A DNA stretch of 64,000 nt, taken from the NCBI RefSeq assembly GCF_004353825.1, contig NZ_SMNA01000003.1:186001-250000 (forward strand), given 5' to 3'. The stretch comes from Occultella glacieicola (GTDB lineage: Bacteria > Actinomycetota > Actinomycetes > Actinomycetales > Beutenbergiaceae). Positions 1-64,000 of this stretch are shown piece by piece; positions within the stretch are counted from its first letter, which is position 1, and each line of letters opens with the position of its first letter. Both the position numbers and the translations under genes were made by a program. The notes under the pieces are model-generated. The model searched no databases. It saw nothing but the letters and a program-made list of their open reading frames with translations, and was not told the DNA's origin.

Positions 1-281
1 CCGACGGCCTCGGCGGCAGCGAGGTCCACCACACCGTCGAGGCCGACGGCCGGGTGCACGAGCAACCGGCAGCGCCGCATCCGTCCCAGCACGGCCGCGT
101 CGAGCGGGTATCGACGGGCCGCGTCGCCCACCACGAGGTCCGCCCGGGCGAGGTCCGGCACCAGCACCTCCAGCGGTGCCCCGTCGGCGAGCACCACCTC
201 GACGGGTTCGTCGAGGTCGGCGACCCAGGACTCGACGAGCGCACGCGGGTAGGCGGACAGGCACACCAGCACCGTGCTCAT
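1..281 (-). CDS. D-isomer-specific 2-hydroxyacid dehydrogenase family protein (N-terminal part; runs off window)
   Basis: Manual translation from ATG at 281: MSTVLVCLSAYPRALVESW...ADLVVGDAARRYPLDAAVLGRMRRCRLLVHPAVGLDGVVDLAAA, resembling the substrate-binding domain (xVGxDxVDLxAA). ATGA overlap with the stop of the upstream gene. Confidence 0.7.
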   Translation of the reverse strand, partial: MSTVLVCLSAYPRALVESWVADLDEPVEVVLADGAPLEVLVPDLARADLVVGDAARRYPLDAAVLGRMRRCRLLVHPAVGLDGVVDLAAAEAV

Positions 282-1477
282 CGCTCGGCCCCCACGACCC
301 GCTCGGCGACCACGGTGGCCCGATCGATCGCCATGCCGAGTCCCGGAGCGGTGGGGGCGGCGACGTGGCCGTCGACCGGGCGGATCGGGGCCGCGAGGAA
401 GTGCTGGTACATCGGCATCAACCGGTCCAGGTACTCCATCTGCGGGATCAGCGCGGGCGAGGCCGCGAACGTCACCGCGGCATTGCACTGCAACGACTGA
501 CCGTGTGGGATGAGCTGCCCGCCGGCGGCGCTGATCAGCGCGATGATCTTCGTGGTCTCCGAGATGCCGCCGTCCCAGTGCGGGTCGGGCTGGTACAGAT
601 CGAGGGTGTCGGTGGCGATCAGGTCGGCGTATCCCCAGCGGCCGTACTCATGTTCCCCACCGGCGATCCGTACACCGTCGGGCAGGCGGTCGCGCAGGGT
701 CCGGTACCCGGCCGCCTGGTCGGCGAGCAGCGGCTCCTCGATCCAGGTCAGGCGCAGATCGCGGGTGGCGTGGGCGACGTCGAGCGTGAACGGCACGTCC
801 CAGCCGCTCCACGCGTCCAGCATGATGTCGATGTCCGGGCCGGCCGCGTCGCGCACCGTGCCGACGAGTTCGACGACGGCGTCCACCCCGGCCCGACCGT
901 CCTCGGGGCCCCAGCGCGGGAACCACTTCAGCCCGCGATAGCCGGCGCCGACGAGTTCCGTGGTGCGGGCCGCGACCCGCTCCGGCTCCAGGCTGTCCCC
1001 GAGCGTGGACACGTAGGCGGGGACCTCGGTGCGGGTCGGTCCACCGAGGAGCACGTGGGCGGGTACGCCGAGGTGCTGGCCACGGATGTCCCAGAGCGCG
1101 CAGTCGACGGCGGAGAGCGCCACCATCCCGGCGCCACGGCGCCCGTGGATCGAGGAGCGGTACAGCACGTCCCAGATCCGTTCGGTCGCGAGCGGGTCGG
1201 TGCCCAGCAGCAGCGGGCGCAACGTGCGCATGATGATGAACGCCTGCTCCGGCGAGAGCTGCGCGGTGCTCCCCACCAGGTGGGTGTCGGTCTCGACGTG
1301 CAGGAACGTCGAGCGGATCTCGTACCGGCCCGGGGCGACCTCCGCGAACTCCTGTGGTCCGGTCCCCCGGAACTGCGGGTAGATGTCGTTCGGGCGGCGC
1401 AGCCGGTCGGCGAAGATCGGCTCGGGGGCGGCCAGGTGCCCGACGTACTCGACGCACCTGACGTCGGTGATGATCAC
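278..1477 (-). CDS. Mandelate racemase/muconate lactonizing enzyme family, L-rhamnonate dehydratase-like acid-sugar dehydratase
   Basis: C-terminal part of ORF 278..2671; GTG start overlaps the MFS stop. Motifs SAVDCALWDI, GPEDGRAG, MLDAW, WIEEPL, GGEHE, QPD, LIPHG. Confidence 0.85.
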   Translation of the reverse strand: MIITDVRCVEYVGHLAAPEPIFADRLRRPNDIYPQFRGTGPQEFAEVAPGRYEIRSTFLHVETDTHLVGSTAQLSPEQAFIIMRTLRPLLLGTDPLATERIWDVLYRSSIHGRRGAGMVALSAVDCALWDIRGQHLGVPAHVLLGGPTRTEVPAYVSTLGDSLEPERVAARTTELVGAGYRGLKWFPRWGPEDGRAGVDAVVELVGTVRDAAGPDIDIMLDAWSGWDVPFTLDVAHATRDLRLTWIEEPLLADQAAGYRTLRDRLPDGVRIAGGEHEYGRWGYADLIATDTLDLYQPDPHWDGGISETTKIIALISAAGGQLIPHGQSLQCNAAVTFAASPALIPQMEYLDRLMPMYQHFLAAPIRPVDGHVAAPTAPGLGMAIDRATVVAERVVGAER

Positions 1478-2703
1478 GGGGTGTCCTCTCGGTCGGTGCG
1501 TTGCGGGGCCGTGCGTGCGGGCTCCGGCTCCGGTTCCGGCTCCCGGCGGGACAGCATGGGCACCAGCCCCATGATGCCCACGACGGCGACGACGGCCGCA
1601 CCCGCGAGCAGTGCGCCGTCCCCGCTCCAGGCGGTACCGGCCACGAAGGCGAGCACGGACGCCCCGGCCGCGGTTCCGCCGTCGAACGCCGCGTTCCAGA
1701 CCGCGCTGGCGGTCGGCGCGTCCTCCTCGGGAACCGCCCGGTAGCTCAGGTCCAGCAGGACCGTCTGCATGCCCCCGTAGGTGAGGCCGAACAGGGCCGC
1801 ACCGACCATGAGCGTGCCCACCGCATCGTTCGCGAGGCCGTGCGCGGCCAGGAGCAGGCCGACGACGCCGGCCGCGAGCAGCAGCGGGTACAGGCCGCGG
1901 TGACCGATCCGGTCGGTGAGGTGGCCGATGCGCCAGCGGGCCACCATGCCGACGGCCCCGTAGAGCAGCAGGGCGGCCCCGGCGGTGGAGCCGGCGGGCA
2001 GTTGCAGCGGCAGGATCGTGACCAGGCCACCCCCAGCCGCGGTGACGGCCAGCAGCACCGCTGCCGGCATCAGCAGCGGCAGCAGGACGCGGCGCCACGA
2101 CGTGGCCCCATCCTTCGGGCCGCCGAGCGGCACGGTGGAGACCGAGCGGGCCGCGAACAGGGCCAGCACCGGCACGAACCCGAGCGCAGCGACGACGACG
2201 AAGGCCCCGCCGAGGGTCAGCGCGGCACCGCCGGCGATGCCGAGCATCATCGGGATCGCGGCCGCCAGGCCGAAGATGCCGATCGCCTCCCCCCGGCGGT
2301 GGACGGGCGCCGCGCGGGGGATCGCGAGCGCGCCGACCACGGTCACGATGGCGAACCCGACGCCCCGCACCGCCGAGATCGCGTACAGGGCCCAGAGGTC
2401 GGTGCCGAGCAGGTACAGCGGCGTCGGCAGGCCGAGCAGCAGGCAGCCCGCGATCAGCAGGGTGCGCGTGGAGTACCGGCGCATCAGGGTCGCCGAACTG
2501 AGCTGGGTGATCACGGTGACGCCCAGCATCACCCCGGTCACGGTCCCGACCACGGTGTCCGCATGGCCCTGCTGTGCTGCCCAGGCCGGCAACGCGGAGA
2601 GCGTGATGGAGAAACTGGTCAGGCCGGCGAAGCAGAGCACGAAGACCGCGCGGATCTCCTTGATCGCCCACAGCGACCCGGTGCGGGTACCGACGACGCT
2701 CAC
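1474..2703 (-). CDS. MFS transporter
   Basis: About 12 hydrophobic segments, motif GHLTDRIGHR, GTGA overlap with the upstream stop. Confidence 0.85.
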   Translation of the reverse strand: MSVVGTRTGSLWAIKEIRAVFVLCFAGLTSFSITLSALPAWAAQQGHADTVVGTVTGVMLGVTVITQLSSATLMRRYSTRTLLIAGCLLLGLPTPLYLLGTDLWALYAISAVRGVGFAIVTVVGALAIPRAAPVHRRGEAIGIFGLAAAIPMMLGIAGGAALTLGGAFVVVAALGFVPVLALFAARSVSTVPLGGPKDGATSWRRVLLPLLMPAAVLLAVTAAGGGLVTILPLQLPAGSTAGAALLLYGAVGMVARWRIGHLTDRIGHRGLYPLLLAAGVVGLLLAAHGLANDAVGTLMVGAALFGLTYGGMQTVLLDLSYRAVPEEDAPTASAVWNAAFDGGTAAGASVLAFVAGTAWSGDGALLAGAAVVAVVGIMGLVPMLSRREPEPEPEPARTAPQRTDREDTP

Positions 2704-3941
2704 CGGGCCACCTCGAACAGGGGGCCGGAACGGTCGACGGCGGTGCGTGCGACGAGCCGTCCGGCTCGCCAGACGAGGCGCTCGGCGGGGGCGAGCGCGA
2801 CCGCGTCGCGGACGGAGTCCGCGCGGATCGCGACCAGGTCGGCGCGTGCGCCCGGCACGGGGCCGGCCGGGGCGCGGCCGATCACGGCGCGCGCGTCGGC
2901 GCTGACCATGGACCACGCGCGCTCCGGGCTCTGGTGCGCCGCGGTGACCACGAGCGAGGCGGTCTCGAGCGGGTCCAGCCGGCCGGTCGGGTTGAACGGG
3001 TCGCGCGTGTTGTCGCCCCCGGCCGCGACCCGGACACCGGCCGCCAGGAGGGCGTCGACGGCGGTCAGGCCACGGGGCCGGGGCCAGGCGTCGCGGCCCT
3101 GCAGGTACAGGTTCGTCGCGGGCAGGGTCACCACCGATACCCCGGCCGCGGCGGCCTCGGCCGCCACGTCCGCGACCACGCCGGGGGCCTGGAACCCGAG
3201 GGAGACGCAGTGGCTCGCCGTGACCGGGACCCCGGCCTGCGGGGCCAGCCCGGCCAGCCGGCGCAGCAGCAGCATGTCCGGGTCGGAGGTCTCGTCGAGG
3301 TGCAGGTCGACCGGCACACCCCGCTCGGCGGCGACCGCCACGCACTCCTCGAGGGCGGCGACCGGGTCGACCTCGTTCGAGGGGTTGCCCCCCACGGCGT
3401 CGGCGCCGGCGTCCAGGGCGTCGGTGAGGCGGGTCCGGTGCCGGCGCCAGGTCTCCCCCGGCCCCGGGCCGCCCACATGGGCGACCAGCTCCAGGTCGAC
3501 GACCTCGCTCAGCTCCTCCCGGACCGCTGCCAACGAGGCCACCGCACGCACCCCGAGAAGGCGACCGCACCCCACGTGCGTGCGCACCGCCGTCGTCCCG
3601 TTGGCGACGAGGGCGCGCAGCGCGCGAGCGGCCCTGGCCCGCACGTCCGCGTCGCTCGCGTGCGCCAGGATCGTGGCGTACCCGGCCATCGCCCCGGTCA
3701 GGGTGCCGTCGCCGGCGGGGACCCGGTCCGCGGTGAACACCTTGTCCAGGTGCGCGTGCGGTTCCACGAACGCCCCGGCGAGCAGGTACCCGGACAGGTC
3801 GGTGCTCGGTCCGGCAGTGCAGTTCGTGCCGTTCGGGCAGGAGCCGGCCGGGTGCACGGCGGCGACCAGGTCGCCCTCGATGCGGACGTCGACGCGCTCA
3901 CCGGTGGGCAGGTGCCCGCCGCGCAGGAGGTGCGTGGTCAT
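2700..3941 (-). CDS. Amidohydrolase, cytosine deaminase (CodA)-like
   Basis: Metal-binding motifs EPHAHLDK, VRTHV, DLHLDE, SHC, GGDNTRDPF. Confidence 0.85.
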   Translation of the reverse strand: MTTHLLRGGHLPTGERVDVRIEGDLVAAVHPAGSCPNGTNCTAGPSTDLSGYLLAGAFVEPHAHLDKVFTADRVPAGDGTLTGAMAGYATILAHASDADVRARAARALRALVANGTTAVRTHVGCGRLLGVRAVASLAAVREELSEVVDLELVAHVGGPGPGETWRRHRTRLTDALDAGADAVGGNPSNEVDPVAALEECVAVAAERGVPVDLHLDETSDPDMLLLRRLAGLAPQAGVPVTASHCVSLGFQAPGVVADVAAEAAAAGVSVVTLPATNLYLQGRDAWPRPRGLTAVDALLAAGVRVAAGGDNTRDPFNPTGRLDPLETASLVVTAAHQSPERAWSMVSADARAVIGRAPAGPVPGARADLVAIRADSVRDAVALAPAERLVWRAGRLVARTAVDRSGPLFEVAR

Positions 3942-4823
3942 TCAGCCCTTCACCCCGCCGCCCGCGATCTGGGTGACGTACCGCTGCAGGTACCCGAAGA
4001 TGGCCAGCACCGGGATCATCACGAGCACACCGGCCGCGAGGAGTCGGCCCCAGTCCGTGGTGAACTCCCCGATCAGGGAGTTCAGACCCACCGACAGGGT
4101 GCGCTTGGCGTCGGTGTCGATGAACGTGTTCGCATACAGGAACTCCTCCCACACCTGGATGATCGTGAACACCGCCGCGGCCATCACGCCGGGCAGCGCC
4201 GGGGGCAGGACCACCTGCCACAACGCCCGGAACCGGGAGCACCCGTCGATGAAGGCCGCCTCCTCGGTCTCCACCGGTACGGCCATGAAGTAGTTGCGCA
4301 TGAGCCAGATGCAGAAGGGCAGGGCGAACGAGACGTAGACCAGGATCAGGCCGACCAGGGAGTCCAGCAGACCGAGCGTCTTCACGGTGATGAACAGCGG
4401 GATCGCGAGCATGACCGCCGGGAACATCTGCGCGGCCACGACGATGAGCAGCATGCCCCGGTTCCCGATGAACGTGAACCGGGCGAACCCGTAGCCGGCG
4501 AGGATCGCGAGCAGCAACGCGATCGTGGTGGTCGCCGCCGCGACGATCACGGAGTTGGCGAAGTAGGTGAAGAAGTTCGTGTCCGCGATCTTCTCGTAGT
4601 TGCCGAGGTACAGGCCGCTCGGGAACAGGCTCTTGTCGACACCGTTCAGTTCCTGCGGCGTCTTGAACGAGGACAGCACCATCCAGGCGAACGGCAGCAG
4701 GGTGCCGAGCAGGAGCAGGACGGCGACGGCGTGGGCGCCGGGCGAGGCGTACCGCCGCTCCCGGCGGCGGGGCCGGGTGGGCGACTTCCGTCGGGCCGGG
4801 AGGGTCTCGTCGACGATGCTCAC
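3942..4823 (-). CDS. Carbohydrate ABC transporter permease (MalG-type)
   Basis: EAA loop ETEEAAFIDGCSRFRALWQVVLP; GTG at 4823 overlaps the upstream stop. Confidence 0.9.
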   Translation of the reverse strand: MSIVDETLPARRKSPTRPRRRERRYASPGAHAVAVLLLLGTLLPFAWMVLSSFKTPQELNGVDKSLFPSGLYLGNYEKIADTNFFTYFANSVIVAAATTTIALLLAILAGYGFARFTFIGNRGMLLIVVAAQMFPAVMLAIPLFITVKTLGLLDSLVGLILVYVSFALPFCIWLMRNYFMAVPVETEEAAFIDGCSRFRALWQVVLPPALPGVMAAAVFTIIQVWEEFLYANTFIDTDAKRTLSVGLNSLIGEFTTDWGRLLAAGVLVMIPVLAIFGYLQRYVTQIAGGGVKG

Positions 4824-5770
4824 CGCTTGTCTCCCTTGCGTCCCTCGACCACGTAGAAGTACACGACGGCGACGGCCATCATCATCACGAAGATGATCAC
4901 GGAGATCGCGGCGGCCCTGCCGAAGTCGAACTCGATGAAGGCGGTCCGGTAGGCCATCGTGGTGAGGATCTCGGTGGCGCCCACCGGTCCGCCGCGGGTG
5001 AACAGCCAGATGCCGTTGAAGTTGTTGATCGCGCCGGAGATCGTGGTCAGGGTGACCAGGGCGAGTGACGTGCGGATCCCGGGGACGGTCACGTTCCGGA
5101 ACCGCTGCCAGGCGTTCGCGCCGTCCATCATCGCGGCCTCGTGCTGCTCCGGCGGGATCTGCTGCATCCCGGCGAGCAGGATCACGGCCGTGAACGGCGT
5201 CCACTTCCAGGCGCTGATCAGGACCAGGACGGGGAGTACGAACCGGGTGTCGGCGAGCCAGACCGGCGGGTTCTCCCAGAGTCCGGTGTCCCGGAGCAGC
5301 CCGTTGATGGGGCCGGAGACGGGGTCGAGCAGGAACCGCCAGATCAGCGCGACCAGCACGGTCGGCACCACCCACGGCACGATCAGGGTGGTCCGGACGG
5401 CGCCCCGGGCGAACAGCCTCTTGTTCAGCGTGTTCGCGATGACCAGGCCGAGGCCGACCTGCACGATGAGCGCGGCTCCGGCCCAGGTGAGGGTGCGGCC
5501 CATGACGAGCCAGAACGTCGGGTCGCCGAACAGAGCCGTGAAGTTGTCGAGGCCGGCGAACGTGTCCTGCCCCGGCGCGAGCAGGCTCGCGTTCAGGAAG
5601 CTGGTGCCGATCGCGTTGAACACCGGATAGCCGATGATCAGGGCGATGGCCAGGAAGGCGGGTCCGATGTAGAGGATCGGTGCCAGTCGTTGCCTGCGGA
5701 CGCGCTGCTTACGCGCATGGGCCGCCTGCTCCGGGGTGGTGCGGGGGCGCTCAGTGGTGATCGTTGCCAT
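4820..5770 (-). CDS. Carbohydrate ABC transporter permease (MalF-type)
   Basis: EAA loop EQHEAAMMDGANAWQRFRNVTVP, FAGLDNF, TRGGP. Confidence 0.9.
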   Translation of the reverse strand: MATITTERPRTTPEQAAHARKQRVRRQRLAPILYIGPAFLAIALIIGYPVFNAIGTSFLNASLLAPGQDTFAGLDNFTALFGDPTFWLVMGRTLTWAGAALIVQVGLGLVIANTLNKRLFARGAVRTTLIVPWVVPTVLVALIWRFLLDPVSGPINGLLRDTGLWENPPVWLADTRFVLPVLVLISAWKWTPFTAVILLAGMQQIPPEQHEAAMMDGANAWQRFRNVTVPGIRTSLALVTLTTISGAINNFNGIWLFTRGGPVGATEILTTMAYRTAFIEFDFGRAAAISVIIFVMMMAVAVVYFYVVEGRKGDKR

Positions 5771-5836
5771 GGTCTTCCTGGCTCGGGTCCGGAAGCCGGC
5801 CGCCCCGGGGGTCGGGGCGGCCGGCTCGCCTGCGGA

Positions 5837-7132
5837 CTAGCTGGAGAGCTTCTGATTCGTCTCTTCCGCGGCTGCGGCGAGGGCGTCGGCGGGGGCCTGC
5901 TGGCCCTGGATGACGGCGTCCCACATGTTCGCCATGACCCCCCACTCGATGTCGCCCCAGATGGGCAGGGCCGGTCGCGCCCTGGCGACCTCCATCTGTT
6001 CGACGAAGGTCTGCCGGACCGGGTCCTCGGCGGTCCACTCGGAGTCGATGACGTCCCGGCGTCCGGGAATGTTGCCGGTGTCCTGGATGTAGGGCATCTG
6101 CTCGGTGGCGGTGAGCCAGCTGACCAGTTCCCAGGCCAGGTCGGACTGGGTGGAGTTGTGGCCGACGCTGATCGTGGTGCCGCCGAGGATTGACGCCGAC
6201 CCGGTGCCCGCGGGGAGCGGGGCCACGGCCCAGTCCAGATCCGGGTTGCCCTCCTCGATCGGCGCGGTGCCCCACGGCCCGGTCGCCATCATGGCGCAGC
6301 GGCCCTGCACGAACGGGGCGACGTACTGGTCCCAGCTGGCATTGGCGCCGACGAACTCCGGCGGCATCACCTTGTCCTCGAGGACGAGCCCGGAGTAGAA
6401 CGCGAACGCTTCCTGGCCGAGGTCGTCCGCGAACGTCGCGGTGGTGAGGTCCTCGCTGAGGATGGTCCCGCCGTTCTGCCACAGCCAGGGCCAGAACAGG
6501 AACGCGCCGTAGCCCTGGGCGCCCATCATGTAGCCGTACTGATCTCCGCCGGTCAGCTCGATCGCGGCGTCCCGCAACTCCTGCCAGGTGGTCGGGACCG
6601 CGATCCCGGCACCGTCGAGCAGTTCGCGGTTGTAGAAGAGGCCCACGTTGTTCGTCGTGTACGGCAGTCCGAAGAGTCCGCCGTCGTAGCTCGAGCTCGC
6701 GAGCAACTCGTCGCCGAAGTCGCCGGTGACCGCGTCCGCCTTGTCGGTGACGTCGGCCAGCACCTGCGCGGCCGCGAGTTGCGGCACCGACGAGACGTCG
6801 ACGATCGCCACGTCCGGACCGGAGCCACCGCTGCTGGTGGTGGTCAGCTTCGGGACCAGGTCCTGGGTCGGGATGCCCTGGACGTTCACGGTCACGCCGT
6901 TGGCCTCACCCCAGGCCCGGACCGCGCGCTGCAGCCCGGAGTCCGAGTCGCCGGCGACGCCCGCGTTGGCCCAGAGTTCCAGGGTGCCGCTCCCGGAGGC
7001 GCCGCCACCGGTGGGGTCACTGCCGCCGCCTCCGGAGCCGGTGCCGCACGCGGCGAGGGTGAGGCCGGACGCGACACCGCCCCCGAGGGCGAGCAGCTGG
7101 CGGCGGCTGAGGCGGGGAGAGGGAGTGCTCAT
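5837..7132 (-). CDS. Sugar ABC transporter substrate-binding lipoprotein (Tat signal)
   Basis: MSTPSPRLSRRQLL (twin arginine) and lipobox LAAC; family-1 SBP motifs GPDVA, GLPY, LFYNRELL, PTTWQEL; AAGGA upstream. Confidence 0.9.
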   Translation of the reverse strand: MSTPSPRLSRRQLLALGGGVASGLTLAACGTGSGGGGSDPTGGGASGSGTLELWANAGVAGDSDSGLQRAVRAWGEANGVTVNVQGIPTQDLVPKLTTTSSGGSGPDVAIVDVSSVPQLAAAQVLADVTDKADAVTGDFGDELLASSSYDGGLFGLPYTTNNVGLFYNRELLDGAGIAVPTTWQELRDAAIELTGGDQYGYMMGAQGYGAFLFWPWLWQNGGTILSEDLTTATFADDLGQEAFAFYSGLVLEDKVMPPEFVGANASWDQYVAPFVQGRCAMMATGPWGTAPIEEGNPDLDWAVAPLPAGTGSASILGGTTISVGHNSTQSDLAWELVSWLTATEQMPYIQDTGNIPGRRDVIDSEWTAEDPVRQTFVEQMEVARARPALPIWGDIEWGVMANMWDAVIQGQQAPADALAAAAEETNQKLSS

Positions 7133-7152
7133 GTTCTTCATTCCTTGTCTCT

Positions 7153-8478
7153 TCACTGAGGGGGAGCCATGCGGGAGGGGATGCCCCAGAACTGCGGGAC
7201 GGTGGAACCGATACGGGCGGCGAGGTCGCGGACCACCGACGACGCCTCCTCGGCGAGAGCGACATCGTCGGCAACCGTGAGTGCGCCGTCGCGCAGGATG
7301 TGCCGGCCGGCCACGACCACGTCGGTGACGTGGGCGGGCGCGGCGCGGTGGACGACGGACCACACCGGGTCCGCCAGCGGCTGCACGGCCGGGGCCGTGA
7401 GGTCGAGACGCACCAGGTCGCCGGCGTCGAAGCCTGCCGGCAGCCCGAGGGCGCGGGCGCCCGCCCCGGTCGCCATGTCGAAGGCGCGGCTCGAGGTCAG
7501 CGCACCGGGATCGCCGGCTGCCTGCCCCTGGGCGTAGATCGCCTGGCGCATCTCGTGGAAGGGGCTTTCCATGCCGTCGACGCCGAGGGTGACGGTGGCG
7601 CCCGCGTCGAGCAGGTCGACGACCGGGGCGAAGCCCTTCGCGAAGCGCAGGTGGTTCGTGGGGCAGTAGGCGACCACGGCGCCGCTGGCGGCGATCAGCT
7701 CGATCTCGGCGTCGCTGAGCCTGACGCCGTGGACCAGGACGGTGCCCGGGCGCAGGAACCCGGCGTGGTGCAGGAGTTCGACCGGGCGGACACCGTGCTC
7801 GGCGCGGCAGGCGTCGACCTCGGCCTGGGTCTCGGCGATGTGGGTGTACAGCCGCACCCCGAGCCGCTCGGCGGCGCGTGCGGCCACGGCGTAGTCGTCG
7901 GGGGCGTTCGAGCGCATGGACACCGGCGCGAGGTAGAGCTGCTCGCGCGGCAACAGCACGTCCGCGGCCCGCTCGGCGAGCGCCACCACGTCCTCGACCG
8001 AGGTGCACAGCCGCTCCGCTCCCCTGGTCATGATGCCGAGCGCGAGGTAGCCGCGCAGACCCACGGCCCGGTGCCCGGCGACGACCGCCTCGAGCAGGCC
8101 GTCGCGGTGCAGCGGGTAGACGTGGTCCACGACCGTGGTCACGCCGGCCCGCACCTGCCGGGCCGCGGACAGCGCCGTCAGAGCCCGGTACTCGGCCGGC
8201 CCGGCGACGGCCTGGGTGGCCGACGAGGCGGTGATCGCCGTCGCCAGCGACGCGCCCTCGGAGGCCCGCCCGGTGGGCAGGAACGAGCGCAGGTGGTCGT
8301 GCATGTTGATCAGGCCGGGCAGCAACGCCGCGGCGGCGGTGTGCCGGGCGCCGTCGCCGGCGGCGCCCTCGACCCGCAGCCGACCGCCGTCGACCGTGGC
8401 GGTCGCCGGCCAGGGCTCGCTCGTCGCATCGGCGACGGCGATCCCGGTCAGGTCGCTCGGGGTGGTCACGTCGGTCAC
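7153..8478 (-). CDS. Amidohydrolase family (COG0402 purine/pterin deaminase or chlorohydrolase type)
   Basis: LPGLINMHDHL, GVTTVVDH, YTHIAET, LVHGV, CPTN, LGVDG; GTGA overlap with the upstream stop. Confidence 0.85.
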   Translation of the reverse strand: MTDVTTPSDLTGIAVADATSEPWPATATVDGGRLRVEGAAGDGARHTAAAALLPGLINMHDHLRSFLPTGRASEGASLATAITASSATQAVAGPAEYRALTALSAARQVRAGVTTVVDHVYPLHRDGLLEAVVAGHRAVGLRGYLALGIMTRGAERLCTSVEDVVALAERAADVLLPREQLYLAPVSMRSNAPDDYAVAARAAERLGVRLYTHIAETQAEVDACRAEHGVRPVELLHHAGFLRPGTVLVHGVRLSDAEIELIAASGAVVAYCPTNHLRFAKGFAPVVDLLDAGATVTLGVDGMESPFHEMRQAIYAQGQAAGDPGALTSSRAFDMATGAGARALGLPAGFDAGDLVRLDLTAPAVQPLADPVWSVVHRAAPAHVTDVVVAGRHILRDGALTVADDVALAEEASSVVRDLAARIGSTVPQFWGIPSRMAPPQ

Positions 8479-9587
8479 CACCACCCGGTCCGGGTGGCCT
8501 CGAGCAGTCCGTCCCGGCCGACACCCTCGAGCCCGAACGTGGCGAGCGTGCGGCCCTCGGCCCGGTAGTCGGTCCCGGTGGCGATGCCGGCGAGGTGGAT
8601 CATCGCGTCGATCGTGGGGGTCGCCACGCCCACCTCGCGTCCGATCGCGGACATCAGGCAGAGCGCGTAGGGCACGTCCTCGGTGATGTACCGGCTCTCA
8701 AGCGCGTTCGGGCCGGTGCCGAACGTCGAGTCCGAGAACGCCGAGGACTGCAGGGTGGCGTACAGGTCGTCGAGGAAGGCCGGCGCGAAGCCCTGCTCCA
8801 CGAGATAGGCCTCGTAGCCCTTGAGGTTGGTGAAACCGAGCGCGCGGCGGATGTCGACGAGTTCGGCGTCGATCGCACCGATGAAGCGGGCCACCGCGGG
8901 GCTGGCGCCCTCGCCCCAGAGCAGGAACTTCCCCGGCCGGCCCTCGATGGCTCCGAGGTTGGCCAGGATCGGCGGCACGTGGTCGATCGCGTTGAAGTTC
9001 AGCAGGATCGTCTCCAAAACGCTCTCCCCCGCGCTCACCGAGGACCAGATCGCACCCGCGGTGGCCACGGCGCGGTTCCCGGCGGGCATCCCGGCGGCGA
9101 TCGTGCCGCCGACCTTGCGGGAGGCGGTGATCAGACCCGGCTCCCGGACCCGTGCGCCGTAGGGCAGGCTGTTCAGTTCCGCGATGTCGACCTCGACCCG
9201 GCGGCCGGCGCGGCGCATGGCCGCCACCAGCGCGAGGCTGCCACCGCCCTCGCCCGCGAAGATGACCTGCTCCCCGCCGGACAGGTTCGCGGCGAGGAGT
9301 TCCGCGAACGTGTCGTGCCCGAATGCGGGCACCGAGACCACGATCACGTCGGCGTCGCGGATGGCGGCGGCTGGGTCGAGGCTGCCCCGAGCGGGGCTCT
9401 CGGTGATCCGGTGCCACGGCGTCTTGAGGCGGATCACGCCGTGGGCGTTGATCGCGTCGATGTTCGTGCGGAACCGCTCGAAGTCGGCGACGGTCACGTC
9501 CACGCCGGCGAGCGAGAGTTCCATGGCGCTGGACAGGGCGCCGGCGCCGGAACCGACGACGGTGACGGACTGCGGGAGCGTGGTCAT
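8475..9587 (-). CDS. NAD/NADP-dependent opine (octopine/nopaline) dehydrogenase family protein
   Basis: Rossmann motif VVGSGAGA; NAIDHVPPILAN; SRYITEDVPYAL; GVATPTID; YRAEGRTL. Confidence 0.85.
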   Translation of the reverse strand: MTTLPQSVTVVGSGAGALSSAMELSLAGVDVTVADFERFRTNIDAINAHGVIRLKTPWHRITESPARGSLDPAAAIRDADVIVVSVPAFGHDTFAELLAANLSGGEQVIFAGEGGGSLALVAAMRRAGRRVEVDIAELNSLPYGARVREPGLITASRKVGGTIAAGMPAGNRAVATAGAIWSSVSAGESVLETILLNFNAIDHVPPILANLGAIEGRPGKFLLWGEGASPAVARFIGAIDAELVDIRRALGFTNLKGYEAYLVEQGFAPAFLDDLYATLQSSAFSDSTFGTGPNALESRYITEDVPYALCLMSAIGREVGVATPTIDAMIHLAGIATGTDYRAEGRTLATFGLEGVGRDGLLEATRTGWW

Positions 9588-10561
9588 GAGGAGAGGGCCT
9601 CCGAGAGTGCGGTGAGCTGGCGGACGGTCTGGTCGGGGGTCGAGCCGCCGACGCTGACGATGACCTCGTCCACGCCACGATCGAAGAGGGTGCGGAGCCC
9701 GTCGGCGACGTGCTCGGCGGAGCCGGCGAGACCGAACGCCTCGGCCATGGAGTCGGTGACCTGGGTTGCGGCCGCGGCCCGGTCGCCGCTGCGCACCGTC
9801 GCCCGCAGGGCCCGGACCTCGTCGGCGTCGAGACCGTAGATCCCGATCAGCTCGTCGGCGTAGGCGCCGCCCGCCATGGTGACGCATCTGGGCGCCAGGG
9901 CCCGCAGGGCCGCGGTCCGGTCGTCGTTGATCTCGACATCGAGCATCAGGGCGATCGCGGCGCAGCCGTCGGTGCGTTCGGCGGCGCCGGCCGCGACCTT
10001 CTCCTTGACGAAGTCGATGTGACCGGCGGAGATGCCGTGGGTGATCACGCCATCGGAGATGGCGCCGGCGAGCTCGAGCATCTTCGGACCGCGGGCGGCG
10101 AGGTACAGCGGGCCGTCCTGGGGGGCCCAGCGCAGCGCGGACCCGTCCGCCGAGAACGTCTCCCCGGTCACGTGCGCGGTGCCGCGGCCGAGTTCACGGG
10201 CGATCTGCACGGTCTCGCGGGTGATCTGCAACGGACGGCGCATCGGGATGCCCATCTCGCTGGCGAACTCGTAGCCGCCGGTGCCGAGCCCGAGCACGAA
10301 CCGGTCCGGCCCGATCTCCCGCAGCGTCGCCGCCAGGCTCGCGAGCAGGGTGGGGTGCCGCAGGAACGGGGACATCACGGCCGTGCCGAGCCGGACCCGT
10401 TCGGTGCTCGCCATCATCAGGGCGAGCGCGGCGGAGACGTCGCGGTGGAAGTAGTGGTCCGCGAGCCAGACGCTCGTGAAGCCGAGGGCCTCGGCGCGCC
10501 GCGCACCCTCGGCGGCGGCGGTGATCGGCTGGTCCAGGCGGACGGTGACGCCAACGTTCAC
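9584..10561 (-). CDS. LLM-class flavin/F420-dependent oxidoreductase
   Basis: AEALGFTSVWLADH, RLGTAVMSPFLRHP, RFVLGLGTG, YLAARGPKMLELAGAISDG. Confidence 0.85.
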   Translation of the reverse strand: MNVGVTVRLDQPITAAAEGARRAEALGFTSVWLADHYFHRDVSAALALMMASTERVRLGTAVMSPFLRHPTLLASLAATLREIGPDRFVLGLGTGGYEFASEMGIPMRRPLQITRETVQIARELGRGTAHVTGETFSADGSALRWAPQDGPLYLAARGPKMLELAGAISDGVITHGISAGHIDFVKEKVAAGAAERTDGCAAIALMLDVEINDDRTAALRALAPRCVTMAGGAYADELIGIYGLDADEVRALRATVRSGDRAAAATQVTDSMAEAFGLAGSAEHVADGLRTLFDRGVDEVIVSVGGSTPDQTVRQLTALSEALSS

Positions 10562-11454
10562 TGGTCCTTCTCTCTCGTGGTGGGGATCACGTGCTGGTCG
10601 GGTCCGCCGCTGGTCGACGGCGGAAGGAGGGCTTCGCGCAACAGTCCGGCCGCGCATCGGCGGCGGTAGTGCGCGCTGGCGCGCAGGTCGTCGATGGGGC
10701 TGATGTCGGCATCGACGGCAGCGACCGCGGCGTCGACGACGTCCGGGGTCGGGGAACGTCCCTCGAGCGCGGCCGCGGCGGCGTGCAGCCGCACCACGGT
10801 CGGTGCGACGGCGCCCATCGCGAGCCGGACGTCGGTGAGCCGACCGTCCGGCTCCCGGCACCACTGCCAGGCGAGGTTGAGGAACGAGATGGCCTGGGCG
10901 CGCCGCCCGCCGATCTTGCGGAACCCGCCCTCCGGGCTCGGCCGCGGGACGCGCACGCTGGTGACCCACTCGCCGGCGGTCAGGTCCACCCGGCGGGGTC
11001 CGAGCAGGAAGTCCGCGAGCGCCACGGTGCGCCGACCGCCGTCGGGCGTGACGATCTCGACCACCGCGTCCGCGGCGAGCAGGGCCGGGACGGTGTCCGC
11101 GGCCGGCGAGCCGGTGACCAGGTTGCCACCGATGGTGGCGCGGTTGCGGATCGTGGTCGAGGCGAACGCCTCGATGGCGGCGCTCAGGGCCGGGAAGGCA
11201 CCGGCGCACCCGGCGGCGACGTCGGTCAGCGGGTGCACGGCGGAGATCCTCAGCTCGCCCGTGCCGGGGTCCCGGGTGGCGGCGGGGCGCGTGGACGCGA
11301 GCCCGGTGAGGTCCACCAGGGTGGGCGCCTCCAGCCCGTCGCGGCGCTGCACGAGCAGGTCGGTGCCGCCGGCGACGGCCCGGGCCCCGGTCAGCAGCCG
11401 GGACACGTCCGCCGTCCCCTCCGGGCGCAGCAGGGTCGGGGTCGGCGGCGTCAT
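10558..11454 (-). CDS. Xanthine dehydrogenase/CODH-family FAD-binding subunit
   Basis: VAGGTDL, IRNRATIGGNL, SPAAD, ISPIDDLRASAHYR. Confidence 0.9.
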   Translation of the reverse strand: MTPPTPTLLRPEGTADVSRLLTGARAVAGGTDLLVQRRDGLEAPTLVDLTGLASTRPAATRDPGTGELRISAVHPLTDVAAGCAGAFPALSAAIEAFASTTIRNRATIGGNLVTGSPAADTVPALLAADAVVEIVTPDGGRRTVALADFLLGPRRVDLTAGEWVTSVRVPRPSPEGGFRKIGGRRAQAISFLNLAWQWCREPDGRLTDVRLAMGAVAPTVVRLHAAAAALEGRSPTPDVVDAAVAAVDADISPIDDLRASAHYRRRCAAGLLREALLPPSTSGGPDQHVIPTTREKDQ

Positions 11455-11918
11455 GCGTCACCGCCCGCGCGGCGGGCCGAGGCGGCGTCGTGGACCGCGT
11501 CGTAGAACCGGTTGTAGGCGGTGCACCGGCACAGGTTGCCGTCGAGCGCCGCACAGATCTGGTCGTCGCTCGGGTCCCGCTCGCGGTCCAGGAGAGCGGC
11601 GCAGGAGTTCAGGACACCGGGGATGCAGTAGCCGCACTGGATCGCCTGCCGGGCGACGAATGCCTCCTGGAGTGGGCCGTGCCCTGCCGCAGCGAGCCCT
11701 TCCACCGTGCGGATCTCCGCGTCGAGGACCTGACCCACGAGCACCAGGCAGGACGTCATGGCGCGCCCGTCGATGACCACGGTGCAGCTGCCGCACTCCC
11801 CCATGCCGCAGCCCTCCTTCGCGCCGGTCAGGGCGAGGTGGTCGCGCAGGTAGTCGAGCAGGCGCATGCCGTGGTCGGCCGGCGCCGGGGTGGGGACCGG
11901 CGATCCGTTCACGCGCAT
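11451..11918 (-). CDS. Xanthine dehydrogenase-family (2Fe-2S)-binding subunit
   Basis: GAKEGCGMGECGSCTV, QCGYCIPG, GNLCRCTAY. Confidence 0.92.
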   Translation of the reverse strand: MRVNGSPVPTPAPADHGMRLLDYLRDHLALTGAKEGCGMGECGSCTVVIDGRAMTSCLVLVGQVLDAEIRTVEGLAAAGHGPLQEAFVARQAIQCGYCIPGVLNSCAALLDRERDPSDDQICAALDGNLCRCTAYNRFYDAVHDAASARRAGGDA

Positions 11919-14155
11919 GGTGACTCCTCGATCAGGGCCAGCATTCGTTCCGGTGTCACGGGTAGCACCTGCGGCAGCACCCCGACCGCGTCCCGGATCG
12001 CGGCAGTGATCGCCGGCGGGGTCGGCACCACGACGACCTCGGACATGCCCTTCGCGCCGAACGGCCCGGAGTCCTCGCTGCCCTCGACGAACAGCGTGTG
12101 CATCCGGGGGGTGTCCGCGATCGTCGGCACCAGGTAGTTCTCGAGGCTGGTGGTGCGCGGCACGCCCTCACTGACCCGGTGGTCCTCCATGATCGCCAGG
12201 CCGAGGCCCTGCAGGATGCCCCCCTCGGCCTGCCCGATGGTGGCGGCCGGGTTGATCGGGGTGCCGCAGTCGAGCACGCACAGCAGCTCCGGCACCCGGA
12301 CCTCACCGGTCAGGGCGTTCACCTCGACCCGCACCACCTGGGTGCAGGTGCCGTAGACGCGATGCGGTGCGAACGTCGCGAGCTGCTCCGGCGGCACGAT
12401 GCCGATGTCATCGGTGTCCGGGAGCCGGAACTCGGCGTTCACCTCCGCTTCGCCGAGTTCGATCAGTTTCGTACCGACGCCTGCGGCGTCCGTGGCCAGC
12501 GGCAGGCCGAGGCCGCGGCACCGTTCGACGAGTTCGTCGCACGCCGCGCGCACCGCGGCACCGCCGGCATAGGTGGAGCGCGACGCCGCCGTCGGCCCCG
12601 ACTCCGGCACCGCGCCGGTGTCCCCCACGCGCACGTCGATGGTGTCGATCGGCAGGCCGAGTGCGTCCGCGGCGACCTGCCCGTACGTGGTCTGGATCGA
12701 CTGTCCGGTGTGGTTCGGCCCGGCCCAGATGGTGATCTGCCCGTGGTCGTCGATCGACAGGCGCGCCCGGGCGGTGTCCCCGGTGCCCGAGCCCATGCCG
12801 ACGCCCTTCATCGCGACGGCGATGCCGGTGCCGCGGCGCCAGGGGCCGGTCGCCTCCGCCTGCCACCGGTGTCGTTGCGCCCACAACGGATGGTCGACGG
12901 CGGTGCGCAGGGTCTCGCGCACGTTCAGGCTCGTCGTGGTCCGGTGCCGGTAGAGGCTGTGGCGGTCGCCGCGGTCGAGCACGTTCCGCAGGCGGATCTG
13001 CGCGGGGTCGAGGCCGAGTTCATGGGCGGCCTCGGTGATCGCGTTCTCGATCGCGAACGCGACCTGGGGCACGCCGTAGCCGCGGAACGCGCCGGCGTTG
13101 GCGTTGTTCGTGTAGTAGACGGTGCCGTCGAAGGCGGCGACGTCGAAGCCATAGGGCCCGGTGGACATCTCTGCCGACGTCTTCATCACGTTCGGGCCGG
13201 AGGTGATGATCGGGCCGGTGTCCGCGACGGCGCGCACGGACGAGCCGAGGATCCGGCCGTCCGCGGCGAACCCGATGTCGATCGAGGTCCAGAACGGGTG
13301 CCGTTTCGCGCCGGCCGCCATGACCTCCTCACGGGTCATGTGCACATGGACCGGGGCACCGGCCGCACGGGCCAGCAGCGCGAGGAAGACCGGCATCGGG
13401 TCGTCGTTGCGGGACCCGAACGCGCCGCCGACGGGGTTCGCGATCATCCGGACGGACTCCGCCGGGATGTCCAATGCGCGCGCGACCTTGCGCTGGTGCA
13501 GGCCCGGGTTCTGGGAGCCGCACCAGATGGTCACGGACTCCTCCTCGGCGTTCCAGGAGGCCACGCCGCCCGGCGTCTCGATCGCCACGTGCTCCTGCGC
13601 GGGGGTGTGCACCGAACGACGCAGCACCAGGGCCGCGCCGGCGATGGCAGCCTCGACGTCGCCCGAGGAGAACGCAATGTTGCCGGACACGTTCCCGCTC
13701 GCGTGCAGTTGCGGGGCGGCGGCGGCGGCCGCCGCGGCCGGCCCGTCGACCACGGGCAGCGGGGTGAGCTCGAGGCGGATCAGGTCGGCGGCCCGCTGGG
13801 CGGTGGTCGCGTCCGTGGCCGCGATCAGCGCGATGGCCTCGCCGACCTGGCGCACCACGGCATCCGCCAGAGCCGGACCGTCGACAGCCCGCGGACCGAG
13901 CGCGTTGACCGGCACGTCGGCCGCGGTCACCACGGCCCTCACGCCCGGCAGGGCGAGCGCCTCGCTGACGTCGATCGCGTCGATGCGGGCGTGCGGCACC
14001 GCGCTGCGCAGCACGTGGCCGTGCAGCATGCCCTCCTCACGCCGGTCGGTGACGTAGGTGATCGCGCCGGTGACGATGTCGTGGCCCTCGAGCGCGGGCC
14101 GGGACCGGCCGACCCACGGGGCGGGCCGGCCGGCCACGGGGGCGGGCGCCGTCAT
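11909..14155 (-). CDS. Xanthine dehydrogenase-family molybdopterin-binding subunit
   Basis: RSAVPHARI, VGGAFGSR, GAFRGYGVPQ, GPTAASRST, GQAEGGILQGLG, GAKGMSE. Confidence 0.92.
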   Translation of the reverse strand: MTAPAPVAGRPAPWVGRSRPALEGHDIVTGAITYVTDRREEGMLHGHVLRSAVPHARIDAIDVSEALALPGVRAVVTAADVPVNALGPRAVDGPALADAVVRQVGEAIALIAATDATTAQRAADLIRLELTPLPVVDGPAAAAAAAAPQLHASGNVSGNIAFSSGDVEAAIAGAALVLRRSVHTPAQEHVAIETPGGVASWNAEEESVTIWCGSQNPGLHQRKVARALDIPAESVRMIANPVGGAFGSRNDDPMPVFLALLARAAGAPVHVHMTREEVMAAGAKRHPFWTSIDIGFAADGRILGSSVRAVADTGPIITSGPNVMKTSAEMSTGPYGFDVAAFDGTVYYTNNANAGAFRGYGVPQVAFAIENAITEAAHELGLDPAQIRLRNVLDRGDRHSLYRHRTTTSLNVRETLRTAVDHPLWAQRHRWQAEATGPWRRGTGIAVAMKGVGMGSGTGDTARARLSIDDHGQITIWAGPNHTGQSIQTTYGQVAADALGLPIDTIDVRVGDTGAVPESGPTAASRSTYAGGAAVRAACDELVERCRGLGLPLATDAAGVGTKLIELGEAEVNAEFRLPDTDDIGIVPPEQLATFAPHRVYGTCTQVVRVEVNALTGEVRVPELLCVLDCGTPINPAATIGQAEGGILQGLGLAIMEDHRVSEGVPRTTSLENYLVPTIADTPRMHTLFVEGSEDSGPFGAKGMSEVVVVPTPPAITAAIRDAVGVLPQVLPVTPERMLALIEESPCA

Positions 14156-15480
14156 GCGTCCTCCTCCGCGGCCCAGGCGAGCGCGGCGGCTGCGGTCCAG
14201 GACTGGTCCCGGCTGCCCAGTGCGGCACCCGAAACCGCGTCGTAGTACTCGGCGAAGGTGCCGTCGGCGAGTTGGCGGCGGCCGGCGGCTGCGATCGCGT
14301 CGGCCGCTTCGCTCTCACCGTGGTGGCGCAACGCCCACGTGAACAGCCAGGTGATCACGGGCCACTGCGGGCCGCGCCAGTAGTTCCGGCTCACGAACAC
14401 GGGGCTGTCCGGGGACGTGGTCGGTGGCAGCGGGTTCGCGAGGCTGGCGTGACCGCACCAGGCGGGGCCGAGCAGGTCGGCGACCAGCCGGGTGTACTCC
14501 CGGGGCTCGGCGCCGCAGATCAGCGCGGCGAACCCGCCGATCGTGCTCGCGGTCAACCACTCACCGGCGCGCATGTCGTAGTCGCGGGCGTGCCCGGTCC
14601 CGGGGTCCACGGTCGCGGCGACGGCGGCCCTCGCCCGGGCGGCCATCTCCCGCAGCGTGGCTGCCTCGGTGGTGCGGCCCAGCCGCGTCCCGAGCCTGGC
14701 CAGCAGGTCCGCGGACAGGGCGTGGACGGCCGTGAAGAACACGTCACCGACCCGGAAGTCGATCACCTCGCGGGCCGCGGCGTCGTCGTAGCGCACCGAG
14801 ACGAGCTGTTCGACGAGCCAGAGGTAGCGGTCGTAGTCGGCATCGGCCGGCCGCTCGCCGGAGTCCGCCACGTGCTTGGTGTCCTCGCGGATGTACGGGG
14901 CCATCTCCCCGACCCGCACCCGGGCGCACGCGGCATCCCAGCGCGGCGAGTTGTCCATGCCGGACTCCCACGGATGGTGGATCTCGATGAGCCCGCTCGG
15001 GTGCGTCCCCCGGGCGTCGTCGAGCCACGTGTGCCAGGCCAGCCACGCGTCGAAGGTGTCGGCGAGGAAGAGGTCGAACGCCTCGGCGTCGGCGCCGCCG
15101 TTGCGGTGGGCCTGCTCGCCGATGATCCAGACAGCGAGACTATGTACGGCCGGTTGACAGATACCGGAGGTAACGACGTCGGAGGGCGCGGCCGCGAGGC
15201 CCACCGTCCGCCATCGCTGCGGCCCGGGGAAGTAGCCGGGCTCGGCACTGAAGAGGATCTGCGGGATCATCCCGGTGCGCCACTGGCCGCGCAGCAGGTG
15301 GCGCAGTTCGTCGAGCGCGCGCGGCACGGAGACCGTTCCCCAGCCGATCGCCACAAATGCGGCATCCCAGGACCACTGGTGCGGGTACAGCAGCGGCGCG
15401 GCGACCGTCTGTTCGCCCCGGTCATTGGCACGCAGCACGTCGGCGGCCGCGTGTGTGAGCGGTGTGGCGAGGTCGGGCAT
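14152..15480 (-). CDS. GH63/MGH1-like glycoside hydrolase (glucosylglycerate/mannosylglycerate hydrolase family)
   Basis: LYPHQWSWDAAF, HPWESGMDNSPRWD, YWRGPQWP, FAEYYD, QSWTAA; AAGGA upstream of ATG 15480. Confidence 0.88.
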   Translation of the reverse strand: MPDLATPLTHAAADVLRANDRGEQTVAAPLLYPHQWSWDAAFVAIGWGTVSVPRALDELRHLLRGQWRTGMIPQILFSAEPGYFPGPQRWRTVGLAAAPSDVVTSGICQPAVHSLAVWIIGEQAHRNGGADAEAFDLFLADTFDAWLAWHTWLDDARGTHPSGLIEIHHPWESGMDNSPRWDAACARVRVGEMAPYIREDTKHVADSGERPADADYDRYLWLVEQLVSVRYDDAAAREVIDFRVGDVFFTAVHALSADLLARLGTRLGRTTEAATLREMAARARAAVAATVDPGTGHARDYDMRAGEWLTASTIGGFAALICGAEPREYTRLVADLLGPAWCGHASLANPLPPTTSPDSPVFVSRNYWRGPQWPVITWLFTWALRHHGESEAADAIAAAGRRQLADGTFAEYYDAVSGAALGSRDQSWTAAAALAWAAEEDA

Positions 15481-15508
15481 CTTCGTCCTTCGGGGGTCCG
15501 GCTTGATC

Positions 15509-15536
15509 AACACGAATTGTGTTCGCGTGCTGAACA
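15509..15536. promoter_or_regulatory. Candidate ROK operator(s) in the divergent promoter
   Basis: Overlapping inverted repeats AACAC-N5-GTGTT (15509-15523) and TGTTC-N7-GAACA (15520-15536) in an AT-richer intergenic patch. Confidence 0.45.
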
Positions 15537-15663
15537 TAACTGCTTGTTCCGCGGAGGTCAACGTGCCATCATGACGACACGCCGCCGGTGCTCCAGCGAG
15601 TCGGCGGCGCCGAGGGGACCGGAGTTGGATCCGTTCCCCGGACCGATCGACGAAGGCAGGACG

Positions 15664-16956
15664 ATGGCAACGGACACCTCCGGACCGCCCACCGTCGCGG
15701 TGCCCGCGGGACAGCCGGCGACAGCCCTTCCGGCGACCTCCCACGGCGCGCTGGTGTCCTTCATCCGGTCCCGGCCGGGCTGGACCCGGCAGCAGCTCCT
15801 CGCCGCGACCGGGCTGTCCCGCACCACCCTGTTCGACCGTCTGGACGCCCTGTTCCAGCACGGCTACGTCTTCCAGGACGGTTCCGCACCGGCCGGCGCC
15901 GGAGGTCGTGGGCCGGGCCGTCGCTCGGAGTTGCTGCGCTGGGACACCCGCGGCCGGGTGGTGCTGGTCCTCGACCTGGGGCAGACCCACGCACGGATCT
16001 GTGTCACCACGGTCGGTGGCGGGAGCCAGCGGATGCGAGACGTCGCCATCGACATCGACACGGACGCACCCGGCTATCTGGCGCAGGTCACCGAGATCGG
16101 GGACGTGCTCCTGCGCGCCGGGACCGACGAGACCCTGATCGGCGTGGCGCTCGGCATCCCCGGTCCGGTCGACCCGGGCACGGGGGTGCTCGGCACCTCC
16201 ACCACGATGCCCCGCTGGGAGGGCTACCCGGTCTCCGAGAGCCTGCGCGAGCGCTGGGGGGTGCCCGTGGTCATCGAGAACGACGCCCGGGCGTTCGCCC
16301 TCGGCGAGTCCAGTGTGATCGGAGGCGACCGGTCGGTACTCGCGATCAAGTACGCGACCGGCATCGGTGCCGGGATCGTGGACACCGGCCATGTGCTGGA
16401 GGGCTCCGACGGCGCCGCCGGGGACATCGGCCACGTCCGGATCAGTGACGACGGCCCGGTGTGCACCTGCGGGCGCCGCGGCTGCCTGGCCGCCTGGGCC
16501 TCCGGTCACGCCCTGATCCGGCGCCTGGCCGAGACCGGCGTGCGAGACCTGAAGGACATCACCGAGCGCGTCGCGGCCGGCGATCCGGTGGTCTGCGCCG
16601 CCGTCGACGATGCTGCCGCACGCCTGTCCCGCGTGCTGGCCACCGTGGTCGCCGCGGTCAACCCGGACAACCTGGTGCTCGGCGGCTCGCTCGGTCGGCT
16701 GCCCAGGGTGGTGGCCCGGATCGATGCGCTGATCCGCGAGGACGTGACCGAACGCGCGCGCCGCCACCTCGTGGTGGGGGCCGCCCACCTCGGCGCCGAC
16801 GGCGCGGTGGTCGGCCTCACCCGCAAGGTGGTCGACCTCGTCTACGACCCCGCCGTGATCGACGCCGCGATCGCGGCCGGTGGTGCCGAGCGGCACGCGG
16901 GTGTCGCCGGACCGGCCGACCCGGTGCGCCCCGGCGCCGAGCACGCGCCGGCATGA
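15664..16956 (+). CDS. ROK family transcriptional regulator
   Basis: N-terminal HTH (TRQQLLAATGLSRTT, GPGRRS), GIPGPVD, IENDARAFALGE, GDIGH, CTCGRRGCL zinc motif. Confidence 0.92.
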   Translation: MATDTSGPPTVAVPAGQPATALPATSHGALVSFIRSRPGWTRQQLLAATGLSRTTLFDRLDALFQHGYVFQDGSAPAGAGGRGPGRRSELLRWDTRGRVVLVLDLGQTHARICVTTVGGGSQRMRDVAIDIDTDAPGYLAQVTEIGDVLLRAGTDETLIGVALGIPGPVDPGTGVLGTSTTMPRWEGYPVSESLRERWGVPVVIENDARAFALGESSVIGGDRSVLAIKYATGIGAGIVDTGHVLEGSDGAAGDIGHVRISDDGPVCTCGRRGCLAAWASGHALIRRLAETGVRDLKDITERVAAGDPVVCAAVDDAAARLSRVLATVVAAVNPDNLVLGGSLGRLPRVVARIDALIREDVTERARRHLVVGAAHLGADGAVVGLTRKVVDLVYDPAVIDAAIAAGGAERHAGVAGPADPVRPGAEHAPA

Positions 16957-18308
16957 GCGCATCCGCGTCGACCGGGCCAGGGGCATGGCTGCGGCGAGCC
17001 GACCCCGGCTATCCGTCACGCCGTGCGGGCCTCTCGGTCTCGGCCTGGCAGCCGCCTCGCCCGATGCCCGCCGCCATCGCCACCCCCCACACCCCCGACG
17101 AGGTGGTCGAGGCCGTGCGGCGCGCCCGCGCCGAGGGTCTGCGGCTCGCGGTCCGCGGTGGTGGTCACTCCCTGAGCGCGACCCACCTCGTCGACGGCGC
17201 GGCCGTCCTCGACCTGAGGCACCTCACCCGCTTCGACGTGAAACGCGAGTCCGCGACGGCCTGGGTCGGTCCTGGCGTGACCACCCTCGCGGCCGCGGCA
17301 GCCCTGGATGCCGTGGAACTCTCCTTCCCGGTCGGACACGCACCGACCGTGGGTTTGTCCGGCTTCCTACTTGCCGGTGGCAACGGCTGGAACACGCCGG
17401 TCTGGGGCCATGGCTGCGAGCGGGTGCTCGCCGCGGACGTCGTGTTCGCCGACGGACGCCGAGCGGTCGTCGACGACGAGACGGATCCGGACCTCTTCCG
17501 GGTGCTGCGCGGCGCCGGGCCGGCGTACCCCGGCGTCGTGGTGGCGTTCCGGCTGCAACTGGCGCCCGAGCCACCCCGGATCAGGCGGCACGTGGTCGAG
17601 GTCGACGCCCGCGACGCCGAGCGGGTCGGCGCGACCTTGGACGAGGTGGTGGCCACGCTCCCGGCGCACGTCGACACGACCGTGTTCTGGCACCCGGCCC
17701 GCGCGGACGACGACGTCCCGACCCTGACCGTCGCCGCCACGTCGTTCGCACCCGGTATTGACGACGGCCTCGACCCGATCCGCTCGGCAGACCTACCGGT
17801 GCTCTCGACCGCCTCAACGGACGCCGGCCGGTCGCTCTTCCAACTCCTCGACCCGCTCCCGCGCCACGAGGGGGACGCCATGTTCTCCGACCACCTCTGG
17901 ACCGACGCCGGCTACCGGGCACTGCTCCCGCTGCTGCCCACCCGCGACCCGCGCCTGAACGCCGCCTCGAGCGTGCTGCTGACGACCTCCGCACGGCGCG
18001 CCGACGGTGCGGCACCGGGCCGAGCCGTCTATTCGCCGTCGGGAAGGATGAGCGTCTCCGCCTACGCCCACTGGGATCCGGCCTCCCAGGGCCCCGAGCA
18101 CCCGGTCGGCTGGGCCCGCCAGGTCATCGCCCGCCTGGCGCACCTGGGCAACGGCTGCTATGTGGGCGAGGCGGACCTCACTGCCGGCCGGGCCACGCTC
18201 ACGGATTGCTTCGGCGGCGCCGGGGCCGACCTCGTGCGACGCGTGGTCGCCCGACTCGACCCCGACCGCGTCATGGCCACGCCGTTCACCGGGCACCACG
18301 GAAGCTGA
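16953..18308 (+). CDS. FAD-binding oxidoreductase (VAO/BBE-like, covalent-FAD motif)
   Basis: AVRGGGHS, PVGHAPTVGLSGFLLAGG, DLFRVLRGAG, C-terminal RLDPDRV; ATGA overlap with the ROK gene. Confidence 0.82.
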   Translation: MSASASTGPGAWLRRADPGYPSRRAGLSVSAWQPPRPMPAAIATPHTPDEVVEAVRRARAEGLRLAVRGGGHSLSATHLVDGAAVLDLRHLTRFDVKRESATAWVGPGVTTLAAAAALDAVELSFPVGHAPTVGLSGFLLAGGNGWNTPVWGHGCERVLAADVVFADGRRAVVDDETDPDLFRVLRGAGPAYPGVVVAFRLQLAPEPPRIRRHVVEVDARDAERVGATLDEVVATLPAHVDTTVFWHPARADDDVPTLTVAATSFAPGIDDGLDPIRSADLPVLSTASTDAGRSLFQLLDPLPRHEGDAMFSDHLWTDAGYRALLPLLPTRDPRLNAASSVLLTTSARRADGAAPGRAVYSPSGRMSVSAYAHWDPASQGPEHPVGWARQVIARLAHLGNGCYVGEADLTAGRATLTDCFGGAGADLVRRVVARLDPDRVMATPFTGHHGS

Positions 18309-18375
18309 CCGGGGCGCGGACTCGACCCCGGCGTCGCGCCAGGGGTGGCCGCTCCACCTCGCGTCCTGTTCCCGC

Positions 18376-18744
18376 TCAGGCGCCGCGGTACGCCCGCCAG
18401 CCGCCGGCGGCCGAGATGTCGGTGTGTCGTCCGGAGGCGACCTCCTCGGGTCGCAGCACCATGGACAACACGGCCCGGCCGTCGTCCAGGCGGAGCACGC
18501 CGAGCTCCAGCTCGGGCGGCTCGCCCGGCAGGAACCTCTCCGCGAGGACCGTCAGCGGCACGTCGTAGAGCTCACCGACGATCGCGGCGATCCCGCCGGG
18601 GGCGATGCCCGGGAACTCGTCACGGACCGAGAAGAACCGGTAGGCCGGCGCGGTGCGTGCCGGCCCGAGGAACGGGTGGCCGGCGATGTTGTGGTGCACG
18701 CCGCCGCCCCGCATGCCCTCACCGTTGACGAAGAGCTCAGGCAC
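18376..18744 (-). CDS. Gamma-glutamylcyclotransferase-fold / allophanate hydrolase C-terminal-like protein
   Basis: LFVNGEGMRG, ARTAPAYRFF, IVGELYDV, EPPELELG, DISAAGGWRAY; start overlaps the upstream stop. Confidence 0.7.
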   Translation of the reverse strand: MPELFVNGEGMRGGGVHHNIAGHPFLGPARTAPAYRFFSVRDEFPGIAPGGIAAIVGELYDVPLTVLAERFLPGEPPELELGVLRLDDGRAVLSMVLRPEEVASGRHTDISAAGGWRAYRGA

Positions 18745-20011
18745 GGCGCACCGGCCTGGCCAGCTCCTCCAGGCGGGCCCGCTCGAGCCCGTCGAGGTCG
18801 GCGGCCGCCAGAGCACCGCAGTCCAGACCGCGCACCACGAACGCGGCCAACGCCTTCGCCGTCGCCGGTTCGTCCAGGACCGCACCCGCGCGCTCACCGA
18901 GGTAGTCGGTGAGCCGGGCGACGGCGTCCGGCGCCGACGCGCGGAAGTAGGCGTAGGTGGCGGCGAACCGGCTCGGCAGCTGCGCCGGGTGCAGGTCCCA
19001 GCCCTGGTAGAAGCCCCGGTGCAGCGAGCGGGTGACCAACCGGCCGTGCAGCGCCCAGGCCGCGATCACGGCGTCGGGCTCGCCGACCGGCAGCACGTTC
19101 GTCGAACCGTCGGACAGGTGCACGCCGGTTCCTGACGCGGCGAGTTGCATCACCGCCTTGGCGTGGTCCGCGGCGGGATGCTCCATGCTCTGGTCCGCGG
19201 CCGCGATGCCGAGCGAGGCGGAGTAGTCGTAGGTGCCGTAGTGCAGGCCGGTGACCCGGCCCTGTCCCGCGTGCAGCATCGGTGCGATGAGGGCGGTGCC
19301 ATCGGCGCCGAGGATCGCCTGGGGAGTCTCGACCTGGATCTCGAACCGCAGCCGCCCTTCGGGCAGACCCAGTCGGGTCTCGAGGTCCGCGCACGCGAGC
19401 ACCATGGCGCGCACCTGCGCGACCGTGGTGACCTTCGGCAACGTGAGCCTGAGCCCGTCCGGGAGCCCGCCCGCGGCGGCCAGTTCACCGACGAAGAGCG
19501 CGAGGGTCCGGAGCCCGCGTGCGCGCGTGGCCGGCTCGAAGCACTTGAACCGGATCCCGACGAACGGTGGCAGCCGGCCGGCCGCACCGGCCTCGGCAAC
19601 CGCCCGCGCCGCGGCCCTGACGTCCGCGTCCTCGCGCTTCCCTCGATCGCCGTAGCCGTCCTCGAAGTCGATCCGCAGGTCCTCGATCGGCTCCGAGCCG
19701 ACCTTGACCGAGACGAGGTCCGCGATCAGGACCCGCTCCTTCGCCTCCGGGACGAGTCCGTGGGCCTCCAGCAGTCGGTCGATCCCGCCGACCGCGTCGA
19801 GCGCCTCCTGGGCCCGTGCGCCCCAGCGGGCGGACAGGTCCGGACCGAACCTGTCCCCCGGCACGTACACGGTGTGCACCGGCTGCCGGGCACCGGCGTC
19901 CCCCGGGTAGCGCCGGGCCGTGGTGGCATCGGGCTCGGCGAGCAGGTCCTCGATGGCGCGGGTCGCCGCGGACGTCAGGCCCACTCCGTCGGCGTGGTTC
20001 TCCGGCGACAC
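18737..20011 (-). CDS. HpcH/HpaI aldolase/citrate lyase-like (DUF6986-type) protein
   Basis: RQPVHTVYVP, EDLRIDFEDGYG, LTLPKVT, EIQVETPQ, LHYGTYDYSA, FYQGWDLHPAQL. Confidence 0.75.
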   Translation of the reverse strand: MSPENHADGVGLTSAATRAIEDLLAEPDATTARRYPGDAGARQPVHTVYVPGDRFGPDLSARWGARAQEALDAVGGIDRLLEAHGLVPEAKERVLIADLVSVKVGSEPIEDLRIDFEDGYGDRGKREDADVRAAARAVAEAGAAGRLPPFVGIRFKCFEPATRARGLRTLALFVGELAAAGGLPDGLRLTLPKVTTVAQVRAMVLACADLETRLGLPEGRLRFEIQVETPQAILGADGTALIAPMLHAGQGRVTGLHYGTYDYSASLGIAAADQSMEHPAADHAKAVMQLAASGTGVHLSDGSTNVLPVGEPDAVIAAWALHGRLVTRSLHRGFYQGWDLHPAQLPSRFAATYAYFRASAPDAVARLTDYLGERAGAVLDEPATAKALAAFVVRGLDCGALAAADLDGLERARLEELARPVRRA

Positions 20012-20014
20012 CGC

Positions 20015-21472
20015 TCAACCGCCGATCGTTGCGACGAACTCGGCCGCGCCGGCGTCCGGCTCGACCTCGTGCCCGGCGCGCTCCCGCTCGGCCCGGGCCA
20101 CGTCCTGGACCGCCTTCGCGACGGCCTCGGCCACGGTCGCGTCGAAGACGCTCGGCACGATGTAGTTGGGGTTGCGCTCGGAGTCGGCCACGGTGTCCGC
20201 GATCGCGACGGCCGCCGCGCGCAACGTCGCGGGGCTGATGTCGGTCGCGTGGGCGTCCAGCAGACCACGGAACAGCCCCGGGAACGCGAGCACGTTGTTG
20301 ATCTGGTTCGGGTAGTCGCTGCGCCCGGTCGCCACCACCGCGGCGTGCTGGGCGGCCTCGATCGGGTCGACCTCGGGGTCCGGGTTGGCGAGCGCGAACA
20401 CGATCGCCGCCTCGTTCATGGTGGCGACATCCGCACCGTCGAGGATCCCGGCCGCGGAGACGCCGATGAACACGTCCGCGCCTGCCATGCCCTCCTTCAG
20501 GGAACCGGCGAAGCCCTCGGGGTTGGTGTTCTCGGCGAGCCAGCGGCGGTGCTCGTCGACGTACTCGCGGCCGCCGTGCACGGCGCCGGTCCGGTCGAAC
20601 CCGATGATGTTCGTGGCCCCCTCGTCGGCGAGCAGGTGGATGATCGCCGAGCCCGCGGCACCGACCCCGGAGACCACGATGCGCACCTCGGCGATGTCCT
20701 TGCCGACCACCCGGAGCGCGTTGATGAGGGCGGCCAGCACCACGATCGCGGTGCCGTGCTGGTCATCGTGGAAGACCGGGATGTCCAGCTCCTCGCGCAG
20801 CCGACGCTCGATCTCGAAGCACCGCGGAGCCGAGATGTCCTCGAGGTTGATGCCGCCGTAGCCCGGCGCGATCGCCTTGACCACCCTGATGATCTCCTCG
20901 GTGTCCTTGGTGTCCAGGCAGACCGGCCACGCGTCCACCCCCCCGAACTGCTTGAACAGGGCCGCCTTGCCCTCCATCACCGGCATGGCCGCCGCGGGCC
21001 CGATGTCGCCGAGGCCGAGGACGGCGGTGCCGTCCGTGACGACGGCGACCGTGTTCCGCTTGATGGTCAGGCGGCGCGCGTCCTCGGGCTTCTTCGCGAT
21101 CGCCAGGCAGACCCGGGCCACGCCGGGGGTGTATGCGCGGGACAGGTCGTCGCGGTGGCGCAGGTTCACCTTGGGCCGCACCTCGAGCTTGCCGCCCAGA
21201 TGCATCAGGAAAGTGGCGTCGCTGACCTGACGGACATGGACGCCGTCGATCGCCTCGAGGGTCGCCGAGATCGACTCGACGTGCGCGCCGTCGACGGCGT
21301 TGCAGGACACGTCGACGACCATGCCCGTGTCGGTGGACTCGACCACGTCCACACCCGTGACCGCCGCACCCGTGGCGCCGACGGCGGCCACGATGTCCGT
21401 GGTGGTTCGCGGGCCGGTGGGGGCCTCGACGCGCAGGGTGATCGAGTAGCTCGGGCTGGGCAGGGCCATCAT
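20015..21472 (-). CDS. NAD(P)-dependent malic enzyme with N-terminal ACT domain
   Basis: [61 protein letters not shown]. Confidence 0.93.
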
Positions 21473-21503
21473 CGGTCCAATCTCTCGCGATTCGGATTCA
21501 CAC

Positions 21504-21518
21504 TTCCACTCAGCGGAA
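21504..21518. promoter_or_regulatory. IclR/AllR-type operator TTCC-N7-GGAA
   Basis: TTCCACTCAGCGGAA between the divergent malic enzyme and IclR genes; same motif at 26539 and 28866. Confidence 0.75.
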
Positions 21519-21574
21519 GCATAGGTGATACTGGGAGGTCAAGGAAGTGGCCGGACATACGAGAAGGTAGAGAC

Positions 21575-22387
21575 ATGGGAAGCACAGACAGCACAGGCTC
21601 GTCGGGAGCGCCCCAGCCGGAACCACGGGAGAAGGTCGCGAGCGGCCAGGTGCAGTCCGTCGACCGGGCCATCGAGCTCCTGGAACTGATGGCGGACGCC
21701 GGCGGTGAGGCCGCGCTGTCCGAGCTCGCCGCGAGCACGGGGCTGCCGCTGCCGACCATCCATCGGCTGATGCGCACGCTCCTGTCCCGCGGGTACGTGC
21801 GCCAGCTCCCCTCGCGGCGGTACACGCTCGGGCCGCGGTTGATCCGGCTCGGCGAGAGCGCGGGACGCCAGCTCGGCGCCGGGGCCCGCCCCTACCTCAC
21901 GGCCCTCGCGGCCGAACTCGGGGAGACCGTCAACCTGGCGATGATCGACCGGGACATGGCCGTGTACGTGGCCCAGGCGGCGTCGCGGCACTCGATGCGG
22001 ATGTTCACCGAGGTCGGCCGCCGGGTGTTCACCCACGCGACCGGGGTGGGCAAGGCGGTGCTGGCCCAGCTGCCCGACGCCACGGTGCTGGAGATCGTGG
22101 CCCGGGTCGGGATGCCCGCCGCGACCCCGCAGACGATCACGGACCCGCAGGCCCTGCTGACCGAGCTGGCGACGATCCGGGAGCGCGGGTACGCCATCGA
22201 TGACGGTGAGCAGGAGATCGGCGTGCGCTGCTTCGCCGTCGAGGTGCCCGGCGCGCCCACGCCGACGGCCCTGTCGATCTCCGGGCCGTCCGCCCGGGTG
22301 GGATACGACTTCGCCGAGACCGCGGTGCCGGTGCTGCACCGCACCGCGGCCGAGCTGGCGAAGGAACTCATCTCCCCCGGCGCCTGA
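21575..22387 (+). CDS. IclR family regulator (AllR-like)
   Basis: VQSVDRAIELLE, LPLPTIHRLMRTL, GETVNLA, HATGVGKA, IRERGYAIDDGEQEIG; purine-catabolism context. Confidence 0.92.
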   Translation: MGSTDSTGSSGAPQPEPREKVASGQVQSVDRAIELLELMADAGGEAALSELAASTGLPLPTIHRLMRTLLSRGYVRQLPSRRYTLGPRLIRLGESAGRQLGAGARPYLTALAAELGETVNLAMIDRDMAVYVAQAASRHSMRMFTEVGRRVFTHATGVGKAVLAQLPDATVLEIVARVGMPAATPQTITDPQALLTELATIRERGYAIDDGEQEIGVRCFAVEVPGAPTPTALSISGPSARVGYDFAETAVPVLHRTAAELAKELISPGA

Positions 22388-22420
22388 CGTCACCTCGTCA
22401 CCCTCCTCCCGCGCCCGCCC

Positions 22421-23977
22421 TCACGCCCCGTCGCAGACCGCCTTGACCTCGTCACGGCTGGTGATCTCGCCGGCCTCGACCTTGCGCTTGACATCGTCGT
22501 ACCGGTGATCGGGGACGATCGGGACCTCCTCACCCTCGGCGTCGACGAGCCTGCCGTCCACCAGCGTGTCTCCCTCGCGCAGCGCCTGCAGGTCGACCTG
22601 CTTCATCAGCCGGACCGAGGTCCCGGCCACGAACACCGAGGCCTGGTCCGTGTTGCCTGCCCGGATGTGGTTGAAGACGATGTTCAGCACCACGGCCATG
22701 AGTGCCGCGGAACTGATCCCGGAGTGGAAGATGATCGTGAACCAGTCCGGGAAGGCGTCGTAGAACGTCGGCTGGACCACGGGAATGAGCCCGAACGCCA
22801 GGGACACCGCGACGATGATCAGGTTCATGTTGTTCTCGTACTTCACCTTGGCCAGGGTGCGGATGCCGGCGGCGGCCACAGTCCCGAACAGCACCACGCC
22901 GGCGCCGCCGAGGACCGGCGTCGGGATCGCCGCGACCACCCGGCCCACGAGCGGGAACAGACCCAGCACCACGAGGATCACGCCACCGGCGGTGACCACG
23001 AACCGGCTCCTCACCCCGGTGATGGCGACCAGCCCCACGTTCTGGGCGAACGCCGTCTGCGGGAACGAGTTGAACACCGGCGCGACGGCGGAGGAGAGCA
23101 TGTCGGCACGCAGGCCGTCCGCGATCCGGCGGGAGTTCACCTTCGTCTTGACCACCTCGCCGACGGCGAGGATGTCCGCGGTGGTCTCGGTCATCGTCAC
23201 GATGATCACGATCAGCATCGAGACGATCGCGGCGACGTCGAAGGTGGGCCAGCCGAACGCGAACGGGGTCGGGAACGCGACCACGGCGCCGTCGCCGATC
23301 CCGGAGAAGTCGGCCATGCCGAGCGCCGCGGCCACGATCGTGCCGACCACGATCGCGAGCAGGATGGACAGCCGGGAGAGCGTGGCACTGTTGACCTTCG
23401 ACAGGATCAGCACGACGGCCAGGGTGAGGGCCGCCAGGCCGATGTTGGCCATGCTGCCGTAGTCCTCGGCCTCGGCGTTGCCGCCCATCGCCCAGTTCGC
23501 GGCCACCGGCATCAGGGTCAGGCCGATGGTCGTGATCACGACACCGGTCACGACCGGCGGGAAGAACCTGATGATCTGTGCGAAGAACGGTGCGATCAGC
23601 AGCCCGATCAGCGAGGCCACGAGCACGGCGCCGAACACGTCACCGAGGCCGCCTCCGCCGTCGAGGATCGCGAGCATGGTGGCCACGCCGGCGAACGAGA
23701 CGCCCTGCACGAGCGGGAGCTGGGACCCGAAGAACGGCAGCCCGAAGGACTGCAGGATCGTGGCCAGCCCGCCGATGAACAGGCAGGACGCGATCAGCAG
23801 GCCGATCTCCCCGGGGGCGAGACCGGCCGCGCCGCCCATGATCAGCGGAACGGCGATGATGCCGCCATACATCGTCAGCACGTGCTGGAGGCCGTAGGCG
23901 AACGAGGCACCGATCGAGAGGCGCTCGTCCTCCGGCCTCGCAGGCCCGGTGCGTGTGCTTGCTGTTGCTTCCGCCAT
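22421..23977 (-). CDS. Nucleobase:cation symporter-2 (uric acid/xanthine permease)
   Basis: YGLQHVLTMY, FPPVVTG, NAT signature FAQNVGLVAITG; AGGAG spacing favours ATG 23977 (alternative GTG 23986). Confidence 0.92.
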   Translation of the reverse strand: MAEATASTRTGPARPEDERLSIGASFAYGLQHVLTMYGGIIAVPLIMGGAAGLAPGEIGLLIASCLFIGGLATILQSFGLPFFGSQLPLVQGVSFAGVATMLAILDGGGGLGDVFGAVLVASLIGLLIAPFFAQIIRFFPPVVTGVVITTIGLTLMPVAANWAMGGNAEAEDYGSMANIGLAALTLAVVLILSKVNSATLSRLSILLAIVVGTIVAAALGMADFSGIGDGAVVAFPTPFAFGWPTFDVAAIVSMLIVIIVTMTETTADILAVGEVVKTKVNSRRIADGLRADMLSSAVAPVFNSFPQTAFAQNVGLVAITGVRSRFVVTAGGVILVVLGLFPLVGRVVAAIPTPVLGGAGVVLFGTVAAAGIRTLAKVKYENNMNLIIVAVSLAFGLIPVVQPTFYDAFPDWFTIIFHSGISSAALMAVVLNIVFNHIRAGNTDQASVFVAGTSVRLMKQVDLQALREGDTLVDGRLVDAEGEEVPIVPDHRYDDVKRKVEAGEITSRDEVKAVCDGA

Positions 23978-24101
23978 GGTTGTCACTCTCCTTCGAGTCT
24001 GGTCGGGCCGGCTCGCGAGCCACCTGCGACGGCGGCTCTCGGGTCCGGCGGGACCGTTGCGGTTCGGTGGTTCGTCAGGTCCGGCGGGCTACGCTCGCCG
24101 G

Positions 24102-24737
24102 GTGGATGTGTGTGGCGTGGTGCTCGCGGCCGGCGGTGGGAGCCGGCTCGGTCGCGGCCCGAAGGCCCTGCTGACCCACCGGGGCGCGCCGCTCGTGGAG
24201 CACGTCGTCGGCGCCCTGCGCGACGGCGGCTGTGATCGAGTGGTCGTGGTCCTCGGCGCCGAGGCGGACCGGGTGCGGGCGGCGACGGAACTCGGCTCTG
24301 CCCGGGTGCTGGTGAACCACGACTGGGCCGGCGGGCTGGCGTCCTCCTTCCGGGCGGGCGTTGCCGCTGCCATGGCGACCACCCAAGAAGGCGCCGCCGA
24401 CGCACCCGGTCAGGCGCCGCCGTCGGGCATCGATGCCGTGCTGATCGCACTCGTGGACCAACCCGGCGTCAGCGGCGCGCTCGTGGCACACCTGCTGGCC
24501 GAGCACCGGCCGGGCACGGTCACGGCGGCGCGGTTCGGGCCCCGCGCCCGACCCGGCCACCCCATGGTCCTCGACGCCGGGATCGCCGTCGCCGCGGCGG
24601 CGCTCGCGACCGGTGACGAGGGCGCCCGGCGCTACCTGCGCGCGCACCCGGAGGTGCTGCGCCCGGTGGACTGCACGGGGCTCGGCGCGGCGGAGGACGT
24701 GGACGTGCCGGCGGACCTGCACCGGCTCGAGGCCTGA
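24102..24737 (+). CDS. Nucleotidyltransferase, molybdenum cofactor cytidylyltransferase (MocA)-like
   Basis: VVLAAGGGSRLG, PKALL, LVDQP, GHP, GDEGAR, DVDVPADL; TACGCT 6 nt upstream of GTG (leaderless). Confidence 0.8.
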   Translation: MDVCGVVLAAGGGSRLGRGPKALLTHRGAPLVEHVVGALRDGGCDRVVVVLGAEADRVRAATELGSARVLVNHDWAGGLASSFRAGVAAAMATTQEGAADAPGQAPPSGIDAVLIALVDQPGVSGALVAHLLAEHRPGTVTAARFGPRARPGHPMVLDAGIAVAAAALATGDEGARRYLRAHPEVLRPVDCTGLGAAEDVDVPADLHRLEA

Positions 24738-24760
24738 CTGCCGCGCCATCACCGCTCCGA

Positions 24761-25672
24761 TCAGCAGAAGCCGGTGACCGTGGCCCAGGCTCGCGGCTCC
24801 GGAGTGGCGTCCTTGCGCTGCACCGTCGCCTCGATCAACCCGTAGGGACGGTCCGCCGCGAAGAAGACCACGTTCGGGTTGTCCTGGCCGAACGGGCTCA
24901 GGTCCACGAGGAAGTGGTGCTTGTTCGGCATCGAGAACTTGATCTCGGCGATCTCCGGGTGCGCCTCGAGGACCGCGACACCCATCTGGTACAGCGTCTG
25001 CTGGAGCGCGTAGGAGTGCTGGGTGGCGAACTGCTCCAGCATCAGCCGGCGGACGTCGTCGAACACCGCGTCGAAGTCCAGATCGGTGCGGGTGTAACGC
25101 CACCGCGCCTTCACGTCGGTCGCCAGGATCCGGTCGGTGGCCTCGGCGAGCGTCGTGTACGTGTCGCGGGTGAAGCCGACGAACTCCGATGCGGTGGACT
25201 TCAGGACGGTGAGGTCCTGCAGACCGGCGACGACGAACACGTCCTCGCCATCGCGCTGGACCACGACGGTGCGGACCTCGGTGCCGCTCTTCACGAACGA
25301 GTGGTCGTGCTCGCCCGCCCCGGTGGGGATGCGGACCCAGGAGTACTTCTCGATCTCCCAGCGACCGCCGGAGATCCAGTCGTAGGTGGACGTGAAGTGC
25401 TCGCCGAGGCGGAGCGCGAACTCCTCCGGGGTGCCGACGCCGCCCCGGGCCAGGGAGTAGACGGTGTTCTTCTGGCTGTCGGTCGCCACGCAGTGCGCGT
25501 TGTCCCCGTCGGTGTGGATCGCGTCCAGGTCGCCGCGTAGCTGTGAGGAGACGTTGAAGTCGGTGATCTCGTGGCGCGGGGTCTCCCGCTCGATGCGGAC
25601 GAGGCGGACCTCGGCCTTGCCGTACTGGTTCTCGCCCAGGACGGCGATGTCACTGGTCGTGGTGTCGGGCAT
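24761..25672 (-). CDS. pucL: Factor-independent urate hydroxylase (uricase)
   Basis: LGENQYGKAEVR, VATDSQKNTVY, VLKST, DRILAT, SYALQQTLY, MPNKHHF, ADRPYGLIE. Confidence 0.96.
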   Translation of the reverse strand: MPDTTTSDIAVLGENQYGKAEVRLVRIERETPRHEITDFNVSSQLRGDLDAIHTDGDNAHCVATDSQKNTVYSLARGGVGTPEEFALRLGEHFTSTYDWISGGRWEIEKYSWVRIPTGAGEHDHSFVKSGTEVRTVVVQRDGEDVFVVAGLQDLTVLKSTASEFVGFTRDTYTTLAEATDRILATDVKARWRYTRTDLDFDAVFDDVRRLMLEQFATQHSYALQQTLYQMGVAVLEAHPEIAEIKFSMPNKHHFLVDLSPFGQDNPNVVFFAADRPYGLIEATVQRKDATPEPRAWATVTGFC

Positions 25673-25673
25673 G

Positions 25674-26012
25674 TCAGCTCCCTCGGTAGGTGGAGTAGGC
25701 GAACGGGCTCAGCAGCACCGGTACGTGGTAGTGCTGGTCCGATCCGGCGACCCGGAACGCCACGGTGACCTCCGGGTAGAACGTGTCGACGCCGCGGGCG
25801 TCGAAGTAGGCACCGGTGGCGAAGGTGAGCCGGTAGGTGCCCTCGGGCAGGGCGTCCGGCCCGAGGTCGGTGACTCGGCCGTCGTCGTCGGTGGTCCCGG
25901 TGGCGACGTCGGACCAACCGGAGCCACGGGCGCGCCCCTCGAGCAGCACGGCGATCCCGGCCGCGGGCCGGCCGGCCGAGGCATCGAGGACGTGGGTGGT
26001 GACGTGGGACAT
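25674..26012 (-). CDS. uraH: 5-hydroxyisourate hydrolase
   Basis: TTHVLD, TDDDGR, FYPEV, HYHVP, C-terminal YSTYRGS. Confidence 0.96.
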   Translation of the reverse strand: MSHVTTHVLDASAGRPAAGIAVLLEGRARGSGWSDVATGTTDDDGRVTDLGPDALPEGTYRLTFATGAYFDARGVDTFYPEVTVAFRVAGSDQHYHVPVLLSPFAYSTYRGS

Positions 26013-26512
26013 CAGGGGGTTCCTTCCAGGAGGGTCTCCAGGCGCAGGACGGCGATCTCACGCAACTGCTCCGCTGCGGTCCGGCGCTCCTGCTCGGGGG
26101 TGTGCGTGAGCCGCTCGTCGAGGGACGCGAGGATCTCGGCGGCGCTGCGGCCTGCGGCCCGGATCAGGAACACGTGGCCGAACCGCTCCTCGTACGCCAG
26201 GTTGCCGGCCCGCAGCCGCTCCTGCACGTCGCCGCCGGTGTCGACGCCGGACTGTTCGCGGCGCGACATCGCGGCACCGGGGCCGGTACCCTCGGCGCGT
26301 TCGCCGATGCGCGGGTGGCCGGCCAGCGCGGCGTCGATCTCGGTGTCGGTCCAGGGCCTCGCGGCGGTGCGTGCCGCGCCCAGGACGTTGGCGACGCCGG
26401 CGAACGGCCGGGCCTCGGCGACCTCCTCGGCCCACCGCTCGACGTCGGCGCAGGCACGCAGCAGGCCCAGGACCTCGTCCCGGGGGGCGGTGTTGAACTC
26501 GACCAGCCTCAT
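26012..26512 (-). CDS. uraD: OHCU decarboxylase
   Basis: GHPRIGE, SRREQSG, YEERFGHVFLIRAAG, EQLREIA. Confidence 0.94.
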   Translation of the reverse strand: MRLVEFNTAPRDEVLGLLRACADVERWAEEVAEARPFAGVANVLGAARTAARPWTDTEIDAALAGHPRIGERAEGTGPGAAMSRREQSGVDTGGDVQERLRAGNLAYEERFGHVFLIRAAGRSAAEILASLDERLTHTPEQERRTAAEQLREIAVLRLETLLEGTP

Positions 26513-26538
26513 CGCTCGGTGCCTACACCTTCGTTGAC

Positions 26539-26553
26539 TTCCACATACTGGAA
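26539..26553. promoter_or_regulatory. IclR/AllR-type operator upstream of uraD
   Basis: TTCCACATACTGGAA, just downstream of the predicted promoter. Confidence 0.75.
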
Positions 26554-26572
26554 TCGAACTTCTGCTAATCGC

Positions 26573-26602
26573 AAGTTACTCGCTTGGTTCGCGCGCTGTC
26601 AA
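26573..26602 (-). promoter_or_regulatory. Housekeeping-sigma promoter for uraD-uraH-pucL
   Basis: Minus strand TTGACA (26602-26597), 18-nt spacer, TAACTT (26578-26573). Confidence 0.65.
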
Positions 26603-26700
26603 GGGCTCCGGCGACGGCCCGAGGCGACCGCGCCGAGCGTCGGGCGAAACGACCGCGGGCAGGCACCCGAGGGATGCCTGCCCGCTGTGTCCACACGCGC

Positions 26701-27177
26701 CTACGCGACGCCCAGTTCCTCGCGCAGCGCGCGCACATGCCCCTGAGCCGGCACGTCGTACGCGACCGAGGCCAGGGTGCCGTCCGGCGCCACGACGAAG
26801 GTCGAGCGGTGCACCGAGTCGAACGTGCGGTCACCGAACGTGACCGGACCCCAGGTTCCGTAGGCGTCCGCGACCGAGTGGTCGAGGTCGGAGGCGAGCG
26901 GGAAGTTCAGGTGTTGCGCCGCCGCGAAGGCCTGCAGGTCCTCGATCGGGTCGGCGGAGATGCCGACGACGGCGTAGCCGGCGCCCTGCAGGGAGGCCAG
27001 GGCATCCCGGAAGTCGCACGCCTCGGTGGTGCACCCGGGGGTGCTCGCCTTCGGGTAGAAGTACACGATCACGCCGTTGGTGGCGGCTGAGCGCAGGTCG
27101 GCCAGGGAGGCCTTCTCCCCGGCGGCGGTCGGCAGGCTGAAGTCGGGCGCGGGCTGTCCCACATCGAGTCGGCTCAT
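26701..27177 (-). CDS. bcp: Peroxiredoxin (BCP/PrxQ)
   Basis: APDFSL, VYFYPKASTPGCTTEACDFRD, FPLASD, RSTFVV. Confidence 0.9.
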   Translation of the reverse strand: MSRLDVGQPAPDFSLPTAAGEKASLADLRSAATNGVIVYFYPKASTPGCTTEACDFRDALASLQGAGYAVVGISADPIEDLQAFAAAQHLNFPLASDLDHSVADAYGTWGPVTFGDRTFDSVHRSTFVVAPDGTLASVAYDVPAQGHVRALREELGVA

Positions 27178-27195
27178 CGGATTCTGTCGGTCCTC

Positions 27196-28782
27196 TCAGG
27201 GCATGCGTTCGTAGGCGGGCAGGGTGAGGAAGTCGGCGTAGTCGTCCGCGACGGCCACGTCCAGGAACGTCTGGCGGGCCTCGGCGTAGTCGGCCGGGGC
27301 GCCGTCGAGCTTGTCGACCTCCTCCGTCACGAGGCGGTCGATCAGCTCGCGGGTCACCGTCTCGCCGCTGTCCGCGAGGACGATGTCGTTGTGCAGCCAC
27401 TGCCACACCTGCGAGCGGGAGATCTCGGCCGTAGCGGCGTCCTCCATCAGGTTGTTGATGGCGACCGCGCCGAGCCCACCGAGCCAGGCGTGCAGGTACT
27501 GGATGCCGACCGAGATGTTCGAGCGCAACCCCACCTCGGTGACGTCACCCGGCGTCGCAGCCACGTTCAGCAGGTCCGCGGCGGTGACGGTCACGTCGTC
27601 GCGGGTGACGTCGATCTGGTTCGGCCGGTCACCGAGAACGCCGGTGAAGACCTCCTGGCAGAGCTCGACCATGCCCGGGTGGGCCACCCAGGATCCGTCG
27701 AAGCCGAGGTTCGCCTCGCGGGTCTTGTCCGCGCGCACCTTCTCGAAGGCCGCCTCGTTGACCTGCGGGTCACGCGAGGGGATGAAGGCCGCCATGCCGC
27801 CGATCGCGTGGGCGCCGCGCTTGTGGCAGGTCTGCACGAGCAGGTCGCAGTAGGCCTTCATGAACGGCACCGTCATCGTCACGGAGTTGCGGTCCGGGAG
27901 CAGGAACTCGGTGCCGCGGGTACGGAACGACTTGATGACCGAGAACATGAAGTCCCAGCGGCCGGCGTTCAGTCCCGCGGAGTGCTCGCGCAACTCGTAG
28001 AGGATCTCGTCCATCTCGAACGCCGCGGGGTAGGTCTCGATCAGGACGGTGGCGCGGATGGTGCCCCGGCCGATGCCGAGCGCGTCCTGCCCGATCAGGA
28101 AGGCGTCGTTCCACAGCCGCGCCTCGAGGTGGGACTCCATCTTCGGCAGGTAGAAGTACGGACCGAGACCCTTCTCGATCTGACGCAGGCCGGCCGTGGC
28201 CAGGTAGAGCGCGAAGTCCACGAGGCTGCCGGAGACGACCTCGCCGTCGACCGTGATGTGCTTCTCGGGCAGGTGCCAGCCACGCGGGCGGACCACGATC
28301 GTGGCGAGCGCGTCGTCGCTCTTGAGTGCGTAGGACTTGCCCGTCTCTGCCGTGAAGTCGATGGTGCGGTTGATGGCGTCGAGCAGGTTGACCTGGCCGC
28401 CGATCACCGAGGTCCAGTGCGGGGTGTTCGCGTCCTCCTGGTCCGCCAGCCACACCTTCGCCCCGGAGTTGAGGGCGTTGATGGTCATCTTGCGGTCGGT
28501 CGGACCGGTGATCTCGACGCGCCGGTCGACCAGACCCGGCGCGGCCGGCGCGACCCGCCAGGAGTCGTCGGCGCGGATGTGGGCGGTCTCGGGCAGGAAG
28601 TCGAGGGTGCCGCCCTCGGCGAGGGCGCGAACGCGCTCGGTGCGCGCGGCGAGCAGTTCCAGCCGCCGGGCGCCGAGTTGGCGATGCAGGCTCGCGATCA
28701 GTTCGAGGGCCGGGGTGGTGAGGACCTCCTCGGCCCGCTCGGGGAGATCGCCGATGATCTCGAGGCCGGACACATCGCTCAT
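27196..28782 (-). CDS. aceB: Malate synthase A
   Basis: DRRVEITGP, RPRGWHL, YFYLPKMESHLEARLWN, GLNAGRWD, GAHAIGGM, LMEDAATAEISR. Confidence 0.96.
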   Translation of the reverse strand: MSDVSGLEIIGDLPERAEEVLTTPALELIASLHRQLGARRLELLAARTERVRALAEGGTLDFLPETAHIRADDSWRVAPAAPGLVDRRVEITGPTDRKMTINALNSGAKVWLADQEDANTPHWTSVIGGQVNLLDAINRTIDFTAETGKSYALKSDDALATIVVRPRGWHLPEKHITVDGEVVSGSLVDFALYLATAGLRQIEKGLGPYFYLPKMESHLEARLWNDAFLIGQDALGIGRGTIRATVLIETYPAAFEMDEILYELREHSAGLNAGRWDFMFSVIKSFRTRGTEFLLPDRNSVTMTVPFMKAYCDLLVQTCHKRGAHAIGGMAAFIPSRDPQVNEAAFEKVRADKTREANLGFDGSWVAHPGMVELCQEVFTGVLGDRPNQIDVTRDDVTVTAADLLNVAATPGDVTEVGLRSNISVGIQYLHAWLGGLGAVAINNLMEDAATAEISRSQVWQWLHNDIVLADSGETVTRELIDRLVTEEVDKLDGAPADYAEARQTFLDVAVADDYADFLTLPAYERMP

Positions 28783-28865
28783 GGGAAGACTCCTTCTTCG
28801 GGCGTGGCCTAGCAGACTGTTCGAGCATGCCAAGGCCGGAAAGGTGCGGCAATCGGGTGCGACAC

Positions 28866-28880
28866 TTCCGCTGCGCGGAA
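28866..28880. promoter_or_regulatory. IclR/AllR-type operator upstream of aceB
   Basis: TTCCGCTGCGCGGAA; a minus-strand TATCAT -10-like hexamer lies at 28901-28896. Confidence 0.75.
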
Positions 28881-28980
28881 TTGCGATTCCTTTGGATGAT
28901 AGCAGCGGGTGATTGTCACGCGTCGGCTCGTCCAGGGGTCGCCCTTGCCCTCACTGGCCCCGGGCCCGGAGGATGGCCGA

Positions 28981-29739
28981 ATGGACCCCGCGGACTTCTA
29001 CACCGGGCTCGTCGCCGATCTCTATGGTCCGCTGCGCTCGGTGCGGCAGACCGCGGCGCCCTACGAGAACTTCAACCTCGAGAGCGGCGAGCCCGCGCTT
29101 GAGCTCGGCTGTGGCGACGGCGACCCGCTATTGGAGCTGCGCCGTCGAGGTCTGGACGTCGACGGCGTGGACTCCTCCGCGGACATGCTCGCCCGGCTCC
29201 GGGCGCGGGCAGAGGACGCCGGTCTCACGGTGGCCGTGCACCACCAGCGGATGGAGGACCTCGACCTTCCCCGCCGGTACCGCTCGATCTTCCTGGCCGG
29301 CCCCACGTTCAACCTGCTCCCCGACGACGAGACGGCGGGGCGCGCCCTGACCCGGATCCGCGCCCACCTCGCCGAGGGTGGCACCGCTCTGGTGCCGCTG
29401 TTCATCCCCGACCCGGTGCCCGCATCGGCGATCGGGACGGCGAGCGAGAGCACGACCGCTGACGGCGCCCGGCTCCGGTGCACCACCGTGGCCGGCACCC
29501 GCGACGAGGAGCGACGGACCCAGCGCACCGCGTTGCGTTATGAGCGGGACTCGCCGTCGGGCGCTCCGGACGTGCTCGAGCGCGACTGGCTGCTGCACTG
29601 GCACACCACAGCGGGTTTCACCCGGCTCGCCGAGGCCGCGGGTCTGCGAACCGCCGCGGTCCGGACGTCGGACGGTGAGCCCGCCGCCCCGGACGCCACA
29701 TCGTTCACGTTCTGGCTCACGGCGGAAGGAGACTCATGA
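28981..29739 (+). CDS. Class I SAM-dependent methyltransferase
   Basis: ALELGCGDG, GVDSSADML, QRMEDL; GAGGAT 6 nt before ATG. Confidence 0.85.
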   Translation: MDPADFYTGLVADLYGPLRSVRQTAAPYENFNLESGEPALELGCGDGDPLLELRRRGLDVDGVDSSADMLARLRARAEDAGLTVAVHHQRMEDLDLPRRYRSIFLAGPTFNLLPDDETAGRALTRIRAHLAEGGTALVPLFIPDPVPASAIGTASESTTADGARLRCTTVAGTRDEERRTQRTALRYERDSPSGAPDVLERDWLLHWHTTAGFTRLAEAAGLRTAAVRTSDGEPAAPDATSFTFWLTAEGDS

Positions 29740-30695
29740 GGGCCGTCCGCTACGACCGATACGGGCCACCGGAGGTGCTCCGCATCGAGCAGGTGCCGGA
29801 GCCCACGCCGGGGCGCGGACAGGTGTTGGTGCGGGTGGCCGCGACGTCGATCAACCTCTCCGACTGGGAGTGTCTACGCGGCCGGCCGGCCTACGCCCGG
29901 CTCGGTGGCCTGCGTCGGCCGGTGCGAACACCGGTGCTCGGCTCGGACATCGCCGGATGGGTCGAGGCGGTCGGACCGGATGTCACCAGGTTCCGCGCCG
30001 GCGACGAGGTGTACGGGGACAACCTCGCCCTCAAGGGCGGCTTCGCCGAGTACGCCGTGGCGCCCGAGGGTGCGCTGGCGCTCAAACCTGCGGACCTGAG
30101 CTTCGCGCAGGCCTCGAGCCTGCCCCAGGCGGGTGCCATCGCCCGGCACGCGACGTCAGCCGTCCGCCGCGGGGACCGGGTCCTGATCAACGGCGCCGGC
30201 GGCGGCTCGGGGATGTTCGCGATCCAGTTCGCAGCCGCCGCGGGAGCCCACGTGACGGGGGTGGACAACGCAGGCAAGCTCGACTTCATGCGCTCGCTCG
30301 GGGCCGCCGACGTGCTCGACTATCGCGCGCAGGACTTCACCCGGACCGGGCCCTATGACCGCATCGTCGACCTGGTCGCCCATCGGTCGCCGTTCGCGTA
30401 TCGGCGGGCCCTGGCCCGGGGTGGCCGCTACGGCATGGTCGGCGGCGGCGTTCCGACCATGATCGGGGTGGGGACCGTCGGAGCCATCGCGGCTCTCCTC
30501 ACCGGCCGCCGGCTCGGGATCATGGCGGTGCCGTCCGGGCCGAAGCACTTCGAGCCGGTGGCGCAACGATGCGTCGACGGTGAGGCCACGATCAGGATCG
30601 ACCGCACCTTTCCCCTCCTCGACGTCGCCGACGCATTGACCTACGTCGGCACCGGACGCGCCCTGGGCAAGGTGGTGGTGGACGTCGCCTCCTGA
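29736..30695 (+). CDS. NAD(P)-dependent MDR (quinone oxidoreductase/alcohol dehydrogenase-like) protein
   Basis: YGPPEVL, LGSDIAG, GGFAEY, VLINGAGGGSG, GKVVV. Confidence 0.88.
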   Translation: MRAVRYDRYGPPEVLRIEQVPEPTPGRGQVLVRVAATSINLSDWECLRGRPAYARLGGLRRPVRTPVLGSDIAGWVEAVGPDVTRFRAGDEVYGDNLALKGGFAEYAVAPEGALALKPADLSFAQASSLPQAGAIARHATSAVRRGDRVLINGAGGGSGMFAIQFAAAAGAHVTGVDNAGKLDFMRSLGAADVLDYRAQDFTRTGPYDRIVDLVAHRSPFAYRRALARGGRYGMVGGGVPTMIGVGTVGAIAALLTGRRLGIMAVPSGPKHFEPVAQRCVDGEATIRIDRTFPLLDVADALTYVGTGRALGKVVVDVAS

Positions 30696-30892
30696 CGCGC
30701 CCCACGTCGTCGAGAGTGTCGTCGTGCGGCCGATCGCGTCATTGAGCCGCTGATCAGCACCCTCGGCGGGGCGGCACTTCGGCGAGCGCGCCGTCCTGCG
30801 GCTCATGGGCCGGTTCTGCCGCAGAACCGCACCCGCGGTCGCCGGTCCGGGCCCTTGACCGGGCCACGGGGACCGGTGGTAGCGTCCCGGGC

Positions 30893-30989
30893 ACCGGCAC
30901 GAGGCGACCGTGAGCCCCTTCGGGCTCCGGCCCGGCGCCGGTTCCTGGATCAGCAGACAGGACCTCACTGAGCTGGCGGCATGGTCGCC
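30893..30989 (+). ncRNA. Candidate structured 5' leader (possible purine-sensing riboswitch)
   Basis: Stem ACCGGC/GCCGGT enclosing GAGGCG...CCGG and hairpin GAGCCC-CTTC-GGGCTC; further hairpins downstream; preceded by TTGACC-N19-TAGCGT (30855-30885). Confidence 0.35.
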
Positions 30990-31031
30990 GCCCGTGGCCG
31001 CGCCGTTCGTCCGAACCGAAAGGCGAGTCGC

Positions 31032-32411
31032 GTGAGCACCCTCTGGCTATCCCACCCGCAGGCCATCTTCACCGGCAGCAGTTCCGCCGCAGGGGCCGAC
31101 TCCGGCCGATCCGCCGCCGGCGGTGTGGTCGTCGACACCGGGACCGGCACCGTCGTCGAACTGGTCGCCGCCGGTGCTCGGCCGGCCACGGCCCCGGACG
31201 AGACCTTCGATGTGTCCTCGCACGTGCTCATCCCGGGCCTGATCAACACCCACCACCACTTCTACCAGACCCTCACCCGGGCCTGGGGGCCGGTCGTGAA
31301 TGTGCCGCTGTTCCCGTGGCTGGTGAACCTGTACCCGGTCTGGGCCCGGCTCACCCCGCGCGCGCTGGAACTGGCCACCACGGTGGCGATGGCCGAACTG
31401 CTGCGCTCGGGCTGCACCACGGCGGCCGACCACCACTACCTGTTCCCGGACGGCATGGAGGACTCGATCGACATCCAGGTCGGTGCCGCGCGGGCCCTCG
31501 GCATGCGGGCCACGCTGACCCGCGGGTCGATGACCCTCGGCGAGAAGGACGGCGGTCTGCCCCCGCAGTCCACCGTGCAGGATCCGGACGTCATCCTGGC
31601 GGACTCCCAACGGTTGATCGACCGCTACCATGAGCGCGGCGACGGCGCGATGATCCAGATCGCCCTGGCGCCATGCTCACCGTTCTCGGTGACCACGCAG
31701 ATCATGGCCGACAGCGCCGAGCTCGCCGCCGCCAACGACGTCCGCCTGCACACCCACCTTGCCGAGACCATCGACGAGGAGGACTTCTGCCTCGAACGGT
31801 TCGGGATGCGCACCGTCGACTACCTGGACTCGGTCGGTTGGCTCTCCGAACGCACCTGGCTCGGGCACGGCATCCACTTCGACGACGACGAGATCGCCCG
31901 CCTCGGCGGCGCGCGCACCGCGGTGGCGCATTGCCCCACGTCCAACATGCGCCTGGCGTCGGGGATCTGCCGGGCGGTGGAACTGGAGGATGCCGGGGTG
32001 CCGGTGGGCATCGGCGTGGACGGCTCGGCCTCCAACGACGCGTCCAACATGATCCTCGAGGTCCGTCAGGCGATGTACCTGCAGCGGCTTCGCTACGGCG
32101 CGGATCAGGTCACCACCGAACGCGCACTGGGCTGGGCCACGACCGGCTCCGCCCGGGCGCTGGGCCGCGAGGACATCGGGGAACTCGCCGTCGGCAAGCA
32201 GGCCGACCTGGCCATGTACCGCCTCGACGACCTGCGCTTCTCCGGCAGCCACGACCCCCTGTCCGCGCTGCTGCTGTGCGGCGCGGACCGCGCGGACCGG
32301 GTCATGATCGGCGGCACCTGGAGGGTCACCGGCGGCGAGATCACCGGCCTGGACGTGCCCGCGCTGGTCGCCGAGCACAGCGAGCTGGCCCGCGCGCTGG
32401 TGGCTGGCTGA
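31032..32411 (+). CDS. 8-oxoguanine deaminase (amidohydrolase)
   Basis: PGLINTHHHFYQTLTR, DHHYLFP, LAPCSPFSV, HTHLAET, HCPTSNMRLASG, GVDGSASND. Confidence 0.88.
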   Translation: MSTLWLSHPQAIFTGSSSAAGADSGRSAAGGVVVDTGTGTVVELVAAGARPATAPDETFDVSSHVLIPGLINTHHHFYQTLTRAWGPVVNVPLFPWLVNLYPVWARLTPRALELATTVAMAELLRSGCTTAADHHYLFPDGMEDSIDIQVGAARALGMRATLTRGSMTLGEKDGGLPPQSTVQDPDVILADSQRLIDRYHERGDGAMIQIALAPCSPFSVTTQIMADSAELAAANDVRLHTHLAETIDEEDFCLERFGMRTVDYLDSVGWLSERTWLGHGIHFDDDEIARLGGARTAVAHCPTSNMRLASGICRAVELEDAGVPVGIGVDGSASNDASNMILEVRQAMYLQRLRYGADQVTTERALGWATTGSARALGREDIGELAVGKQADLAMYRLDDLRFSGSHDPLSALLLCGADRADRVMIGGTWRVTGGEITGLDVPALVAEHSELARALVAG

Positions 32412-32426
32412 GCGCGGGCCGTCGAC

Positions 32427-32489
32427 ATCGCACCTGCCACCTCGAACTCGGACCACGCGCATGTCCGAACTCAGAGCAGCACGTGCGAT
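32427..32489. repeat. Intergenic nested inverted repeat (REP-like element or bidirectional terminator)
   Basis: ATCGCACCTGC (32427-32437) and GCACGTGCGAT (32479-32489) are 10/11 complementary and enclose TCGGAC-N9-GTCCGA, between convergent genes. Confidence 0.5.
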
Positions 32490-32517
32490 CTCAGCGAAAC
32501 GGGTCGGCGCGGGGCGG

Positions 32518-33117
32518 TCAGCGCCAGCCCGCGCTCGCGACGGCGTACTCGTCCTCCAGCACGCCCATCAGGATCGCGTCGTAGTAGCGACCGGAGTCCA
32601 GGTAGGACTCGCGGATCCGGCCCTCCACCACGAAGCCGAGCGACTGGTAGAGCGCGGCAGCGCGCGGGTTGATGCTGAGCACCTCGAGCCCCACCCGGTG
32701 CAGGCCGAGCCCGGCCCCGTCCGGACCCACGAACGCGAACGTGAGCACCAGCATGATCGCCTCGCGCCCGTACCCGCGTCCACGGTGACCGGGGTTGGTG
32801 AGCAGCCGGATCTCGGCGCGGCGCGATGCCGGGTCGACGTCCTCGAGGGCGATCGCACCGACCATCAGGCCACCGTCGGTGCACATCGCCCAGTCGTAGC
32901 GGCCCTCGAGCTCGGCGGCCCCGGCGGCCCACTCGGCGATCTCCTCGCGGGTGCGTCCATCACCACCGCCGGTCTGCTGCCGGCCCTCCGGGTCACTGAC
33001 GCCGATCCAGAGGTCCTCGGCATCGGCGGCCCCGATCGGCCGCAGCGTGACCATCTCTCCCGGAAGCGTCGGAACCGCCCAATCGACACCCGGCATGGCA
33101 CTCCCCATCGCAGTCAT
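32518..33117 (-). CDS. GNAT family N-acetyltransferase (RimJ/RimL-like)
   Basis: VTLRPI, HRGRGYGREA, GLHRVGLEV, NPRAAALYQSLGF, EGRIRE; start may be 33108 or 33096. Confidence 0.85.
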   Translation of the reverse strand: MTAMGSAMPGVDWAVPTLPGEMVTLRPIGAADAEDLWIGVSDPEGRQQTGGGDGRTREEIAEWAAGAAELEGRYDWAMCTDGGLMVGAIALEDVDPASRRAEIRLLTNPGHRGRGYGREAIMLVLTFAFVGPDGAGLGLHRVGLEVLSINPRAAALYQSLGFVVEGRIRESYLDSGRYYDAILMGVLEDEYAVASAGWR

Positions 33118-33188
33118 CGGCGAGCCCGGCCGCGCCCCACTGCGCGCCTCGGCCTCACCTCCGACGCTAGCACTCGCGTGCCCGCGGT

Positions 33189-34691
33189 TCAGCCGAGGCG
33201 CTCCATGATCAGTTCCCGGACCCGGCCGGCGTCCGCCTGACCGCGGGTGGCCTTCATGACCGCCCCGATCACGGCGCCGATCGGGCCGAGGTTGCCGGAC
33301 CGGATCTTGTCGGCGATGTCCGGCTGGGCGGCGAGGGTCTCGTCGATGACCGCGAGCAGCGGGCCGTCGTCGGAGACCACCTCGAGGCCGCGGGCTGTGA
33401 CGACGTCCTCCGGGGACCCCTCGCCGGCGAGCACGCCCTCGAGGACCTGCCGGGCCAGCTTGTCGTTGATCCGACCGGACTCCACGAGAGCCTGCAGCTG
33501 CCCGATCTGCTCGGGCGTGACCGGAAGCTCCTCGAGCGCCACGCCCTCGGTCTTGGCGGTGCGGGCCAGCTCGCCCATCCACCACTTGCGGGCTGCGGCC
33601 GGGGACGCCCCGGCGGCGATGGTCGTCTCGATGATCTCCACCGCACCGGCGTTGACCACGTCGCGCATCTCGGCGTCGGCGTAGCCCCACTCCTCGCGCA
33701 GCCGGCGCCGGCGCGCGACCGGCGCCTCCGGCAGGCTCGCTCGGATCTCCTCGATCCACTCCCGCGGCGGCGCCAGCGGCACCAGGTCGGGCTCGGGGAA
33801 GTACCGGTAGTCGTCCGCGTCGGACTTGACCCGGCCCGAGGACGTCGAACCGGTGTCCTCGTGGAAGTGCCGGGTCTCCTGCAGAACGGAACCTCCACCG
33901 TCGAGCACCGCGGCCTGCCGCGACACCTCGTAGCGGACCGAGCGCTCGATGGAGCGGAACGAGTTCACGTTCTTGGTCTCGGTGCGGGTGCCCAACGGCA
34001 CGTCCGGGGATGTGCGAAGGGACAGGTTCACGTCCGCGCGCACGTTCCCGCGCTCCATCCGCGCCTCGGAGACCCCGAGGGAGCGGAAGATGTCCCGCAG
34101 CGTCTGCACGTACACCCGGGCGATCTCCGGCCCGCGGGTGCCGACGCCGGTGATCGGGCGGGTGACGATCTCCACGAGCGGGATGCCGGCCCGGTTGTAG
34201 TCCACGAGGGAGTACTCCGCGCCATGGATCCGCCCGGTGGCGCCACCGACGTGCGTGTTCTTGCCGGCGTCCTCCTCCATGTGGGCCCGCTCGATCTCCA
34301 CGCGGAAGACCTCGCCGTCGTCGAGCTCGATGTCGAGGTGGCCGTCGAACGCGATCGGCTCGTCGTACTGGGAGGTCTGGAAGTTCTTCGGCACGTCCGG
34401 GTAGAAGTAGTTCTTCCGGGCGAACCGGCAGGTCTCGGCGATCTGGCAGTTCAGGGCCAGGCCGATCCGGATCGCGTACTCCACGGCGGTGCCGTTCACG
34501 ACCGGCAGGGCGCCGGGCAGGCCGAGGGAGACCGGGGTGACCGAGGTGTTCGGGACCTCGCCGAAGGAGGCGGGGGCGTCGTCGAACATCTTCGTGGCGG
34601 TGCCGAGCTCGACGTGCACCTCGATGCCGAGGACGGCGTCGTAGCGGGCGATCGCGTCGTCGTAGTCGACGAGTTCGTCGGTGACACTCAT
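33189..34691 (-). CDS. gatB: Asp/Glu-tRNA amidotransferase subunit B
   Basis: [44 protein letters not shown]. Confidence 0.98.
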
Positions 34692-36202
34692 GCGTTGACC
34701 TCGAGTTCCGGGGCGCGGGACAGCAGCGGGGCGCCCCACTGGGCGAGCAGCAGGGATTCCAGGGCGGCGCCGACACGGTAGAGCCGCTCGTCGGCGCGGG
34801 CCGGGGCGAGGATCTGGAACCCGACCGGCAGGCCGTCGTCGGACAGCCCGCTCGGCAGGGACAGGCCCGGCACACCGGCCAGGTTCGCCGGGATGGTGGC
34901 GACGTCGTTGAGGTACATCGCCATCGGGTCGTCGACCTTGTCCCCGAACTTGAACGCCGTGGTCGGCGCCGTCGGGGAGACCAGCACGTCCGCCTGCGCG
35001 AACGCGGCGTCGAAGTCCCGCTGGATCAGGGTGCGGACCTTCTGGGCGCTGCCGTAGTACGCGTCGTAGTAGCCCGCCGAGAGGGCGTAGGTGCCGAGGA
35101 TGATGCGGCGCTTGACCTCGTCCCCGAAGCCGGCGCCGCGGGTCGCGGCCATCACCCGCTCGGCCGTGACCGGGCCCTCGGTGGGCTCGACCCGCAGGCC
35201 GAACCGCATGCCGTCGAACTTGGCCAGGTTCGAGGAGGCCTCCGACGGCAGGATCAGGTAGTACGCGGCGAGCGCGGCCGTGAAGCTCGGGCAGGAGACC
35301 TCCACGATCTCCGCGCCGGCGTTCGTGAGCAGCTCCAGGCTCGCCTCGAAGCTGGCGCGGACGCCAGGCTGGTAGCCCTCGCCGCCGAGCTCGGTAACGA
35401 CGCCGACCTTGAGGCCGGTCAGGTCGCCGGTGGCGCCCGCCCTCGCGGCCTCGGTGTATGACGGCGCCCGCTCGCTCAGAGAGGTCGAGTCACGTGGGTC
35501 GTGGCCGCCGATGACGTCGTGCAGGAGCGCCGAGTCGAGCACGGTGCGGGTGCACGGGCCGGCCTGGTCCAAGCTGGAGGCGAGCGCGATCAGCCCGTAG
35601 CGGGAGACGCTGCCGTAGGTGGGCTTGACGCCCACGGTGCCGGTGACGGCGGCCGGCTGGCGGATCGAGCCGCCGGTGTCGGTGCCGATCGCCAGCGGCG
35701 CCTCGAACGCGGCGACCGCGGCGGCGGAGCCACCGCCCGATCCGCCGGGGATCCGCCCCAGATCCCACGGGTTGCGAGTGGGCCCGTACGCGGAGTGCTC
35801 CGTGGAGGAGCCCATCGCGAACTCGTCCATGTTCGTCTTGCCGAGGATCGGCATCCCGGCGGCGCGCAGCCGCTCGACCAGGGTCGCGTCGTACGGCGGC
35901 ACCCAGCCCTCGAGGATCTTCGAGCCGGCCGTGGTGACCTGACCCTTGGTGACCACGACGTCCTTGACTGCGATCGGTACGCCGGCCAGTGCGGGCAGGT
36001 CCTCGCCGGCGGCGCGGGCGGTGTCCACCGCGACCGCGGCGGCGAGCGCCTCGTCGGTGTTCGTGTGCAGGAAGGCGTGCACGGCGCCGTCGACGGCGCC
36101 GATCCGGTCCAGGTGCGCCTGGGTGACCTCGACGCTGGAGACCTCGCCGGCGGCGAGCCTGGTGGCGAGTTCGGCCGCGGTCACGCGGGTGAGGTCGCTC
36201 AC
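34688..36202 (-). CDS. gatA: Asp/Glu-tRNA amidotransferase subunit A
   Basis: Amidase signature [41 protein letters not shown]. Confidence 0.98.
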
Positions 36203-36498
36203 TGCTCCTCCCCCAGGATCTGCGGCACCAGGAACATGCCCTCCTCGGCGGCGGGCGCCTGGGCGAGCACCTCGTCCACGGGCAGGGTCCGCCCGACCAC
36301 GTCGTCCCGCAGCACGTTCGTGAGCGGGATCGGGTGGCTGGTGGCGGGGACGTCGTCGCCGGCCACCTCGCTCACGGTCGCGACGGCCTGGACGATGACG
36401 TCGAGCTCACCGGCGAGGCGGGTGATCTCGTCGGGAGCGAGGTCGATTCGGGCGAGCGCGGCAAGGCGCGCGACCTCATCGGAATTGATGGTGGACAT
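36199..36498 (-). CDS. gatC: Asp/Glu-tRNA amidotransferase subunit C
   Basis: [34 protein letters not shown] 7 nt upstream (leaderless). Confidence 0.96.
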
Positions 36499-36642
36499 GG
36501 CCGCGAGTCTACCCAGCGGCCGGCACCCGCCCGCCCCACGCGTACCAGCCGCCACGAGCGCGCGGTTCTGCGGCGGATCAGGCCCGTGAGCCGCAGATCA
36601 GCACGTTCGTGAGGCCGCGGTGGGGCGTCTACGGTTGTGTGC

Positions 36643-37692
36643 GTGAGCGAGAACGGCATCGTGGGAGACGACAAGGACTGGACCTGGGTGCTCGACCGCC
36701 CGTGCCCGGACTGCGGGCTCGAGGCCGGGGCGATCATGCTCGAGGACGTCCCGGGCGCGATCCGGGCGCAGATCCCGCTCTGGCCCGAGGTGCTGCGCCG
36801 CCCCGACGTGCGCGAGCGGCCCGACCCGGGCACCTGGTCCACGCTGGAGTACGCGGCGCATGTGCGCGACGTGTTCGAGGTGTTCGCCGGCCGTCTGGAC
36901 CTGATGCTCACGCAGACCGACCCGCTGTTCCCGAACTGGGACCAGGACGCCGCCGCCCTCGAGGGCCGCTACCGCGAGCTCGAGCCGCACGACGTCGCCC
37001 TGGAACTGCAGCGCCGCGGCGCCTCGCTGGCCTCCGACTTCGACGCGGTCACCCCCGAGCAGGCGACCCGCTCCGGGCTGCGCAGCAACGGCTCGGTGTT
37101 CACGGTGCTGACCCTCGCGCAGTACCTGCTGCACGACCTGGTCCACCACGCCTGGGACATCACCCATGGCCGCCCCGGCCACGAGCGGAGCGGGGACCTT
37201 CCCCCCGAGCCTGTGGTGGGTGCCAACGGTGCGGTCGTCGCGACCGGGAAGGACCCGGCCGACGGCGGCCCGGGTGTGGTCGGGGCCGGTTCCGTCGACG
37301 AAGGGTCGGCCGGGGCCGGCCAACCGGACGGCGCGCAGGGCGCGGACACCCCCGATCGGCAGGCGGAGGCCGATGAGCCGGCGGAGGCTGAGCCGGACAA
37401 GAAGGACCTCCCGCCCATCCAGCGGTTCGCTCACCGGCACCGGTTGGCCGTCGGCCTGACCCTCGGAGTGATCGCGCTCGCGCTCGCGGTGCTGTTCGCC
37501 GTCGCCACGCCCGACTCGGACGGAGGCGGCTTCTCGGGCTTCGTCACCCGGTGGGCCAGCTCACTGTGCTGGCTGCTGGTGTCCGCAGTGGCGGTCTCCT
37601 GGGGTCTGCGAGCCCGTCGCAGCACGACGAACGGCCTCGCCTGGCTGGGGATCGCCTGCTACGCCTGCTACCTGTTCTTCCGGGCGGGGTGA
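36643..37692 (+). CDS. DinB-family protein with low-complexity linker and C-terminal 3-TM domain
   Basis: KDWTWVL, CPDCG, WSTLEYAAHVRDV, LHDLVHHAWD; hydrophobic C-terminus; TACGGT 7 nt upstream. Confidence 0.8.
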   Translation: MSENGIVGDDKDWTWVLDRPCPDCGLEAGAIMLEDVPGAIRAQIPLWPEVLRRPDVRERPDPGTWSTLEYAAHVRDVFEVFAGRLDLMLTQTDPLFPNWDQDAAALEGRYRELEPHDVALELQRRGASLASDFDAVTPEQATRSGLRSNGSVFTVLTLAQYLLHDLVHHAWDITHGRPGHERSGDLPPEPVVGANGAVVATGKDPADGGPGVVGAGSVDEGSAGAGQPDGAQGADTPDRQAEADEPAEAEPDKKDLPPIQRFAHRHRLAVGLTLGVIALALAVLFAVATPDSDGGGFSGFVTRWASSLCWLLVSAVAVSWGLRARRSTTNGLAWLGIACYACYLFFRAG

Positions 37693-37708
37693 GGCGGATA
37701 CTGGCCGG

Positions 37709-38074
37709 ATGGACCCTGAGCCGGTGCTCCGCGCCGTCGACTGCGTGACGATCCCCGTCCCCGACCTGGACACCGGCCTCGCGTTCTACGCGAACTCCCT
37801 CGGCCACGAGCTGCTCTGGCGCGACGAGACCACCGGGCAGGCCGGCCTCCGGCTCCCGGACACCGAGACCGAGCTCGTCCTGACCGCCACCGCGCCCTAC
37901 GCGCCCGCCTGGCTCGTCGACGCCGTTCCGACGGCCGTGAACAGCCTCGTCGCGGCCGGCGCCACCGTGCGCCGGCCGGTCACCGAGATCCCGGTCGGGC
38001 GGCTGGCCGTGGTCACCGACCCGTTCGGCAACGACCTCGTGCTCCTGGACCTCTCCACCGGCCGTTACCGGTGA
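37709..38074 (+). CDS. VOC/glyoxalase family protein
   Basis: VPDLDTGLAFY, EIPVGRLAVVTDPFGN. Confidence 0.82.
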   Translation: MDPEPVLRAVDCVTIPVPDLDTGLAFYANSLGHELLWRDETTGQAGLRLPDTETELVLTATAPYAPAWLVDAVPTAVNSLVAAGATVRRPVTEIPVGRLAVVTDPFGNDLVLLDLSTGRYR

Positions 38075-38613
38075 TGCGAACTCTCGAGGTGCGCCGCCAT
38101 GCACTGACGAAGAAGGGACCGGCGCGCGGGGCCGGGTCCGTGCTCTCCGCTGAGGGCGTCAGGCGGGCTCGGCACCACGGCGAGTCTCTTCCCGAGGCCG
38201 GCTATGTCCTGACCGGTCCCGACCGGCGCCATGTCGAGACCGCTATCGCGATGGGTTACGCAGTGGACGAGATGGTCCCCTGGCCGTCGGGATACCTCAC
38301 CGGCGTCGTCGAACACCACGACCAGTGGCGCTGGGAACGCCCCTTCGAGCGATACGCCGACCTCCTGGAGTCGAGCAGGTCCCTCCGGGGCGTCGCGCAG
38401 ACGCACCTGGCGCACTGGCTCCGGGCCGTCGGGCGGGTCGATCGGGGCGGGATGGCGCTGGTGGTCTCATCGGGAGGTTCGATCGAACCCGTGCTCGTCG
38501 CGGCAGCACCGGATGGCGACCACGCCGGCTGGGGACCAGCCCTCCAGCACCTCCAGGGCGCCACCTTGAACTTCGACGGCGACACCTGCGTCAGCGTGAC
38601 GATTCGGCGCTGA
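38074..38613 (+). CDS. Hypothetical protein, histidine-phosphatase (PGM)-like
   Basis: LEVRRH, LSAEG, RHVETA, ALVVSSGG pattern (the second catalytic His position reads Ser); start overlaps the VOC stop. Confidence 0.55.
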   Translation: MRTLEVRRHALTKKGPARGAGSVLSAEGVRRARHHGESLPEAGYVLTGPDRRHVETAIAMGYAVDEMVPWPSGYLTGVVEHHDQWRWERPFERYADLLESSRSLRGVAQTHLAHWLRAVGRVDRGGMALVVSSGGSIEPVLVAAAPDGDHAGWGPALQHLQGATLNFDGDTCVSVTIRR

Positions 38614-38682
38614 CCCGGCCAGGACCGGTGACGAGGGCCGAGGATCGACGGCGATGCGCAGCACGCGACCGCCGCGCCCGGA

Positions 38683-38992
38683 TCACACGAGTCCGAGGTA
38701 GTGGATCACCGCCTGCTCGACCAGGGTCATGTCGTCGTGGTCAGACGGGCTCACCGACGAGATAGTCGGTGTCCACCGTCCGGATCTGGTCGACGAGCAG
38801 CAGGGTCTGCCGACCGTCGATCAGGAGTTCCGGGCGGAACGTCGCCGGGCCGGCGCTCGTCGACGTGGGCACGATGGTCGCGACCGACCAGTTCATCTGA
38901 GAAGGCGAGAGCACGAGGCCGAGTCTGCGACCGCCTTGCTCGTAACCACGCGGCGCACCGAGGTCGACCCGACAGACGGCGCCACGGATCAC
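38683..38992 (-). pseudogene. PemK/MazF-family toxin, apparently frameshifted near the C-terminus
   Basis: MIRGAVCRVDLG..RGYEQGGRR..VPTSTS..DQIRTVD..GEPV stops at 38741; the adjacent frame continues DHDDMTLVEQAVIHYLGLV* to 38683. Confidence 0.7.
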
Positions 38993-39192
38993 CAGGCATC
39001 CGGTTCGTCGTTCAGATTCTCCGAGCGCAGCGTCTCGGAGTCCGAACGGGCCTGATCCAACCAGTGCTCGTGTGCCACCAGGTGCAGGCCGCGCCGAAGC
39101 ACGTCACTGGTGGAGATTCCCCGGCGGGCGAGATCCTCCAGGAGTCGTCGTTCCTCGGCGGAGGGGCGGAAACCCACGGTGCTCTGCGACAT
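38989..39192 (-). CDS. Putative antitoxin (ribbon-helix-helix-like)
   Basis: 67 aa MSQSTVGFRPSAEE..STSDVLRRGL..acidic tail ENLNDEPDAW; stop overlaps the toxin GTG. Confidence 0.75.
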   Translation of the reverse strand: MSQSTVGFRPSAEERRLLEDLARRGISTSDVLRRGLHLVAHEHWLDQARSDSETLRSENLNDEPDAW

Positions 39193-39210
39193 AGCACGCA
39201 GCCTGGAACC

Positions 39211-39232
39211 ATGTTCAACACTTGTCGAACAT
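39211..39232. promoter_or_regulatory. Candidate TA autoregulatory operator
   Basis: ATGTTCAACA-CT-TGTCGAACAT, a 9/10 inverted repeat just upstream of the CAGGCT -10-like hexamer of the antitoxin. Confidence 0.5.
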
Positions 39233-39283
39233 CGACACGTGTGGTTGCTGGCGATGCATGGATCCGGACGCAGACCGAGGCCC

Positions 39284-40171
39284 TCACACCACGTGGTCGG
39301 CCCGGGACGCCTTCCGGAACTGGGACGGGCTCGAGCCACTCACGGCCCGGAACTGCCGGGAGAAGTAGAACGCGTCCGGGTACCCGACCTCGCGGGCCAC
39401 CTCGGCCACGGTGAGGCTGGTGGTCATCAGCAGCACCCGGGCTCGGGCCATCCGGATGCTCTTGACGTACTCCAACACACCGCCGCCGGTGGCGCGCCGG
39501 AACAGCGCCGCGAGGTGTGAGGCGCTCAGGCCCACGTGGGCTGCCACCTCGGGCACCCGCACGGGGGCGTCGAGGTGTTCGAGCAGGTACTCGCGCGCCC
39601 GCTGGACCGGACCGGCGTCGCTGCGGGGGCCCGCGAGGCGGTCGGCCCCGATCTGCGCGAGCGCGTTCCAGGCGGCACCGGCCGCGGCCATCAGGACCGG
39701 CCGGGTCTCGTCCCGCTCGAGCGCCTGGACCACCTGTTCCACCGTGTGCACCACCCGCGTGGGATCGTGCAGGTCGACGACCGCATGACCGGCCCGGCCG
39801 GTGATCGGGCCGAGCAGGGCCGGCACATCGGACCCGGCGGCGTGGAACCACCACAGCGTCCAGGGATCGTCACGGTCGGCGCGGTACAGGTGCGGCGTGC
39901 CGGGCGCCAGCACGAGGGCCTGACCGACCCCGATCGCCTCGGTCGAGCCGCCGACATCGCACCAGCCACGGCCCTCGATGCACACCAGGACCACGGCCTC
40001 GGGCGCACCCTTCGGCCGGGAGCGCCCATGGTTGGCGGCGTGCGGGAAGTACCCGGCATCGGTGGCCAGCAGCCGCTCCGTGAGCCCGGCTCGCAGGGCC
40101 GAACCGACCAGCGGACGCGGCAGCACCCGCATCCGCTGCCCCGGGAAACCGTCCCTCGTGTACGTCGCCAT
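39284..40171 (-). CDS. AraC family transcriptional regulator
   Basis: DGFPGQR, TDAGYFP cupin domain; HTH GLSASHLAALFR, VGYPDAFYFSRQF, SPSQFR. Confidence 0.92.
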   Translation of the reverse strand: MATYTRDGFPGQRMRVLPRPLVGSALRAGLTERLLATDAGYFPHAANHGRSRPKGAPEAVVLVCIEGRGWCDVGGSTEAIGVGQALVLAPGTPHLYRADRDDPWTLWWFHAAGSDVPALLGPITGRAGHAVVDLHDPTRVVHTVEQVVQALERDETRPVLMAAAGAAWNALAQIGADRLAGPRSDAGPVQRAREYLLEHLDAPVRVPEVAAHVGLSASHLAALFRRATGGGVLEYVKSIRMARARVLLMTTSLTVAEVAREVGYPDAFYFSRQFRAVSGSSPSQFRKASRADHVV

Positions 40172-40266
40172 GGGGCAAGCCTCCCACCGAGTCGTCATCG
40201 AATCGTCCAGGAACTCCGGCCGATCCGACATTCCCACACCGGCCCCGGCCTGCCTACCGTCGAGTC

Positions 40267-43200
40267 ATGCTCACAGCCGAGCCGCTGCTCGAACTCCCGG
40301 ACCGCCCCGCCGACCAGGCTGGCGCCGCCGTCGCCGTCTGGCGCGAACCCCTGACCATGCGCACCTACCTGCCGGCGCCGCCGTCCGACCTGCCCGCCTA
40401 CCTCGACTCCCGCGTCTACCAGGGCTCGTCCGGGCGGGTCTACCCGCTGCCGTTCCACGATCGGATCGCCTCGCAGCCGCGCGCGCACGACTGGGATGCC
40501 GTGCACCTGGAGAACGAGTGGATCCGGCTCCTCGTGCTCCCCGAGCTCGGCGGCCGCGTCCACCTGGCGATCGACCGCACCACCGGGCACGACCTGTTCT
40601 ACGGGAACCCCGTGATCAAGCCGGCCCTGGTGGGTCTGGCCGGCCCCTGGATCGCCGGCGGCATCGAGCTGAACTGGCCCCAGCACCACCGGCCCGCGAC
40701 CTTCCTGCCCACCGACGTCGAGATCGAGCACGAGGCGGACGGGTCGATCACCGTGTGGTGCTCCGACCATGACCCGTTCGAGCGGATGAAGGGCATGCAC
40801 GGGATCCGGCTGCGGCCGGGCCGCTCCGCCATCGAGCTGCGGGTCCGGCTCTACAACCGCACTCCGCTCACCCAGACCTTCCTGTGGTGGGCGAACGTGG
40901 CGGCCCGTGCCGACGCCGACTACCAGTCGTTCTTCCCCGAGGACGTCCACGTCGTCGCCGACCACGCCAAGCGGGCGGTCACCGCCTTCCCGGCCGCCGA
41001 CCGCCCCTACTACGACATCGACTACCCGTCCCGCAGCGACCGCACGTTCACCACCGCCGACGGAGAGGTCGTCACCGGCGACCGGATCGACTGGTGGGAG
41101 AACATCCCGGTCCCGACGTCCTACATGGTCACCCACAGCGCCGAGGACTTCTTCGGCGGCTACGACCACGCCGCCGGCATGGGCTTCGCGCACGTGGCCG
41201 ACCGCCAGCTCGCGGTCGGCAAGAAGCAGTGGACCTGGGGCAACTCGGCGTTCGGTCGGGCCTGGGGCCGCAACCTGGCCGACGACGACTCCGCCTACGT
41301 GGAGCTGATGGCCGGGGTGTTCACGGACAACCAGCCCGACTTCGCCTTCCTCGCCCCCGGTGAGACGAAGGTGTTCGAGCAGTGCTGGTATCCGCTGCCC
41401 GCGATCGGCCCGGCCGACCGGGCGACGGCGGAGGCCGCGGTCCGTATCGACGTCACCCCCGGTGGTGCTCGGGTCGGCGTCGTCACCACGGGCCTCCGAC
41501 CCGGGTGTCGTATCGAACTGCTCGACGGCGACGGTCGCGTCGTCGCGGAGACCGTCACCGACATCGATCCCGGCACGCCCGCGCTCTGGCAGGCAGACCT
41601 GCCCGACGGCGTCGCCGCCCAGGGTCTCGGGGCCCGGGTGGTCCAGGGTGGCGTCGTACTCGTCGAGTACACCCGCCCGCGGCCGGAGACGAGTGCGGGA
41701 CCGGACGTGGCGGCGGACGAGTTCGCGGCCGTCGCCGCGCGCGAGCCCGAGGCACCCGGGGAGGTGGCGAGCGTGGAGGAGCTCCTCGACATCGCCGGGC
41801 ACCTGGAGCAGTACCGGCACGCCACCCGCTCCCCGGAGCCGTACTGGGCGGAGGCACTGCGCCGCGACCCCGGCAACGCGGCCGCCCACACCGCCGTCGG
41901 CATCCGGCGGCTACGGCAGGCGGCGCTGGCGGACGCGGAGGATCACCTGCGCGCGGCCGTCGCGCGGCTGACGGAGTTCCACCCGACCGCCCCGGACGCG
42001 ACCGCGCTCTATCACCTGGGTCTCGTGCTGGCCCTGTCCGGACGCGGCCAGGAGGCCTACGACTCGTTCGGCCGGGCCTCCTGGAACCGGCCGTGGCGGG
42101 CACCGGCCGGCTACCAGATGGCTCGCCTCGACGCGGCCGCGGGCCGGACGCCGGCGGCGCTGCACCGGCTCGCCGACGTGCTGCGCACCGAGCCCGAGCA
42201 CCTGCAGGCCCGCACCCTGCGGGCCCGCCTCCTCGGCGACCGGGGACGGCCGACGACGGGCGTCCCCGTGCATGACCCGGGCGACGCCGAGGCGGGCCTC
42301 GCCGAGGTGGCGGCCGTCACCTCGCTCGACCCGTTGCACTGGTGGACCCGCGACGTCGCCGGGGCGGATCTCACCTGCGACGCCCAGACCTGCCTCGACG
42401 TCGCCCTCGAGTACGCCGGCATCGGCGCCCTCGACGAGGCACTACGGGTCCTCGGCGTGGCCCTGGACCGTGACCACGACCGGGTGCCCGGGCAGCCCGC
42501 CGCGGCCCCGCTGCTGCACCTGCACCGCGCCGGGATCCACGCCGCGCGCGGGGACACCGACGCCGAACGTCGCGACCTCGACGCCGCAGATTCCTCCTCG
42601 CGGGCCTGGTGCTTCCCGGGCCGCCTGCTCGACGCCGTCATGCTCACCCGCACGCTCGCCCGCCATCCCGGGCAGCCGACCGCGCTGGCCCTCCTGGGCC
42701 ACTGGCTGTACGCGATGGGCCGCACCACGGACGCCCTCGAGGCGTGGCAGGCGTCGGTCGCCGCGGACCCGACGGACCCGGTGGTGCACCGCAACCTCGG
42801 CCTGGCCCTGGTGAACCTCCGCGGCGACCTCGACGGCGCCCGGGCTGCCTACGACCGGGCCCGCACGCTCGCTCCCGGGCACGCCCGGCTCCTGTTCGAG
42901 AGCGACCAGCTGGACCGGCGCCGGGCCGTCGACCCGGCGCACCGCCTGGCCACCCTGGAGTCCGCCCGCGATCTGGTCACCGAGCGCGACGACCTGACCG
43001 TCGTCCTCGCCAACCTCCTGATCACCTCCGGCCGCGCCGACGAGGCGTACGACCTGCTCGCCGGTCGTGGGTTCCAGCCCTGGGAGGGTGGCGAGGGCGA
43101 GGTGCTGCGGGCCTGGGAGCGCGCCAGCACCGTGCTGGCCCGGCGGGCCCTGGCCGCTGGCGAAGCCACTGCCGCCGCGACGCTGATCGCCGGTGCCCTC

Positions 43201-43716
43201 GACTCCCCCGCCGGACTCGGCGAGGCCCGGCACCCGCTCGCCACCACGGCCGGACTCCACCTGCTCGCCGGCGACGCCGCGAGCGCCGCCGCAGACGCCC
43301 CCGCGGCGCGGCGGGCGTGGGCGCTCGCCGCGGCCCAGGTCGGCGACTTCCGCACGATGAGCGCCTCCCGGCACAGCGAGGCGACCTACCACTCGATCCT
43401 GGCGCTGCGCCGGCTCGACCGACCGGCCGAGGCGGAGCAGCTGACCGCGGACCTGGCCGGCTACGTCGAGGAGGAGGCCGGCACCCCGGCCCGGATCGAC
43501 TACTTCGCCACCTCCTTGCCCCAGCTCCTGCTGTTCACCCCCGACCTGGACCTGCGCAAGCACCAGCGCCTGGAGTTCCTGCGCGCCCAACTGGACCTGC
43601 TCGCGCAGAACGAGACATCCGCCGTCGGGCGGTTGCAACGCCTGCTCCGCGACGTGCCGGACCATCCCGACGCCCACGACCTGCTCAGCACCGCCACCGA
43701 AGGAGCTCGACCGTGA
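40267..43716 (+). CDS. DUF5107 domain + TPR repeat protein (YphG-like)
   Basis: RVYQGSSGRVYP, LENEWI, PELGGR, GGIELNWPQHHRP, GKKQWTWG, ELMAGVFTDNQPDF, then TPR-like helices and WEGGEG; TACCGT 6 nt before ATG. Confidence 0.85.
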   Translation: MLTAEPLLELPDRPADQAGAAVAVWREPLTMRTYLPAPPSDLPAYLDSRVYQGSSGRVYPLPFHDRIASQPRAHDWDAVHLENEWIRLLVLPELGGRVHLAIDRTTGHDLFYGNPVIKPALVGLAGPWIAGGIELNWPQHHRPATFLPTDVEIEHEADGSITVWCSDHDPFERMKGMHGIRLRPGRSAIELRVRLYNRTPLTQTFLWWANVAARADADYQSFFPEDVHVVADHAKRAVTAFPAADRPYYDIDYPSRSDRTFTTADGEVVTGDRIDWWENIPVPTSYMVTHSAEDFFGGYDHAAGMGFAHVADRQLAVGKKQWTWGNSAFGRAWGRNLADDDSAYVELMAGVFTDNQPDFAFLAPGETKVFEQCWYPLPAIGPADRATAEAAVRIDVTPGGARVGVVTTGLRPGCRIELLDGDGRVVAETVTDIDPGTPALWQADLPDGVAAQGLGARVVQGGVVLVEYTRPRPETSAGPDVAADEFAAVAAREPEAPGEVASVEELLDIAGHLEQYRHATRSPEPYWAEALRRDPGNAAAHTAVGIRRLRQAALADAEDHLRAAVARLTEFHPTAPDATALYHLGLVLALSGRGQEAYDSFGRASWNRPWRAPAGYQMARLDAAAGRTPAALHRLADVLRTEPEHLQARTLRARLLGDRGRPTTGVPVHDPGDAEAGLAEVAAVTSLDPLHWWTRDVAGADLTCDAQTCLDVALEYAGIGALDEALRVLGVALDRDHDRVPGQPAAAPLLHLHRAGIHAARGDTDAERRDLDAADSSSRAWCFPGRLLDAVMLTRTLARHPGQPTALALLGHWLYAMGRTTDALEAWQASVAADPTDPVVHRNLGLALVNLRGDLDGARAAYDRARTLAPGHARLLFESDQLDRRRAVDPAHRLATLESARDLVTERDDLTVVLANLLITSGRADEAYDLLAGRGFQPWEGGEGEVLRAWERASTVLARRALAAGEATAAATLIAGALDSPAGLGEARHPLATTAGLHLLAGDAASAAADAPAARRAWALAAAQVGDFRTMSASRHSEATYHSILALRRLDRPAEAEQLTADLAGYVEEEAGTPARIDYFATSLPQLLLFTPDLDLRKHQRLEFLRAQLDLLAQNETSAVGRLQRLLRDVPDHPDAHDLLSTATEGARP

Positions 43717-45011
43717 CCGAGACCTACCACCCGGTACCCAGGCCGGCCCACCTCCCCGAGAAGCTCACGATCACGCTCTGGGACTTCTCCTGGTTCGTGC
43801 GCACCGGCGCCGGCGAGCCGTTCGCCGACCTCGACGCCGCGTTCGCCGGGGCCGTCGAACGCGGCTACAACACGATCCGGATCTGCGCGATGCCGTACCT
43901 GCTGTTCGGCTCCGGCCTGGACACCACCGAACTGCGGCTGGGACCGCTCGGCGGTGGCTACGCCCAGCAGGTGCGCTGGTACGACGTCGGCGCCGAGACC
44001 ACCATCGACGCCCGTGAGCACCTGCTCGAGCTGTTCCGGGCCGCGAAGCGCCACGACTGCTTCGTGATCGTCTCCTCGTGGGAGTACCAGCAGAGCCCGG
44101 CGTTCGCCGCGGACCCCGACTGGTACCGGGCCCTGCACGCCATCGATCCCGAGGACCGGGCGGTCGAACTCGCCCGCGCACACGCGGCCCTGGTCGACCT
44201 CCTGGCCTCCCGCGACCTGGCCGACCGGATCGCCTTCGTCGAGTTGCACAACGAGGTCCAGATCGGCCACCTGACCGCGGGCCTGCTCCTCGACGGTGAG
44301 CCCGCCACCGGCGACGACGCGATCATCGCCCTGACGCCCCGGCTCGAACGTGGCCTGGCCGCCTTCCACGAGCTCCAGCCGGAGGTACCGGTCACCGTGA
44401 ACTACGCCCACGTGCCGGTCGCGGTGATGCGGTCCATCCCGGAGAACCTGGACGTGCTGGTCCTGCATCCCTACATCTACGGGGTACTGGAGGCGCTGAT
44501 CGAGACCTACGGCATGCGCGGCCCGATCGAGGACTTCCCGCAGGAGGCCGCCCGGGCCGACCTGCTCCGCCCGGGCGCCCCGGACCTGCGCGACTGGGGG
44601 CTGCCGCCCGAACACGCGTGGCGCCTCGACGCGATGATCGTCGCCAAGCCGGAGATCTACGTACACGACTGGGCCGACGCAGCCACGATCGACCGCTGGC
44701 TCTACGACCACTACGGCGAACACCGGCTGGCGATGGGCCAGAAACTGACGCTCTGGCTCGAGGTGGCCGCCGACCACGCCCGGCGGCGCGGGCTGCCGCT
44801 GGTCTTCGGGGAGGGCTGGGTCGGGTACACCCCGCTGCACGGAACGTTCGAGGAGGGTCCGGTCGGCGCCCAGATCTGCCGGTTCGCGATGACGGAGTCG
44901 GCACGGGTCGGCGCCTGGGGATCGATCGTCTGCTCCAACGCGGCACCGCAGCACCCGATGTGGGAAGACGTGTCCCTGCAGAGGGAGGCGAACGCCCTCT
45001 TCACCGGCTGA
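43713..45011 (+). CDS. Cellulase-like family protein (putative clan GH-A glycoside hydrolase)
   Basis: ITLWDFSW, GYNTIRIC, ELHNEV, VFGEGW, SNAAPQHPMW; AAGGAG RBS and GTGA overlap. Confidence 0.75.
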   Translation: MTETYHPVPRPAHLPEKLTITLWDFSWFVRTGAGEPFADLDAAFAGAVERGYNTIRICAMPYLLFGSGLDTTELRLGPLGGGYAQQVRWYDVGAETTIDAREHLLELFRAAKRHDCFVIVSSWEYQQSPAFAADPDWYRALHAIDPEDRAVELARAHAALVDLLASRDLADRIAFVELHNEVQIGHLTAGLLLDGEPATGDDAIIALTPRLERGLAAFHELQPEVPVTVNYAHVPVAVMRSIPENLDVLVLHPYIYGVLEALIETYGMRGPIEDFPQEAARADLLRPGAPDLRDWGLPPEHAWRLDAMIVAKPEIYVHDWADAATIDRWLYDHYGEHRLAMGQKLTLWLEVAADHARRRGLPLVFGEGWVGYTPLHGTFEEGPVGAQICRFAMTESARVGAWGSIVCSNAAPQHPMWEDVSLQREANALFTG

Positions 45012-45141
45012 GACCCAGCACCGAGAAGTCCACAGCGCACCACGAGTCACCCACCGATCACGACACAGCACCCTCACTGGTTCGACCGACCGGCCGGCCA
45101 CCCCTAATCAGCGCCAACGACGGCGCACCGGAGGTTCTGAG

Positions 45142-46455
45142 ATGAGCACCACATCCCACTTCACCCGCCGAGGTTTCCTGCTCGGCGCCACCGCCCTGGG
45201 CACCGGCGGGCTGCTGACCGCCTGCATCGGCTCCGGCGGTGGGTCCGATGATGAGACCGGCGGTTCCGGCGACGACGGTTCCTCCGGCGCCGGCGCTGCG
45301 GTGACGCTGCAGTCGTCGCTGTCCGACCCGGCGCCGAAGGCGGCCCTGGAACAGGTGGTGGCCGCCTACGACGGCGACGTCACCCTGAACACGGTCGCGA
45401 TCGAGCAGTTCCGGGCGCAACTGTCGACGTACCTGACCTCGAACAACCCGCCCGACGTGCTCACCTGGTACGCCGGGTCGGTGGCGCGCGACTACGCCGC
45501 CGAGGGGCTGCTCCTGGACGTCTCCGACCTGTGGACCGGTGACGGCGCGTGCGCCGGGTTCTCCGAGGCCCTGAAGTCGCTGTCCACGGCGGAGGACGGC
45601 ACCCAGATCTTCGTGCCCACGAACTACTACTGGTGGTCGATCTTCTACAAGAAGTCCGCGTTCGAGCAATGGGGCGTGAGCGTCCCGGAGACCTGGGACG
45701 ACTTCCTCGCCCTCTGCGAGACCCTCAAGGGCCAGGGCGTGAGCCCGCTCGCCAACGGGATCGGATCCACCCCGTGGATGGCCTCCGGCTGGTTCGACTA
45801 CCTGAACCTGCGCATCAACGGCGCGACCTACCACCGCGAACTCCTGGCGGGCGAGCATGCGTTCACCGACCCCGAGGTGGAGGCCGTGCTCACCGAGTAC
45901 GCCAAGCTGATCCCCTACTTCGACCCGAACATGGCCTCCTACTCCCACCAGGAGGCCGTCACCCCAATGATCCAGAACTCCTCGGCCATGTACCTGATCG
46001 GGGCGTTCGTCACCCAGTTCTTCCCCGAGGACCAGCAGGACGACATCGACTTCTTCTCGGTGCCGCCGATCAACGAGGACGTGCCCAGTGCCGAGGAGGC
46101 GCCCACCGACGGCTACTTCGCGAGTGCGAACACCGCCAACCTCGAGGGCACGAAGGCGCTGCTGAGCTACCTGGCCTCCGCCGAGGCGCAGCAGCAGTTC
46201 ATCTCCGAGTCGGCATCCTCGAACCTGCCGACCAGCCCGGACGTGGACAGCTCCGGTTTCACCCCGCTGGTCCAGAAGGGCATCGAACTGCTCGAGAACA
46301 CCGAGGAGATCACCCAGTTCTTCAACCGGGACTCCTCCGACGCCCTGCAGAGCACCGCCGATGACGCGCTCACCCGGTTCCTGGCCGACCCCTCGGACAT
46401 TCCGGGCATCCTCGCGGGCTGGCAGGCCGCCGCCGAGCAGGTCTGGAACCAGTGA
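45142..46455 (+). CDS. Sugar ABC transporter substrate-binding lipoprotein (Tat)
   Basis: FTRRGFL, LTAC lipobox, PPDVLTW, PETWDDF. Confidence 0.9.
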   Translation: MSTTSHFTRRGFLLGATALGTGGLLTACIGSGGGSDDETGGSGDDGSSGAGAAVTLQSSLSDPAPKAALEQVVAAYDGDVTLNTVAIEQFRAQLSTYLTSNNPPDVLTWYAGSVARDYAAEGLLLDVSDLWTGDGACAGFSEALKSLSTAEDGTQIFVPTNYYWWSIFYKKSAFEQWGVSVPETWDDFLALCETLKGQGVSPLANGIGSTPWMASGWFDYLNLRINGATYHRELLAGEHAFTDPEVEAVLTEYAKLIPYFDPNMASYSHQEAVTPMIQNSSAMYLIGAFVTQFFPEDQQDDIDFFSVPPINEDVPSAEEAPTDGYFASANTANLEGTKALLSYLASAEAQQQFISESASSNLPTSPDVDSSGFTPLVQKGIELLENTEEITQFFNRDSSDALQSTADDALTRFLADPSDIPGILAGWQAAAEQVWNQ

Positions 46456-47432
46456 GTTCGCCGGGCGCCGCAGTGGTCGGGTCGGCCGGACCCGCCGGTC
46501 CCGCAGGGCCGGCAGGGCCGGCCGGGCCGGCCGTGCCCGCCGGTCCTGCCCCACGGGGGCGCTCGGTGCTCCGGCGGGTCCCGTGGGTGGTGTGGCTGTT
46601 CCTGCTGATCCCGCTGGCCGCCGAGGTGTTCTGGGTGTTCTGGCCGGCCCTGAACTCGTTCTCGCTGTCGCTGACCCGGTGGAACGGCATCGGCGCGGCC
46701 GAGCCGGTGGGCCTGGGCAACTACGTGGACCTCTGGAACGACCCGATCTTCCGGACCGCGTTGCGCAACAACGTGATCTGGGTGGTCGGGTTCGGTGGGC
46801 TCTCGGTGCTCGGCGGCCTGACCCTGGCCGTGCTGCTGAACCGGCCCGGCCGGGGCATCGGGATCTACCGCAGCGCCATCTACCTGCCGATGGTGTTCTC
46901 CCTCGCGGTCACCGGCCTGTTCTGGCGGGTCATGTACCAGCCCGCGGGTCTGGTGAACACGGCCCTGGGAGCGGTCGGCCTCGGGTCCTGGGAGCGCCAG
47001 TGGCTCGCCGACCCGGACGTGGCCCTGTACGCGGTGCTGATCGCCGCCGTGTGGCGCCAGGTCGGCTACATCATGGTGCTCTATCTGGCCGGTCTGAAGG
47101 GCGTGGACCCGGCCCTCGAGGAAGCCGCCGCGATGGACGGCGCGAACCGGCGTCAGCGGTTCTTCTCGATCGTGATGCCGCAGCTGAGGGGCGTGAATGC
47201 CGTGGTGTTCGCGGTCACCGTGATCGACTCGCTGCGCACGTTCGACATCGTCTGGGCGATGACCCGCGGCGGCCCCTACAACAGCACCCAGCTGCTGAGC
47301 ACCTACATGTTCGAGCAGGGCTTCACCCTGGTGAACCTCGGCTACGGCTCGGCGATCGCGGTGGTCATCTTCGCTCTCGCGATCGTGTTCATCATCACCT
47401 ACCTGGTCCGTTCGATCCGGCAGGAGGACTGA
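46452..47432 (+). CDS. Carbohydrate ABC transporter permease
   Basis: VGLGNY, EEAAAMDGANRRQRF, TRGGP; N-terminal GPA repeats (start uncertain). Confidence 0.9.
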   Translation: MSSPGAAVVGSAGPAGPAGPAGPAGPAVPAGPAPRGRSVLRRVPWVVWLFLLIPLAAEVFWVFWPALNSFSLSLTRWNGIGAAEPVGLGNYVDLWNDPIFRTALRNNVIWVVGFGGLSVLGGLTLAVLLNRPGRGIGIYRSAIYLPMVFSLAVTGLFWRVMYQPAGLVNTALGAVGLGSWERQWLADPDVALYAVLIAAVWRQVGYIMVLYLAGLKGVDPALEEAAAMDGANRRQRFFSIVMPQLRGVNAVVFAVTVIDSLRTFDIVWAMTRGGPYNSTQLLSTYMFEQGFTLVNLGYGSAIAVVIFALAIVFIITYLVRSIRQED

Positions 47433-47433
47433 C

Positions 47434-48336
47434 ATGAGTACCGCCACCACCCCGCTCGCCCGACCCGCCCCGGACCCCGGTGCGGCGAAGGACCGGGCCC
47501 GCCGCCGCCGTCGGGCGATCGGCTCCCGGTCGCCGTGGTTCCACGTCTTCATGATCCCGTTCACGCTGGCCTGGATCACCCCGATGGTGTTCGTCCTGGT
47601 CGTCGCGTTCCGCTCGTTCGACGACCTCGTCTCCCGTGGCCTGTCCGCGCTGCCCGCGTCGCTCAGCCTGGAGGGGTTCGCCACGGCGCTGTCCGCGGGT
47701 GGGATCGCCGGCTCTCTGCGCAACAGCGTGATCGTGACCGTGTTCGCGGTGGTCGCGTCCCTGTTCCTGGCGTCGATGGCCGCCTACGCGCTGAGCCGGT
47801 ACCGGATCCCGCTGCGGAACGCGATCCTGCTGGTCATGCTCGCGGGCAACCTGCTGCCCCCGCAGATCCTGCTCATCCCGGTCTCGAAGATCGCGGAGGG
47901 CCTGGGCATCTACGACACGCTGCTCGCGCTGATCGTCGTGCAGGTCGGCTTCGGGCTCGGGTTCTACACGTTCGTGCTGCACGGGTTCATGCGCTCGCTG
48001 CCGGACGAGGTGTTCGAGGCGGCCCGGATCGACGGTGCCGGTCCGATCCGCATCTACGCCCAGATCGTGCTGCCGCTGTGCCGTCCCTCGCTTGCGGCCC
48101 TGACCGCGCTCGCCACCACGTGGATCTTCAACGACCTGATCTGGGCGATGACGGTGCTGCGCACCGAGACGAACTTCCCGATCACGGCGGCGCTGCTGAA
48201 CCTGCAGGGCGGGTTCGTGAGCCAGTGGAACGTGGTGGCGGCGGGTTCGATCATGGCCGCGGTGCCGACGGCGATCGTGTTCTTCATCTTCCAGAAGCAG
48301 TTCGTCTCCGGCCTGATGGTGGGGACCAGCAAGTGA
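47434..48336 (+). CDS. Carbohydrate ABC transporter permease
   Basis: FEAARIDGAG, FFIFQKQFVSG. Confidence 0.9.
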   Translation: MSTATTPLARPAPDPGAAKDRARRRRRAIGSRSPWFHVFMIPFTLAWITPMVFVLVVAFRSFDDLVSRGLSALPASLSLEGFATALSAGGIAGSLRNSVIVTVFAVVASLFLASMAAYALSRYRIPLRNAILLVMLAGNLLPPQILLIPVSKIAEGLGIYDTLLALIVVQVGFGLGFYTFVLHGFMRSLPDEVFEAARIDGAGPIRIYAQIVLPLCRPSLAALTALATTWIFNDLIWAMTVLRTETNFPITAALLNLQGGFVSQWNVVAAGSIMAAVPTAIVFFIFQKQFVSGLMVGTSK

Positions 48337-48343
48337 CCGGTGC

Positions 48344-48724
48344 TCAGGTCGCCGGGTTGTCGGTGCACAGGCCGACGAGCCGGCCACCGGGGTCGACGAT
48401 CTGGGCCCACCAGCCCATGTCCCCGCCGACCTCCTCCCGGGCGTTGCGCACGGTGCCGCCGGCGGCCTCGGCGGCAGCGAGCGTGGCCTCCAGGTCGGCC
48501 ACGTTGACGTAGACGCGGATGCCGTCCGCGGTGGCGAGCTCGGGAGCCTGCCAGAGTCCGCCGATCAGGTCGGCACCGTTCAGGATCCCTTCGTAGCCCT
48601 CGCCGAACGGGGTGAACGTCCAGCCGAGCACGGCGCCGTAGAAGGCCTTGGCCTGCTCCAGGTCGGTGACCGGCAGTTCCCACCAGGTCACGGTGTTCAG
48701 CGGCGCGGACGTCGGTTCGCTCAT
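48344..48724 (-). CDS. VOC family protein
   Basis: WWELPVTDLEQAKAFYGAVLGW, VYVNVADL, DPGG. Confidence 0.88.
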   Translation of the reverse strand: MSEPTSAPLNTVTWWELPVTDLEQAKAFYGAVLGWTFTPFGEGYEGILNGADLIGGLWQAPELATADGIRVYVNVADLEATLAAAEAAGGTVRNAREEVGGDMGWWAQIVDPGGRLVGLCTDNPAT

Positions 48725-48811
48725 GATCGGTCTCCTCTGATCGGATCGGCTGCCCCAGCCTGACGCCGCACCGTCGGCGTGGTCAAGGCCACCGGCACTG
48801 GGCCGCCGGGC

Positions 48812-49750
48812 TCATGGGCCGTCGAACTGGACCCAGCCGCACAGCCAGATTCGCAGTTGATCGGAGTCCGGGCTGCCCTCGACGGCGTAGCCCACCTGGT
48901 TCCAGCCGTCCCGAACGATCGGGTCGCCACCCGACGGGCTCGCCCCGAGAACCGCCAGCCCGGTCAGGTCGCCGGACTCGGCGGCCACGGCGCCGCCCGG
49001 TGCCGCCGAGACCCCGGACGGTGCCTGCTGCCCCGCGTCCGCGTCGCGGAGGATCTCCGAGGCGGGGAAGCCGCAGGTGCCGCCCCACCCGCCGGGTCCG
49101 TCGACCCGCACGGGTGCGCCGTCGGCGATGCCGACCACCCGGGTGCGGTCATGCGTGGCGCCGCCGTCCACGCAGTCCACCACGTTCTCGCTCGCGGTGA
49201 GGGTCTCCGAGATCGCGAACCCGGAGTCGGCCGGCTCGACGACCGACACGGCGTCCCGGCAGGCGCCGGACTGGGCCACGACGTCGACGAGCTGCACGGC
49301 CTGCTCGGCGCCCTCGTCCCATTCCCAGGCGTAGTACTGGGTCGCGGTCTCGTTGCCGGTCATGACGAACAGAGCCGCGAGTGCGTCGTCGTCGCCATCG
49401 CCGTCGGCATCGGCGTAGACGACCTCACGCAACTCGTAGGTCCACCCCTCGACGGTGCCGGTGCCGTCGGCGAGCTCGACCTCGGCCGGCGGGTTCAGGG
49501 GCCAGGACAGCGGGGACGGGTCCAGCGTCCAGGTCATCGCCCCGAGATCGACGCTTGCGATCGCGTGCGGATCCGCGGTCGGTTCCTCCGGGGTGGGCGC
49601 CTCGGTGGGCTCGTCGGTCGTGATCTCCTGCGTTGGCTCGTCCGGTGGCTCGGACCCGCCGCCGTCCGTACAGCCTGCGAGCGCCAGGGCCGCGGCGCCC
49701 GTCAGCGCTGCCACGGCGCGCGATCGCCTGCCCCAGGACCTCGACCTCAT
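48812..49750 (-). CDS. Hypothetical lipoprotein
   Basis: Basic N-terminus, LALAGC lipobox, EPT-rich linker, DADGDGDDD loop. Confidence 0.75.
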   Translation of the reverse strand: MRSRSWGRRSRAVAALTGAAALALAGCTDGGGSEPPDEPTQEITTDEPTEAPTPEEPTADPHAIASVDLGAMTWTLDPSPLSWPLNPPAEVELADGTGTVEGWTYELREVVYADADGDGDDDALAALFVMTGNETATQYYAWEWDEGAEQAVQLVDVVAQSGACRDAVSVVEPADSGFAISETLTASENVVDCVDGGATHDRTRVVGIADGAPVRVDGPGGWGGTCGFPASEILRDADAGQQAPSGVSAAPGGAVAAESGDLTGLAVLGASPSGGDPIVRDGWNQVGYAVEGSPDSDQLRIWLCGWVQFDGP

Positions 49751-49847
49751 GCGAATCCCCCGATGTCGTTGCGCTCGGTCTGGCCCGCTCACAATGCCAC
49801 AAGCGGTGGCGATCGGTCCCGCCCGATCTTCCCGCTACGTTGGGGCG

Positions 49848-50699
49848 GTGACCGCCCCGAGCACGCCCGACTGGCACCCCGAACCGTTGACGGTCAAGGT
49901 CGATCCGGCCCACGGCGGCCGGTGGACGAGCCTGCGCACGCCGACCCGGGAGTGGCTCTGGACGAACCCCGACCCCGGCGTCGCCGCGGCCCGCACCGAG
50001 GTCCGGCCCGGGCAGGCGTTCGTCGACGCCGGCGGCCTCGAGGAGTGCTTCCCGACCATCAACGGCAGCCCTGACCACGGGCACGCCTGGAGCCGTCCCT
50101 GGGCGGTCGGGCCCGACGATCGTGCCGACCCCGACCCCGACCACGGCGACGCCGGGTACCTGGCGGTCGCGACGCCGTCGGGCAGGTTGCACCGGCGGAT
50201 CGAGGTGAGCGACGGCGCCGTCACGGCCCGCTACCTGGTCACCGGCGAACCCGGCACGGTGTTCCACCACGCGGCGCACGCGCTGCTGGACCTGTCCCCC
50301 GCCGCGACCTGGGCGGCCGCGGGGCGACGGCGGACCACCGGAGCGACCGACTCGGCGACGCCGGTGGAGCACCTCGGTCCCGACGACGGCTCTGCCGTCG
50401 GCATCGTCGTCGAGGGCGCCCGTGCGGTGACGGTGACCGACGCCGACCACCGACTCCGGCTCACCTGGGGCACGGACCGCGACACGGACAGCGGTCACTG
50501 CTCCCTGATGGTCTGGCGGAACCTGCGCGGCTGGCCCGCCACCGGGCCATACCGGTCGATCGGCATCGAGCCCTTGATCGGGCGCAACTCCGACCTGGCG
50601 GTCTCGCTCGCCGAGCCCGGCGAGGTGCCCCGGATCGGACCGGACGGGACGTTCGGGTGGTGGCTGCGGTTCGCCGCGGACCGGTACGCCCGATCCTGA
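49848..50699 (+). CDS. Galactose-mutarotase-like fold hypothetical protein
   Basis: HGGRWTSL, REWLW, GGLEECFPT, DHGHAWS, HAAHALL, SIGIEP; TACGTT 6 nt upstream of GTG. Confidence 0.65.
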   Translation: MTAPSTPDWHPEPLTVKVDPAHGGRWTSLRTPTREWLWTNPDPGVAAARTEVRPGQAFVDAGGLEECFPTINGSPDHGHAWSRPWAVGPDDRADPDPDHGDAGYLAVATPSGRLHRRIEVSDGAVTARYLVTGEPGTVFHHAAHALLDLSPAATWAAAGRRRTTGATDSATPVEHLGPDDGSAVGIVVEGARAVTVTDADHRLRLTWGTDRDTDSGHCSLMVWRNLRGWPATGPYRSIGIEPLIGRNSDLAVSLAEPGEVPRIGPDGTFGWWLRFAADRYARS

Positions 50700-50714
50700 C
50701 CGGCCGCCGGCCGA

Positions 50715-51182
50715 CTACACCGCCGTCCGCAGCGCTGCCAGGGCCCGGTCCAGTTCGTCGGCGGCGGCGAGGAGCTCGGTCCGGGCGGCGGACGGCGAAC
50801 CGTCCGCCTGGGCAGCCGCGTAGGCGGTCATCCGCCGACGCAGGGAACCGGTCGTGGTGGCGGCCTGTTCGGCCAGCTCCCGCGGCCGCACGGTCGTGGC
50901 CCGATCGCGCAGCGCCTGAGCGGACCTGGTCAGGGTGTCCGTGCGGTGCTCCAGGTCGGACCACACCTCGGGGCCGGCAGCGCCGACGTGCTGGCCCCAG
51001 ATCCGCACGGCGTCCACGACCTCGGCACCCTGGTCCGCGAGGGTGTTGGCCTCGTCGTGCCAGCGCACCGCGCGCCCGGAACGACGGGCCGCGGTGCCGA
51101 TCGCGATACCCGCCAGGGCCAGGAGGACCAGACCCACCACGACCCACGTCATGATGGGCCCGGCCCCGGCGACGTCCTGCAC
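50715..51182 (-). CDS. Hypothetical single-TM helical protein
   Basis: N-terminal hydrophobic helix then an Ala-rich helical region; lies just downstream of DUF1269; start may be about 51152-51155. Confidence 0.6.
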   Translation of the reverse strand: MQDVAGAGPIMTWVVVGLVLLALAGIAIGTAARRSGRAVRWHDEANTLADQGAEVVDAVRIWGQHVGAAGPEVWSDLEHRTDTLTRSAQALRDRATTVRPRELAEQAATTTGSLRRRMTAYAAAQADGSPSAARTELLAAADELDRALAALRTAV

Positions 51183-51189
51183 GGTCTGC

Positions 51190-51687
51190 TCAGTCCTCCT
51201 CGGAGAACGCCTCGCGCAGTTTGGCCTCCTGCTCGTTGCTGAGGTTCGACTGGATCAGGGTGCCCCGGATGCCCCGGGCCTGCAGGTTGTCCTTGACCTT
51301 GTCCACCACTGCGTTCTCGGACATCAGGAACAGGGCGGACGTGCCGGGCACGACCTGATCGCGGACCGACCCGATGAACTCGTCATCGATGCCGACGTCG
51401 GTGAGCGCCCCGGTGAGTGCCCCGATCCCGGCACCGATCGCCGCGCCGAGGAACGGCACGAAGAAGATCAGCCCGAACAGCAGCCCCCAGAACCCACCAC
51501 CCAGAGCCCCCACACCGGCCGTGTTCAGTCCCTGACGCGTCTTCGGCTTCTTCTTGCCGGCCTCCCAGGACACGGTCGCGGTGTCGCCGATCGTGATCAG
51601 CCCCTGCTTCGACAGGTCCCCCAGGGCCACGGACGCGGCATCGGCGCCCTCAGCGGTGTCGAACTTCCAAACGCTCAGCGTTGCCAT
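51190..51687 (-). CDS. DUF1269 domain protein
   Basis: MATLSVWKF, GALGGGFWGLLFGLIFFVP, DVGIDDEFI, PGTSALF, SNLSNEQE; AAGGAG upstream. Confidence 0.88.
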   Translation of the reverse strand: MATLSVWKFDTAEGADAASVALGDLSKQGLITIGDTATVSWEAGKKKPKTRQGLNTAGVGALGGGFWGLLFGLIFFVPFLGAAIGAGIGALTGALTDVGIDDEFIGSVRDQVVPGTSALFLMSENAVVDKVKDNLQARGIRGTLIQSNLSNEQEAKLREAFSEED

Positions 51688-51779
51688 ACTGCATGTCTCC
51701 TTCTGGTGGTGGACCGGCACGAACTCCTCGAACCCGGTCGGTGCTCCACCATCGTGCGGAGCAAGCCGCGGGTGGCGCC

Positions 51780-51796
51780 TCATCCCTGGCGGGTGA
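51780..51796. promoter_or_regulatory. TCAYCC-N5-GGRTGA box 1
   Basis: TCATCC-CTGGC-GGGTGA; minus-strand CACGAT 23 nt toward DUF1269. Confidence 0.7.
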
Positions 51797-51913
51797 ACTC
51801 GTCGGGGATGGGACGCCGATGTGATGCGCCCTTCGTCCGGAACGCGTGAGGCGGACGCGACGGGCGCGGGCGAGGCTGGGTGCTGATGTCGAGAGGTCCC
51901 GGAGGAGGTTGTG

Positions 51914-52120
51914 GTGCGCTACGAGATCCGAGTCCGTGGGAGCGTCGACCCCGACCGTCTGGCCGACCTGGGTGACATCTCGGTCGCCATCGCGGGCCGG
52001 GACACGATCCTGGAGTGCCGGGTTCCCGACGTGGCCGCCCTGGTCGGGATCCTGCGCGCCCTGACGCACGAGGGCCTGGCCGTCCGGGAGATCCGCACGG
52101 TGGACGGTGGGACCGGCTGA
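51914..52120 (+). CDS. Small ACT-like hypothetical protein (paralog 1)
   Basis: GGAGGAGG RBS; RYEIRVRG..TILECRVPD..LTHEGLAVREIR; alternative start 51911; similar to 58833..59042. Confidence 0.75.
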   Translation: MRYEIRVRGSVDPDRLADLGDISVAIAGRDTILECRVPDVAALVGILRALTHEGLAVREIRTVDGGTG

Positions 52121-52124
52121 CCGA

Positions 52125-53876
52125 TCAGGCGCCGCCGGACTCCGGGCCGCCGCCCGCCTCCGGTCGGTCGCCGGTCTCGTCCCGGCCCTCGGCCTCGGGG
52201 CGGTGTCGCACGCGCCGGCTCGTCGCCGCCTCCAGGGCATGCAGCGTGGACTCCCCGATGACATCGGTGGCCGGGAACACCTCGAGCGCGGCGCCGACCC
52301 CGCTGAGGCGCTCGGTGTCCCAATAGTTGACGAGGTCCTCGCTCAGGCCGCTGAGGTAGAGCCGGCCGCCGGTGCCCTCCAGACGACGGGCGTAGTCGGC
52401 GACCACCGTGAAGAAGGTGACGCCGAGGGTGCTCCGGCCCCGCAGCCGCAGCACGACGGCCGCGCCGGTCGCCACCGCGGGGTCCGGCAGGCGGGCCTGC
52501 AGGGTGCGCGCCCCGGCGTAGAACAGGCTGCCGTAGATGTCCAGGACCACGACGTCACGGGCGGCGAGGGCCTCGGGCGCGGGACGCTCGACGAGGTGGC
52601 CCTGCTCGTCCGGCACCAGCCGCACCACCTTCAGATCCACGGCCTCCTGGTTGAGCTGGACGAGCAGGGAGAGCGCCACCCCGATCCCGACGGCGATCAC
52701 GACGGGTAGGGCGAGGGTGGCCACGAACGTCGCTGTGAGCGCGATCTGAGAGCTCGGCCCGGCGCTCCAGATCGTGCGGATCCGGGCCGGGTTCAACGAG
52801 CCGATGGCCGCGAAGATCAGGATCGCTGCGAGCGTCGGCATCGCGACCCGTCCTACGAGCCCGGCGAACAGCACCAGGATGACCAGCATCCAGACGCCCG
52901 AGAAGACGGCCGCCCAGTGGGTCCTGGCCCCGGCCGCAACGTTGATCGCGGTCTGTCCCACCGATCCGCCCACGGGCATACCGCCGAAGGCCGCGGATGC
53001 CACGTTCCCCCATCCCTGGGCGCCGAAGTCGCGGTTGGCATTCGAGCGCCGCCCGGACGGGTTGGGTGCCGATTCGGCCACGCCGGCGCCCTGGACGAGC
53101 ACGATGGCGACGACCGCGAACGCCCCGCCGACGAGGCCGAGGGAGAACGCCCCGGGGGCCGGGATCTGAGGCAGCGGCAGACCTGTGGGGATCGCGCCGA
53201 CGTCGGACACGTCGGCGACCTCGAGCCCGAGGATCGCGACCGCGGCCGTCGGCAGGACCAGCGCGATCAGTGAGCTGACCGTCGCCAGGCGCCCCTTCGC
53301 CAGCACGACCAGCAGCACCAGGGCGGACAGGCCGATCACCAGTGACGTGGGATCGATGCGCCCGGGGTGGCTGATCAGGTCCCACGCCTTGAGCAACGCC
53401 ACCGGGCCGGACGCGTCGGCACCCGCCAGGTCCGGTAGCTGCCCGAAGATGATGTTCACCGAGACGCCGGTGAGGAACCCGGTCATGACCGAGTGCGAGA
53501 CGAACCGGGTGTACCGGCCCAGCCGCGCCAGCCCGGCCGCGACCATCAGGGCGCCGGCGATCAGGGTCAGCCAGATGATCGCGTCCGCCCGCTGGCCCTC
53601 CGGCACGGTCGCGATCGCGGAACCGGCCGCGAGCGCCGCCGCACTGGTCGTCGTGATCACCATCAGCCTGGTGCTGGCGGTCATCCCGCCAGCGAGCGGA
53701 CCGGCGAAACTCGCGTACAGGCCGTGGACGGGGTTGACGCCGGCGAGCACCCCCGAGGCCATGCCGTCCGGAACCGACGAGATCGCCCCGGGCAGGCCGG
53801 CGACGATGTCGGTGCGCAGGTCCTTCCAGCGCGGCAGCCGCAGGAGGCGACGCAGGCGGGTCGGCTCCTCCGTCAT
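52125..53876 (-). CDS. SulP/SLC26 anion transporter with STAS domain
   Basis: PDGMASGVLAG, HGLYAS, GFLTG, GMPVGGS, YGSLFYAGA. Confidence 0.9.
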   Translation of the reverse strand: MTEEPTRLRRLLRLPRWKDLRTDIVAGLPGAISSVPDGMASGVLAGVNPVHGLYASFAGPLAGGMTASTRLMVITTTSAAALAAGSAIATVPEGQRADAIIWLTLIAGALMVAAGLARLGRYTRFVSHSVMTGFLTGVSVNIIFGQLPDLAGADASGPVALLKAWDLISHPGRIDPTSLVIGLSALVLLVVLAKGRLATVSSLIALVLPTAAVAILGLEVADVSDVGAIPTGLPLPQIPAPGAFSLGLVGGAFAVVAIVLVQGAGVAESAPNPSGRRSNANRDFGAQGWGNVASAAFGGMPVGGSVGQTAINVAAGARTHWAAVFSGVWMLVILVLFAGLVGRVAMPTLAAILIFAAIGSLNPARIRTIWSAGPSSQIALTATFVATLALPVVIAVGIGVALSLLVQLNQEAVDLKVVRLVPDEQGHLVERPAPEALAARDVVVLDIYGSLFYAGARTLQARLPDPAVATGAAVVLRLRGRSTLGVTFFTVVADYARRLEGTGGRLYLSGLSEDLVNYWDTERLSGVGAALEVFPATDVIGESTLHALEAATSRRVRHRPEAEGRDETGDRPEAGGGPESGGA

Positions 53877-53886
53877 CTCGGCCCGC

Positions 53887-55047
53887 TCATGCCGTCGCCG
53901 CGGTCGGGGGCGCTGCACCCGGGTCCGGCTGCTCAGGGCCGGCCGGCGGGCCGCCACGCCGCCGACGGGCGACCGGGTCGTCGCGCAGCAGGGCCGAGTC
54001 GATGAGCTCGTGCCGGCGCAGGTAGGTCGAGATCACCGCCTGTGCGGTCGCCGCGAGGGGCAGGCCGACGAACGCACCGATGGGGCCGAGCACGGCACCG
54101 AAGGCGATGACGGCGACGAAGGACACGGCCGGGTTGATCTCCAGGGCCCTCGAGGAGACCCGCGGGGAGAGGATCAGGTTCTCGAACTGTTGGTAGGCGA
54201 TGATCCAGGCCAGCACCGCCAGGCCCAGCCCGATCGACTGCGCGCCGGCCACCGCGACGGGCAGGGCGCCGGCGATGTAGGTGCCCACGGTCGGGACGAA
54301 CTGGGAGACGATGCCCACGAACAGCCCGAGCGGAAGCGCGTAGCCGATGCCGATCAGCCCGAGGAAGATCGAGGTGCAGGTGGCCGAGACGAGCGCCAGC
54401 ACCACCCGGGAGCCGATGAACCCGGAGAGCTTCTCCTGGGCGATGGCCCACATGGCCAGCACCCGGGCCTGCCGGATCGGCTCCAACGGCCGGCAGATCG
54501 CGATCCGCAGCCGCGGCCCCGCCGCCAGCATGTAGAACGCGATCAGCAGCACCCCGGTCGCGGTGAGGAAGCCGGCGGCCAGGACCCCTCCGACGCCGAG
54601 GATCCCGCTGGCGAGATCGGCGCCGTACCGCTCCAGGGCCTCGGTCACGATCGCCTGCCGATCCGGGATCCGGCCCGCCAGAGCCGGGTCCAGGTTCGCC
54701 CGGAACGCGACCAGGGCGTCGTCGAGGGCGGTGAGCAGTTGCCCCAGTTGCGTCACGAACAGGTTCCCGAAGACGGCGACGAGCGCCACCACGGCGACGA
54801 GCCCGCCCAGCATCACCGTCGCCGTGGCCGGACCCCGGCGCCACCGGTGCCGGACAAGCCCGTTGACTGCCGGTTCCATGGCGAGCGCGAGGATGAACGC
54901 GATCACCACGGTGGAGATGACCCCCCGGAGCGAGCCGAGCACCCGGAACGCGACCACCGCGAGGATCGCCGCCAGGACCACCTGGACCAGTGCGCGCGGC
55001 AACCACGGAGGTGGTCGCCGGTCGGCAATCGGGTCGGACGCGCTCAC
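53887..55047 (-). CDS. AI-2E family (PerM) transporter
   Basis: LALAMEPAV, QFVPTVGT, YQQFENLILSPR, GAFVGLPLAA; TAGCGT 7 nt upstream (leaderless). Confidence 0.88.
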   Translation of the reverse strand: MSASDPIADRRPPPWLPRALVQVVLAAILAVVAFRVLGSLRGVISTVVIAFILALAMEPAVNGLVRHRWRRGPATATVMLGGLVAVVALVAVFGNLFVTQLGQLLTALDDALVAFRANLDPALAGRIPDRQAIVTEALERYGADLASGILGVGGVLAAGFLTATGVLLIAFYMLAAGPRLRIAICRPLEPIRQARVLAMWAIAQEKLSGFIGSRVVLALVSATCTSIFLGLIGIGYALPLGLFVGIVSQFVPTVGTYIAGALPVAVAGAQSIGLGLAVLAWIIAYQQFENLILSPRVSSRALEINPAVSFVAVIAFGAVLGPIGAFVGLPLAATAQAVISTYLRRHELIDSALLRDDPVARRRRGGPPAGPEQPDPGAAPPTAATA

Positions 55048-55082
55048 CTCGTGGACGCTACGCCGCGGCCGGTCCGCCGGAC

Positions 55083-55099
55083 TCACCCCATCCGCATGA
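55083..55099. promoter_or_regulatory. TCAYCC-N5-GGRTGA box 2
   Basis: TCACCC-CATCC-GCATGA, 22 nt upstream of TAGCGT (55060-55055). Confidence 0.65.
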
Positions 55100-55116
55100 C
55101 ACCGCCGTGGAGCCGT

Positions 55117-57858
55117 TCAGAGGAGTTCGCGCTCCACCGCGATCCGGACCGCCTCCCGCCGCCCGGACGCACCGAGCTTGCGGTACACGGCGCGCATGTG
55201 GGTCTTCACGGTGTTCGCCGACACGAACAGCGACCTGCCGATCTCGGCGGCCGTCATCGGTGACCTGAGGTAGGTCAGGACCGTCAGCTCGCGGTCGGTG
55301 AGCTCCCAGAACGAGGAGGACCGGTGGATCGGGACCCGGTCCCGGATCTGGGTGACGAGGTCCACGACGAACGTCCCGTGCTGGGTGCCCCAGGCGAGAT
55401 GCGCGGACAGCAGCGGGGAGATCTCCGACGCATGGTCCAGGAACGGGCGGGTGATCCCGAGCCCTTCGGCCGTGCCGAGGACGCCCTCAAGGAGCAGGTG
55501 GGCGTCCTCGGTCGCACCCTCGGCGGCGGCCAGCAGCGCCGAGGTGAGACCCACACCGATCTCGACATGATCCCCGCGGGGTTCGGCCGGGATTCCGGCC
55601 AGCACGGCGCGAGCTTCGGTCGGTGCACCGGCCCGGCGGTGCAGGTTCGCCACCCAGACCCGGACGACCGGGTCGGTGGGCACGATCCCGGCGACCCGCG
55701 CCAGCGCCGCCCTCGGGTCGGCGTGGGCGTCCTCGCGGAGCCCGTCCATGATCGCCTCGATCCGGACGGCGGCGATCCGTGCCCCTGGCTCCCCGTCCGC
55801 CCGGACGGCTCGCCGGGCGGACGCCGCGAGGGCGGCGTCGTCGGTGGCCAGCGCGACCAGCATCAGGTGCAGCGCCGCGTCCTCACGGAGCCGTGACTGT
55901 CGGGGCTGGGACCGCCGGACCGCCTCTTCGAGGTGCTCACGGGCCGGCCCGGGACGGTCGCGCCAGTGTTCGGTCACGCCGAGGACCAGATGGGCCGGGA
56001 CCAGCGAACTGGAGCCGGATCGCCCCGCCCTGCGTCCGCCGTCGACCGCGGTCCGGGCCAGCGTGGCGGACTCCTCGAACCGGCCCAATGCGAAGGTGGG
56101 CACGCACGCGAGCGCTGCGCTCGCAGCCTCGAGCTCAGGTAGGGCCGCCCCGGACGCCAGGGTCTCGGCGCGGCGGAGGTCCCCCAGCGCGACGGCGGCG
56201 TCCTCCTGGAGCCGGACCGCGGCCTCCCCGACGAGGAAGAACCCGAACGCCTCGACCGCGCGGTCCTCGGGTGCACACCCCGGGAGCAGCGCGCGCACCC
56301 GGGCCGCGGCCGCGACCAGTTCCGCATCGTCGGTCGCCACGAACAGTTCCAGCAGGGCGTCCACGATCTCGACGCGACGCGAGCGGTCCGCCGGCAGCGA
56401 CGCAGCCCGGACCCGAGCCCTGGCCCGGGTCGCTCGACCCACGCTCCGGTCGTCGAGGAACTCACACAGTGCCAGGACGAACAGCACCTCAGGGTCGTCC
56501 GCCTCGGGCACCGAGAGCTGTGCGCACAGCCGCCGGAGCACCTCCGACTCACCCCGGAGCAGCAGGTCGGGCCAGTGCGTGCGCACCAGCGCCAGCGCGT
56601 ACCGTCCGTCCTGACCGGAGACAGCGAGCGAGACCGCGAGCGGCAGATCGGCCGACGCCCAGTAACGAGCGGCCCGGCGCCGCAGGGCCAGCGCGGTCTG
56701 CGGGTCGCCGCGCTCCAGGATCGCGCGGCACTGCGCGGCGAACAATGCGTGCCAGCGGAACTCCTGGGCGCCGCCGCCGACCACGGTGAGGAACACGCCG
56801 AGCCGCACGCACTCCTCCAGCAGCGCGGCACCATCCGGATGGAGCACCGCGGCAAGGTCGCCGCGGATTCGATCACCGATGGTGGCGTGCAGGATGAACG
56901 TGGCGAGTTCCGGCCGCAGGGTCCCGAGGATCTCGTCCGTGAGGTACCCGGTCAGCGGCAGGTCGGCGCCGCGCATCGCGAGCAGCCGGCTACGCAGGTC
57001 CCTGGAGGAGCCGAGTGCGACGATCGCCATCCGCACCGCCACCGGCCAGCCCCCGGTCGAGTCCAGCAGCAGGTCGGCGTCCGACTCCTCGAGTTCGAGG
57101 CCGGACCGCGTCGCCACCGCGACCACATCCGCCCGACCGAAGGCGAGGTCCGCCTCCCGGAGCTCGCCGAGGGTGCCGTCGAGACGACGCCGGTGCACGG
57201 GCAGGTTCGGGTCGGACCGGCCGGAGAGGATGAGCCGCAGGCTCGGCGGCGCGAACTTCAGCAGCCGGCCGATCACCTCCCGGGACGCCACGTCGTCGAC
57301 CTCGTGCAGGTCGTCGACGATCAGGACGATCGGCGCCCGGAGGTCCTCGAGGGCGGTCAGCAGCGCATCGTACTGCTCCGGATCCACCCGGTAGCGAGGC
57401 ACCAGTGCCAGCAGCCGGGTCGCGTCCCTGCGCCCGTCCCGGCGCACCGCCGCCTGGAGGGCGTTGACCAGTCCGCGGAAGAGCCGGCGCGGGTCGTTGT
57501 CGAACTCGTCGACGGTCAGCCAGGCGACGGTCCGCTCCCCCTGGGCACACCACGTCGTCAGCAGGGTGGACTTGCCATAGCCGGCGGGCGCGCTCACGAG
57601 GGTGAGCCCGTGCTCCGCCACGTCCTCGCTCAGGCGGTCCAGGAGCGCGTGGCGCGCGAGGACGTGCGCCCCGACGTCGGGAACCTCGACCTTCGCCACC
57701 GGTGTGGTCGCAGCCCAGGCCGGGTCCACCTGGTCCTCGTCCGGGACCCGCTCGCTCCCGGCCAACTCGAAGAGCGCGTGTCGCCCAAGTGCCTCGGTGG
57801 CCACCGGCGCAGCCCCATCGTCACCCTCGCCTGACTTCCCGCCCCGACCCGACGTCAT
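55117..57858 (-). CDS. MalT-like LuxR regulator (STAND-type ATPase + TPR-like region + LuxR HTH)
   Basis: Walker A APAGYGKS, Walker B LIVDDLH, TGGWPVA, FRWHALF; HTH LTDRELTVL..EIGRSLFVSANTVKTHMRAVYRKL. Start uncertain. Confidence 0.9.
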   Translation of the reverse strand: MTSGRGGKSGEGDDGAAPVATEALGRHALFELAGSERVPDEDQVDPAWAATTPVAKVEVPDVGAHVLARHALLDRLSEDVAEHGLTLVSAPAGYGKSTLLTTWCAQGERTVAWLTVDEFDNDPRRLFRGLVNALQAAVRRDGRRDATRLLALVPRYRVDPEQYDALLTALEDLRAPIVLIVDDLHEVDDVASREVIGRLLKFAPPSLRLILSGRSDPNLPVHRRRLDGTLGELREADLAFGRADVVAVATRSGLELEESDADLLLDSTGGWPVAVRMAIVALGSSRDLRSRLLAMRGADLPLTGYLTDEILGTLRPELATFILHATIGDRIRGDLAAVLHPDGAALLEECVRLGVFLTVVGGGAQEFRWHALFAAQCRAILERGDPQTALALRRRAARYWASADLPLAVSLAVSGQDGRYALALVRTHWPDLLLRGESEVLRRLCAQLSVPEADDPEVLFVLALCEFLDDRSVGRATRARARVRAASLPADRSRRVEIVDALLELFVATDDAELVAAAARVRALLPGCAPEDRAVEAFGFFLVGEAAVRLQEDAAVALGDLRRAETLASGAALPELEAASAALACVPTFALGRFEESATLARTAVDGGRRAGRSGSSSLVPAHLVLGVTEHWRDRPGPAREHLEEAVRRSQPRQSRLREDAALHLMLVALATDDAALAASARRAVRADGEPGARIAAVRIEAIMDGLREDAHADPRAALARVAGIVPTDPVVRVWVANLHRRAGAPTEARAVLAGIPAEPRGDHVEIGVGLTSALLAAAEGATEDAHLLLEGVLGTAEGLGITRPFLDHASEISPLLSAHLAWGTQHGTFVVDLVTQIRDRVPIHRSSSFWELTDRELTVLTYLRSPMTAAEIGRSLFVSANTVKTHMRAVYRKLGASGRREAVRIAVERELL

Positions 57859-57988
57859 CCGTCGCCCCACCTCATCGCCATCCGTCACCGACGCGCACGG
57901 ACGGCGCGCATCCCCCTGCCTCACATCCAAGGGAGTACGCCGGTTCCGTGTCAACCACCCCGGCCCGCCGGCACCGGCGCGTGTCGGT

Positions 57989-58663
57989 TCAGGCGAGGAT
58001 CGTGAGCGCGTCCCCGACCAGCTTGGTGCCGAGGACCAGCAGCAGGACGCACATGATGACAGCGTTGTTCGCCACCATCCAGGCCCGCACGCCCTCGAGC
58101 AGCTGTGCCGCCCGCGCGCCCATCACGAAGTAGATCAGCACCGGAATCACGATGCCGATGCTCGCCACGACCGTGAACACGGCCAGCGCGGCGAACTCCT
58201 CACCCCGGGCGTCGGTGGCGTGCACGATCGCGGTCGCGCCCGAGACCACGAGCAGCAGGTTCTTCGGGTTGATCCCGCCCAGGAGGAACGCCAGGCCGAA
58301 CGCCTTGACCGGTGTGAACGTGTCGATCGCGGCCATCCACTTCGGTGCTTCCGGCTCGACGCCCGCCCGCGGACGTCCACGCCATTGCCTGACCGCGAGG
58401 AGCAGCAGTCCCAGCCCGAGCACCAGCTTGAGGATGCCCACCCAGACCGCAGGCTCGCCGTCGTCCCCGCCGGCCGCGCCACCGACGAGGAGGATGACCG
58501 CGGAGCCGACCGCCGCGATCCCCACGATCCAGCCGAGCACGAACGCCACGCCGTTCGCGCGGGCCCGCGCCGAGACCAGCATCAGCACGACCGCCACGAT
58601 CGGCATCGGAGACACCAGCACACCGACCGCAATCGGCAGGGACTGACCGACCGCCTCGCCCAT
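57989..58663 (-). CDS. GAP family (LysE-superfamily) membrane protein
   Basis: SPMPIVAVVL, PKWMAAID, INPKNLLL, WMVANNAVIM; GAGGAGG RBS. Confidence 0.85.
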   Translation of the reverse strand: MGEAVGQSLPIAVGVLVSPMPIVAVVLMLVSARARANGVAFVLGWIVGIAAVGSAVILLVGGAAGGDDGEPAVWVGILKLVLGLGLLLLAVRQWRGRPRAGVEPEAPKWMAAIDTFTPVKAFGLAFLLGGINPKNLLLVVSGATAIVHATDARGEEFAALAVFTVVASIGIVIPVLIYFVMGARAAQLLEGVRAWMVANNAVIMCVLLLVLGTKLVGDALTILA

Positions 58664-58751
58664 GGTGGGCCTCCTCGTCCTTTCGTCTGCGCGACCGGGG
58701 TGGCCGAGACTCGACTGGTGCCATCCTCGCCCGGTGGGTCGGCAGGTGTGC

Positions 58752-58768
58752 TCATCCACAACGGGTGG
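58752..58768. promoter_or_regulatory. TCAYCC-N5-GGRTGA box 3 (bidirectional)
   Basis: TCATCC-ACAAC-GGGTGG; plus-strand CACACT 22 nt away, minus-strand GAGGAT 23 nt away. Confidence 0.65.
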
Positions 58769-58832
58769 TTCGCCCACCGGCGCACCGGCGCACACTCGAG
58801 GGACCGCAGTCGGCCCTGCTCAAGGAGGTCGC

Positions 58833-59042
58833 ATGCTCTACCAGGTTCTCGTGGACGGCACCGTGCGCGCCGACCGCCTGATCGGCATCGACTACGTCAG
58901 TGTCACGCCGATCGCGGATCAGACGCTGCTCTCGTGCGCGGTTCCGGACCCGGAGTCGGTGGCCGACCTGGTCGGGGTGCTGACCGACCAGGGACTGCGG
59001 GTCGAACGGCTTCGCCGGATCCTCGACATCCGAGCGTTCTGA
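58833..59042 (+). CDS. Small ACT-like hypothetical protein (paralog 2)
   Basis: AAGGAGG RBS; YQVLVDG..TLLSCAVPD..LTDQGLRVERLR. Confidence 0.75.
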   Translation: MLYQVLVDGTVRADRLIGIDYVSVTPIADQTLLSCAVPDPESVADLVGVLTDQGLRVERLRRILDIRAF

Positions 59043-59058
59043 GCCGCTGCCGGCGGAT

Positions 59059-59075
59059 TCATCTGGTTGGGGTGA
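59059..59075. promoter_or_regulatory. TCAYCC-N5-GGRTGA box 4
   Basis: TCATCT-GGTTG-GGGTGA; CAGGCT 23 nt downstream (59099-59104). Confidence 0.65.
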
Positions 59076-59166
59076 GGCAGTGGCCCGGGCCCACCCACCA
59101 GGCTGGACACCTACCGGAGTCCAGCCCGCGTGGAGGAGGGACCCGGCCCGATGCGGAGGTACGGAC

Positions 59167-59565
59167 ATGACGCGGAAGGTGACCGCCTGGGTCGGCTGGA
59201 TCTGGTTCGCCGGCCTGATCATGCTCAGTTCCGGCGTGTTCAACGTGCTCAGCGGGATCTACGCCGTGGGCGCGCGGGACGTCTCGGTGGTGGAGGTCGG
59301 CACCCAGATCCTGCTCCTGGACGTCAACTCCTGGGGCTGGGTGCACATCGCGGTCGGGGCCCTGCTGGTGCTGGTCGCGATCTGCCTGCTCGCCGGGCAG
59401 TTCTGGGCCCGGCTCGCCGCCGTCATCGTGGTCGGGGCGAACATGGTGACCCAGTTCCTCTACCTCCCGCTGACCCCTTGGTGGTCCATCGTCGTGCTCG
59501 CTCTCGACGTGGTGGTCCTGTGGGCGCTGATCGTGCACGGCGAGGAAGCCGAATCGGCGTCGTGA
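59167..59565 (+). CDS. Small 4-TM membrane protein (DUF7144-like)
   Basis: GWIWFAG, WGWVH, GQFWAR, PWWSIVVLALDVVVLWAL; GGAGG RBS. Confidence 0.8.
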   Translation: MTRKVTAWVGWIWFAGLIMLSSGVFNVLSGIYAVGARDVSVVEVGTQILLLDVNSWGWVHIAVGALLVLVAICLLAGQFWARLAAVIVVGANMVTQFLYLPLTPWWSIVVLALDVVVLWALIVHGEEAESAS

Positions 59566-60272
59566 CCACGCCGGAGGAGCCCGACGGCGGGGGTGCTCCG
59601 CCGGGGCGCCCGCGCCTCCTCCAGGGCTCCGGTGCGGGCCTGGCCGGCCTGCTGTTCGCGGTCCTGTTCGTGGTCGGCTTCGCGATCCTGGACCAGGTGC
59701 CGCAGTCCGCGACCACGGCCGAACTCACCGAGTTCTACGAGGGTGCGGGCGGCAACGGTCTGATCGTGGCCGGCTTCTACCTGGTCCCGTTCTCGGGCCT
59801 GTCCTTCCTGTGGTTCGTCGCCGCGTCCCGGCACCGGCTGAGTTCGCTCGCGCGGCGGGAGGACCGCCTGCTCGACACGGTCCAACTGGCCGCGGGCGTG
59901 CTCTTCGTCGCGATGATGTACGTCGCGTCCGCCGCCGCGGTCACCGGGGTGTCGGCGGTCCGCCTCGGTGGCGCCGGCGCCGGCCTCGTCCCGCTCGAGC
60001 AGGCGGCCACGATGACGGCCTACGCGCAGTCGTTGCTGACGATCTACGCGTTCCGCACCGCAGGCGTGTTCATCATGGCCAGCACCACCCGTGCCCTGCG
60101 AGCGCGCCTGTTCCCCCGCTGGTTCGCCGTCCTGAGCTACGTCGCCGTGGTGGTCCTGCTCCTGGCCGTGACCGATGTCCGCGCGGTGGTTCTCTTGGTG
60201 CCCCTCTGGGTGGCTGCCGCCTCCGCCGTGATCCTGTTCCGCCGGGCCACCGGCCAGTTGGAGGTCGCCTGA
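59562..60272 (+). CDS. Hypothetical multi-pass membrane protein
   Basis: AGLLFAVLF, YLVPFSGLSFLWF, LFPRWF; GTGA overlap. Confidence 0.75.
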   Translation: MTTPEEPDGGGAPPGRPRLLQGSGAGLAGLLFAVLFVVGFAILDQVPQSATTAELTEFYEGAGGNGLIVAGFYLVPFSGLSFLWFVAASRHRLSSLARREDRLLDTVQLAAGVLFVAMMYVASAAAVTGVSAVRLGGAGAGLVPLEQAATMTAYAQSLLTIYAFRTAGVFIMASTTRALRARLFPRWFAVLSYVAVVVLLLAVTDVRAVVLLVPLWVAAASAVILFRRATGQLEVA

Positions 60273-60274
60273 CC

Positions 60275-62032
60275 ATGTCCACCCCCACCACCGACGCGAG
60301 CACACGGACGCCACTGCTGTTCGGCTCCCTGCGCGGCTACCAGGGCCAATGGCTGCGCCGGGACCTGCTCGCCGGGATGACCGTCTGGGCCGTCATGGTG
60401 CCGGAGGCCTTCGCCTACGCGACGATCGCCGGGGTGCCGCCGGTGGTCGGCCTGTACGCCGCCGTGCCGGCCCTGATCGCGTACGCAGCGTTCGGGTCCT
60501 CCCGGCACCTGGTGGTCGGACCGATGTCCGCGACCGCCGCCCTCTCCGCGGCCACCATCGCCGCGTTCGCCCCCGGGGACGCCGCTGCCTACATCGCGCT
60601 GACCACCGTGCTGGCCGTGGTCACCGGCGTGATCGCGATCCTGGCCGGTCTGGCCCGGCTCGGCTTCGTCGCGACGTTCATCTCCGAGCCGGTGCTCAAG
60701 GGCTTCATCGTGGGCCTCGCCCTGACGATCATCATCGGCCAGCTGCCGAAACTGTTCGGGGTCGAGGGCGGTGGTGAGGGTGCGATCGGCAAGTTCCTCC
60801 ACGTGGTGGGTGACCTGGGCGACCTCTCGGTGTTGACCACGGTCTTCGGGGTGGTGTCGCTGCTCATCGTGCTGGCGCTCAAGCGCTGGCTCCCGGTCGT
60901 TCCGGCGTCACTGGCCGTGGTGCTGGTCGGGATCGGCGTGGTCCATGTGTTCGGCCTGAGCGACCGGCTCGACGTGGTCGGCGAGATCGACCCGGGGCTG
61001 CCGTCCCTCGGCCTGCCGTCGACGACCTGGGGCGACTACGCCCAGCTCGCCGGGCCGGCCGTCGGGGTGATGCTGATCGCGTTCGCCGAAGGACTCGGAG
61101 CAGCGAAGACCTACGCCGCGAGGAACGGCTACGAGGTGGACGCGAACCGCGAACTGATCGGACTGGGCGCGGCGAACCTCGGCTCCGGCCTCGCCTCCGG
61201 GATGGTCGTCAACGGCAGCCTGTCCAAGACGGCCGTGAACGGTTCGGCCGGTGCACGCTCGCAGGTGAGCGGGCTTGTGGTGGCCGCCCTGAGCCTGGTG
61301 ACCCTCCTGTTCCTGACCGCGTTGTTCGAGGAGTTGCCGGAGACGGTCCTGGCCGCCGTGGTCATCTCCGCGGTCATCGAGATGGTCGACACGAAGGCGC
61401 TCGCTCGGCTGTACCGGGTGTGGACGCCGCGCCTGCGGAGCACCTACGGGCGGGCCGCGCGCGCCGACTTCATCGGGGCGATGGCCGCCCTGCTCGGGGT
61501 CCTCATCTTCGACACCCTGCCCGGCCTCATCATCGGCATCGTGACGTCGATCCTGCTGCTGATCTATCGCGCGTCCCGCCCGAGCGTGCGGCCGCTCACC
61601 GACGTCGACGGCAACTGGGTGGACGCGCAGGCACATCCCGACCACCCGGTCGACCCGGCCGTGCTGGTGGTCCGCATCGAGTCAGGACTCTTCTTCGCGA
61701 ACGCCGATCATGTCAAGGACGAGATCCGTCGCCGGTGCACCCGGGAGACCCGCCTGGTGGTGCTGGACGACCAGACCACCCCGTTCGTCGACGTCAGCGG
61801 TGCAACCGCGCTGGCGGAGCTGAACGACACTCTCGCCCGGGACGGCATCGCGTTCGCGATCGCGGGAAACATCGGTCAGGTCCGGGACGTCCTGCGAGCC
61901 GATCAGTCCGGAGGTCCCCGCCCGTTCGTCACGGTCGCGGAGGCGATCGGCTCGCTCGGAGCGGACTCCGGCCCAGGCCCGGGTTCCGGCTCGGAGCGGT
62001 CTCCGAGTGGCCCGGAGCGGGGCGAGCCATGA
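60275..62032 (+). CDS. SulP/SLC26 anion transporter with STAS domain
   Basis: DLLAG, VPEAFAYA, GLYA, FGSSRHLVVGP, NRELIGLG, ESGLFFANA. Confidence 0.92.
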   Translation: MSTPTTDASTRTPLLFGSLRGYQGQWLRRDLLAGMTVWAVMVPEAFAYATIAGVPPVVGLYAAVPALIAYAAFGSSRHLVVGPMSATAALSAATIAAFAPGDAAAYIALTTVLAVVTGVIAILAGLARLGFVATFISEPVLKGFIVGLALTIIIGQLPKLFGVEGGGEGAIGKFLHVVGDLGDLSVLTTVFGVVSLLIVLALKRWLPVVPASLAVVLVGIGVVHVFGLSDRLDVVGEIDPGLPSLGLPSTTWGDYAQLAGPAVGVMLIAFAEGLGAAKTYAARNGYEVDANRELIGLGAANLGSGLASGMVVNGSLSKTAVNGSAGARSQVSGLVVAALSLVTLLFLTALFEELPETVLAAVVISAVIEMVDTKALARLYRVWTPRLRSTYGRAARADFIGAMAALLGVLIFDTLPGLIIGIVTSILLLIYRASRPSVRPLTDVDGNWVDAQAHPDHPVDPAVLVVRIESGLFFANADHVKDEIRRRCTRETRLVVLDDQTTPFVDVSGATALAELNDTLARDGIAFAIAGNIGQVRDVLRADQSGGPRPFVTVAEAIGSLGADSGPGPGSGSERSPSGPERGEP

Positions 62033-62877
62033 TCGGCGCCGAGGGCCAGAGCCCGACGGACCAACTGGCCGGTCTGGTGGACTCCGCGAGCCTGAACGGG
62101 TGGGACCTACTGGTGGTCGTGATCGTGGTGGTCCTCACCTGGGTCGGGTCACGTGCGGGCCGTCGCGCTGTGACGCGGCTGCTCGCCAAGACGGACGCGG
62201 TCCCCTACGAGGTGGCCTACACCTGTTCGCGCGCCGTGGGCTACTTCATCGTCCTGCTCGGCGTCGGGATCGCACTCTCGGTGCTCGGCGCGCAGATCCA
62301 GCCGGTGCTCGCCGCCGTCATCCTCATTGCGGTCGTGGCCTACTTCGCCCTGCGGGGGGTGGCCGACAACTTCGGTGCCAGCCTGATCCTGCAGATGCGC
62401 AAGCCACTGCGGGTCGGCGACTGGGTCGAGACCGACGACCGCTGGGGCGCCGTCACGGACATGAACGCCCGATCCGTGGTGTTGCGGACCTCGGACGGGA
62501 AGGTGATCCACGTCCCGAATGCTCAATTGCTCTCCGATCCGCTGGTGATCCAGCCGGTCACCGGAGCGGTGCGATCCGAGATCGAGGTCCGGACCACGGA
62601 TCTGTCACGGCTCACCGCGGTCGCCACAACCGCTGTGACCCTGGCCGCAACCGCGGAAGGGGTCCATGCCGAGCCGGCCCCGGACCTGGTGTGGGTGTCG
62701 AGCACCCCGGACCGCACGACCGGGCGGATCCGCGTCTGGCACGAGGCGGGCGCGAACACCACGGTGGGTTCGAACGTGGTCCGTGCCGTCGCCGAGGGCT
62801 TCGCCGAAGCCGGCCTCACGGCGAGTCTGACCGCACCGCCACCGGCGCCACCGCTCATTCCGTCGCCGACGCTCTGA
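62029..62877 (+). CDS. Small-conductance mechanosensitive channel (MscS family)
   Basis: Three TM segments, NFGASLIL, KPLRVGDWV, GKVIHVPN. Confidence 0.85.
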   Translation: MIGAEGQSPTDQLAGLVDSASLNGWDLLVVVIVVVLTWVGSRAGRRAVTRLLAKTDAVPYEVAYTCSRAVGYFIVLLGVGIALSVLGAQIQPVLAAVILIAVVAYFALRGVADNFGASLILQMRKPLRVGDWVETDDRWGAVTDMNARSVVLRTSDGKVIHVPNAQLLSDPLVIQPVTGAVRSEIEVRTTDLSRLTAVATTAVTLAATAEGVHAEPAPDLVWVSSTPDRTTGRIRVWHEAGANTTVGSNVVRAVAEGFAEAGLTASLTAPPPAPPLIPSPTL

Positions 62878-62927
62878 GGCCGTGATCGTTGCTGGGAGGG
62901 GGTCACCCGACTCGATCCGGCCCGTGC

Positions 62928-63803
62928 TCAGGCCACCGGTGAGACATGGTGCCGGAACCGGAGTTCCTGGCCGGGCCGCAACTGTCCGGCAGCATCGCGT
63001 GCGGACTCCGTGAGCACCGCGATCACCGGGTAGCCACCGGTCACGGGATGGTCCGGACCGAAGATGAGCGGCTGCCCGTCCGGGGGAACCTGCACCGACC
63101 CGGCCACGACCGCCTCCGAGGGAAGTTCGGTGAGTCGGGAGCGGCCCAGCGGGGCGCCGCGCAATCGCACCCCGACCCGGTCACCGACATCGGTGACCCG
63201 GTACCGGCGGGCGAACAGCACCCGCCAGGCCTCCTCCGTGAACCAGTCGCGCCGCGGCCCGGGCATCGCATCGAGCATGAACGTAGGGCCCGACGGCGGA
63301 GCCGGGCCGGCATCGATCGTCGCCATGGCAATGCTCGCCCGCCCGACGGGCAGGACGTCGCCGGCGCGCACCGGCGCGGGTCCGAGCCCGGACAGGACGT
63401 CCGTCGATCGGGAGCCGAGGACGGCCGGGACGGCCAGTCCTCCGGCGACCGCGACGTACGTGCGCAGGCCCCACCGAGGCACCCCGAGGCGTACCACCGA
63501 CCCCGCCGCCACCGCCAGCACCCGTTGGGGTGGCGCCGTGCGACCGTCGACGGTGGTAGGCGCGCTCGCCCCGGTCAGGGCGAGGAGCACATCGGACTCG
63601 GCACGCAACGCCAGGCCGCCCATGGCGACCTCCAGCGCGGCCGCACCGTCCTCGTTGCCGAGGAGGCGGTTCGCGACGATCAGGGCGCCCCGGTCGGCAG
63701 CCCCGGAGCGGGACACGCCGAGCGCGGCGAAACCGGGACGGCCGAGGTCCTCGACCAGGGTGAGCCCACCGGCCTCCAGCACGGTCAGGGCGCGCTCGCT
63801 CAC
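62928..63803 (-). CDS. pxpC: 5-oxoprolinase subunit C (biotin-dependent carboxyltransferase family)
   Basis: EDLGRPG, SGAAD, ANRLLGN, GLRTYVAV, DRVGVRL, GSVQVPPDGQP, TGGYPVI. Confidence 0.88.
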   Translation of the reverse strand: MSERALTVLEAGGLTLVEDLGRPGFAALGVSRSGAADRGALIVANRLLGNEDGAAALEVAMGGLALRAESDVLLALTGASAPTTVDGRTAPPQRVLAVAAGSVVRLGVPRWGLRTYVAVAGGLAVPAVLGSRSTDVLSGLGPAPVRAGDVLPVGRASIAMATIDAGPAPPSGPTFMLDAMPGPRRDWFTEEAWRVLFARRYRVTDVGDRVGVRLRGAPLGRSRLTELPSEAVVAGSVQVPPDGQPLIFGPDHPVTGGYPVIAVLTESARDAAGQLRPGQELRFRHHVSPVA

Positions 63804-64000
63804 CCGGCCACCTCGAACCGGACCCGCATCCCGGCGCGCAGCAGTGCCGGCGGCTCGGCGGTCACGTCGAACAGGGCCGCGTCGGTCCGCCCGAGCAGGC
63901 GCCAGCCGCCCGGGGAGGCGCGCGGGTACACGGCGGTGCGATCGGCCGCGATCGCGACGGATCCGGCCGGCACGCTCGGCCGCGGCGTGGGCAGCCGGGG
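63800..64000 (-). CDS. pxpB: 5-oxoprolinase subunit B (C-terminal part; starts beyond window)
   Basis: Manual translation PRLPTPRPSVPAGSVAIA..VYPRASPGGWRLLGRT..MRVRFEVAG*, stop overlapping the pxpC start. Confidence 0.85.
   Translation of the reverse strand, partial: PRLPTPRPSVPAGSVAIAADRTAVYPRASPGGWRLLGRTDAALFDVTAEPPALLRAGMRVRFEVAG

What the first reader, a model, noticed from the sequence alone, without database searches (positions are those of the whole stretch)
1..18308. Unassigned 14-gene ROK-controlled pathway joining a GH63 glycosidase to N-heterocycle-degrading enzymes and an opine dehydrogenase
Seen: GH63, Mo subunit, 2Fe-2S, FAD subunit, LLM oxidoreductase, opine dehydrogenase, amidohydrolase, SBP, two permeases, CodA-like amidohydrolase, MFS, RhmD-like dehydratase and 2-hydroxyacid dehydrogenase run on the minus strand, most junctions overlapping (ATGA/GTGA). 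ROK and an FAD oxidase are divergent. Established: GH63 enzymes cleave alpha-glucosides/mannosides; XDH-family enzymes hydroxylate N-heterocycles or aldehydes; COG0402/CodA enzymes deaminate heterocycles; opine dehydrogenases cleave secondary amine C-N bonds. Inference: uptake and stepwise dismantling of a sugar-heterocycle(-amino acid) conjugate. Candidates include glycosylated or amino-acid-modified nucleobases (e.g. alpha-glucosyl-hydroxymethylcytosine of T-even phage DNA, glycosylated queuosine), cytokinin conjugates or Maillard-type products. The location next to the purine-catabolism cluster fits a nucleobase-type aglycone. The combination matches no pathway I recognise.
Basis: partly seen in the sequence, partly recalled or inferred. 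Interest (0 to 1): 0.8.

Follow-up and report, generated by a model that had tools for sequence, protein, structure and literature searches.

The report
Candidate reductive pterin-glycoside breakdown operon
An actinobacterium carries a 16-gene operon, conserved in gene order in many other actinobacteria, that likely imports sugar-linked pterins such as cyanobacterial biopterin glucoside and likely opens their ring by an undescribed route that would free the side chain as a sugar acid.

Summary
The operon is real and longer than reported: 16 genes. F420-type glucose-6-phosphate dehydrogenase and XdhC follow beyond the window edge. It has a conserved promoter overlapped by a genome-unique palindrome, and 19 of 77 related genome loci share its sugar-type gene set. 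The core is a triad: Mer-like reductase, opine dehydrogenase and COG0402 hydrolase (61 of 77 loci). Gene swaps in relatives point to the substrate. One operon pairs the triad with a dehydratase, 4-hydroxy-2-oxovalerate aldolase and acetaldehyde dehydrogenase, which matches the carbon skeleton of biopterin. Others carry glycerate or erythronate enzymes, matching hydroxymethylpterin and neopterin. The deaminase lacks cytosine-deaminase residues and resembles deaminases of lumazine-type clusters. Inferred route: remove glucose, deaminate, 7-hydroxylate, reduce N5=C6, open the lactam, cleave the resulting opine to a 2-oxo sugar acid, reduce, dehydrate. Against: the Mo enzyme is not a lumazine-dehydrogenase orthologue; the glycosidase has a glucosylglycerate pocket; this genome lacks the aldolase and FO synthase. 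The purine-cluster adjacency is not conserved. No activity was tested. No such pathway was found in ten literature searches.

The parts
15533..15561 (-). Sigma-A-type promoter: -35 TTGACC (15561-15556), 17-nt spacer, -10 TATGTT (15538-15533)
   Evidence: Same pattern in 18 of 21 loci examined
15517..15539 (.). 23-bp imperfect palindrome over the -10 box (consensus TTAYGTTCA-N5-TGAACRTAA); predicted ROK operator
   Evidence: Conserved in 18 loci; scores 31.9 bits against next best 17.4 in the genome, with this site in the training set
15664..16956 (+). ROK-family regulator with N-terminal HTH; predicted repressor
   Evidence: PF00480; divergent from GH63 in related loci
16953..18308 (+). BBE/EncM-like FAD oxidase; accessory
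   Evidence: PF01565; PDB EncM and 6-HDNO hits; not found in the Occultella aeris and O. gossypii loci
14152..15480 (-). GH63 glucosylglycerate-hydrolase-type alpha-glucosidase
   Evidence: NF047898 590 vs cut-off 550; E 9e-125 to 5OHC; substrate residues kept
11909..14155 (-). Xanthine-oxidase-family Mo subunit of its own clade; predicted 7-hydroxylase
   Evidence: Pfam; below all equivalog cut-offs; tree
11451..11918 (-). 2Fe-2S subunit
10558..11454 (-). FAD subunit
9584..10561 (-). Mer-like LLM oxidoreductase; predicted C=N reductase (core triad)
   Evidence: Best PDB hits are Mer, E 1e-40; other LLMs 5e-16 or weaker; alignment
8475..9587 (-). NAD-type opine dehydrogenase, CENDH fold (core triad)
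   Evidence: PF02317; E 9e-55 to 1BG6; model TM 0.85 to 1BG6
7153..8484 (-). COG0402 metallo-amidohydrolase AH1; predicted lactam-opening hydrolase (core triad)
   Evidence: Metal and catalytic residues invariant, deaminase Gln position is Arg; below all cut-offs
5837..7141 (-). Sugar-type ABC solute-binding lipoprotein
   Evidence: PF01547; PDB hits are sugar binders
4820..5770 (-). ABC permease 1
3942..4823 (-). ABC permease 2
2700..3941 (-). CodA-fold deaminase with HLDK and DN..DPF motifs; predicted pterin deaminase
   Evidence: Best family PRK07583, 209 vs cut-off 403; motifs; top plasmid hit lies in a lumazine-type cluster
1474..2703 (-). MFS transporter (replaced by a YitT-like protein in several relatives)
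278..1477 (-). RhmD-like enolase-superfamily sugar-acid dehydratase
   Evidence: PRK15440 192 vs cut-off 393; PDB; aligned to E. coli RhmD
1..281 (-). 5' part of a D-2-hydroxyacid dehydrogenase. It runs 648 nt past the window edge and is followed there by F420-G6P dehydrogenase and XdhC (L001:18281-17352, 17334-16312, 16312-15134)

Best explanation
This 16-gene operon, which has a conserved promoter and a predicted ROK operator, likely imports alpha-glucosides of 6-substituted pterins (biopterin, neopterin or hydroxymethylpterin type) and likely dismantles them by a reductive route that would release the side chain as a sugar acid. All steps below are inferred. GH63 removes glucose, at a point in the sequence that is not settled. 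The CodA-fold enzyme deaminates C2, giving the lumazine. The Mo enzyme, matured by XdhC, hydroxylates C7, making a C7-N8 lactam. Because C6 is blocked, the known second hydroxylation is impossible, so the Mer-like LLM reduces N5=C6, with F420H2 regenerated from glucose-6-phosphate by the operon's FGD. AH1 hydrolyses the lactam, giving an N-(diaminopyrimidinyl)-alpha-amino acid, which is an opine. The opine dehydrogenase oxidises it to a 2-oxo sugar acid plus a diaminopyrimidine. The 2-hydroxyacid dehydrogenase pulls the reaction by making the aldonate, and the RhmD-like enzyme dehydrates it to a 2-keto-3-deoxy acid for aldol cleavage by an enzyme encoded elsewhere.
For: (1) LLM and AH1 both flank the ODH in 61 of 77 genome loci across several phyla. 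None of 61 loci with distant ODHs (36% identity or less) had both, though only 17 of those were 10 kb or longer. (2) An Anaerolineales operon (L061) joins LLM, ODH and AH1 with IlvD (688>618), acetaldehyde dehydrogenase (457>282), 4-hydroxy-2-oxovalerate aldolase (533>286) and a HADH. This is the only such aldolase found in that genome. L060 has the same order with decayed aldolase genes. Read backwards, the ODH product is 2-oxo-3,4-dihydroxypentanoate, that is C7, C6 and C1'-C3' of biopterin (chemistry from knowledge). (3) Other swaps match other pterin side chains: glycerate kinase in L025 (232>168) and L019; D-erythronate dehydrogenase in L059 (402>325); Eda-, RraA- and KDG-kinase-like genes in L041-43 and L067 (below cut-offs). 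Enolase-type (22 loci) and IlvD-type (6 loci) dehydratases did not co-occur at the thresholds used. (4) The deaminase shares HLDK and DN..DPF motifs with PRK07583 and with lumazine-cluster deaminases, and lacks Q156/D314. Its best plasmid hit of 415 records is in a lumazine-type cluster. In L088 a true PRK07583 protein (604>403) sits beside the triad. In L035, L036 and L044 it is replaced by an 8-oxoguanine-deaminase-family protein whose pocket motif resembles 2PAJ. (5) The LLM's nearest structures are Mer, which reduces a pterin substrate. (6) Precedents: XOR-family C7 hydroxylation of lumazine and CDA-like pterin deaminases (PMC12391406); reductase plus COG0402 ring opening, with a putative F420-LLM variant (PMC12507026); abundant alpha-glucosylated pterins in cyanobacteria (PMC3546692).
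Against: The Mo subunit is not sister to lumazine-cluster subunits; it groups with a Rhizobium tumorigenes protein, and its top plasmid hits lie in other contexts. The deaminase tree is an open fork, and with another family member as query the best hit was in an Aminobacter purine-type cluster, 174 vs 171-172 bits. GH63 keeps the whole glycerate-binding pocket of an enzyme that does not cleave glucosylglycerol, and its GH13 substitute resembles glucosylglycerate phosphorylase (40-42% to YcjM); neither is an obvious fit for an intact pterin glucoside. This genome has no MhpE, MhpF or RhmA match, and 11 of 20 carrier genomes lack MhpE. FO synthase was not found here or in 5 of 5 relatives, and cofD was missing in several carriers. 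The UbiD proteins beside the triad are only about 32% identical to the lumazine-cluster UbiD. The aldolase evidence rests on two loci from other lineages. An AMP-binding enzyme in 35 of 77 loci and the fate of the pyrimidine fragment are unexplained.
Confidence: 0.5

Rival explanations
1. Same ring chemistry, but on free 6-substituted pterins. Glucosylglycerate is a separate co-substrate: the ABC system and GH63 supply glucose for FGD to regenerate F420H2, and the MFS carries the pterin.
For: GH63 passes the glucosylglycerate-hydrolase cut-off and keeps all listed substrate residues. Its substitute is YcjM-like. Glycerate kinase is inserted in two clusters. FGD closes the operon here and in 3 of 4 relatives checked.
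Against: One promoter and operator for all genes fits one inducer better. GH63 or GH13 always travels with the enolase-type module. FGD was not found in the G291 cluster region.
Confidence: 0.15
2. The same hydroxylate-reduce-open-cleave logic acts on another amino-heterocycle with a polyol chain, such as a Maillard-type polyhydroxyalkyl pyrazine or a related glycoside, releasing a hexonate or pentonate.
For: The Mo enzyme is not a lumazine-dehydrogenase orthologue. Eda- and KDG-kinase-like genes in L041-43 and L067 fit a hexonate. The SBP is sugar-type.
Against: Fructosazine-type compounds have no exocyclic amine for the deaminase (from knowledge), yet one of three deaminase types accompanies many loci. 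A hexose chain does not give 4-hydroxy-2-oxovalerate.
Confidence: 0.2
3. One reading: a glycosylated nucleobase (glucosyl-hydroxymethylcytosine, mannosyl-queuosine) or a cytokinin conjugate.
For: CodA fold; alpha-glycosidase family; reductase plus amidohydrolase resembles reductive pyrimidine or purine catabolism (PMC12507026); 8-oxoguanine-deaminase-family substitute.
Against: Cytosine-binding residues are absent. Purine adjacency is not conserved. No nucleoside hydrolase or phosphorylase was recognised among the recurrent neighbour families scanned. These substrates give no role to the ODH, HADH, dehydratase and aldolase chain (inference).
Confidence: 0.05

Closest known systems
Oxidative pterin/lumazine pathway of Cupriavidus sp. 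LA-1 (PDA, LuDH, DHLI, UbiD/UbiX XCDC; PMC12391406)
   Same: Deaminase plus three-subunit XOR-family hydroxylase. The CDA-like deaminases of clusters with this gene content share motifs with ours and include the best plasmid hit.
   Different: No DHLI or UbiD match in this genome; the Mo subunit is in another clade. That route needs a free C6; 'biopterin' does not occur in the paper's main text. Ours adds a reductase, opine dehydrogenase, glycosidase and sugar-acid enzymes.
Reductive urate/2,8-dioxopurine pathway (XdhD, YgfK/UacX or putative F420-LLM, SsnA; PMC12507026)
   Same: Mo enzyme, then reductive dearomatisation coupled to a COG0402 ring-opening hydrolase. A feature search with an AH1 orthologue listed an SsnA-named cluster third (0.97).
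   Different: AH1 is only 23% identical to SsnA and below its cut-off. The operon has no HyuA, YgeW, YgeY or YgeX gene; an opine dehydrogenase and sugar-acid module follow instead.
NAD opine dehydrogenase CENDH of Arthrobacter sp. 1C (PDB 1BG6)
   Same: Same fold (TM 0.85, 32% identity); catalytic His and R..ED motif invariant or nearly so.
   Different: Clade-specific NAIDH, KxGG and Trp224 motifs; always in heterocycle-catabolic context; three tandem paralogues in L047, L071, L091 and L132.
Glucosylglycerate hydrolase MhGgH (GH63; PMC6608630) and E. coli YcjM phosphorylase (GH13)
   Same: Above the NCBIfam cut-off; catalytic and substrate residues kept; the GH13 substitute keeps the ETN, SHDGIG and YE[IL]N motifs.
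   Different: Sits in a catabolic import operon rather than osmolyte turnover; real aglycone untested.
Mer, F420-dependent methylene-H4MPT reductase
   Same: Closest solved structures.
   Different: Below cut-off (192 vs 276; 161 vs 349); no methanopterin C1 context.

Membership tests
Cupriavidus-type oxidative lumazine pathway | LuDH-clade Mo subunit | tested here: not met
   Not sister to subunits from three clusters of that gene content; the LA-1 sequence itself was not available
Cupriavidus-type oxidative lumazine pathway | DHLI (amidohydrolase 2) and UbiD/UbiX | tested here: not met
   No DHLI or UbiD tblastn match in the genome
CDA-like pterin deaminases (Arad3529 type) | Clade or equivalog membership | tested here: inconclusive
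   PRK07583 209 vs cut-off 403; open fork in the tree, shared K and DN..DPF motifs. That PRK07583 contains Arad3529 is recalled.
CDA-like pterin deaminases (Arad3529 type) | Deaminates pterins | not testable with these tools
   Needs an assay
Cytosine deaminase CodA | Gln156 and Asp314 | tested here: not met
   Absent, and Asn respectively, in all 17 clade members aligned
Reductive urate pathway | SsnA orthologue with HyuA, YgeW/UacY, YgeY, YgeX | tested here: not met
   23% to SsnA; none of these genes in the operon
GH63 glucosylglycerate hydrolase | Equivalog score and D182, E419, Y36, W40, W42, D43, Y88, Q115, G180, R216, Y222, Y375, W376 | tested here: met
   590>550; residues read from alignments against the list in PMC6608630
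GH63 glucosylglycerate hydrolase | Glucosylglycerate is the physiological substrate | not testable with these tools
   Needs an assay
NAD(P) opine dehydrogenase (PF02317) | Two-domain fold, GxGxG motif, catalytic His/Asp/Arg | tested here: met
F420-dependent Mer-like LLM | F420 available in the host | tested here: inconclusive
   Own genome: cofD and cofE present, cofH not found. cofD in 21 of 24 carriers but not in G100, G263, G291, G342 or G376. cofE 5 of 5, cofH 0 of 5.
Canonical xanthine dehydrogenase | Equivalog score and the substrate Glu (E802 position, numbering recalled) | tested here: not met
   Below cut-offs; Asn/Thr/Ser/Val/Ala at that site; a canonical-type XDH lies on contig C18
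L-rhamnonate dehydratase RhmD | Equivalog score | tested here: not met
   192 vs 393; metal ligands and catalytic His align with RhmD

The most novel reading that the evidence does not exclude
A widespread reductase / amidohydrolase / opine-dehydrogenase triad is the missing route for 6-substituted pterins (biopterin, neopterin, monapterin, hydroxymethylpterin and their glucosides). It runs the pteridine condensation backwards: the pyrazine ring becomes an opine, which is split into a diaminopyrimidine and a 2-oxo sugar acid. Exchangeable downstream modules match each side chain. This would be a new role for opine dehydrogenases and the first catabolic pathway for cyanobacterial pterin glucosides.
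Probability: 0.55. Interest if true: 0.85.

Novelty: new variant of a known kind. Interest (0 to 1): 0.72.

Why it matters
The described bacterial pterin pathway handles pterins with a free C6 and was solved only in 2025 (PMC12391406). How microbes use side-chain pterins, including glucosides that cyanobacteria make at high concentration (PMC3546692), did not turn up in ten searches of the held library. This operon gives a complete, stepwise testable proposal with commercial substrates. It would assign functions to several unassigned enzyme clades found across Actinomycetota, Chloroflexota, Methylomirabilota and other lineages. It would also show an opine dehydrogenase used to take a heterocycle apart. 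Even if the substrate differs, the triad marks an undescribed ring-cleavage logic.

Tried and rejected
Purine-cluster adjacency as a clue: rejected. No match to 13 neighbouring purine/glyoxylate genes in ten 18-kb flanks of 5 relatives or in 77 loci, apart from the substitute deaminase in L044. Orthology of the Mo subunit with LuDH-type subunits: rejected. UbiD neighbours as xanthine-8-carboxylate decarboxylases: not supported, 29-32% identity. Other regulon members through the operator matrix: none above 17.4 bits. Strict F420 co-occurrence: mixed. SBP and FAD-oxidase structure searches gave no ligand clue. The ODH model confirmed the fold only. Earlier findings of this scan: nothing by sequence, place or full word set; eight partial-word items did not bear on this operon. 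Literature: searches returned nothing; one search returned three papers, one an analogy; one search returned three off-topic listings. The primary papers on Arad3529 and on isoxanthopterin deaminase were not held, so their residue signatures are recalled, not read. Mycosporines, guanine glycation adducts and beta-substituted alanines were considered from knowledge and dropped because each leaves the Mo enzyme, reductase or dehydratase without a role. No expression data were obtained, so co-transcription and induction remain open. No paper supplements were read; Supplementary Fig. 20 of PMC12391406 lists actinomycete clusters and could bear on novelty.

Full report
Observation. The window is a 68-76% GC stretch of contig C17 of a 5.3-Mb genome. 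Its ODH is 93-94% identical to Occultella aeris and O. gossypii records. ORF and family scans confirm all 14 minus-strand genes and the divergent ROK and FAD oxidase. The operon continues outside the window with an F420-dependent G6P dehydrogenase above its cut-off and an XdhC-family gene; both close the cluster in 3 of 4 relatives checked. Eleven of 15 junctions overlap. Upstream of GH63, a TTGAC-N17-TANGT promoter was matched in 18 of 21 loci. It is overlapped by a 23-bp palindrome that is the only strong match in the genome (31.9 vs 17.4 bits, with the site itself in the matrix). ROK binding to it is inferred.

Conservation. Close ODH orthologues (78-94%) occur in 8 of 400 sampled genomes of the order. 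An alignment scan of species genomes found 139 relatives, of which the best 80 gave 77 loci; many are kin or truncated. Among the 77: LLM 66, AH1 64, both 61, the Mo subunit 28, the CodA clade 24, the enolase 22, GH63 18, and the full sugar-type set 19. None of 61 loci with distant ODHs (36% or less; 17 of them 10 kb or longer) had both LLM and AH1. So the core is a triad, with oxidation, deamination and sugar modules added. The neighbouring purine cluster is not kept beside it in relatives.

What the swaps show. In L061 (Anaerolineales) one operon holds ABC genes, LLM, ODH, IlvD, AH1, acetaldehyde dehydrogenase, 4-hydroxy-2-oxovalerate aldolase and a HADH; IlvD, the acetaldehyde dehydrogenase and the aldolase pass their cut-offs. 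L060 (Streptosporangium) has the same layout with decayed aldolase genes and an intact aldolase elsewhere. An ODH yields a 2-oxo acid, a HADH reduces it and a dehydratase removes water. For 4-hydroxy-2-oxovalerate to result, the ODH product must be 2-oxo-3,4-dihydroxypentanoate, the skeleton C7-C6-C1'-C2'-C3' of biopterin (inference from known chemistry). Glycerate kinase is inserted in two Cellulomonas-type clusters, D-erythronate dehydrogenase lies beside the ODH in L059, and Eda-, RraA- and KDG-kinase-like genes follow the triad in L041-43 and L067 (these three below cut-offs). These fit hydroxymethylpterin and neopterin or monapterin side chains. Enolase and IlvD dehydratases did not co-occur at the thresholds used; a short IlvD-family fragment at the edge of L055 fell below them. 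Glycine/sarcosine-reductase B-type genes beside the ODH in L073 and L083 also suit an N-substituted amino-acid intermediate.

The enzymes. The CodA-fold protein keeps the metal and catalytic residues but lacks Q156 and has Asn for D314. It shares HLDK and DN..DPF with PRK07583 proteins and with deaminases from three plasmid clusters whose gene content matches the Cupriavidus lumazine cluster. Its best plasmid hit of 415 records is in one of them. Against this, the tree leaves the relation open, and a purine-context Aminobacter protein scored equally with another query. A true PRK07583 protein sits beside the triad in L088. In L035, L036 and L044 the slot is filled by an 8-oxoguanine-deaminase-family protein (528, 545 and 560 vs cut-off 532) whose P[PA][SA]VL motif is nearer 2PAJ than the PCSPF of 8-oxoguanine deaminases (that 2PAJ is isoxanthopterin deaminase is recalled). 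The Mo subunit keeps QEH, AFRG and the catalytic Glu but is its own clade, not sister to LuDH-type subunits, although three lumazine-type clusters are among its top 30 plasmid hits of 1337. The LLM is closest to Mer. AH1 is a distinct COG0402 clade with Arg at the deaminase Gln position, 23% identical to SsnA. The ODH has the CENDH fold and clade-specific motifs. GH63 is glucosylglycerate-hydrolase-like in score and residues, and its GH13 substitute is YcjM-like.

Mechanism (inferred; 0.5). The steps are: import of a pterin alpha-glucoside; removal of glucose; C2 deamination; C7 hydroxylation; reduction of N5=C6 with F420H2 recycled by FGD; hydrolysis of the C7-N8 lactam to an opine; NAD-dependent cleavage to a 2-oxo sugar acid and a diaminopyrimidine; reduction; dehydration. 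Reduction before hydrolysis parallels YgfK/SsnA, where the reduced product was seen only when coupled to the hydrolase (PMC12507026, passages). XOR-family C7 hydroxylation and CDA-like pterin deamination are described in PMC12391406 (parts 1-4 of 9 and passages) and PMC9513972 (passages). Cyanobacterial alpha-glucosylated pterins are described in PMC3546692 and PMC13259868 (passages). MhGgH residues come from PMC6608630 (passages). PMC13197243 was seen as passages only. Shown here: gene content, order, conservation, motifs, promoter and palindrome. Not shown: any activity.

Open problems. The glucosylglycerate-type pocket suggests that glucose comes off late, from a glucosylated acid, or that glucosylglycerate is a co-substrate (rival, 0.15). 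This genome has no MhpE, MhpF or RhmA, only Eda-, RraA-, FAH- and DHDPS-like candidates; MhpE is present in 9 of 20 carriers. The side chain used here may therefore be of the neopterin type. F420 would have to be salvaged: cofD and cofE are present and cofH was not found; cofD was also not found in several complete carriers. An AMP-binding enzyme accompanies 35 of 77 loci, never with the enolase or GH63. The fate of the pyrimidine fragment is unknown. No ABC ATPase is in the operon.

Verdict. This is a real, conserved, undescribed catabolic operon. It fails the membership tests for the oxidative lumazine and reductive urate pathways but works like a hybrid of the two. No matching pathway was found in searches of a library that lacks most subscription papers. 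Novelty: new variant of a known kind. Interest 0.72.

Noticed in passing
window 18376-32411 and about 8-14 kb left of the window edge (C17): The operon lies between two halves of a purine/allantoin/glyoxylate region: allantoinase-like, glycerate kinase-like, gcl-like and hyi-like genes on the left; uricase, xanthine permease, malate synthase and 8-oxoguanine deaminase on the right. It looks like an insertion; relatives carry it elsewhere.
   Followed up: yes
window 18737-20011 and 18376-18744: A DUF6986 (HpcH/HpaI aldolase-citrate lyase fold) gene coupled to a stand-alone allophanate-hydrolase C-terminal domain inside the purine region; function unassigned.
   Followed up: no
L047:7766-11128, L071:2640-5922, L091, L132: Three tandem opine-dehydrogenase paralogues. 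One paralogue type has the catalytic His replaced (DAIDTVP motif), also seen in L098:12503.
   Followed up: partly
L046-L099 (35 of 77 loci), e.g. L078:12438-13886: An AMP-binding enzyme, often with glyoxalase-fold proteins and a second COG0402 enzyme, accompanies the triad in Acidimicrobiia and other lineages, never with the enolase/GH63 module.
   Followed up: partly
L073:13911-16226, L083:12290-13558: Glycine/sarcosine/betaine-reductase component-B-like genes beside this opine dehydrogenase clade.
   Followed up: partly
G000, G063, G100, G263, G291, G376: Actinobacteria with F420 ligase but no FO synthase match; four also lack cofD, yet G263 and G376 keep an F420-G6P dehydrogenase in the cluster. 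This suggests deazaflavin salvage or another cofactor.
   Followed up: partly
L161:1547-11071: A metagenome locus with an LLM, a three-subunit Mo enzyme and two distant (30-31%) opine dehydrogenases: possibly a parallel pathway for another heterocycle.
   Followed up: no
L072, L076, L087: The ODH lies beside carbamoyltransferase (YgeW-like) and amidohydrolase or XdhD-like genes of reductive purine-type clusters.
   Followed up: no
L102, L104, L106: Plasmid clusters in Ponticoccus, Paracoccus and Ensifer with the gene content of the Cupriavidus lumazine pathway, annotated only generically.
   Followed up: partly
window 40267-43716 and 55117-57954: Two long ORFs (about 1150 and 950 aa) elsewhere in the window were not examined.
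   Followed up: no

Follow-up and report, generated by a model that had tools for sequence, protein, structure and literature searches.

The gene cluster presented here, located at positions 50715 to 62877 of a 64,000-nucleotide stretch from Occultella glacieicola (the complete stretch is called the window below), adds a further case to a regulon that is widespread in actinobacteria; it is no self-contained new system. A 17-bp inverted repeat of the form TCAYCC-N5-GGRTGA, here denominated the box, recurs between its genes. With a probability of about 0.78 these boxes are promoter elements that overlap the -35 region and are bound by the paired LuxR-type helix-turn-helix (HTH) domains of an activating MalT-like regulator, LAL-1, and probably also by its paralogues. 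The window is assigned to a known type of regulon because the same motif was tied by mutants to a MalT-like activator in Actinoplanes (PMC7567727). Taken alone the locus is an ordinary member of its kind.

The gene content described in an earlier note on this DNA was confirmed by Pfam. Genes, boxes and promoter elements are arranged as follows.

50715..51182, minus strand: unknown 155-aa protein (unk155), second gene of the DUF1269 operon after a 7-nt gap, without Pfam or NCBIfam match
51190..51687, minus strand: DUF1269 membrane protein (PF06897, E=5.3e-37), ATG at 51687 preceded by AAGGAG
51751..51756, minus strand: -10-like CACGAT of the DUF1269 operon, 23 nt past box A, conserved in 4 genomes
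51780..51796, no strand assigned: box A, TCATCCCTGGCGGGTGA, perfect match, reads toward DUF1269
51833..51849, plus strand: box A2, TCGTCCGGAACGCGTGA, for small gene 1
51872-51877, plus strand: -10-like GAGGCT of small gene 1 (box A2)
51914..52120, plus strand: small ferredoxin-like protein 1 (68 aa), no Pfam match
52125..53876, minus strand: SulP + STAS anion permease 1, downstream in the AI-2E operon, start uncertain (53876 or 53957)
53887..55047, minus strand: AI-2E family transporter (PF01594, E=5e-44)
55055..55060, minus strand: -10-like TAGCGT of the AI-2E gene, 22 nt past box B
55083..55099, minus strand: box B, TCACCCCATCCGCATGA
55117..57858, minus strand: LAL-1, MalT-like STAND ATPase with C-terminal GerE HTH, ATG at 57858 conserved
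57925..57954, minus strand: LAL-1's own promoter, conserved TTGACA-N18-TTGGAT
57989..58663, minus strand: SfLAP/GAP-family membrane protein (PF11139, E=1.6e-44)
58723-58728, minus strand: -10-like GAGGAT of the SfLAP gene (box C)
58752..58768, no strand assigned: box C, TCATCCACAACGGGTGG, shared by two divergent promoters (SfLAP, minus; small gene 2, plus)
58791-58796, plus strand: -10-like CACACT of small gene 2 (box C)
58833..59042, plus strand: small ferredoxin-like protein 2 (69 aa), paralogue of small protein 1
59059..59075, plus strand: box D, TCATCTGGTTGGGGTGA
59099-59104, plus strand: -10-like CAGGCT of the DUF7144 operon (box D)
59167..59565, plus strand: DUF7144 membrane protein (PF23636, E=2.1e-33), first gene of a four-gene operon
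59562..60272, plus strand: unknown 236-aa membrane protein (unk236), second gene of the DUF7144 operon
60275..62032, plus strand: SulP + STAS anion permease 2 (PF00916, E=2.1e-91; TIGR00815, 358.7 bits)
62029..62877, plus strand: MscS-type mechanosensitive channel (PF00924, E=6.6e-15)

The four boxes claimed before at 51780, 55083, 58752 and 59059 were all found at exactly these positions; each is intergenic, and they deviate from TCAYCC-N5-GGRTGA by no mismatch in the first and by one mismatch in each of the other three. A fifth, degenerate copy with two mismatches (box A2) could be added. All five are kept in three congeneric genomes with a regulator 69-71% identical to LAL-1, and in the alignment with these congeners 59/60 half-site columns are invariant, against 20/25 spacer columns and 240/503 other intergenic columns. 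Boxes A2 and B are identical at 17/17 positions in the four genomes, and box C has a variable spacer between invariant half-sites. The half-site centres are 11 bp apart, which is one helical turn, and the bases flanking the 17-mer carry no information content. At one mismatch or fewer the window contains 5 matches (0.83 expected; 5 reached in 1/100 shuffles), a post hoc test, since these very sites had supplied the pattern. The fifth of these matches is likely due to chance; it lies at 37676, on a stop codon located 16 nt ahead of the following start.

Downstream of the boxes the proposed hexamers (CACGAT, TAGCGT, CACACT, GAGGAT and CAGGCT) indeed each start 22-23 nt past the box end, and box A2 is followed by another one, GAGGCT, at the same distance, which means that NANNNT is present there at all six oriented promoters of the window. 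Genome-wide NANNNT occurs at offset 22 or 23 in 15/33 oriented flanks and in 0-4 at any other offset. None of the six box promoters has a -35 consensus. Together with the five boxes they drive 11 genes in six units, namely DUF1269-unk155, small protein 1, AI-2E-SulP, SfLAP, small protein 2 and DUF7144-unk236-SulP-MscS. The position of the -10-like hexamer implies a transcription start about 34-36 nt past the box, and the box centre would lie near -43/-44. The leaderless start that was suggested for the AI-2E transporter is plausible because GTG 55047 begins 8 nt past TAGCGT, and judged from this spacing the gene is probably leaderless from that codon, again with an expected box centre near -43/-44. 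The class-II-type placement in the earlier note is thus supported insofar as the boxes are real cis-elements where such an activator would sit. An ATP- and ligand-bound LAL oligomer may recruit RNA polymerase at the box, as MalT does.

LAL-1, which the earlier note had put in the centre of the cluster, is still the best candidate for binder and activator, but it is not the sole LAL, since three paralogues share the box. Its translation contains a Walker A motif (APAGYGKST) and a Walker B motif (LIVDDLH) within an N-terminal P-loop NTPase domain (AAA_16, E=1.2e-8; AAA_22, E=1.3e-6), and 16 homologues show G93, G95, K96 and D182 without exception. Residues 64-437 match the NOD-arm region of Escherichia coli MalT (PDB 8bob_C, E=5.6e-28). 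The C-terminal LuxR/GerE HTH (PF00196, E=9.2e-15) comprises residues 885-939 of the long ORF. For a TPR-like sensor domain, expected between NOD and HTH, TPR_12 gave only E=0.0011, which is below the cut-off, and TPR_MalT was matched in paralogues and homologues. The NCBIfam MalT equivalog NF003420 reaches E=4.1e-59, yet LAL-1 is not a MalT orthologue because its 200.5 bits are below the equivalog cut-off of 537. A search of genome contigs for loci related to LAL-1 retrieved only two distant MAG matches. A box upstream of LAL-1 itself was searched for and is absent; a sigma-70-like promoter is found there instead.

The statement that no characterised system has this composition is contradicted by the MalT-like regulon of Actinoplanes sp. 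SE50/110 (Droste et al. 2020, PMC7567727). In that work the regulator MalT (ACSP50_3915) belongs to a “maltose-regulated large genomic region”, in which deletion of the malT-like gene lowers expression of 42/51 genes and overexpression raises 39 genes. TCATCC-5nt-GGATGA was found there at 17 transcription start sites, with its 3' end at a distance of 34.4+/-1.0 nt and overlapping the -35 region, and binding by MalT was inferred from the mutants and the motif (PMC7567727). Among the genes of the region are three for DUF1269 proteins, one each for an AI-2E transporter and a SHOCT protein, and two for LAL regulators, and its authors read it as a local, horizontally passed island (PMC7567727).

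Both systems share the palindrome TCATCC-N5-GGATGA, a MalT-like LAL with more than one LAL per island, and the targets DUF1269 (several), AI-2E, SHOCT and many small hypothetical or membrane proteins. The start distance would agree as well (34.4 nt by measurement there, a predicted 34-36 nt here), and so would the overlap of the box with the -35 region. The likeness is one of motif, geometry and target families. In contrast with Actinoplanes, half-site position 4 is Y/R here, with TCACCC as common as TCATCC, the genus possesses three LAL paralogues, and sites are spread over several contigs. The targets here additionally include SulP/STAS, MscS, SfLAP, DUF7144, large Cys-type sulfatases and FGE, none of which was seen in Table S3 of PMC7567727, and the supplement contains “SulP” and “GAP family” 0 times each; the amylase, glucosidase and arginine-deiminase genes of the Actinoplanes region are absent here.

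These comparisons bear also on the sign of regulation. A palindrome over the -35 region is a common repressor geometry too, and the LAL could repress by binding the box as an operator. This is unlikely, since a -35 consensus is missing from the promoters with a box but present, as TTGACA, in that of LAL-1, which has none, since in Actinoplanes malT deletion lowers and overexpression raises expression (PMC7567727), and since MalT-type STAND proteins are established activators, as is also discussed there.

With MalT of E. coli and Klebsiella the system shares the architecture of STAND ATPase and LuxR HTH and the core hexamer GGATGA, and PMC7567727 quotes the MalT box as likewise adjoining the -35 region. 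The MalT box GGGGA(T/G)GAGG differs in that it is described as repeats of an asymmetric decamer instead of the 17-bp inverted repeat found here, and no maltose-metabolism genes adjoin the boxes among the Pfam-scanned neighbours. In Streptomyces the LALs of antibiotic clusters (PikD, RapH and others) are large ATP-binding LuxR-family activators located inside the cluster they control. Those control secondary metabolism, in contrast with the membrane proteins, transporters and sulfatases targeted here by a regulon whose sites are distributed across the genome. Beyond the Actinoplanes region no other characterised case was found in the literature searched.

The denomination of the cluster as a self-contained regulon is not supported, as the box occurs at about 20 intergenic sites over several contigs of this genome. 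Perfect boxes number 10, all intergenic, against 0 for the reversed control pattern, and the top 13 matches to the position weight matrix are also all intergenic. At one mismatch or fewer there are 41 matches, 26/41 of them intergenic in a genome that is 10.6% non-coding (both figures from a crude gene caller); this total is not above the ~69 scaled from window shuffles. The genome scan proposed in the earlier note thus yields an excess in perfect matches and in intergenic placement but none in the total at one mismatch. Perfect boxes flank two more LAL paralogues, LAL-2 and LAL-3, on contig C1, and in the congeners the cluster belongs to an island of ~40 kb that contains three LALs; it would represent one module of a larger LAL regulon. 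Box-marked genes elsewhere in the genome encode Cys-type sulfatases, FGE, more DUF1269 proteins and DUF6325-SHOCT, and in this genus the regulon may span these (putatively cytoplasmic) sulfatases and their companions as well. Box matches by ribosomal operons on contig C8 were set aside as likely chance.

Linkage between box and LAL extends to other genera and families, where perfect boxes flank LAL homologues (G022, G041, G057). Among 61 relatives, which are not independent samples, 76 perfect boxes occur in the 14 genomes with a LAL match (E<=1e-30) and 39 in the other 47, the control pattern giving 0-2 per genome; some genomes without such a match (G020, G021, G027, G031, G032) have 3-4 perfect boxes nevertheless. 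LALs with the helix NTVKTHxRAxYRKLG have the first box at 12/15 loci and TCACCA-N4-TGGTGA at 0/15, and the three remaining loci (L007, L010, L017) lack a box inside 1.5 kb. Those with NT[LV]RTHT[KR] have the first box at 0/7 loci and perfect TCACCA-N4-TGGTGA at 2/7. By this comparison of sequences a second LAL class with another putative recognition helix goes with a different palindrome, and the two classes with their own boxes offer a testable DNA-recognition code for LAL helices.

This covariation supports the LAL as binder and also speaks against another LuxR-type protein at the box, with the LALs as merely co-regulated neighbours. The candidate would be a NarL-family response regulator (C17:68875-69534) that is accompanied by a HisKA_3 kinase and has a GerE HTH, and a perfect box (C17:70790) indeed separates this two-component operon from the gene of a large sulfatase. 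However, a Pfam scan of genes in the box islands of G010, G041 and G057, all of which contain LALs, showed no such response regulator, the helix of the candidate, GTVKNHLSSVFAKLG, is unlike the one common to box-linked LALs, and the phenotype of the Actinoplanes mutants was assigned to the LAL (PMC7567727), so that we regard such a binder as quite improbable.

The fixed spacing of 22-23 nt to the -10-like hexamer could also mean that an alternative sigma factor reads the proximal half-site GGRTGA as its -35 element, and that this is no transcription-factor site. This is very improbable: the distal half-site is equally conserved at the unidirectional promoters B and D, single boxes serve two divergent promoters (box C, C1:123924 and C21:73946), and with GGRTGA as -35 hexamer the spacer of 22-23 nt past the box end would be too long. 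That the boxes arose by chance or represent a neutral repeat is hardly credible, even though the four sites themselves served to define the pattern and the genome total at one mismatch does not exceed the shuffle expectation, in view of intergenic placement, congener invariance, phased -10 elements and LAL linkage across families.

At least 8 perfect boxes are present in 21/201 genomes of a class-wide sample, which suggests a regulon of box and LAL that extends over the class, although with a patchy distribution. The gene families of the window recur in box-marked islands of G010, G041 and G057, and this suggests a regulon core of recurring, poorly understood membrane proteins (DUF1269, AI-2E, SfLAP, DUF7144, DUF6325-SHOCT). 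The regulon consequently offers a way to study several DUF families and a family of small proteins that is still unannotated. Box islands outside the genus, also in other families, again contain Sulfatase, FGE and SulP genes. The recurrence of Cys-type sulfatase, FGE and SulP genes suggests a link to sulfate esters rather than the anion, pH or osmotic signal that was guessed before, and sulfate esters or sulfur status are our leading guess for the inducing signal. A general sulfur-starvation regulon is unsupported, the box being found at only 4/15 Sulfatase-family genes, one of them weak.

The two small genes were described as ACT-like. A ferredoxin-like order of elements (beta-alpha-beta-beta-alpha-beta) holds for the model, but Foldseek supports nothing more specific: no match to the PDB was obtained at E<=0.001, and what ranked highest were ferredoxin-like folds of a generic kind (designed proteins, S6 permutants, PII, ACT, HMA), therefore “ACT-like” means no more than ferredoxin-like. 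A relation to DUF6325 was indicated by one weak Pfam row and rejected at an hhalign probability of 0.1. The word-index homologue search gave only 2 close relatives and the protein atlas only clusters of “hypothetical protein”; the family comprises 9460 representative clusters and is without a Pfam model. The first box is located upstream of the small gene at 15/29 loci, and the second box at 9/11 loci in genomes whose small-gene locus has no first box. Judged from this distribution the new, unannotated protein of ~69 aa is a conserved companion and putative target of both LAL classes.

Some small-gene loci sit just downstream of a LAL gene. It is possible, though we consider it doubtful, that the ~69-aa proteins are the missing partner of the LALs, a sensor or modulator for the STAND ATPase, in an ancient, class-wide unit that is sulfur-responsive here. 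If true, LAL, small protein and box would together represent an ancient actinobacterial signalling unit found across the class; as in this lineage the module would then control FGE, SulP permeases and Cys-type sulfatases of the cytoplasm, it would respond to sulfate esters or to sulfur status. One database protein (P0030) fuses two copies of the small domain to a LuxR HTH.

The cluster at 50715-62877 is a further member of a box regulon of the Actinoplanes type, predicted to be governed by LALs (MalT-like STAND ATPases with a LuxR-type HTH). The earlier note had taken it to be of uncharacterised kind, but Actinoplanes sp. SE50/110 possesses a comparable system (Droste et al. 2020, PMC7567727). 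There the MEME motif 5'-TCATCC-5nt-GGATGA-3' lies upstream of 17 TSSs with its 3' end 34.4 ± 1.0 nt from the TSS, overlaps the -35 region and was likened by the authors to the E. coli MalT box GGGGA(T/G)GAGG. Deletion of the MalT-like LuxR gene ACSP50_3915 lowered 42 of 51 region genes and its overexpression raised 39 genes; in the sections of the article consulted here the regulator's binding is deduced and no assay of it is described. Beyond the SHOCT protein that opens it, their region (Table S3) encodes two regulators of the MalT-like type, an AI-2E transporter, DUF1269 proteins in three copies and numerous membrane or hypothetical proteins. The window therefore agrees with the Actinoplanes region in its motif and predicted geometry, in the type of regulator and in some of the targets. 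A literature search found no follow-up to this work. New here are the class-wide spread of the box regulon and a recurring core in which DUF membrane proteins are accompanied by sulfatase, formylglycine-generating enzyme (FGE) and SulP. Also new are the covariation of box and recognition helix across two classes of LAL and a small ferredoxin-like companion of LALs.

The window spans positions 186001-250000 of contig C17 in genome G000 (5.34 Mb, 71% G+C, 23 contigs), whose composition and gene content are those of an actinobacterium. Our own codon-usage caller yielded 4637 genes (89.4% coding). The proposed gene list was borne out by Pfam: DUF1269 (E=5.3e-37), two SulP+STAS permeases, an AI-2E transporter, the AAA_16+GerE regulator LAL-1 (913 aa), SfLAP/GAP, DUF7144 and MscS; a 155-aa protein, a 236-aa protein and two paralogues of about 69 aa are the ORFs in this range without family assignment. 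Gene calls and overlaps give the target units DUF1269-unk155, small protein 1, AI-2E-SulP, SfLAP, small protein 2 and DUF7144-unk236-SulP-MscS, with LAL-1 as a separate unit on its own. The boxes (17-bp palindromes TCAYCC-N5-GGRTGA) and the genes they serve are as follows.

Boxes of the window, with strand, hexamer and gene served
51780-51796, (-), box A: hexamer CACGAT, serves DUF1269
51833-51849, (+), box A2: hexamer GAGGCT, serves small protein 1 (51914-52120)
55083-55099, (-), box B: hexamer TAGCGT, serves AI-2E
58752-58768, (-), box C: hexamer GAGGAT, serves SfLAP
58752-58768, (+), box C: hexamer CACACT, serves small protein 2 (58833-59042)
59059-59075, (+), box D: hexamer CAGGCT, serves DUF7144
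55117-57858, (-): LAL-1

Boxes A, B, C and D are present exactly where they had been reported, and the hexamer proposed 22-23 nt downstream occurs at all six oriented promoters of the window; this makes box A2, and not box A, the element that serves small gene 1. At the best intergenic sites genome-wide an NANNNT starts 22 nt (9 cases) or 23 nt (6 cases) after the box end, that is in 15 of 33 oriented flanks, and at any other offset in no more than 4 of 33. Transcription would start 6-8 nt past the hexamer and hence 34-36 nt past the box. The leaderless reading of AI-2E is plausible since its GTG at 55047 begins 8 nt after TAGCGT. No TTGACA-like sequence is found in the stretch of the box promoters expected for a -35 hexamer. 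In contrast, the promoter of LAL-1 itself (57925-57954) is without a box and near consensus, TTGACA-N18-TTGGAT, and is conserved in four genomes together with the ATG at 57858.

The box observation is confirmed and well above chance. Five matches with at most one mismatch were counted in the window against 0.83 expected, a number reached in 1 of 100 shuffles, although this test is post hoc as the pattern was derived from the tested sites. The fifth of these matches, at 37676, is probably due to chance; it overlaps a stop codon, and the next start follows 16 nt later. Stronger are independent tests by comparison with congeners. Three congeners (regulator 69-71% identical) retain all four boxes plus the degenerate box A2, and when the four intergenic regions are aligned across the four genomes 59 of 60 half-site columns are invariant, compared with 20 of 25 spacer and 240 of 503 other intergenic columns; in box C the spacer drifts and the half-sites are fixed. 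A box-like sequence with two mismatches, TCACCTGGGTCGGGTCA, lies within the MscS coding region (62135-62151) and is identical in the congeners, which probably reflects protein-coding conservation and not a site.

The earlier description of the regulon as self-contained does not hold: the same box occurs genome-wide, flanking further LALs, sulfatases, FGE and DUF1269 genes. The genome has 41 matches with at most one mismatch (10 perfect), which does not exceed the scaled shuffle expectation (about 69) and counts against simple over-representation. Intergenic, however, are 26 of the 41, all 10 perfect boxes and all of the best 13 PWM matches, the non-coding share of the genome being 10.6% by our own gene caller; the reversed control pattern has 0 occurrences in this genome. 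On contig C1 boxes flank two LAL paralogues, one divergent from a large sulfatase gene and the other from a third small-protein paralogue; a third sulfatase, FGE, DUF6069, DUF389 and two more DUF1269-family genes are also flanked, so that 3 of the 4 DUF1269 copies of the genome carry a box. Among 15 Sulfatase-family genes 4 have boxes (one weak), including all three enzymes of about 775-790 aa; these three have a CxPxR motif of the Cys type, and none of them shows a signal peptide.

The second LAL module, on C1 (locus L034, G000:C1:112731-124694), has three perfect boxes and these divergent gene pairs: LAL-2 with a Cys-type sulfatase of 774 aa, LAL-3 with the small-protein paralogue, and DUF6069 with an unknown gene of 227 aa. 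In congeners its genes share an island of about 40 kb with the window cluster, which forms one end of it in genomes G001 and G003; here they are on a separate contig. In the complete genome G001 two of the LAL matches fall, together with six perfect boxes, within 3.804-3.843 Mb, and G003 shows the same arrangement on one contig with three LALs. Just past the window end (extrapolated window coordinate about 66152; locus L046, G000:C17:252152-252168) a DUF6325-SHOCT gene pair, which also follows boxes in G010, G041 and G057, is preceded at a distance of 119 nt by the perfect box TCACCCGAGCCGGATGA. Between MscS and this pair (62928-63803 on to about 65228) a CT_A_B carboxyltransferase-domain protein and LamB/YcsF genes are encoded that look like 5-oxoprolinase subunits; no box was seen at them. 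Regulon membership is uncertain for two one-mismatch boxes. The one at C4:72457 lies upstream of an FMN-reductase gene paired with a gene for a luciferase-like monooxygenase, a pair whose domain content is Ssu-like; the one at C11:245169 separates an ArsR-AHSA1 operon from a 499-aa gene, after which comes a K+ channel gene.

Outside the genus, box-marked islands (larger stretches of G010, G041 and G057, with all boxes but one intergenic) repeatedly contain a large sulfatase with FGE, SulP, AI-2E, SfLAP, DUF1269, DUF7144, DUF6325-SHOCT and MscS as well as K+ channel and HAD genes. In an even sample of the class at least 8 perfect boxes (maximum 19) occur in 21 of 201 genomes, scattered across many families, and a control pattern never exceeds 3.

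That a MalT-like LAL activates these genes from a predicted site centred near -43/-44 is the best explanation, to which we give a probability of about 0.78; it is the mechanism proposed in the earlier note, which put the centre near -44 for the AI-2E gene. LAL-1 is a MalT-like protein: its match to E. coli MalT (8bob_C, E=5.6e-28) covers residues 64-437, it scores 200.5 bits with the NCBIfam MalT model (below the equivalog cut-off of 537), and its Walker A and B residues do not vary among 16 homologues. In other genera and families, too, LAL homologues have perfect boxes within 1.5 kb (two in G022, further ones in G041 and G057). Among 61 relatives, which are related genomes and not independent samples, 76 perfect boxes fall in the 14 genomes with a LAL match at E<=1e-30 and 39 in the other 47 (control pattern 0-2 per genome); five LAL-negative genomes by this threshold still have 3-4. 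The alternative that a NarL-type response regulator binds the box has a low probability. A box does flank a NarL-type two-component operon, which diverges from the gene of a second large sulfatase, but the recognition helix of this regulator differs from that of the box-linked LALs, and no such regulator appears among the Pfam-scanned genes of the islands of G010, G041 and G057.

The most telling test of which protein would bind the box is helix-box covariation. LAL loci sort into two recognition-helix classes: class I (NTVKTHxRAxYRKLG-like) has the box at 12 of 15 loci and TCACCA-N4-TGGTGA at 0 of 15, class II (NT[LV]RTHT[KR]...) the box at 0 of 7 and a perfect TCACCACATGTGGTGA at 2 of 7. In genomes whose small-gene locus is without a first-kind box, 9 of 11 loci have this second palindrome upstream of the small gene, usually a short distance past a class-II LAL gene; it looks like the operator of the second class. 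Neither a perfect second box nor, among the LAL homology matches, a class-II LAL occurs in the genome under study. Loci with TCACCA-N4-TGGTGA in other genomes are L061, L072, L075, L078, L080-L083, L085, L012 and L016; an extra CTCACCACATC half-site often follows about 7 nt later, and the adjoining LALs have the helix NT[VL]RTHTK.

The two small paralogues align well with the third on C1 and with homologues encoded next to LAL genes in G043, G051 and G057. Their AlphaFold model (pLDDT 84.2) is beta-alpha-beta-beta-alpha-beta; the folds retrieved by Foldseek are all of a generic ferredoxin-like kind, with no match at E<=0.001, and a Pfam scan of 34 matches found no family reaching cut-off on the domain itself. 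A profile search retrieved 9460 representative clusters (1217 at E<=1e-10), and the 248-aa database protein P0030 fuses two copies to a GerE (LuxR-type) HTH. The family is found in 60 of the 201 genomes (15 of 21 box-rich, 45 of 180 others). From the proximity of box or GerE and the presence of both palindromes at small genes, the small gene is a conserved neighbour and predicted target of both LAL classes: among 29 loci of other genomes, several from the same genera, a box lies 65-105 nt upstream in 15, a GerE-coding segment within 1.5 kb in 11, and one or the other in 23.
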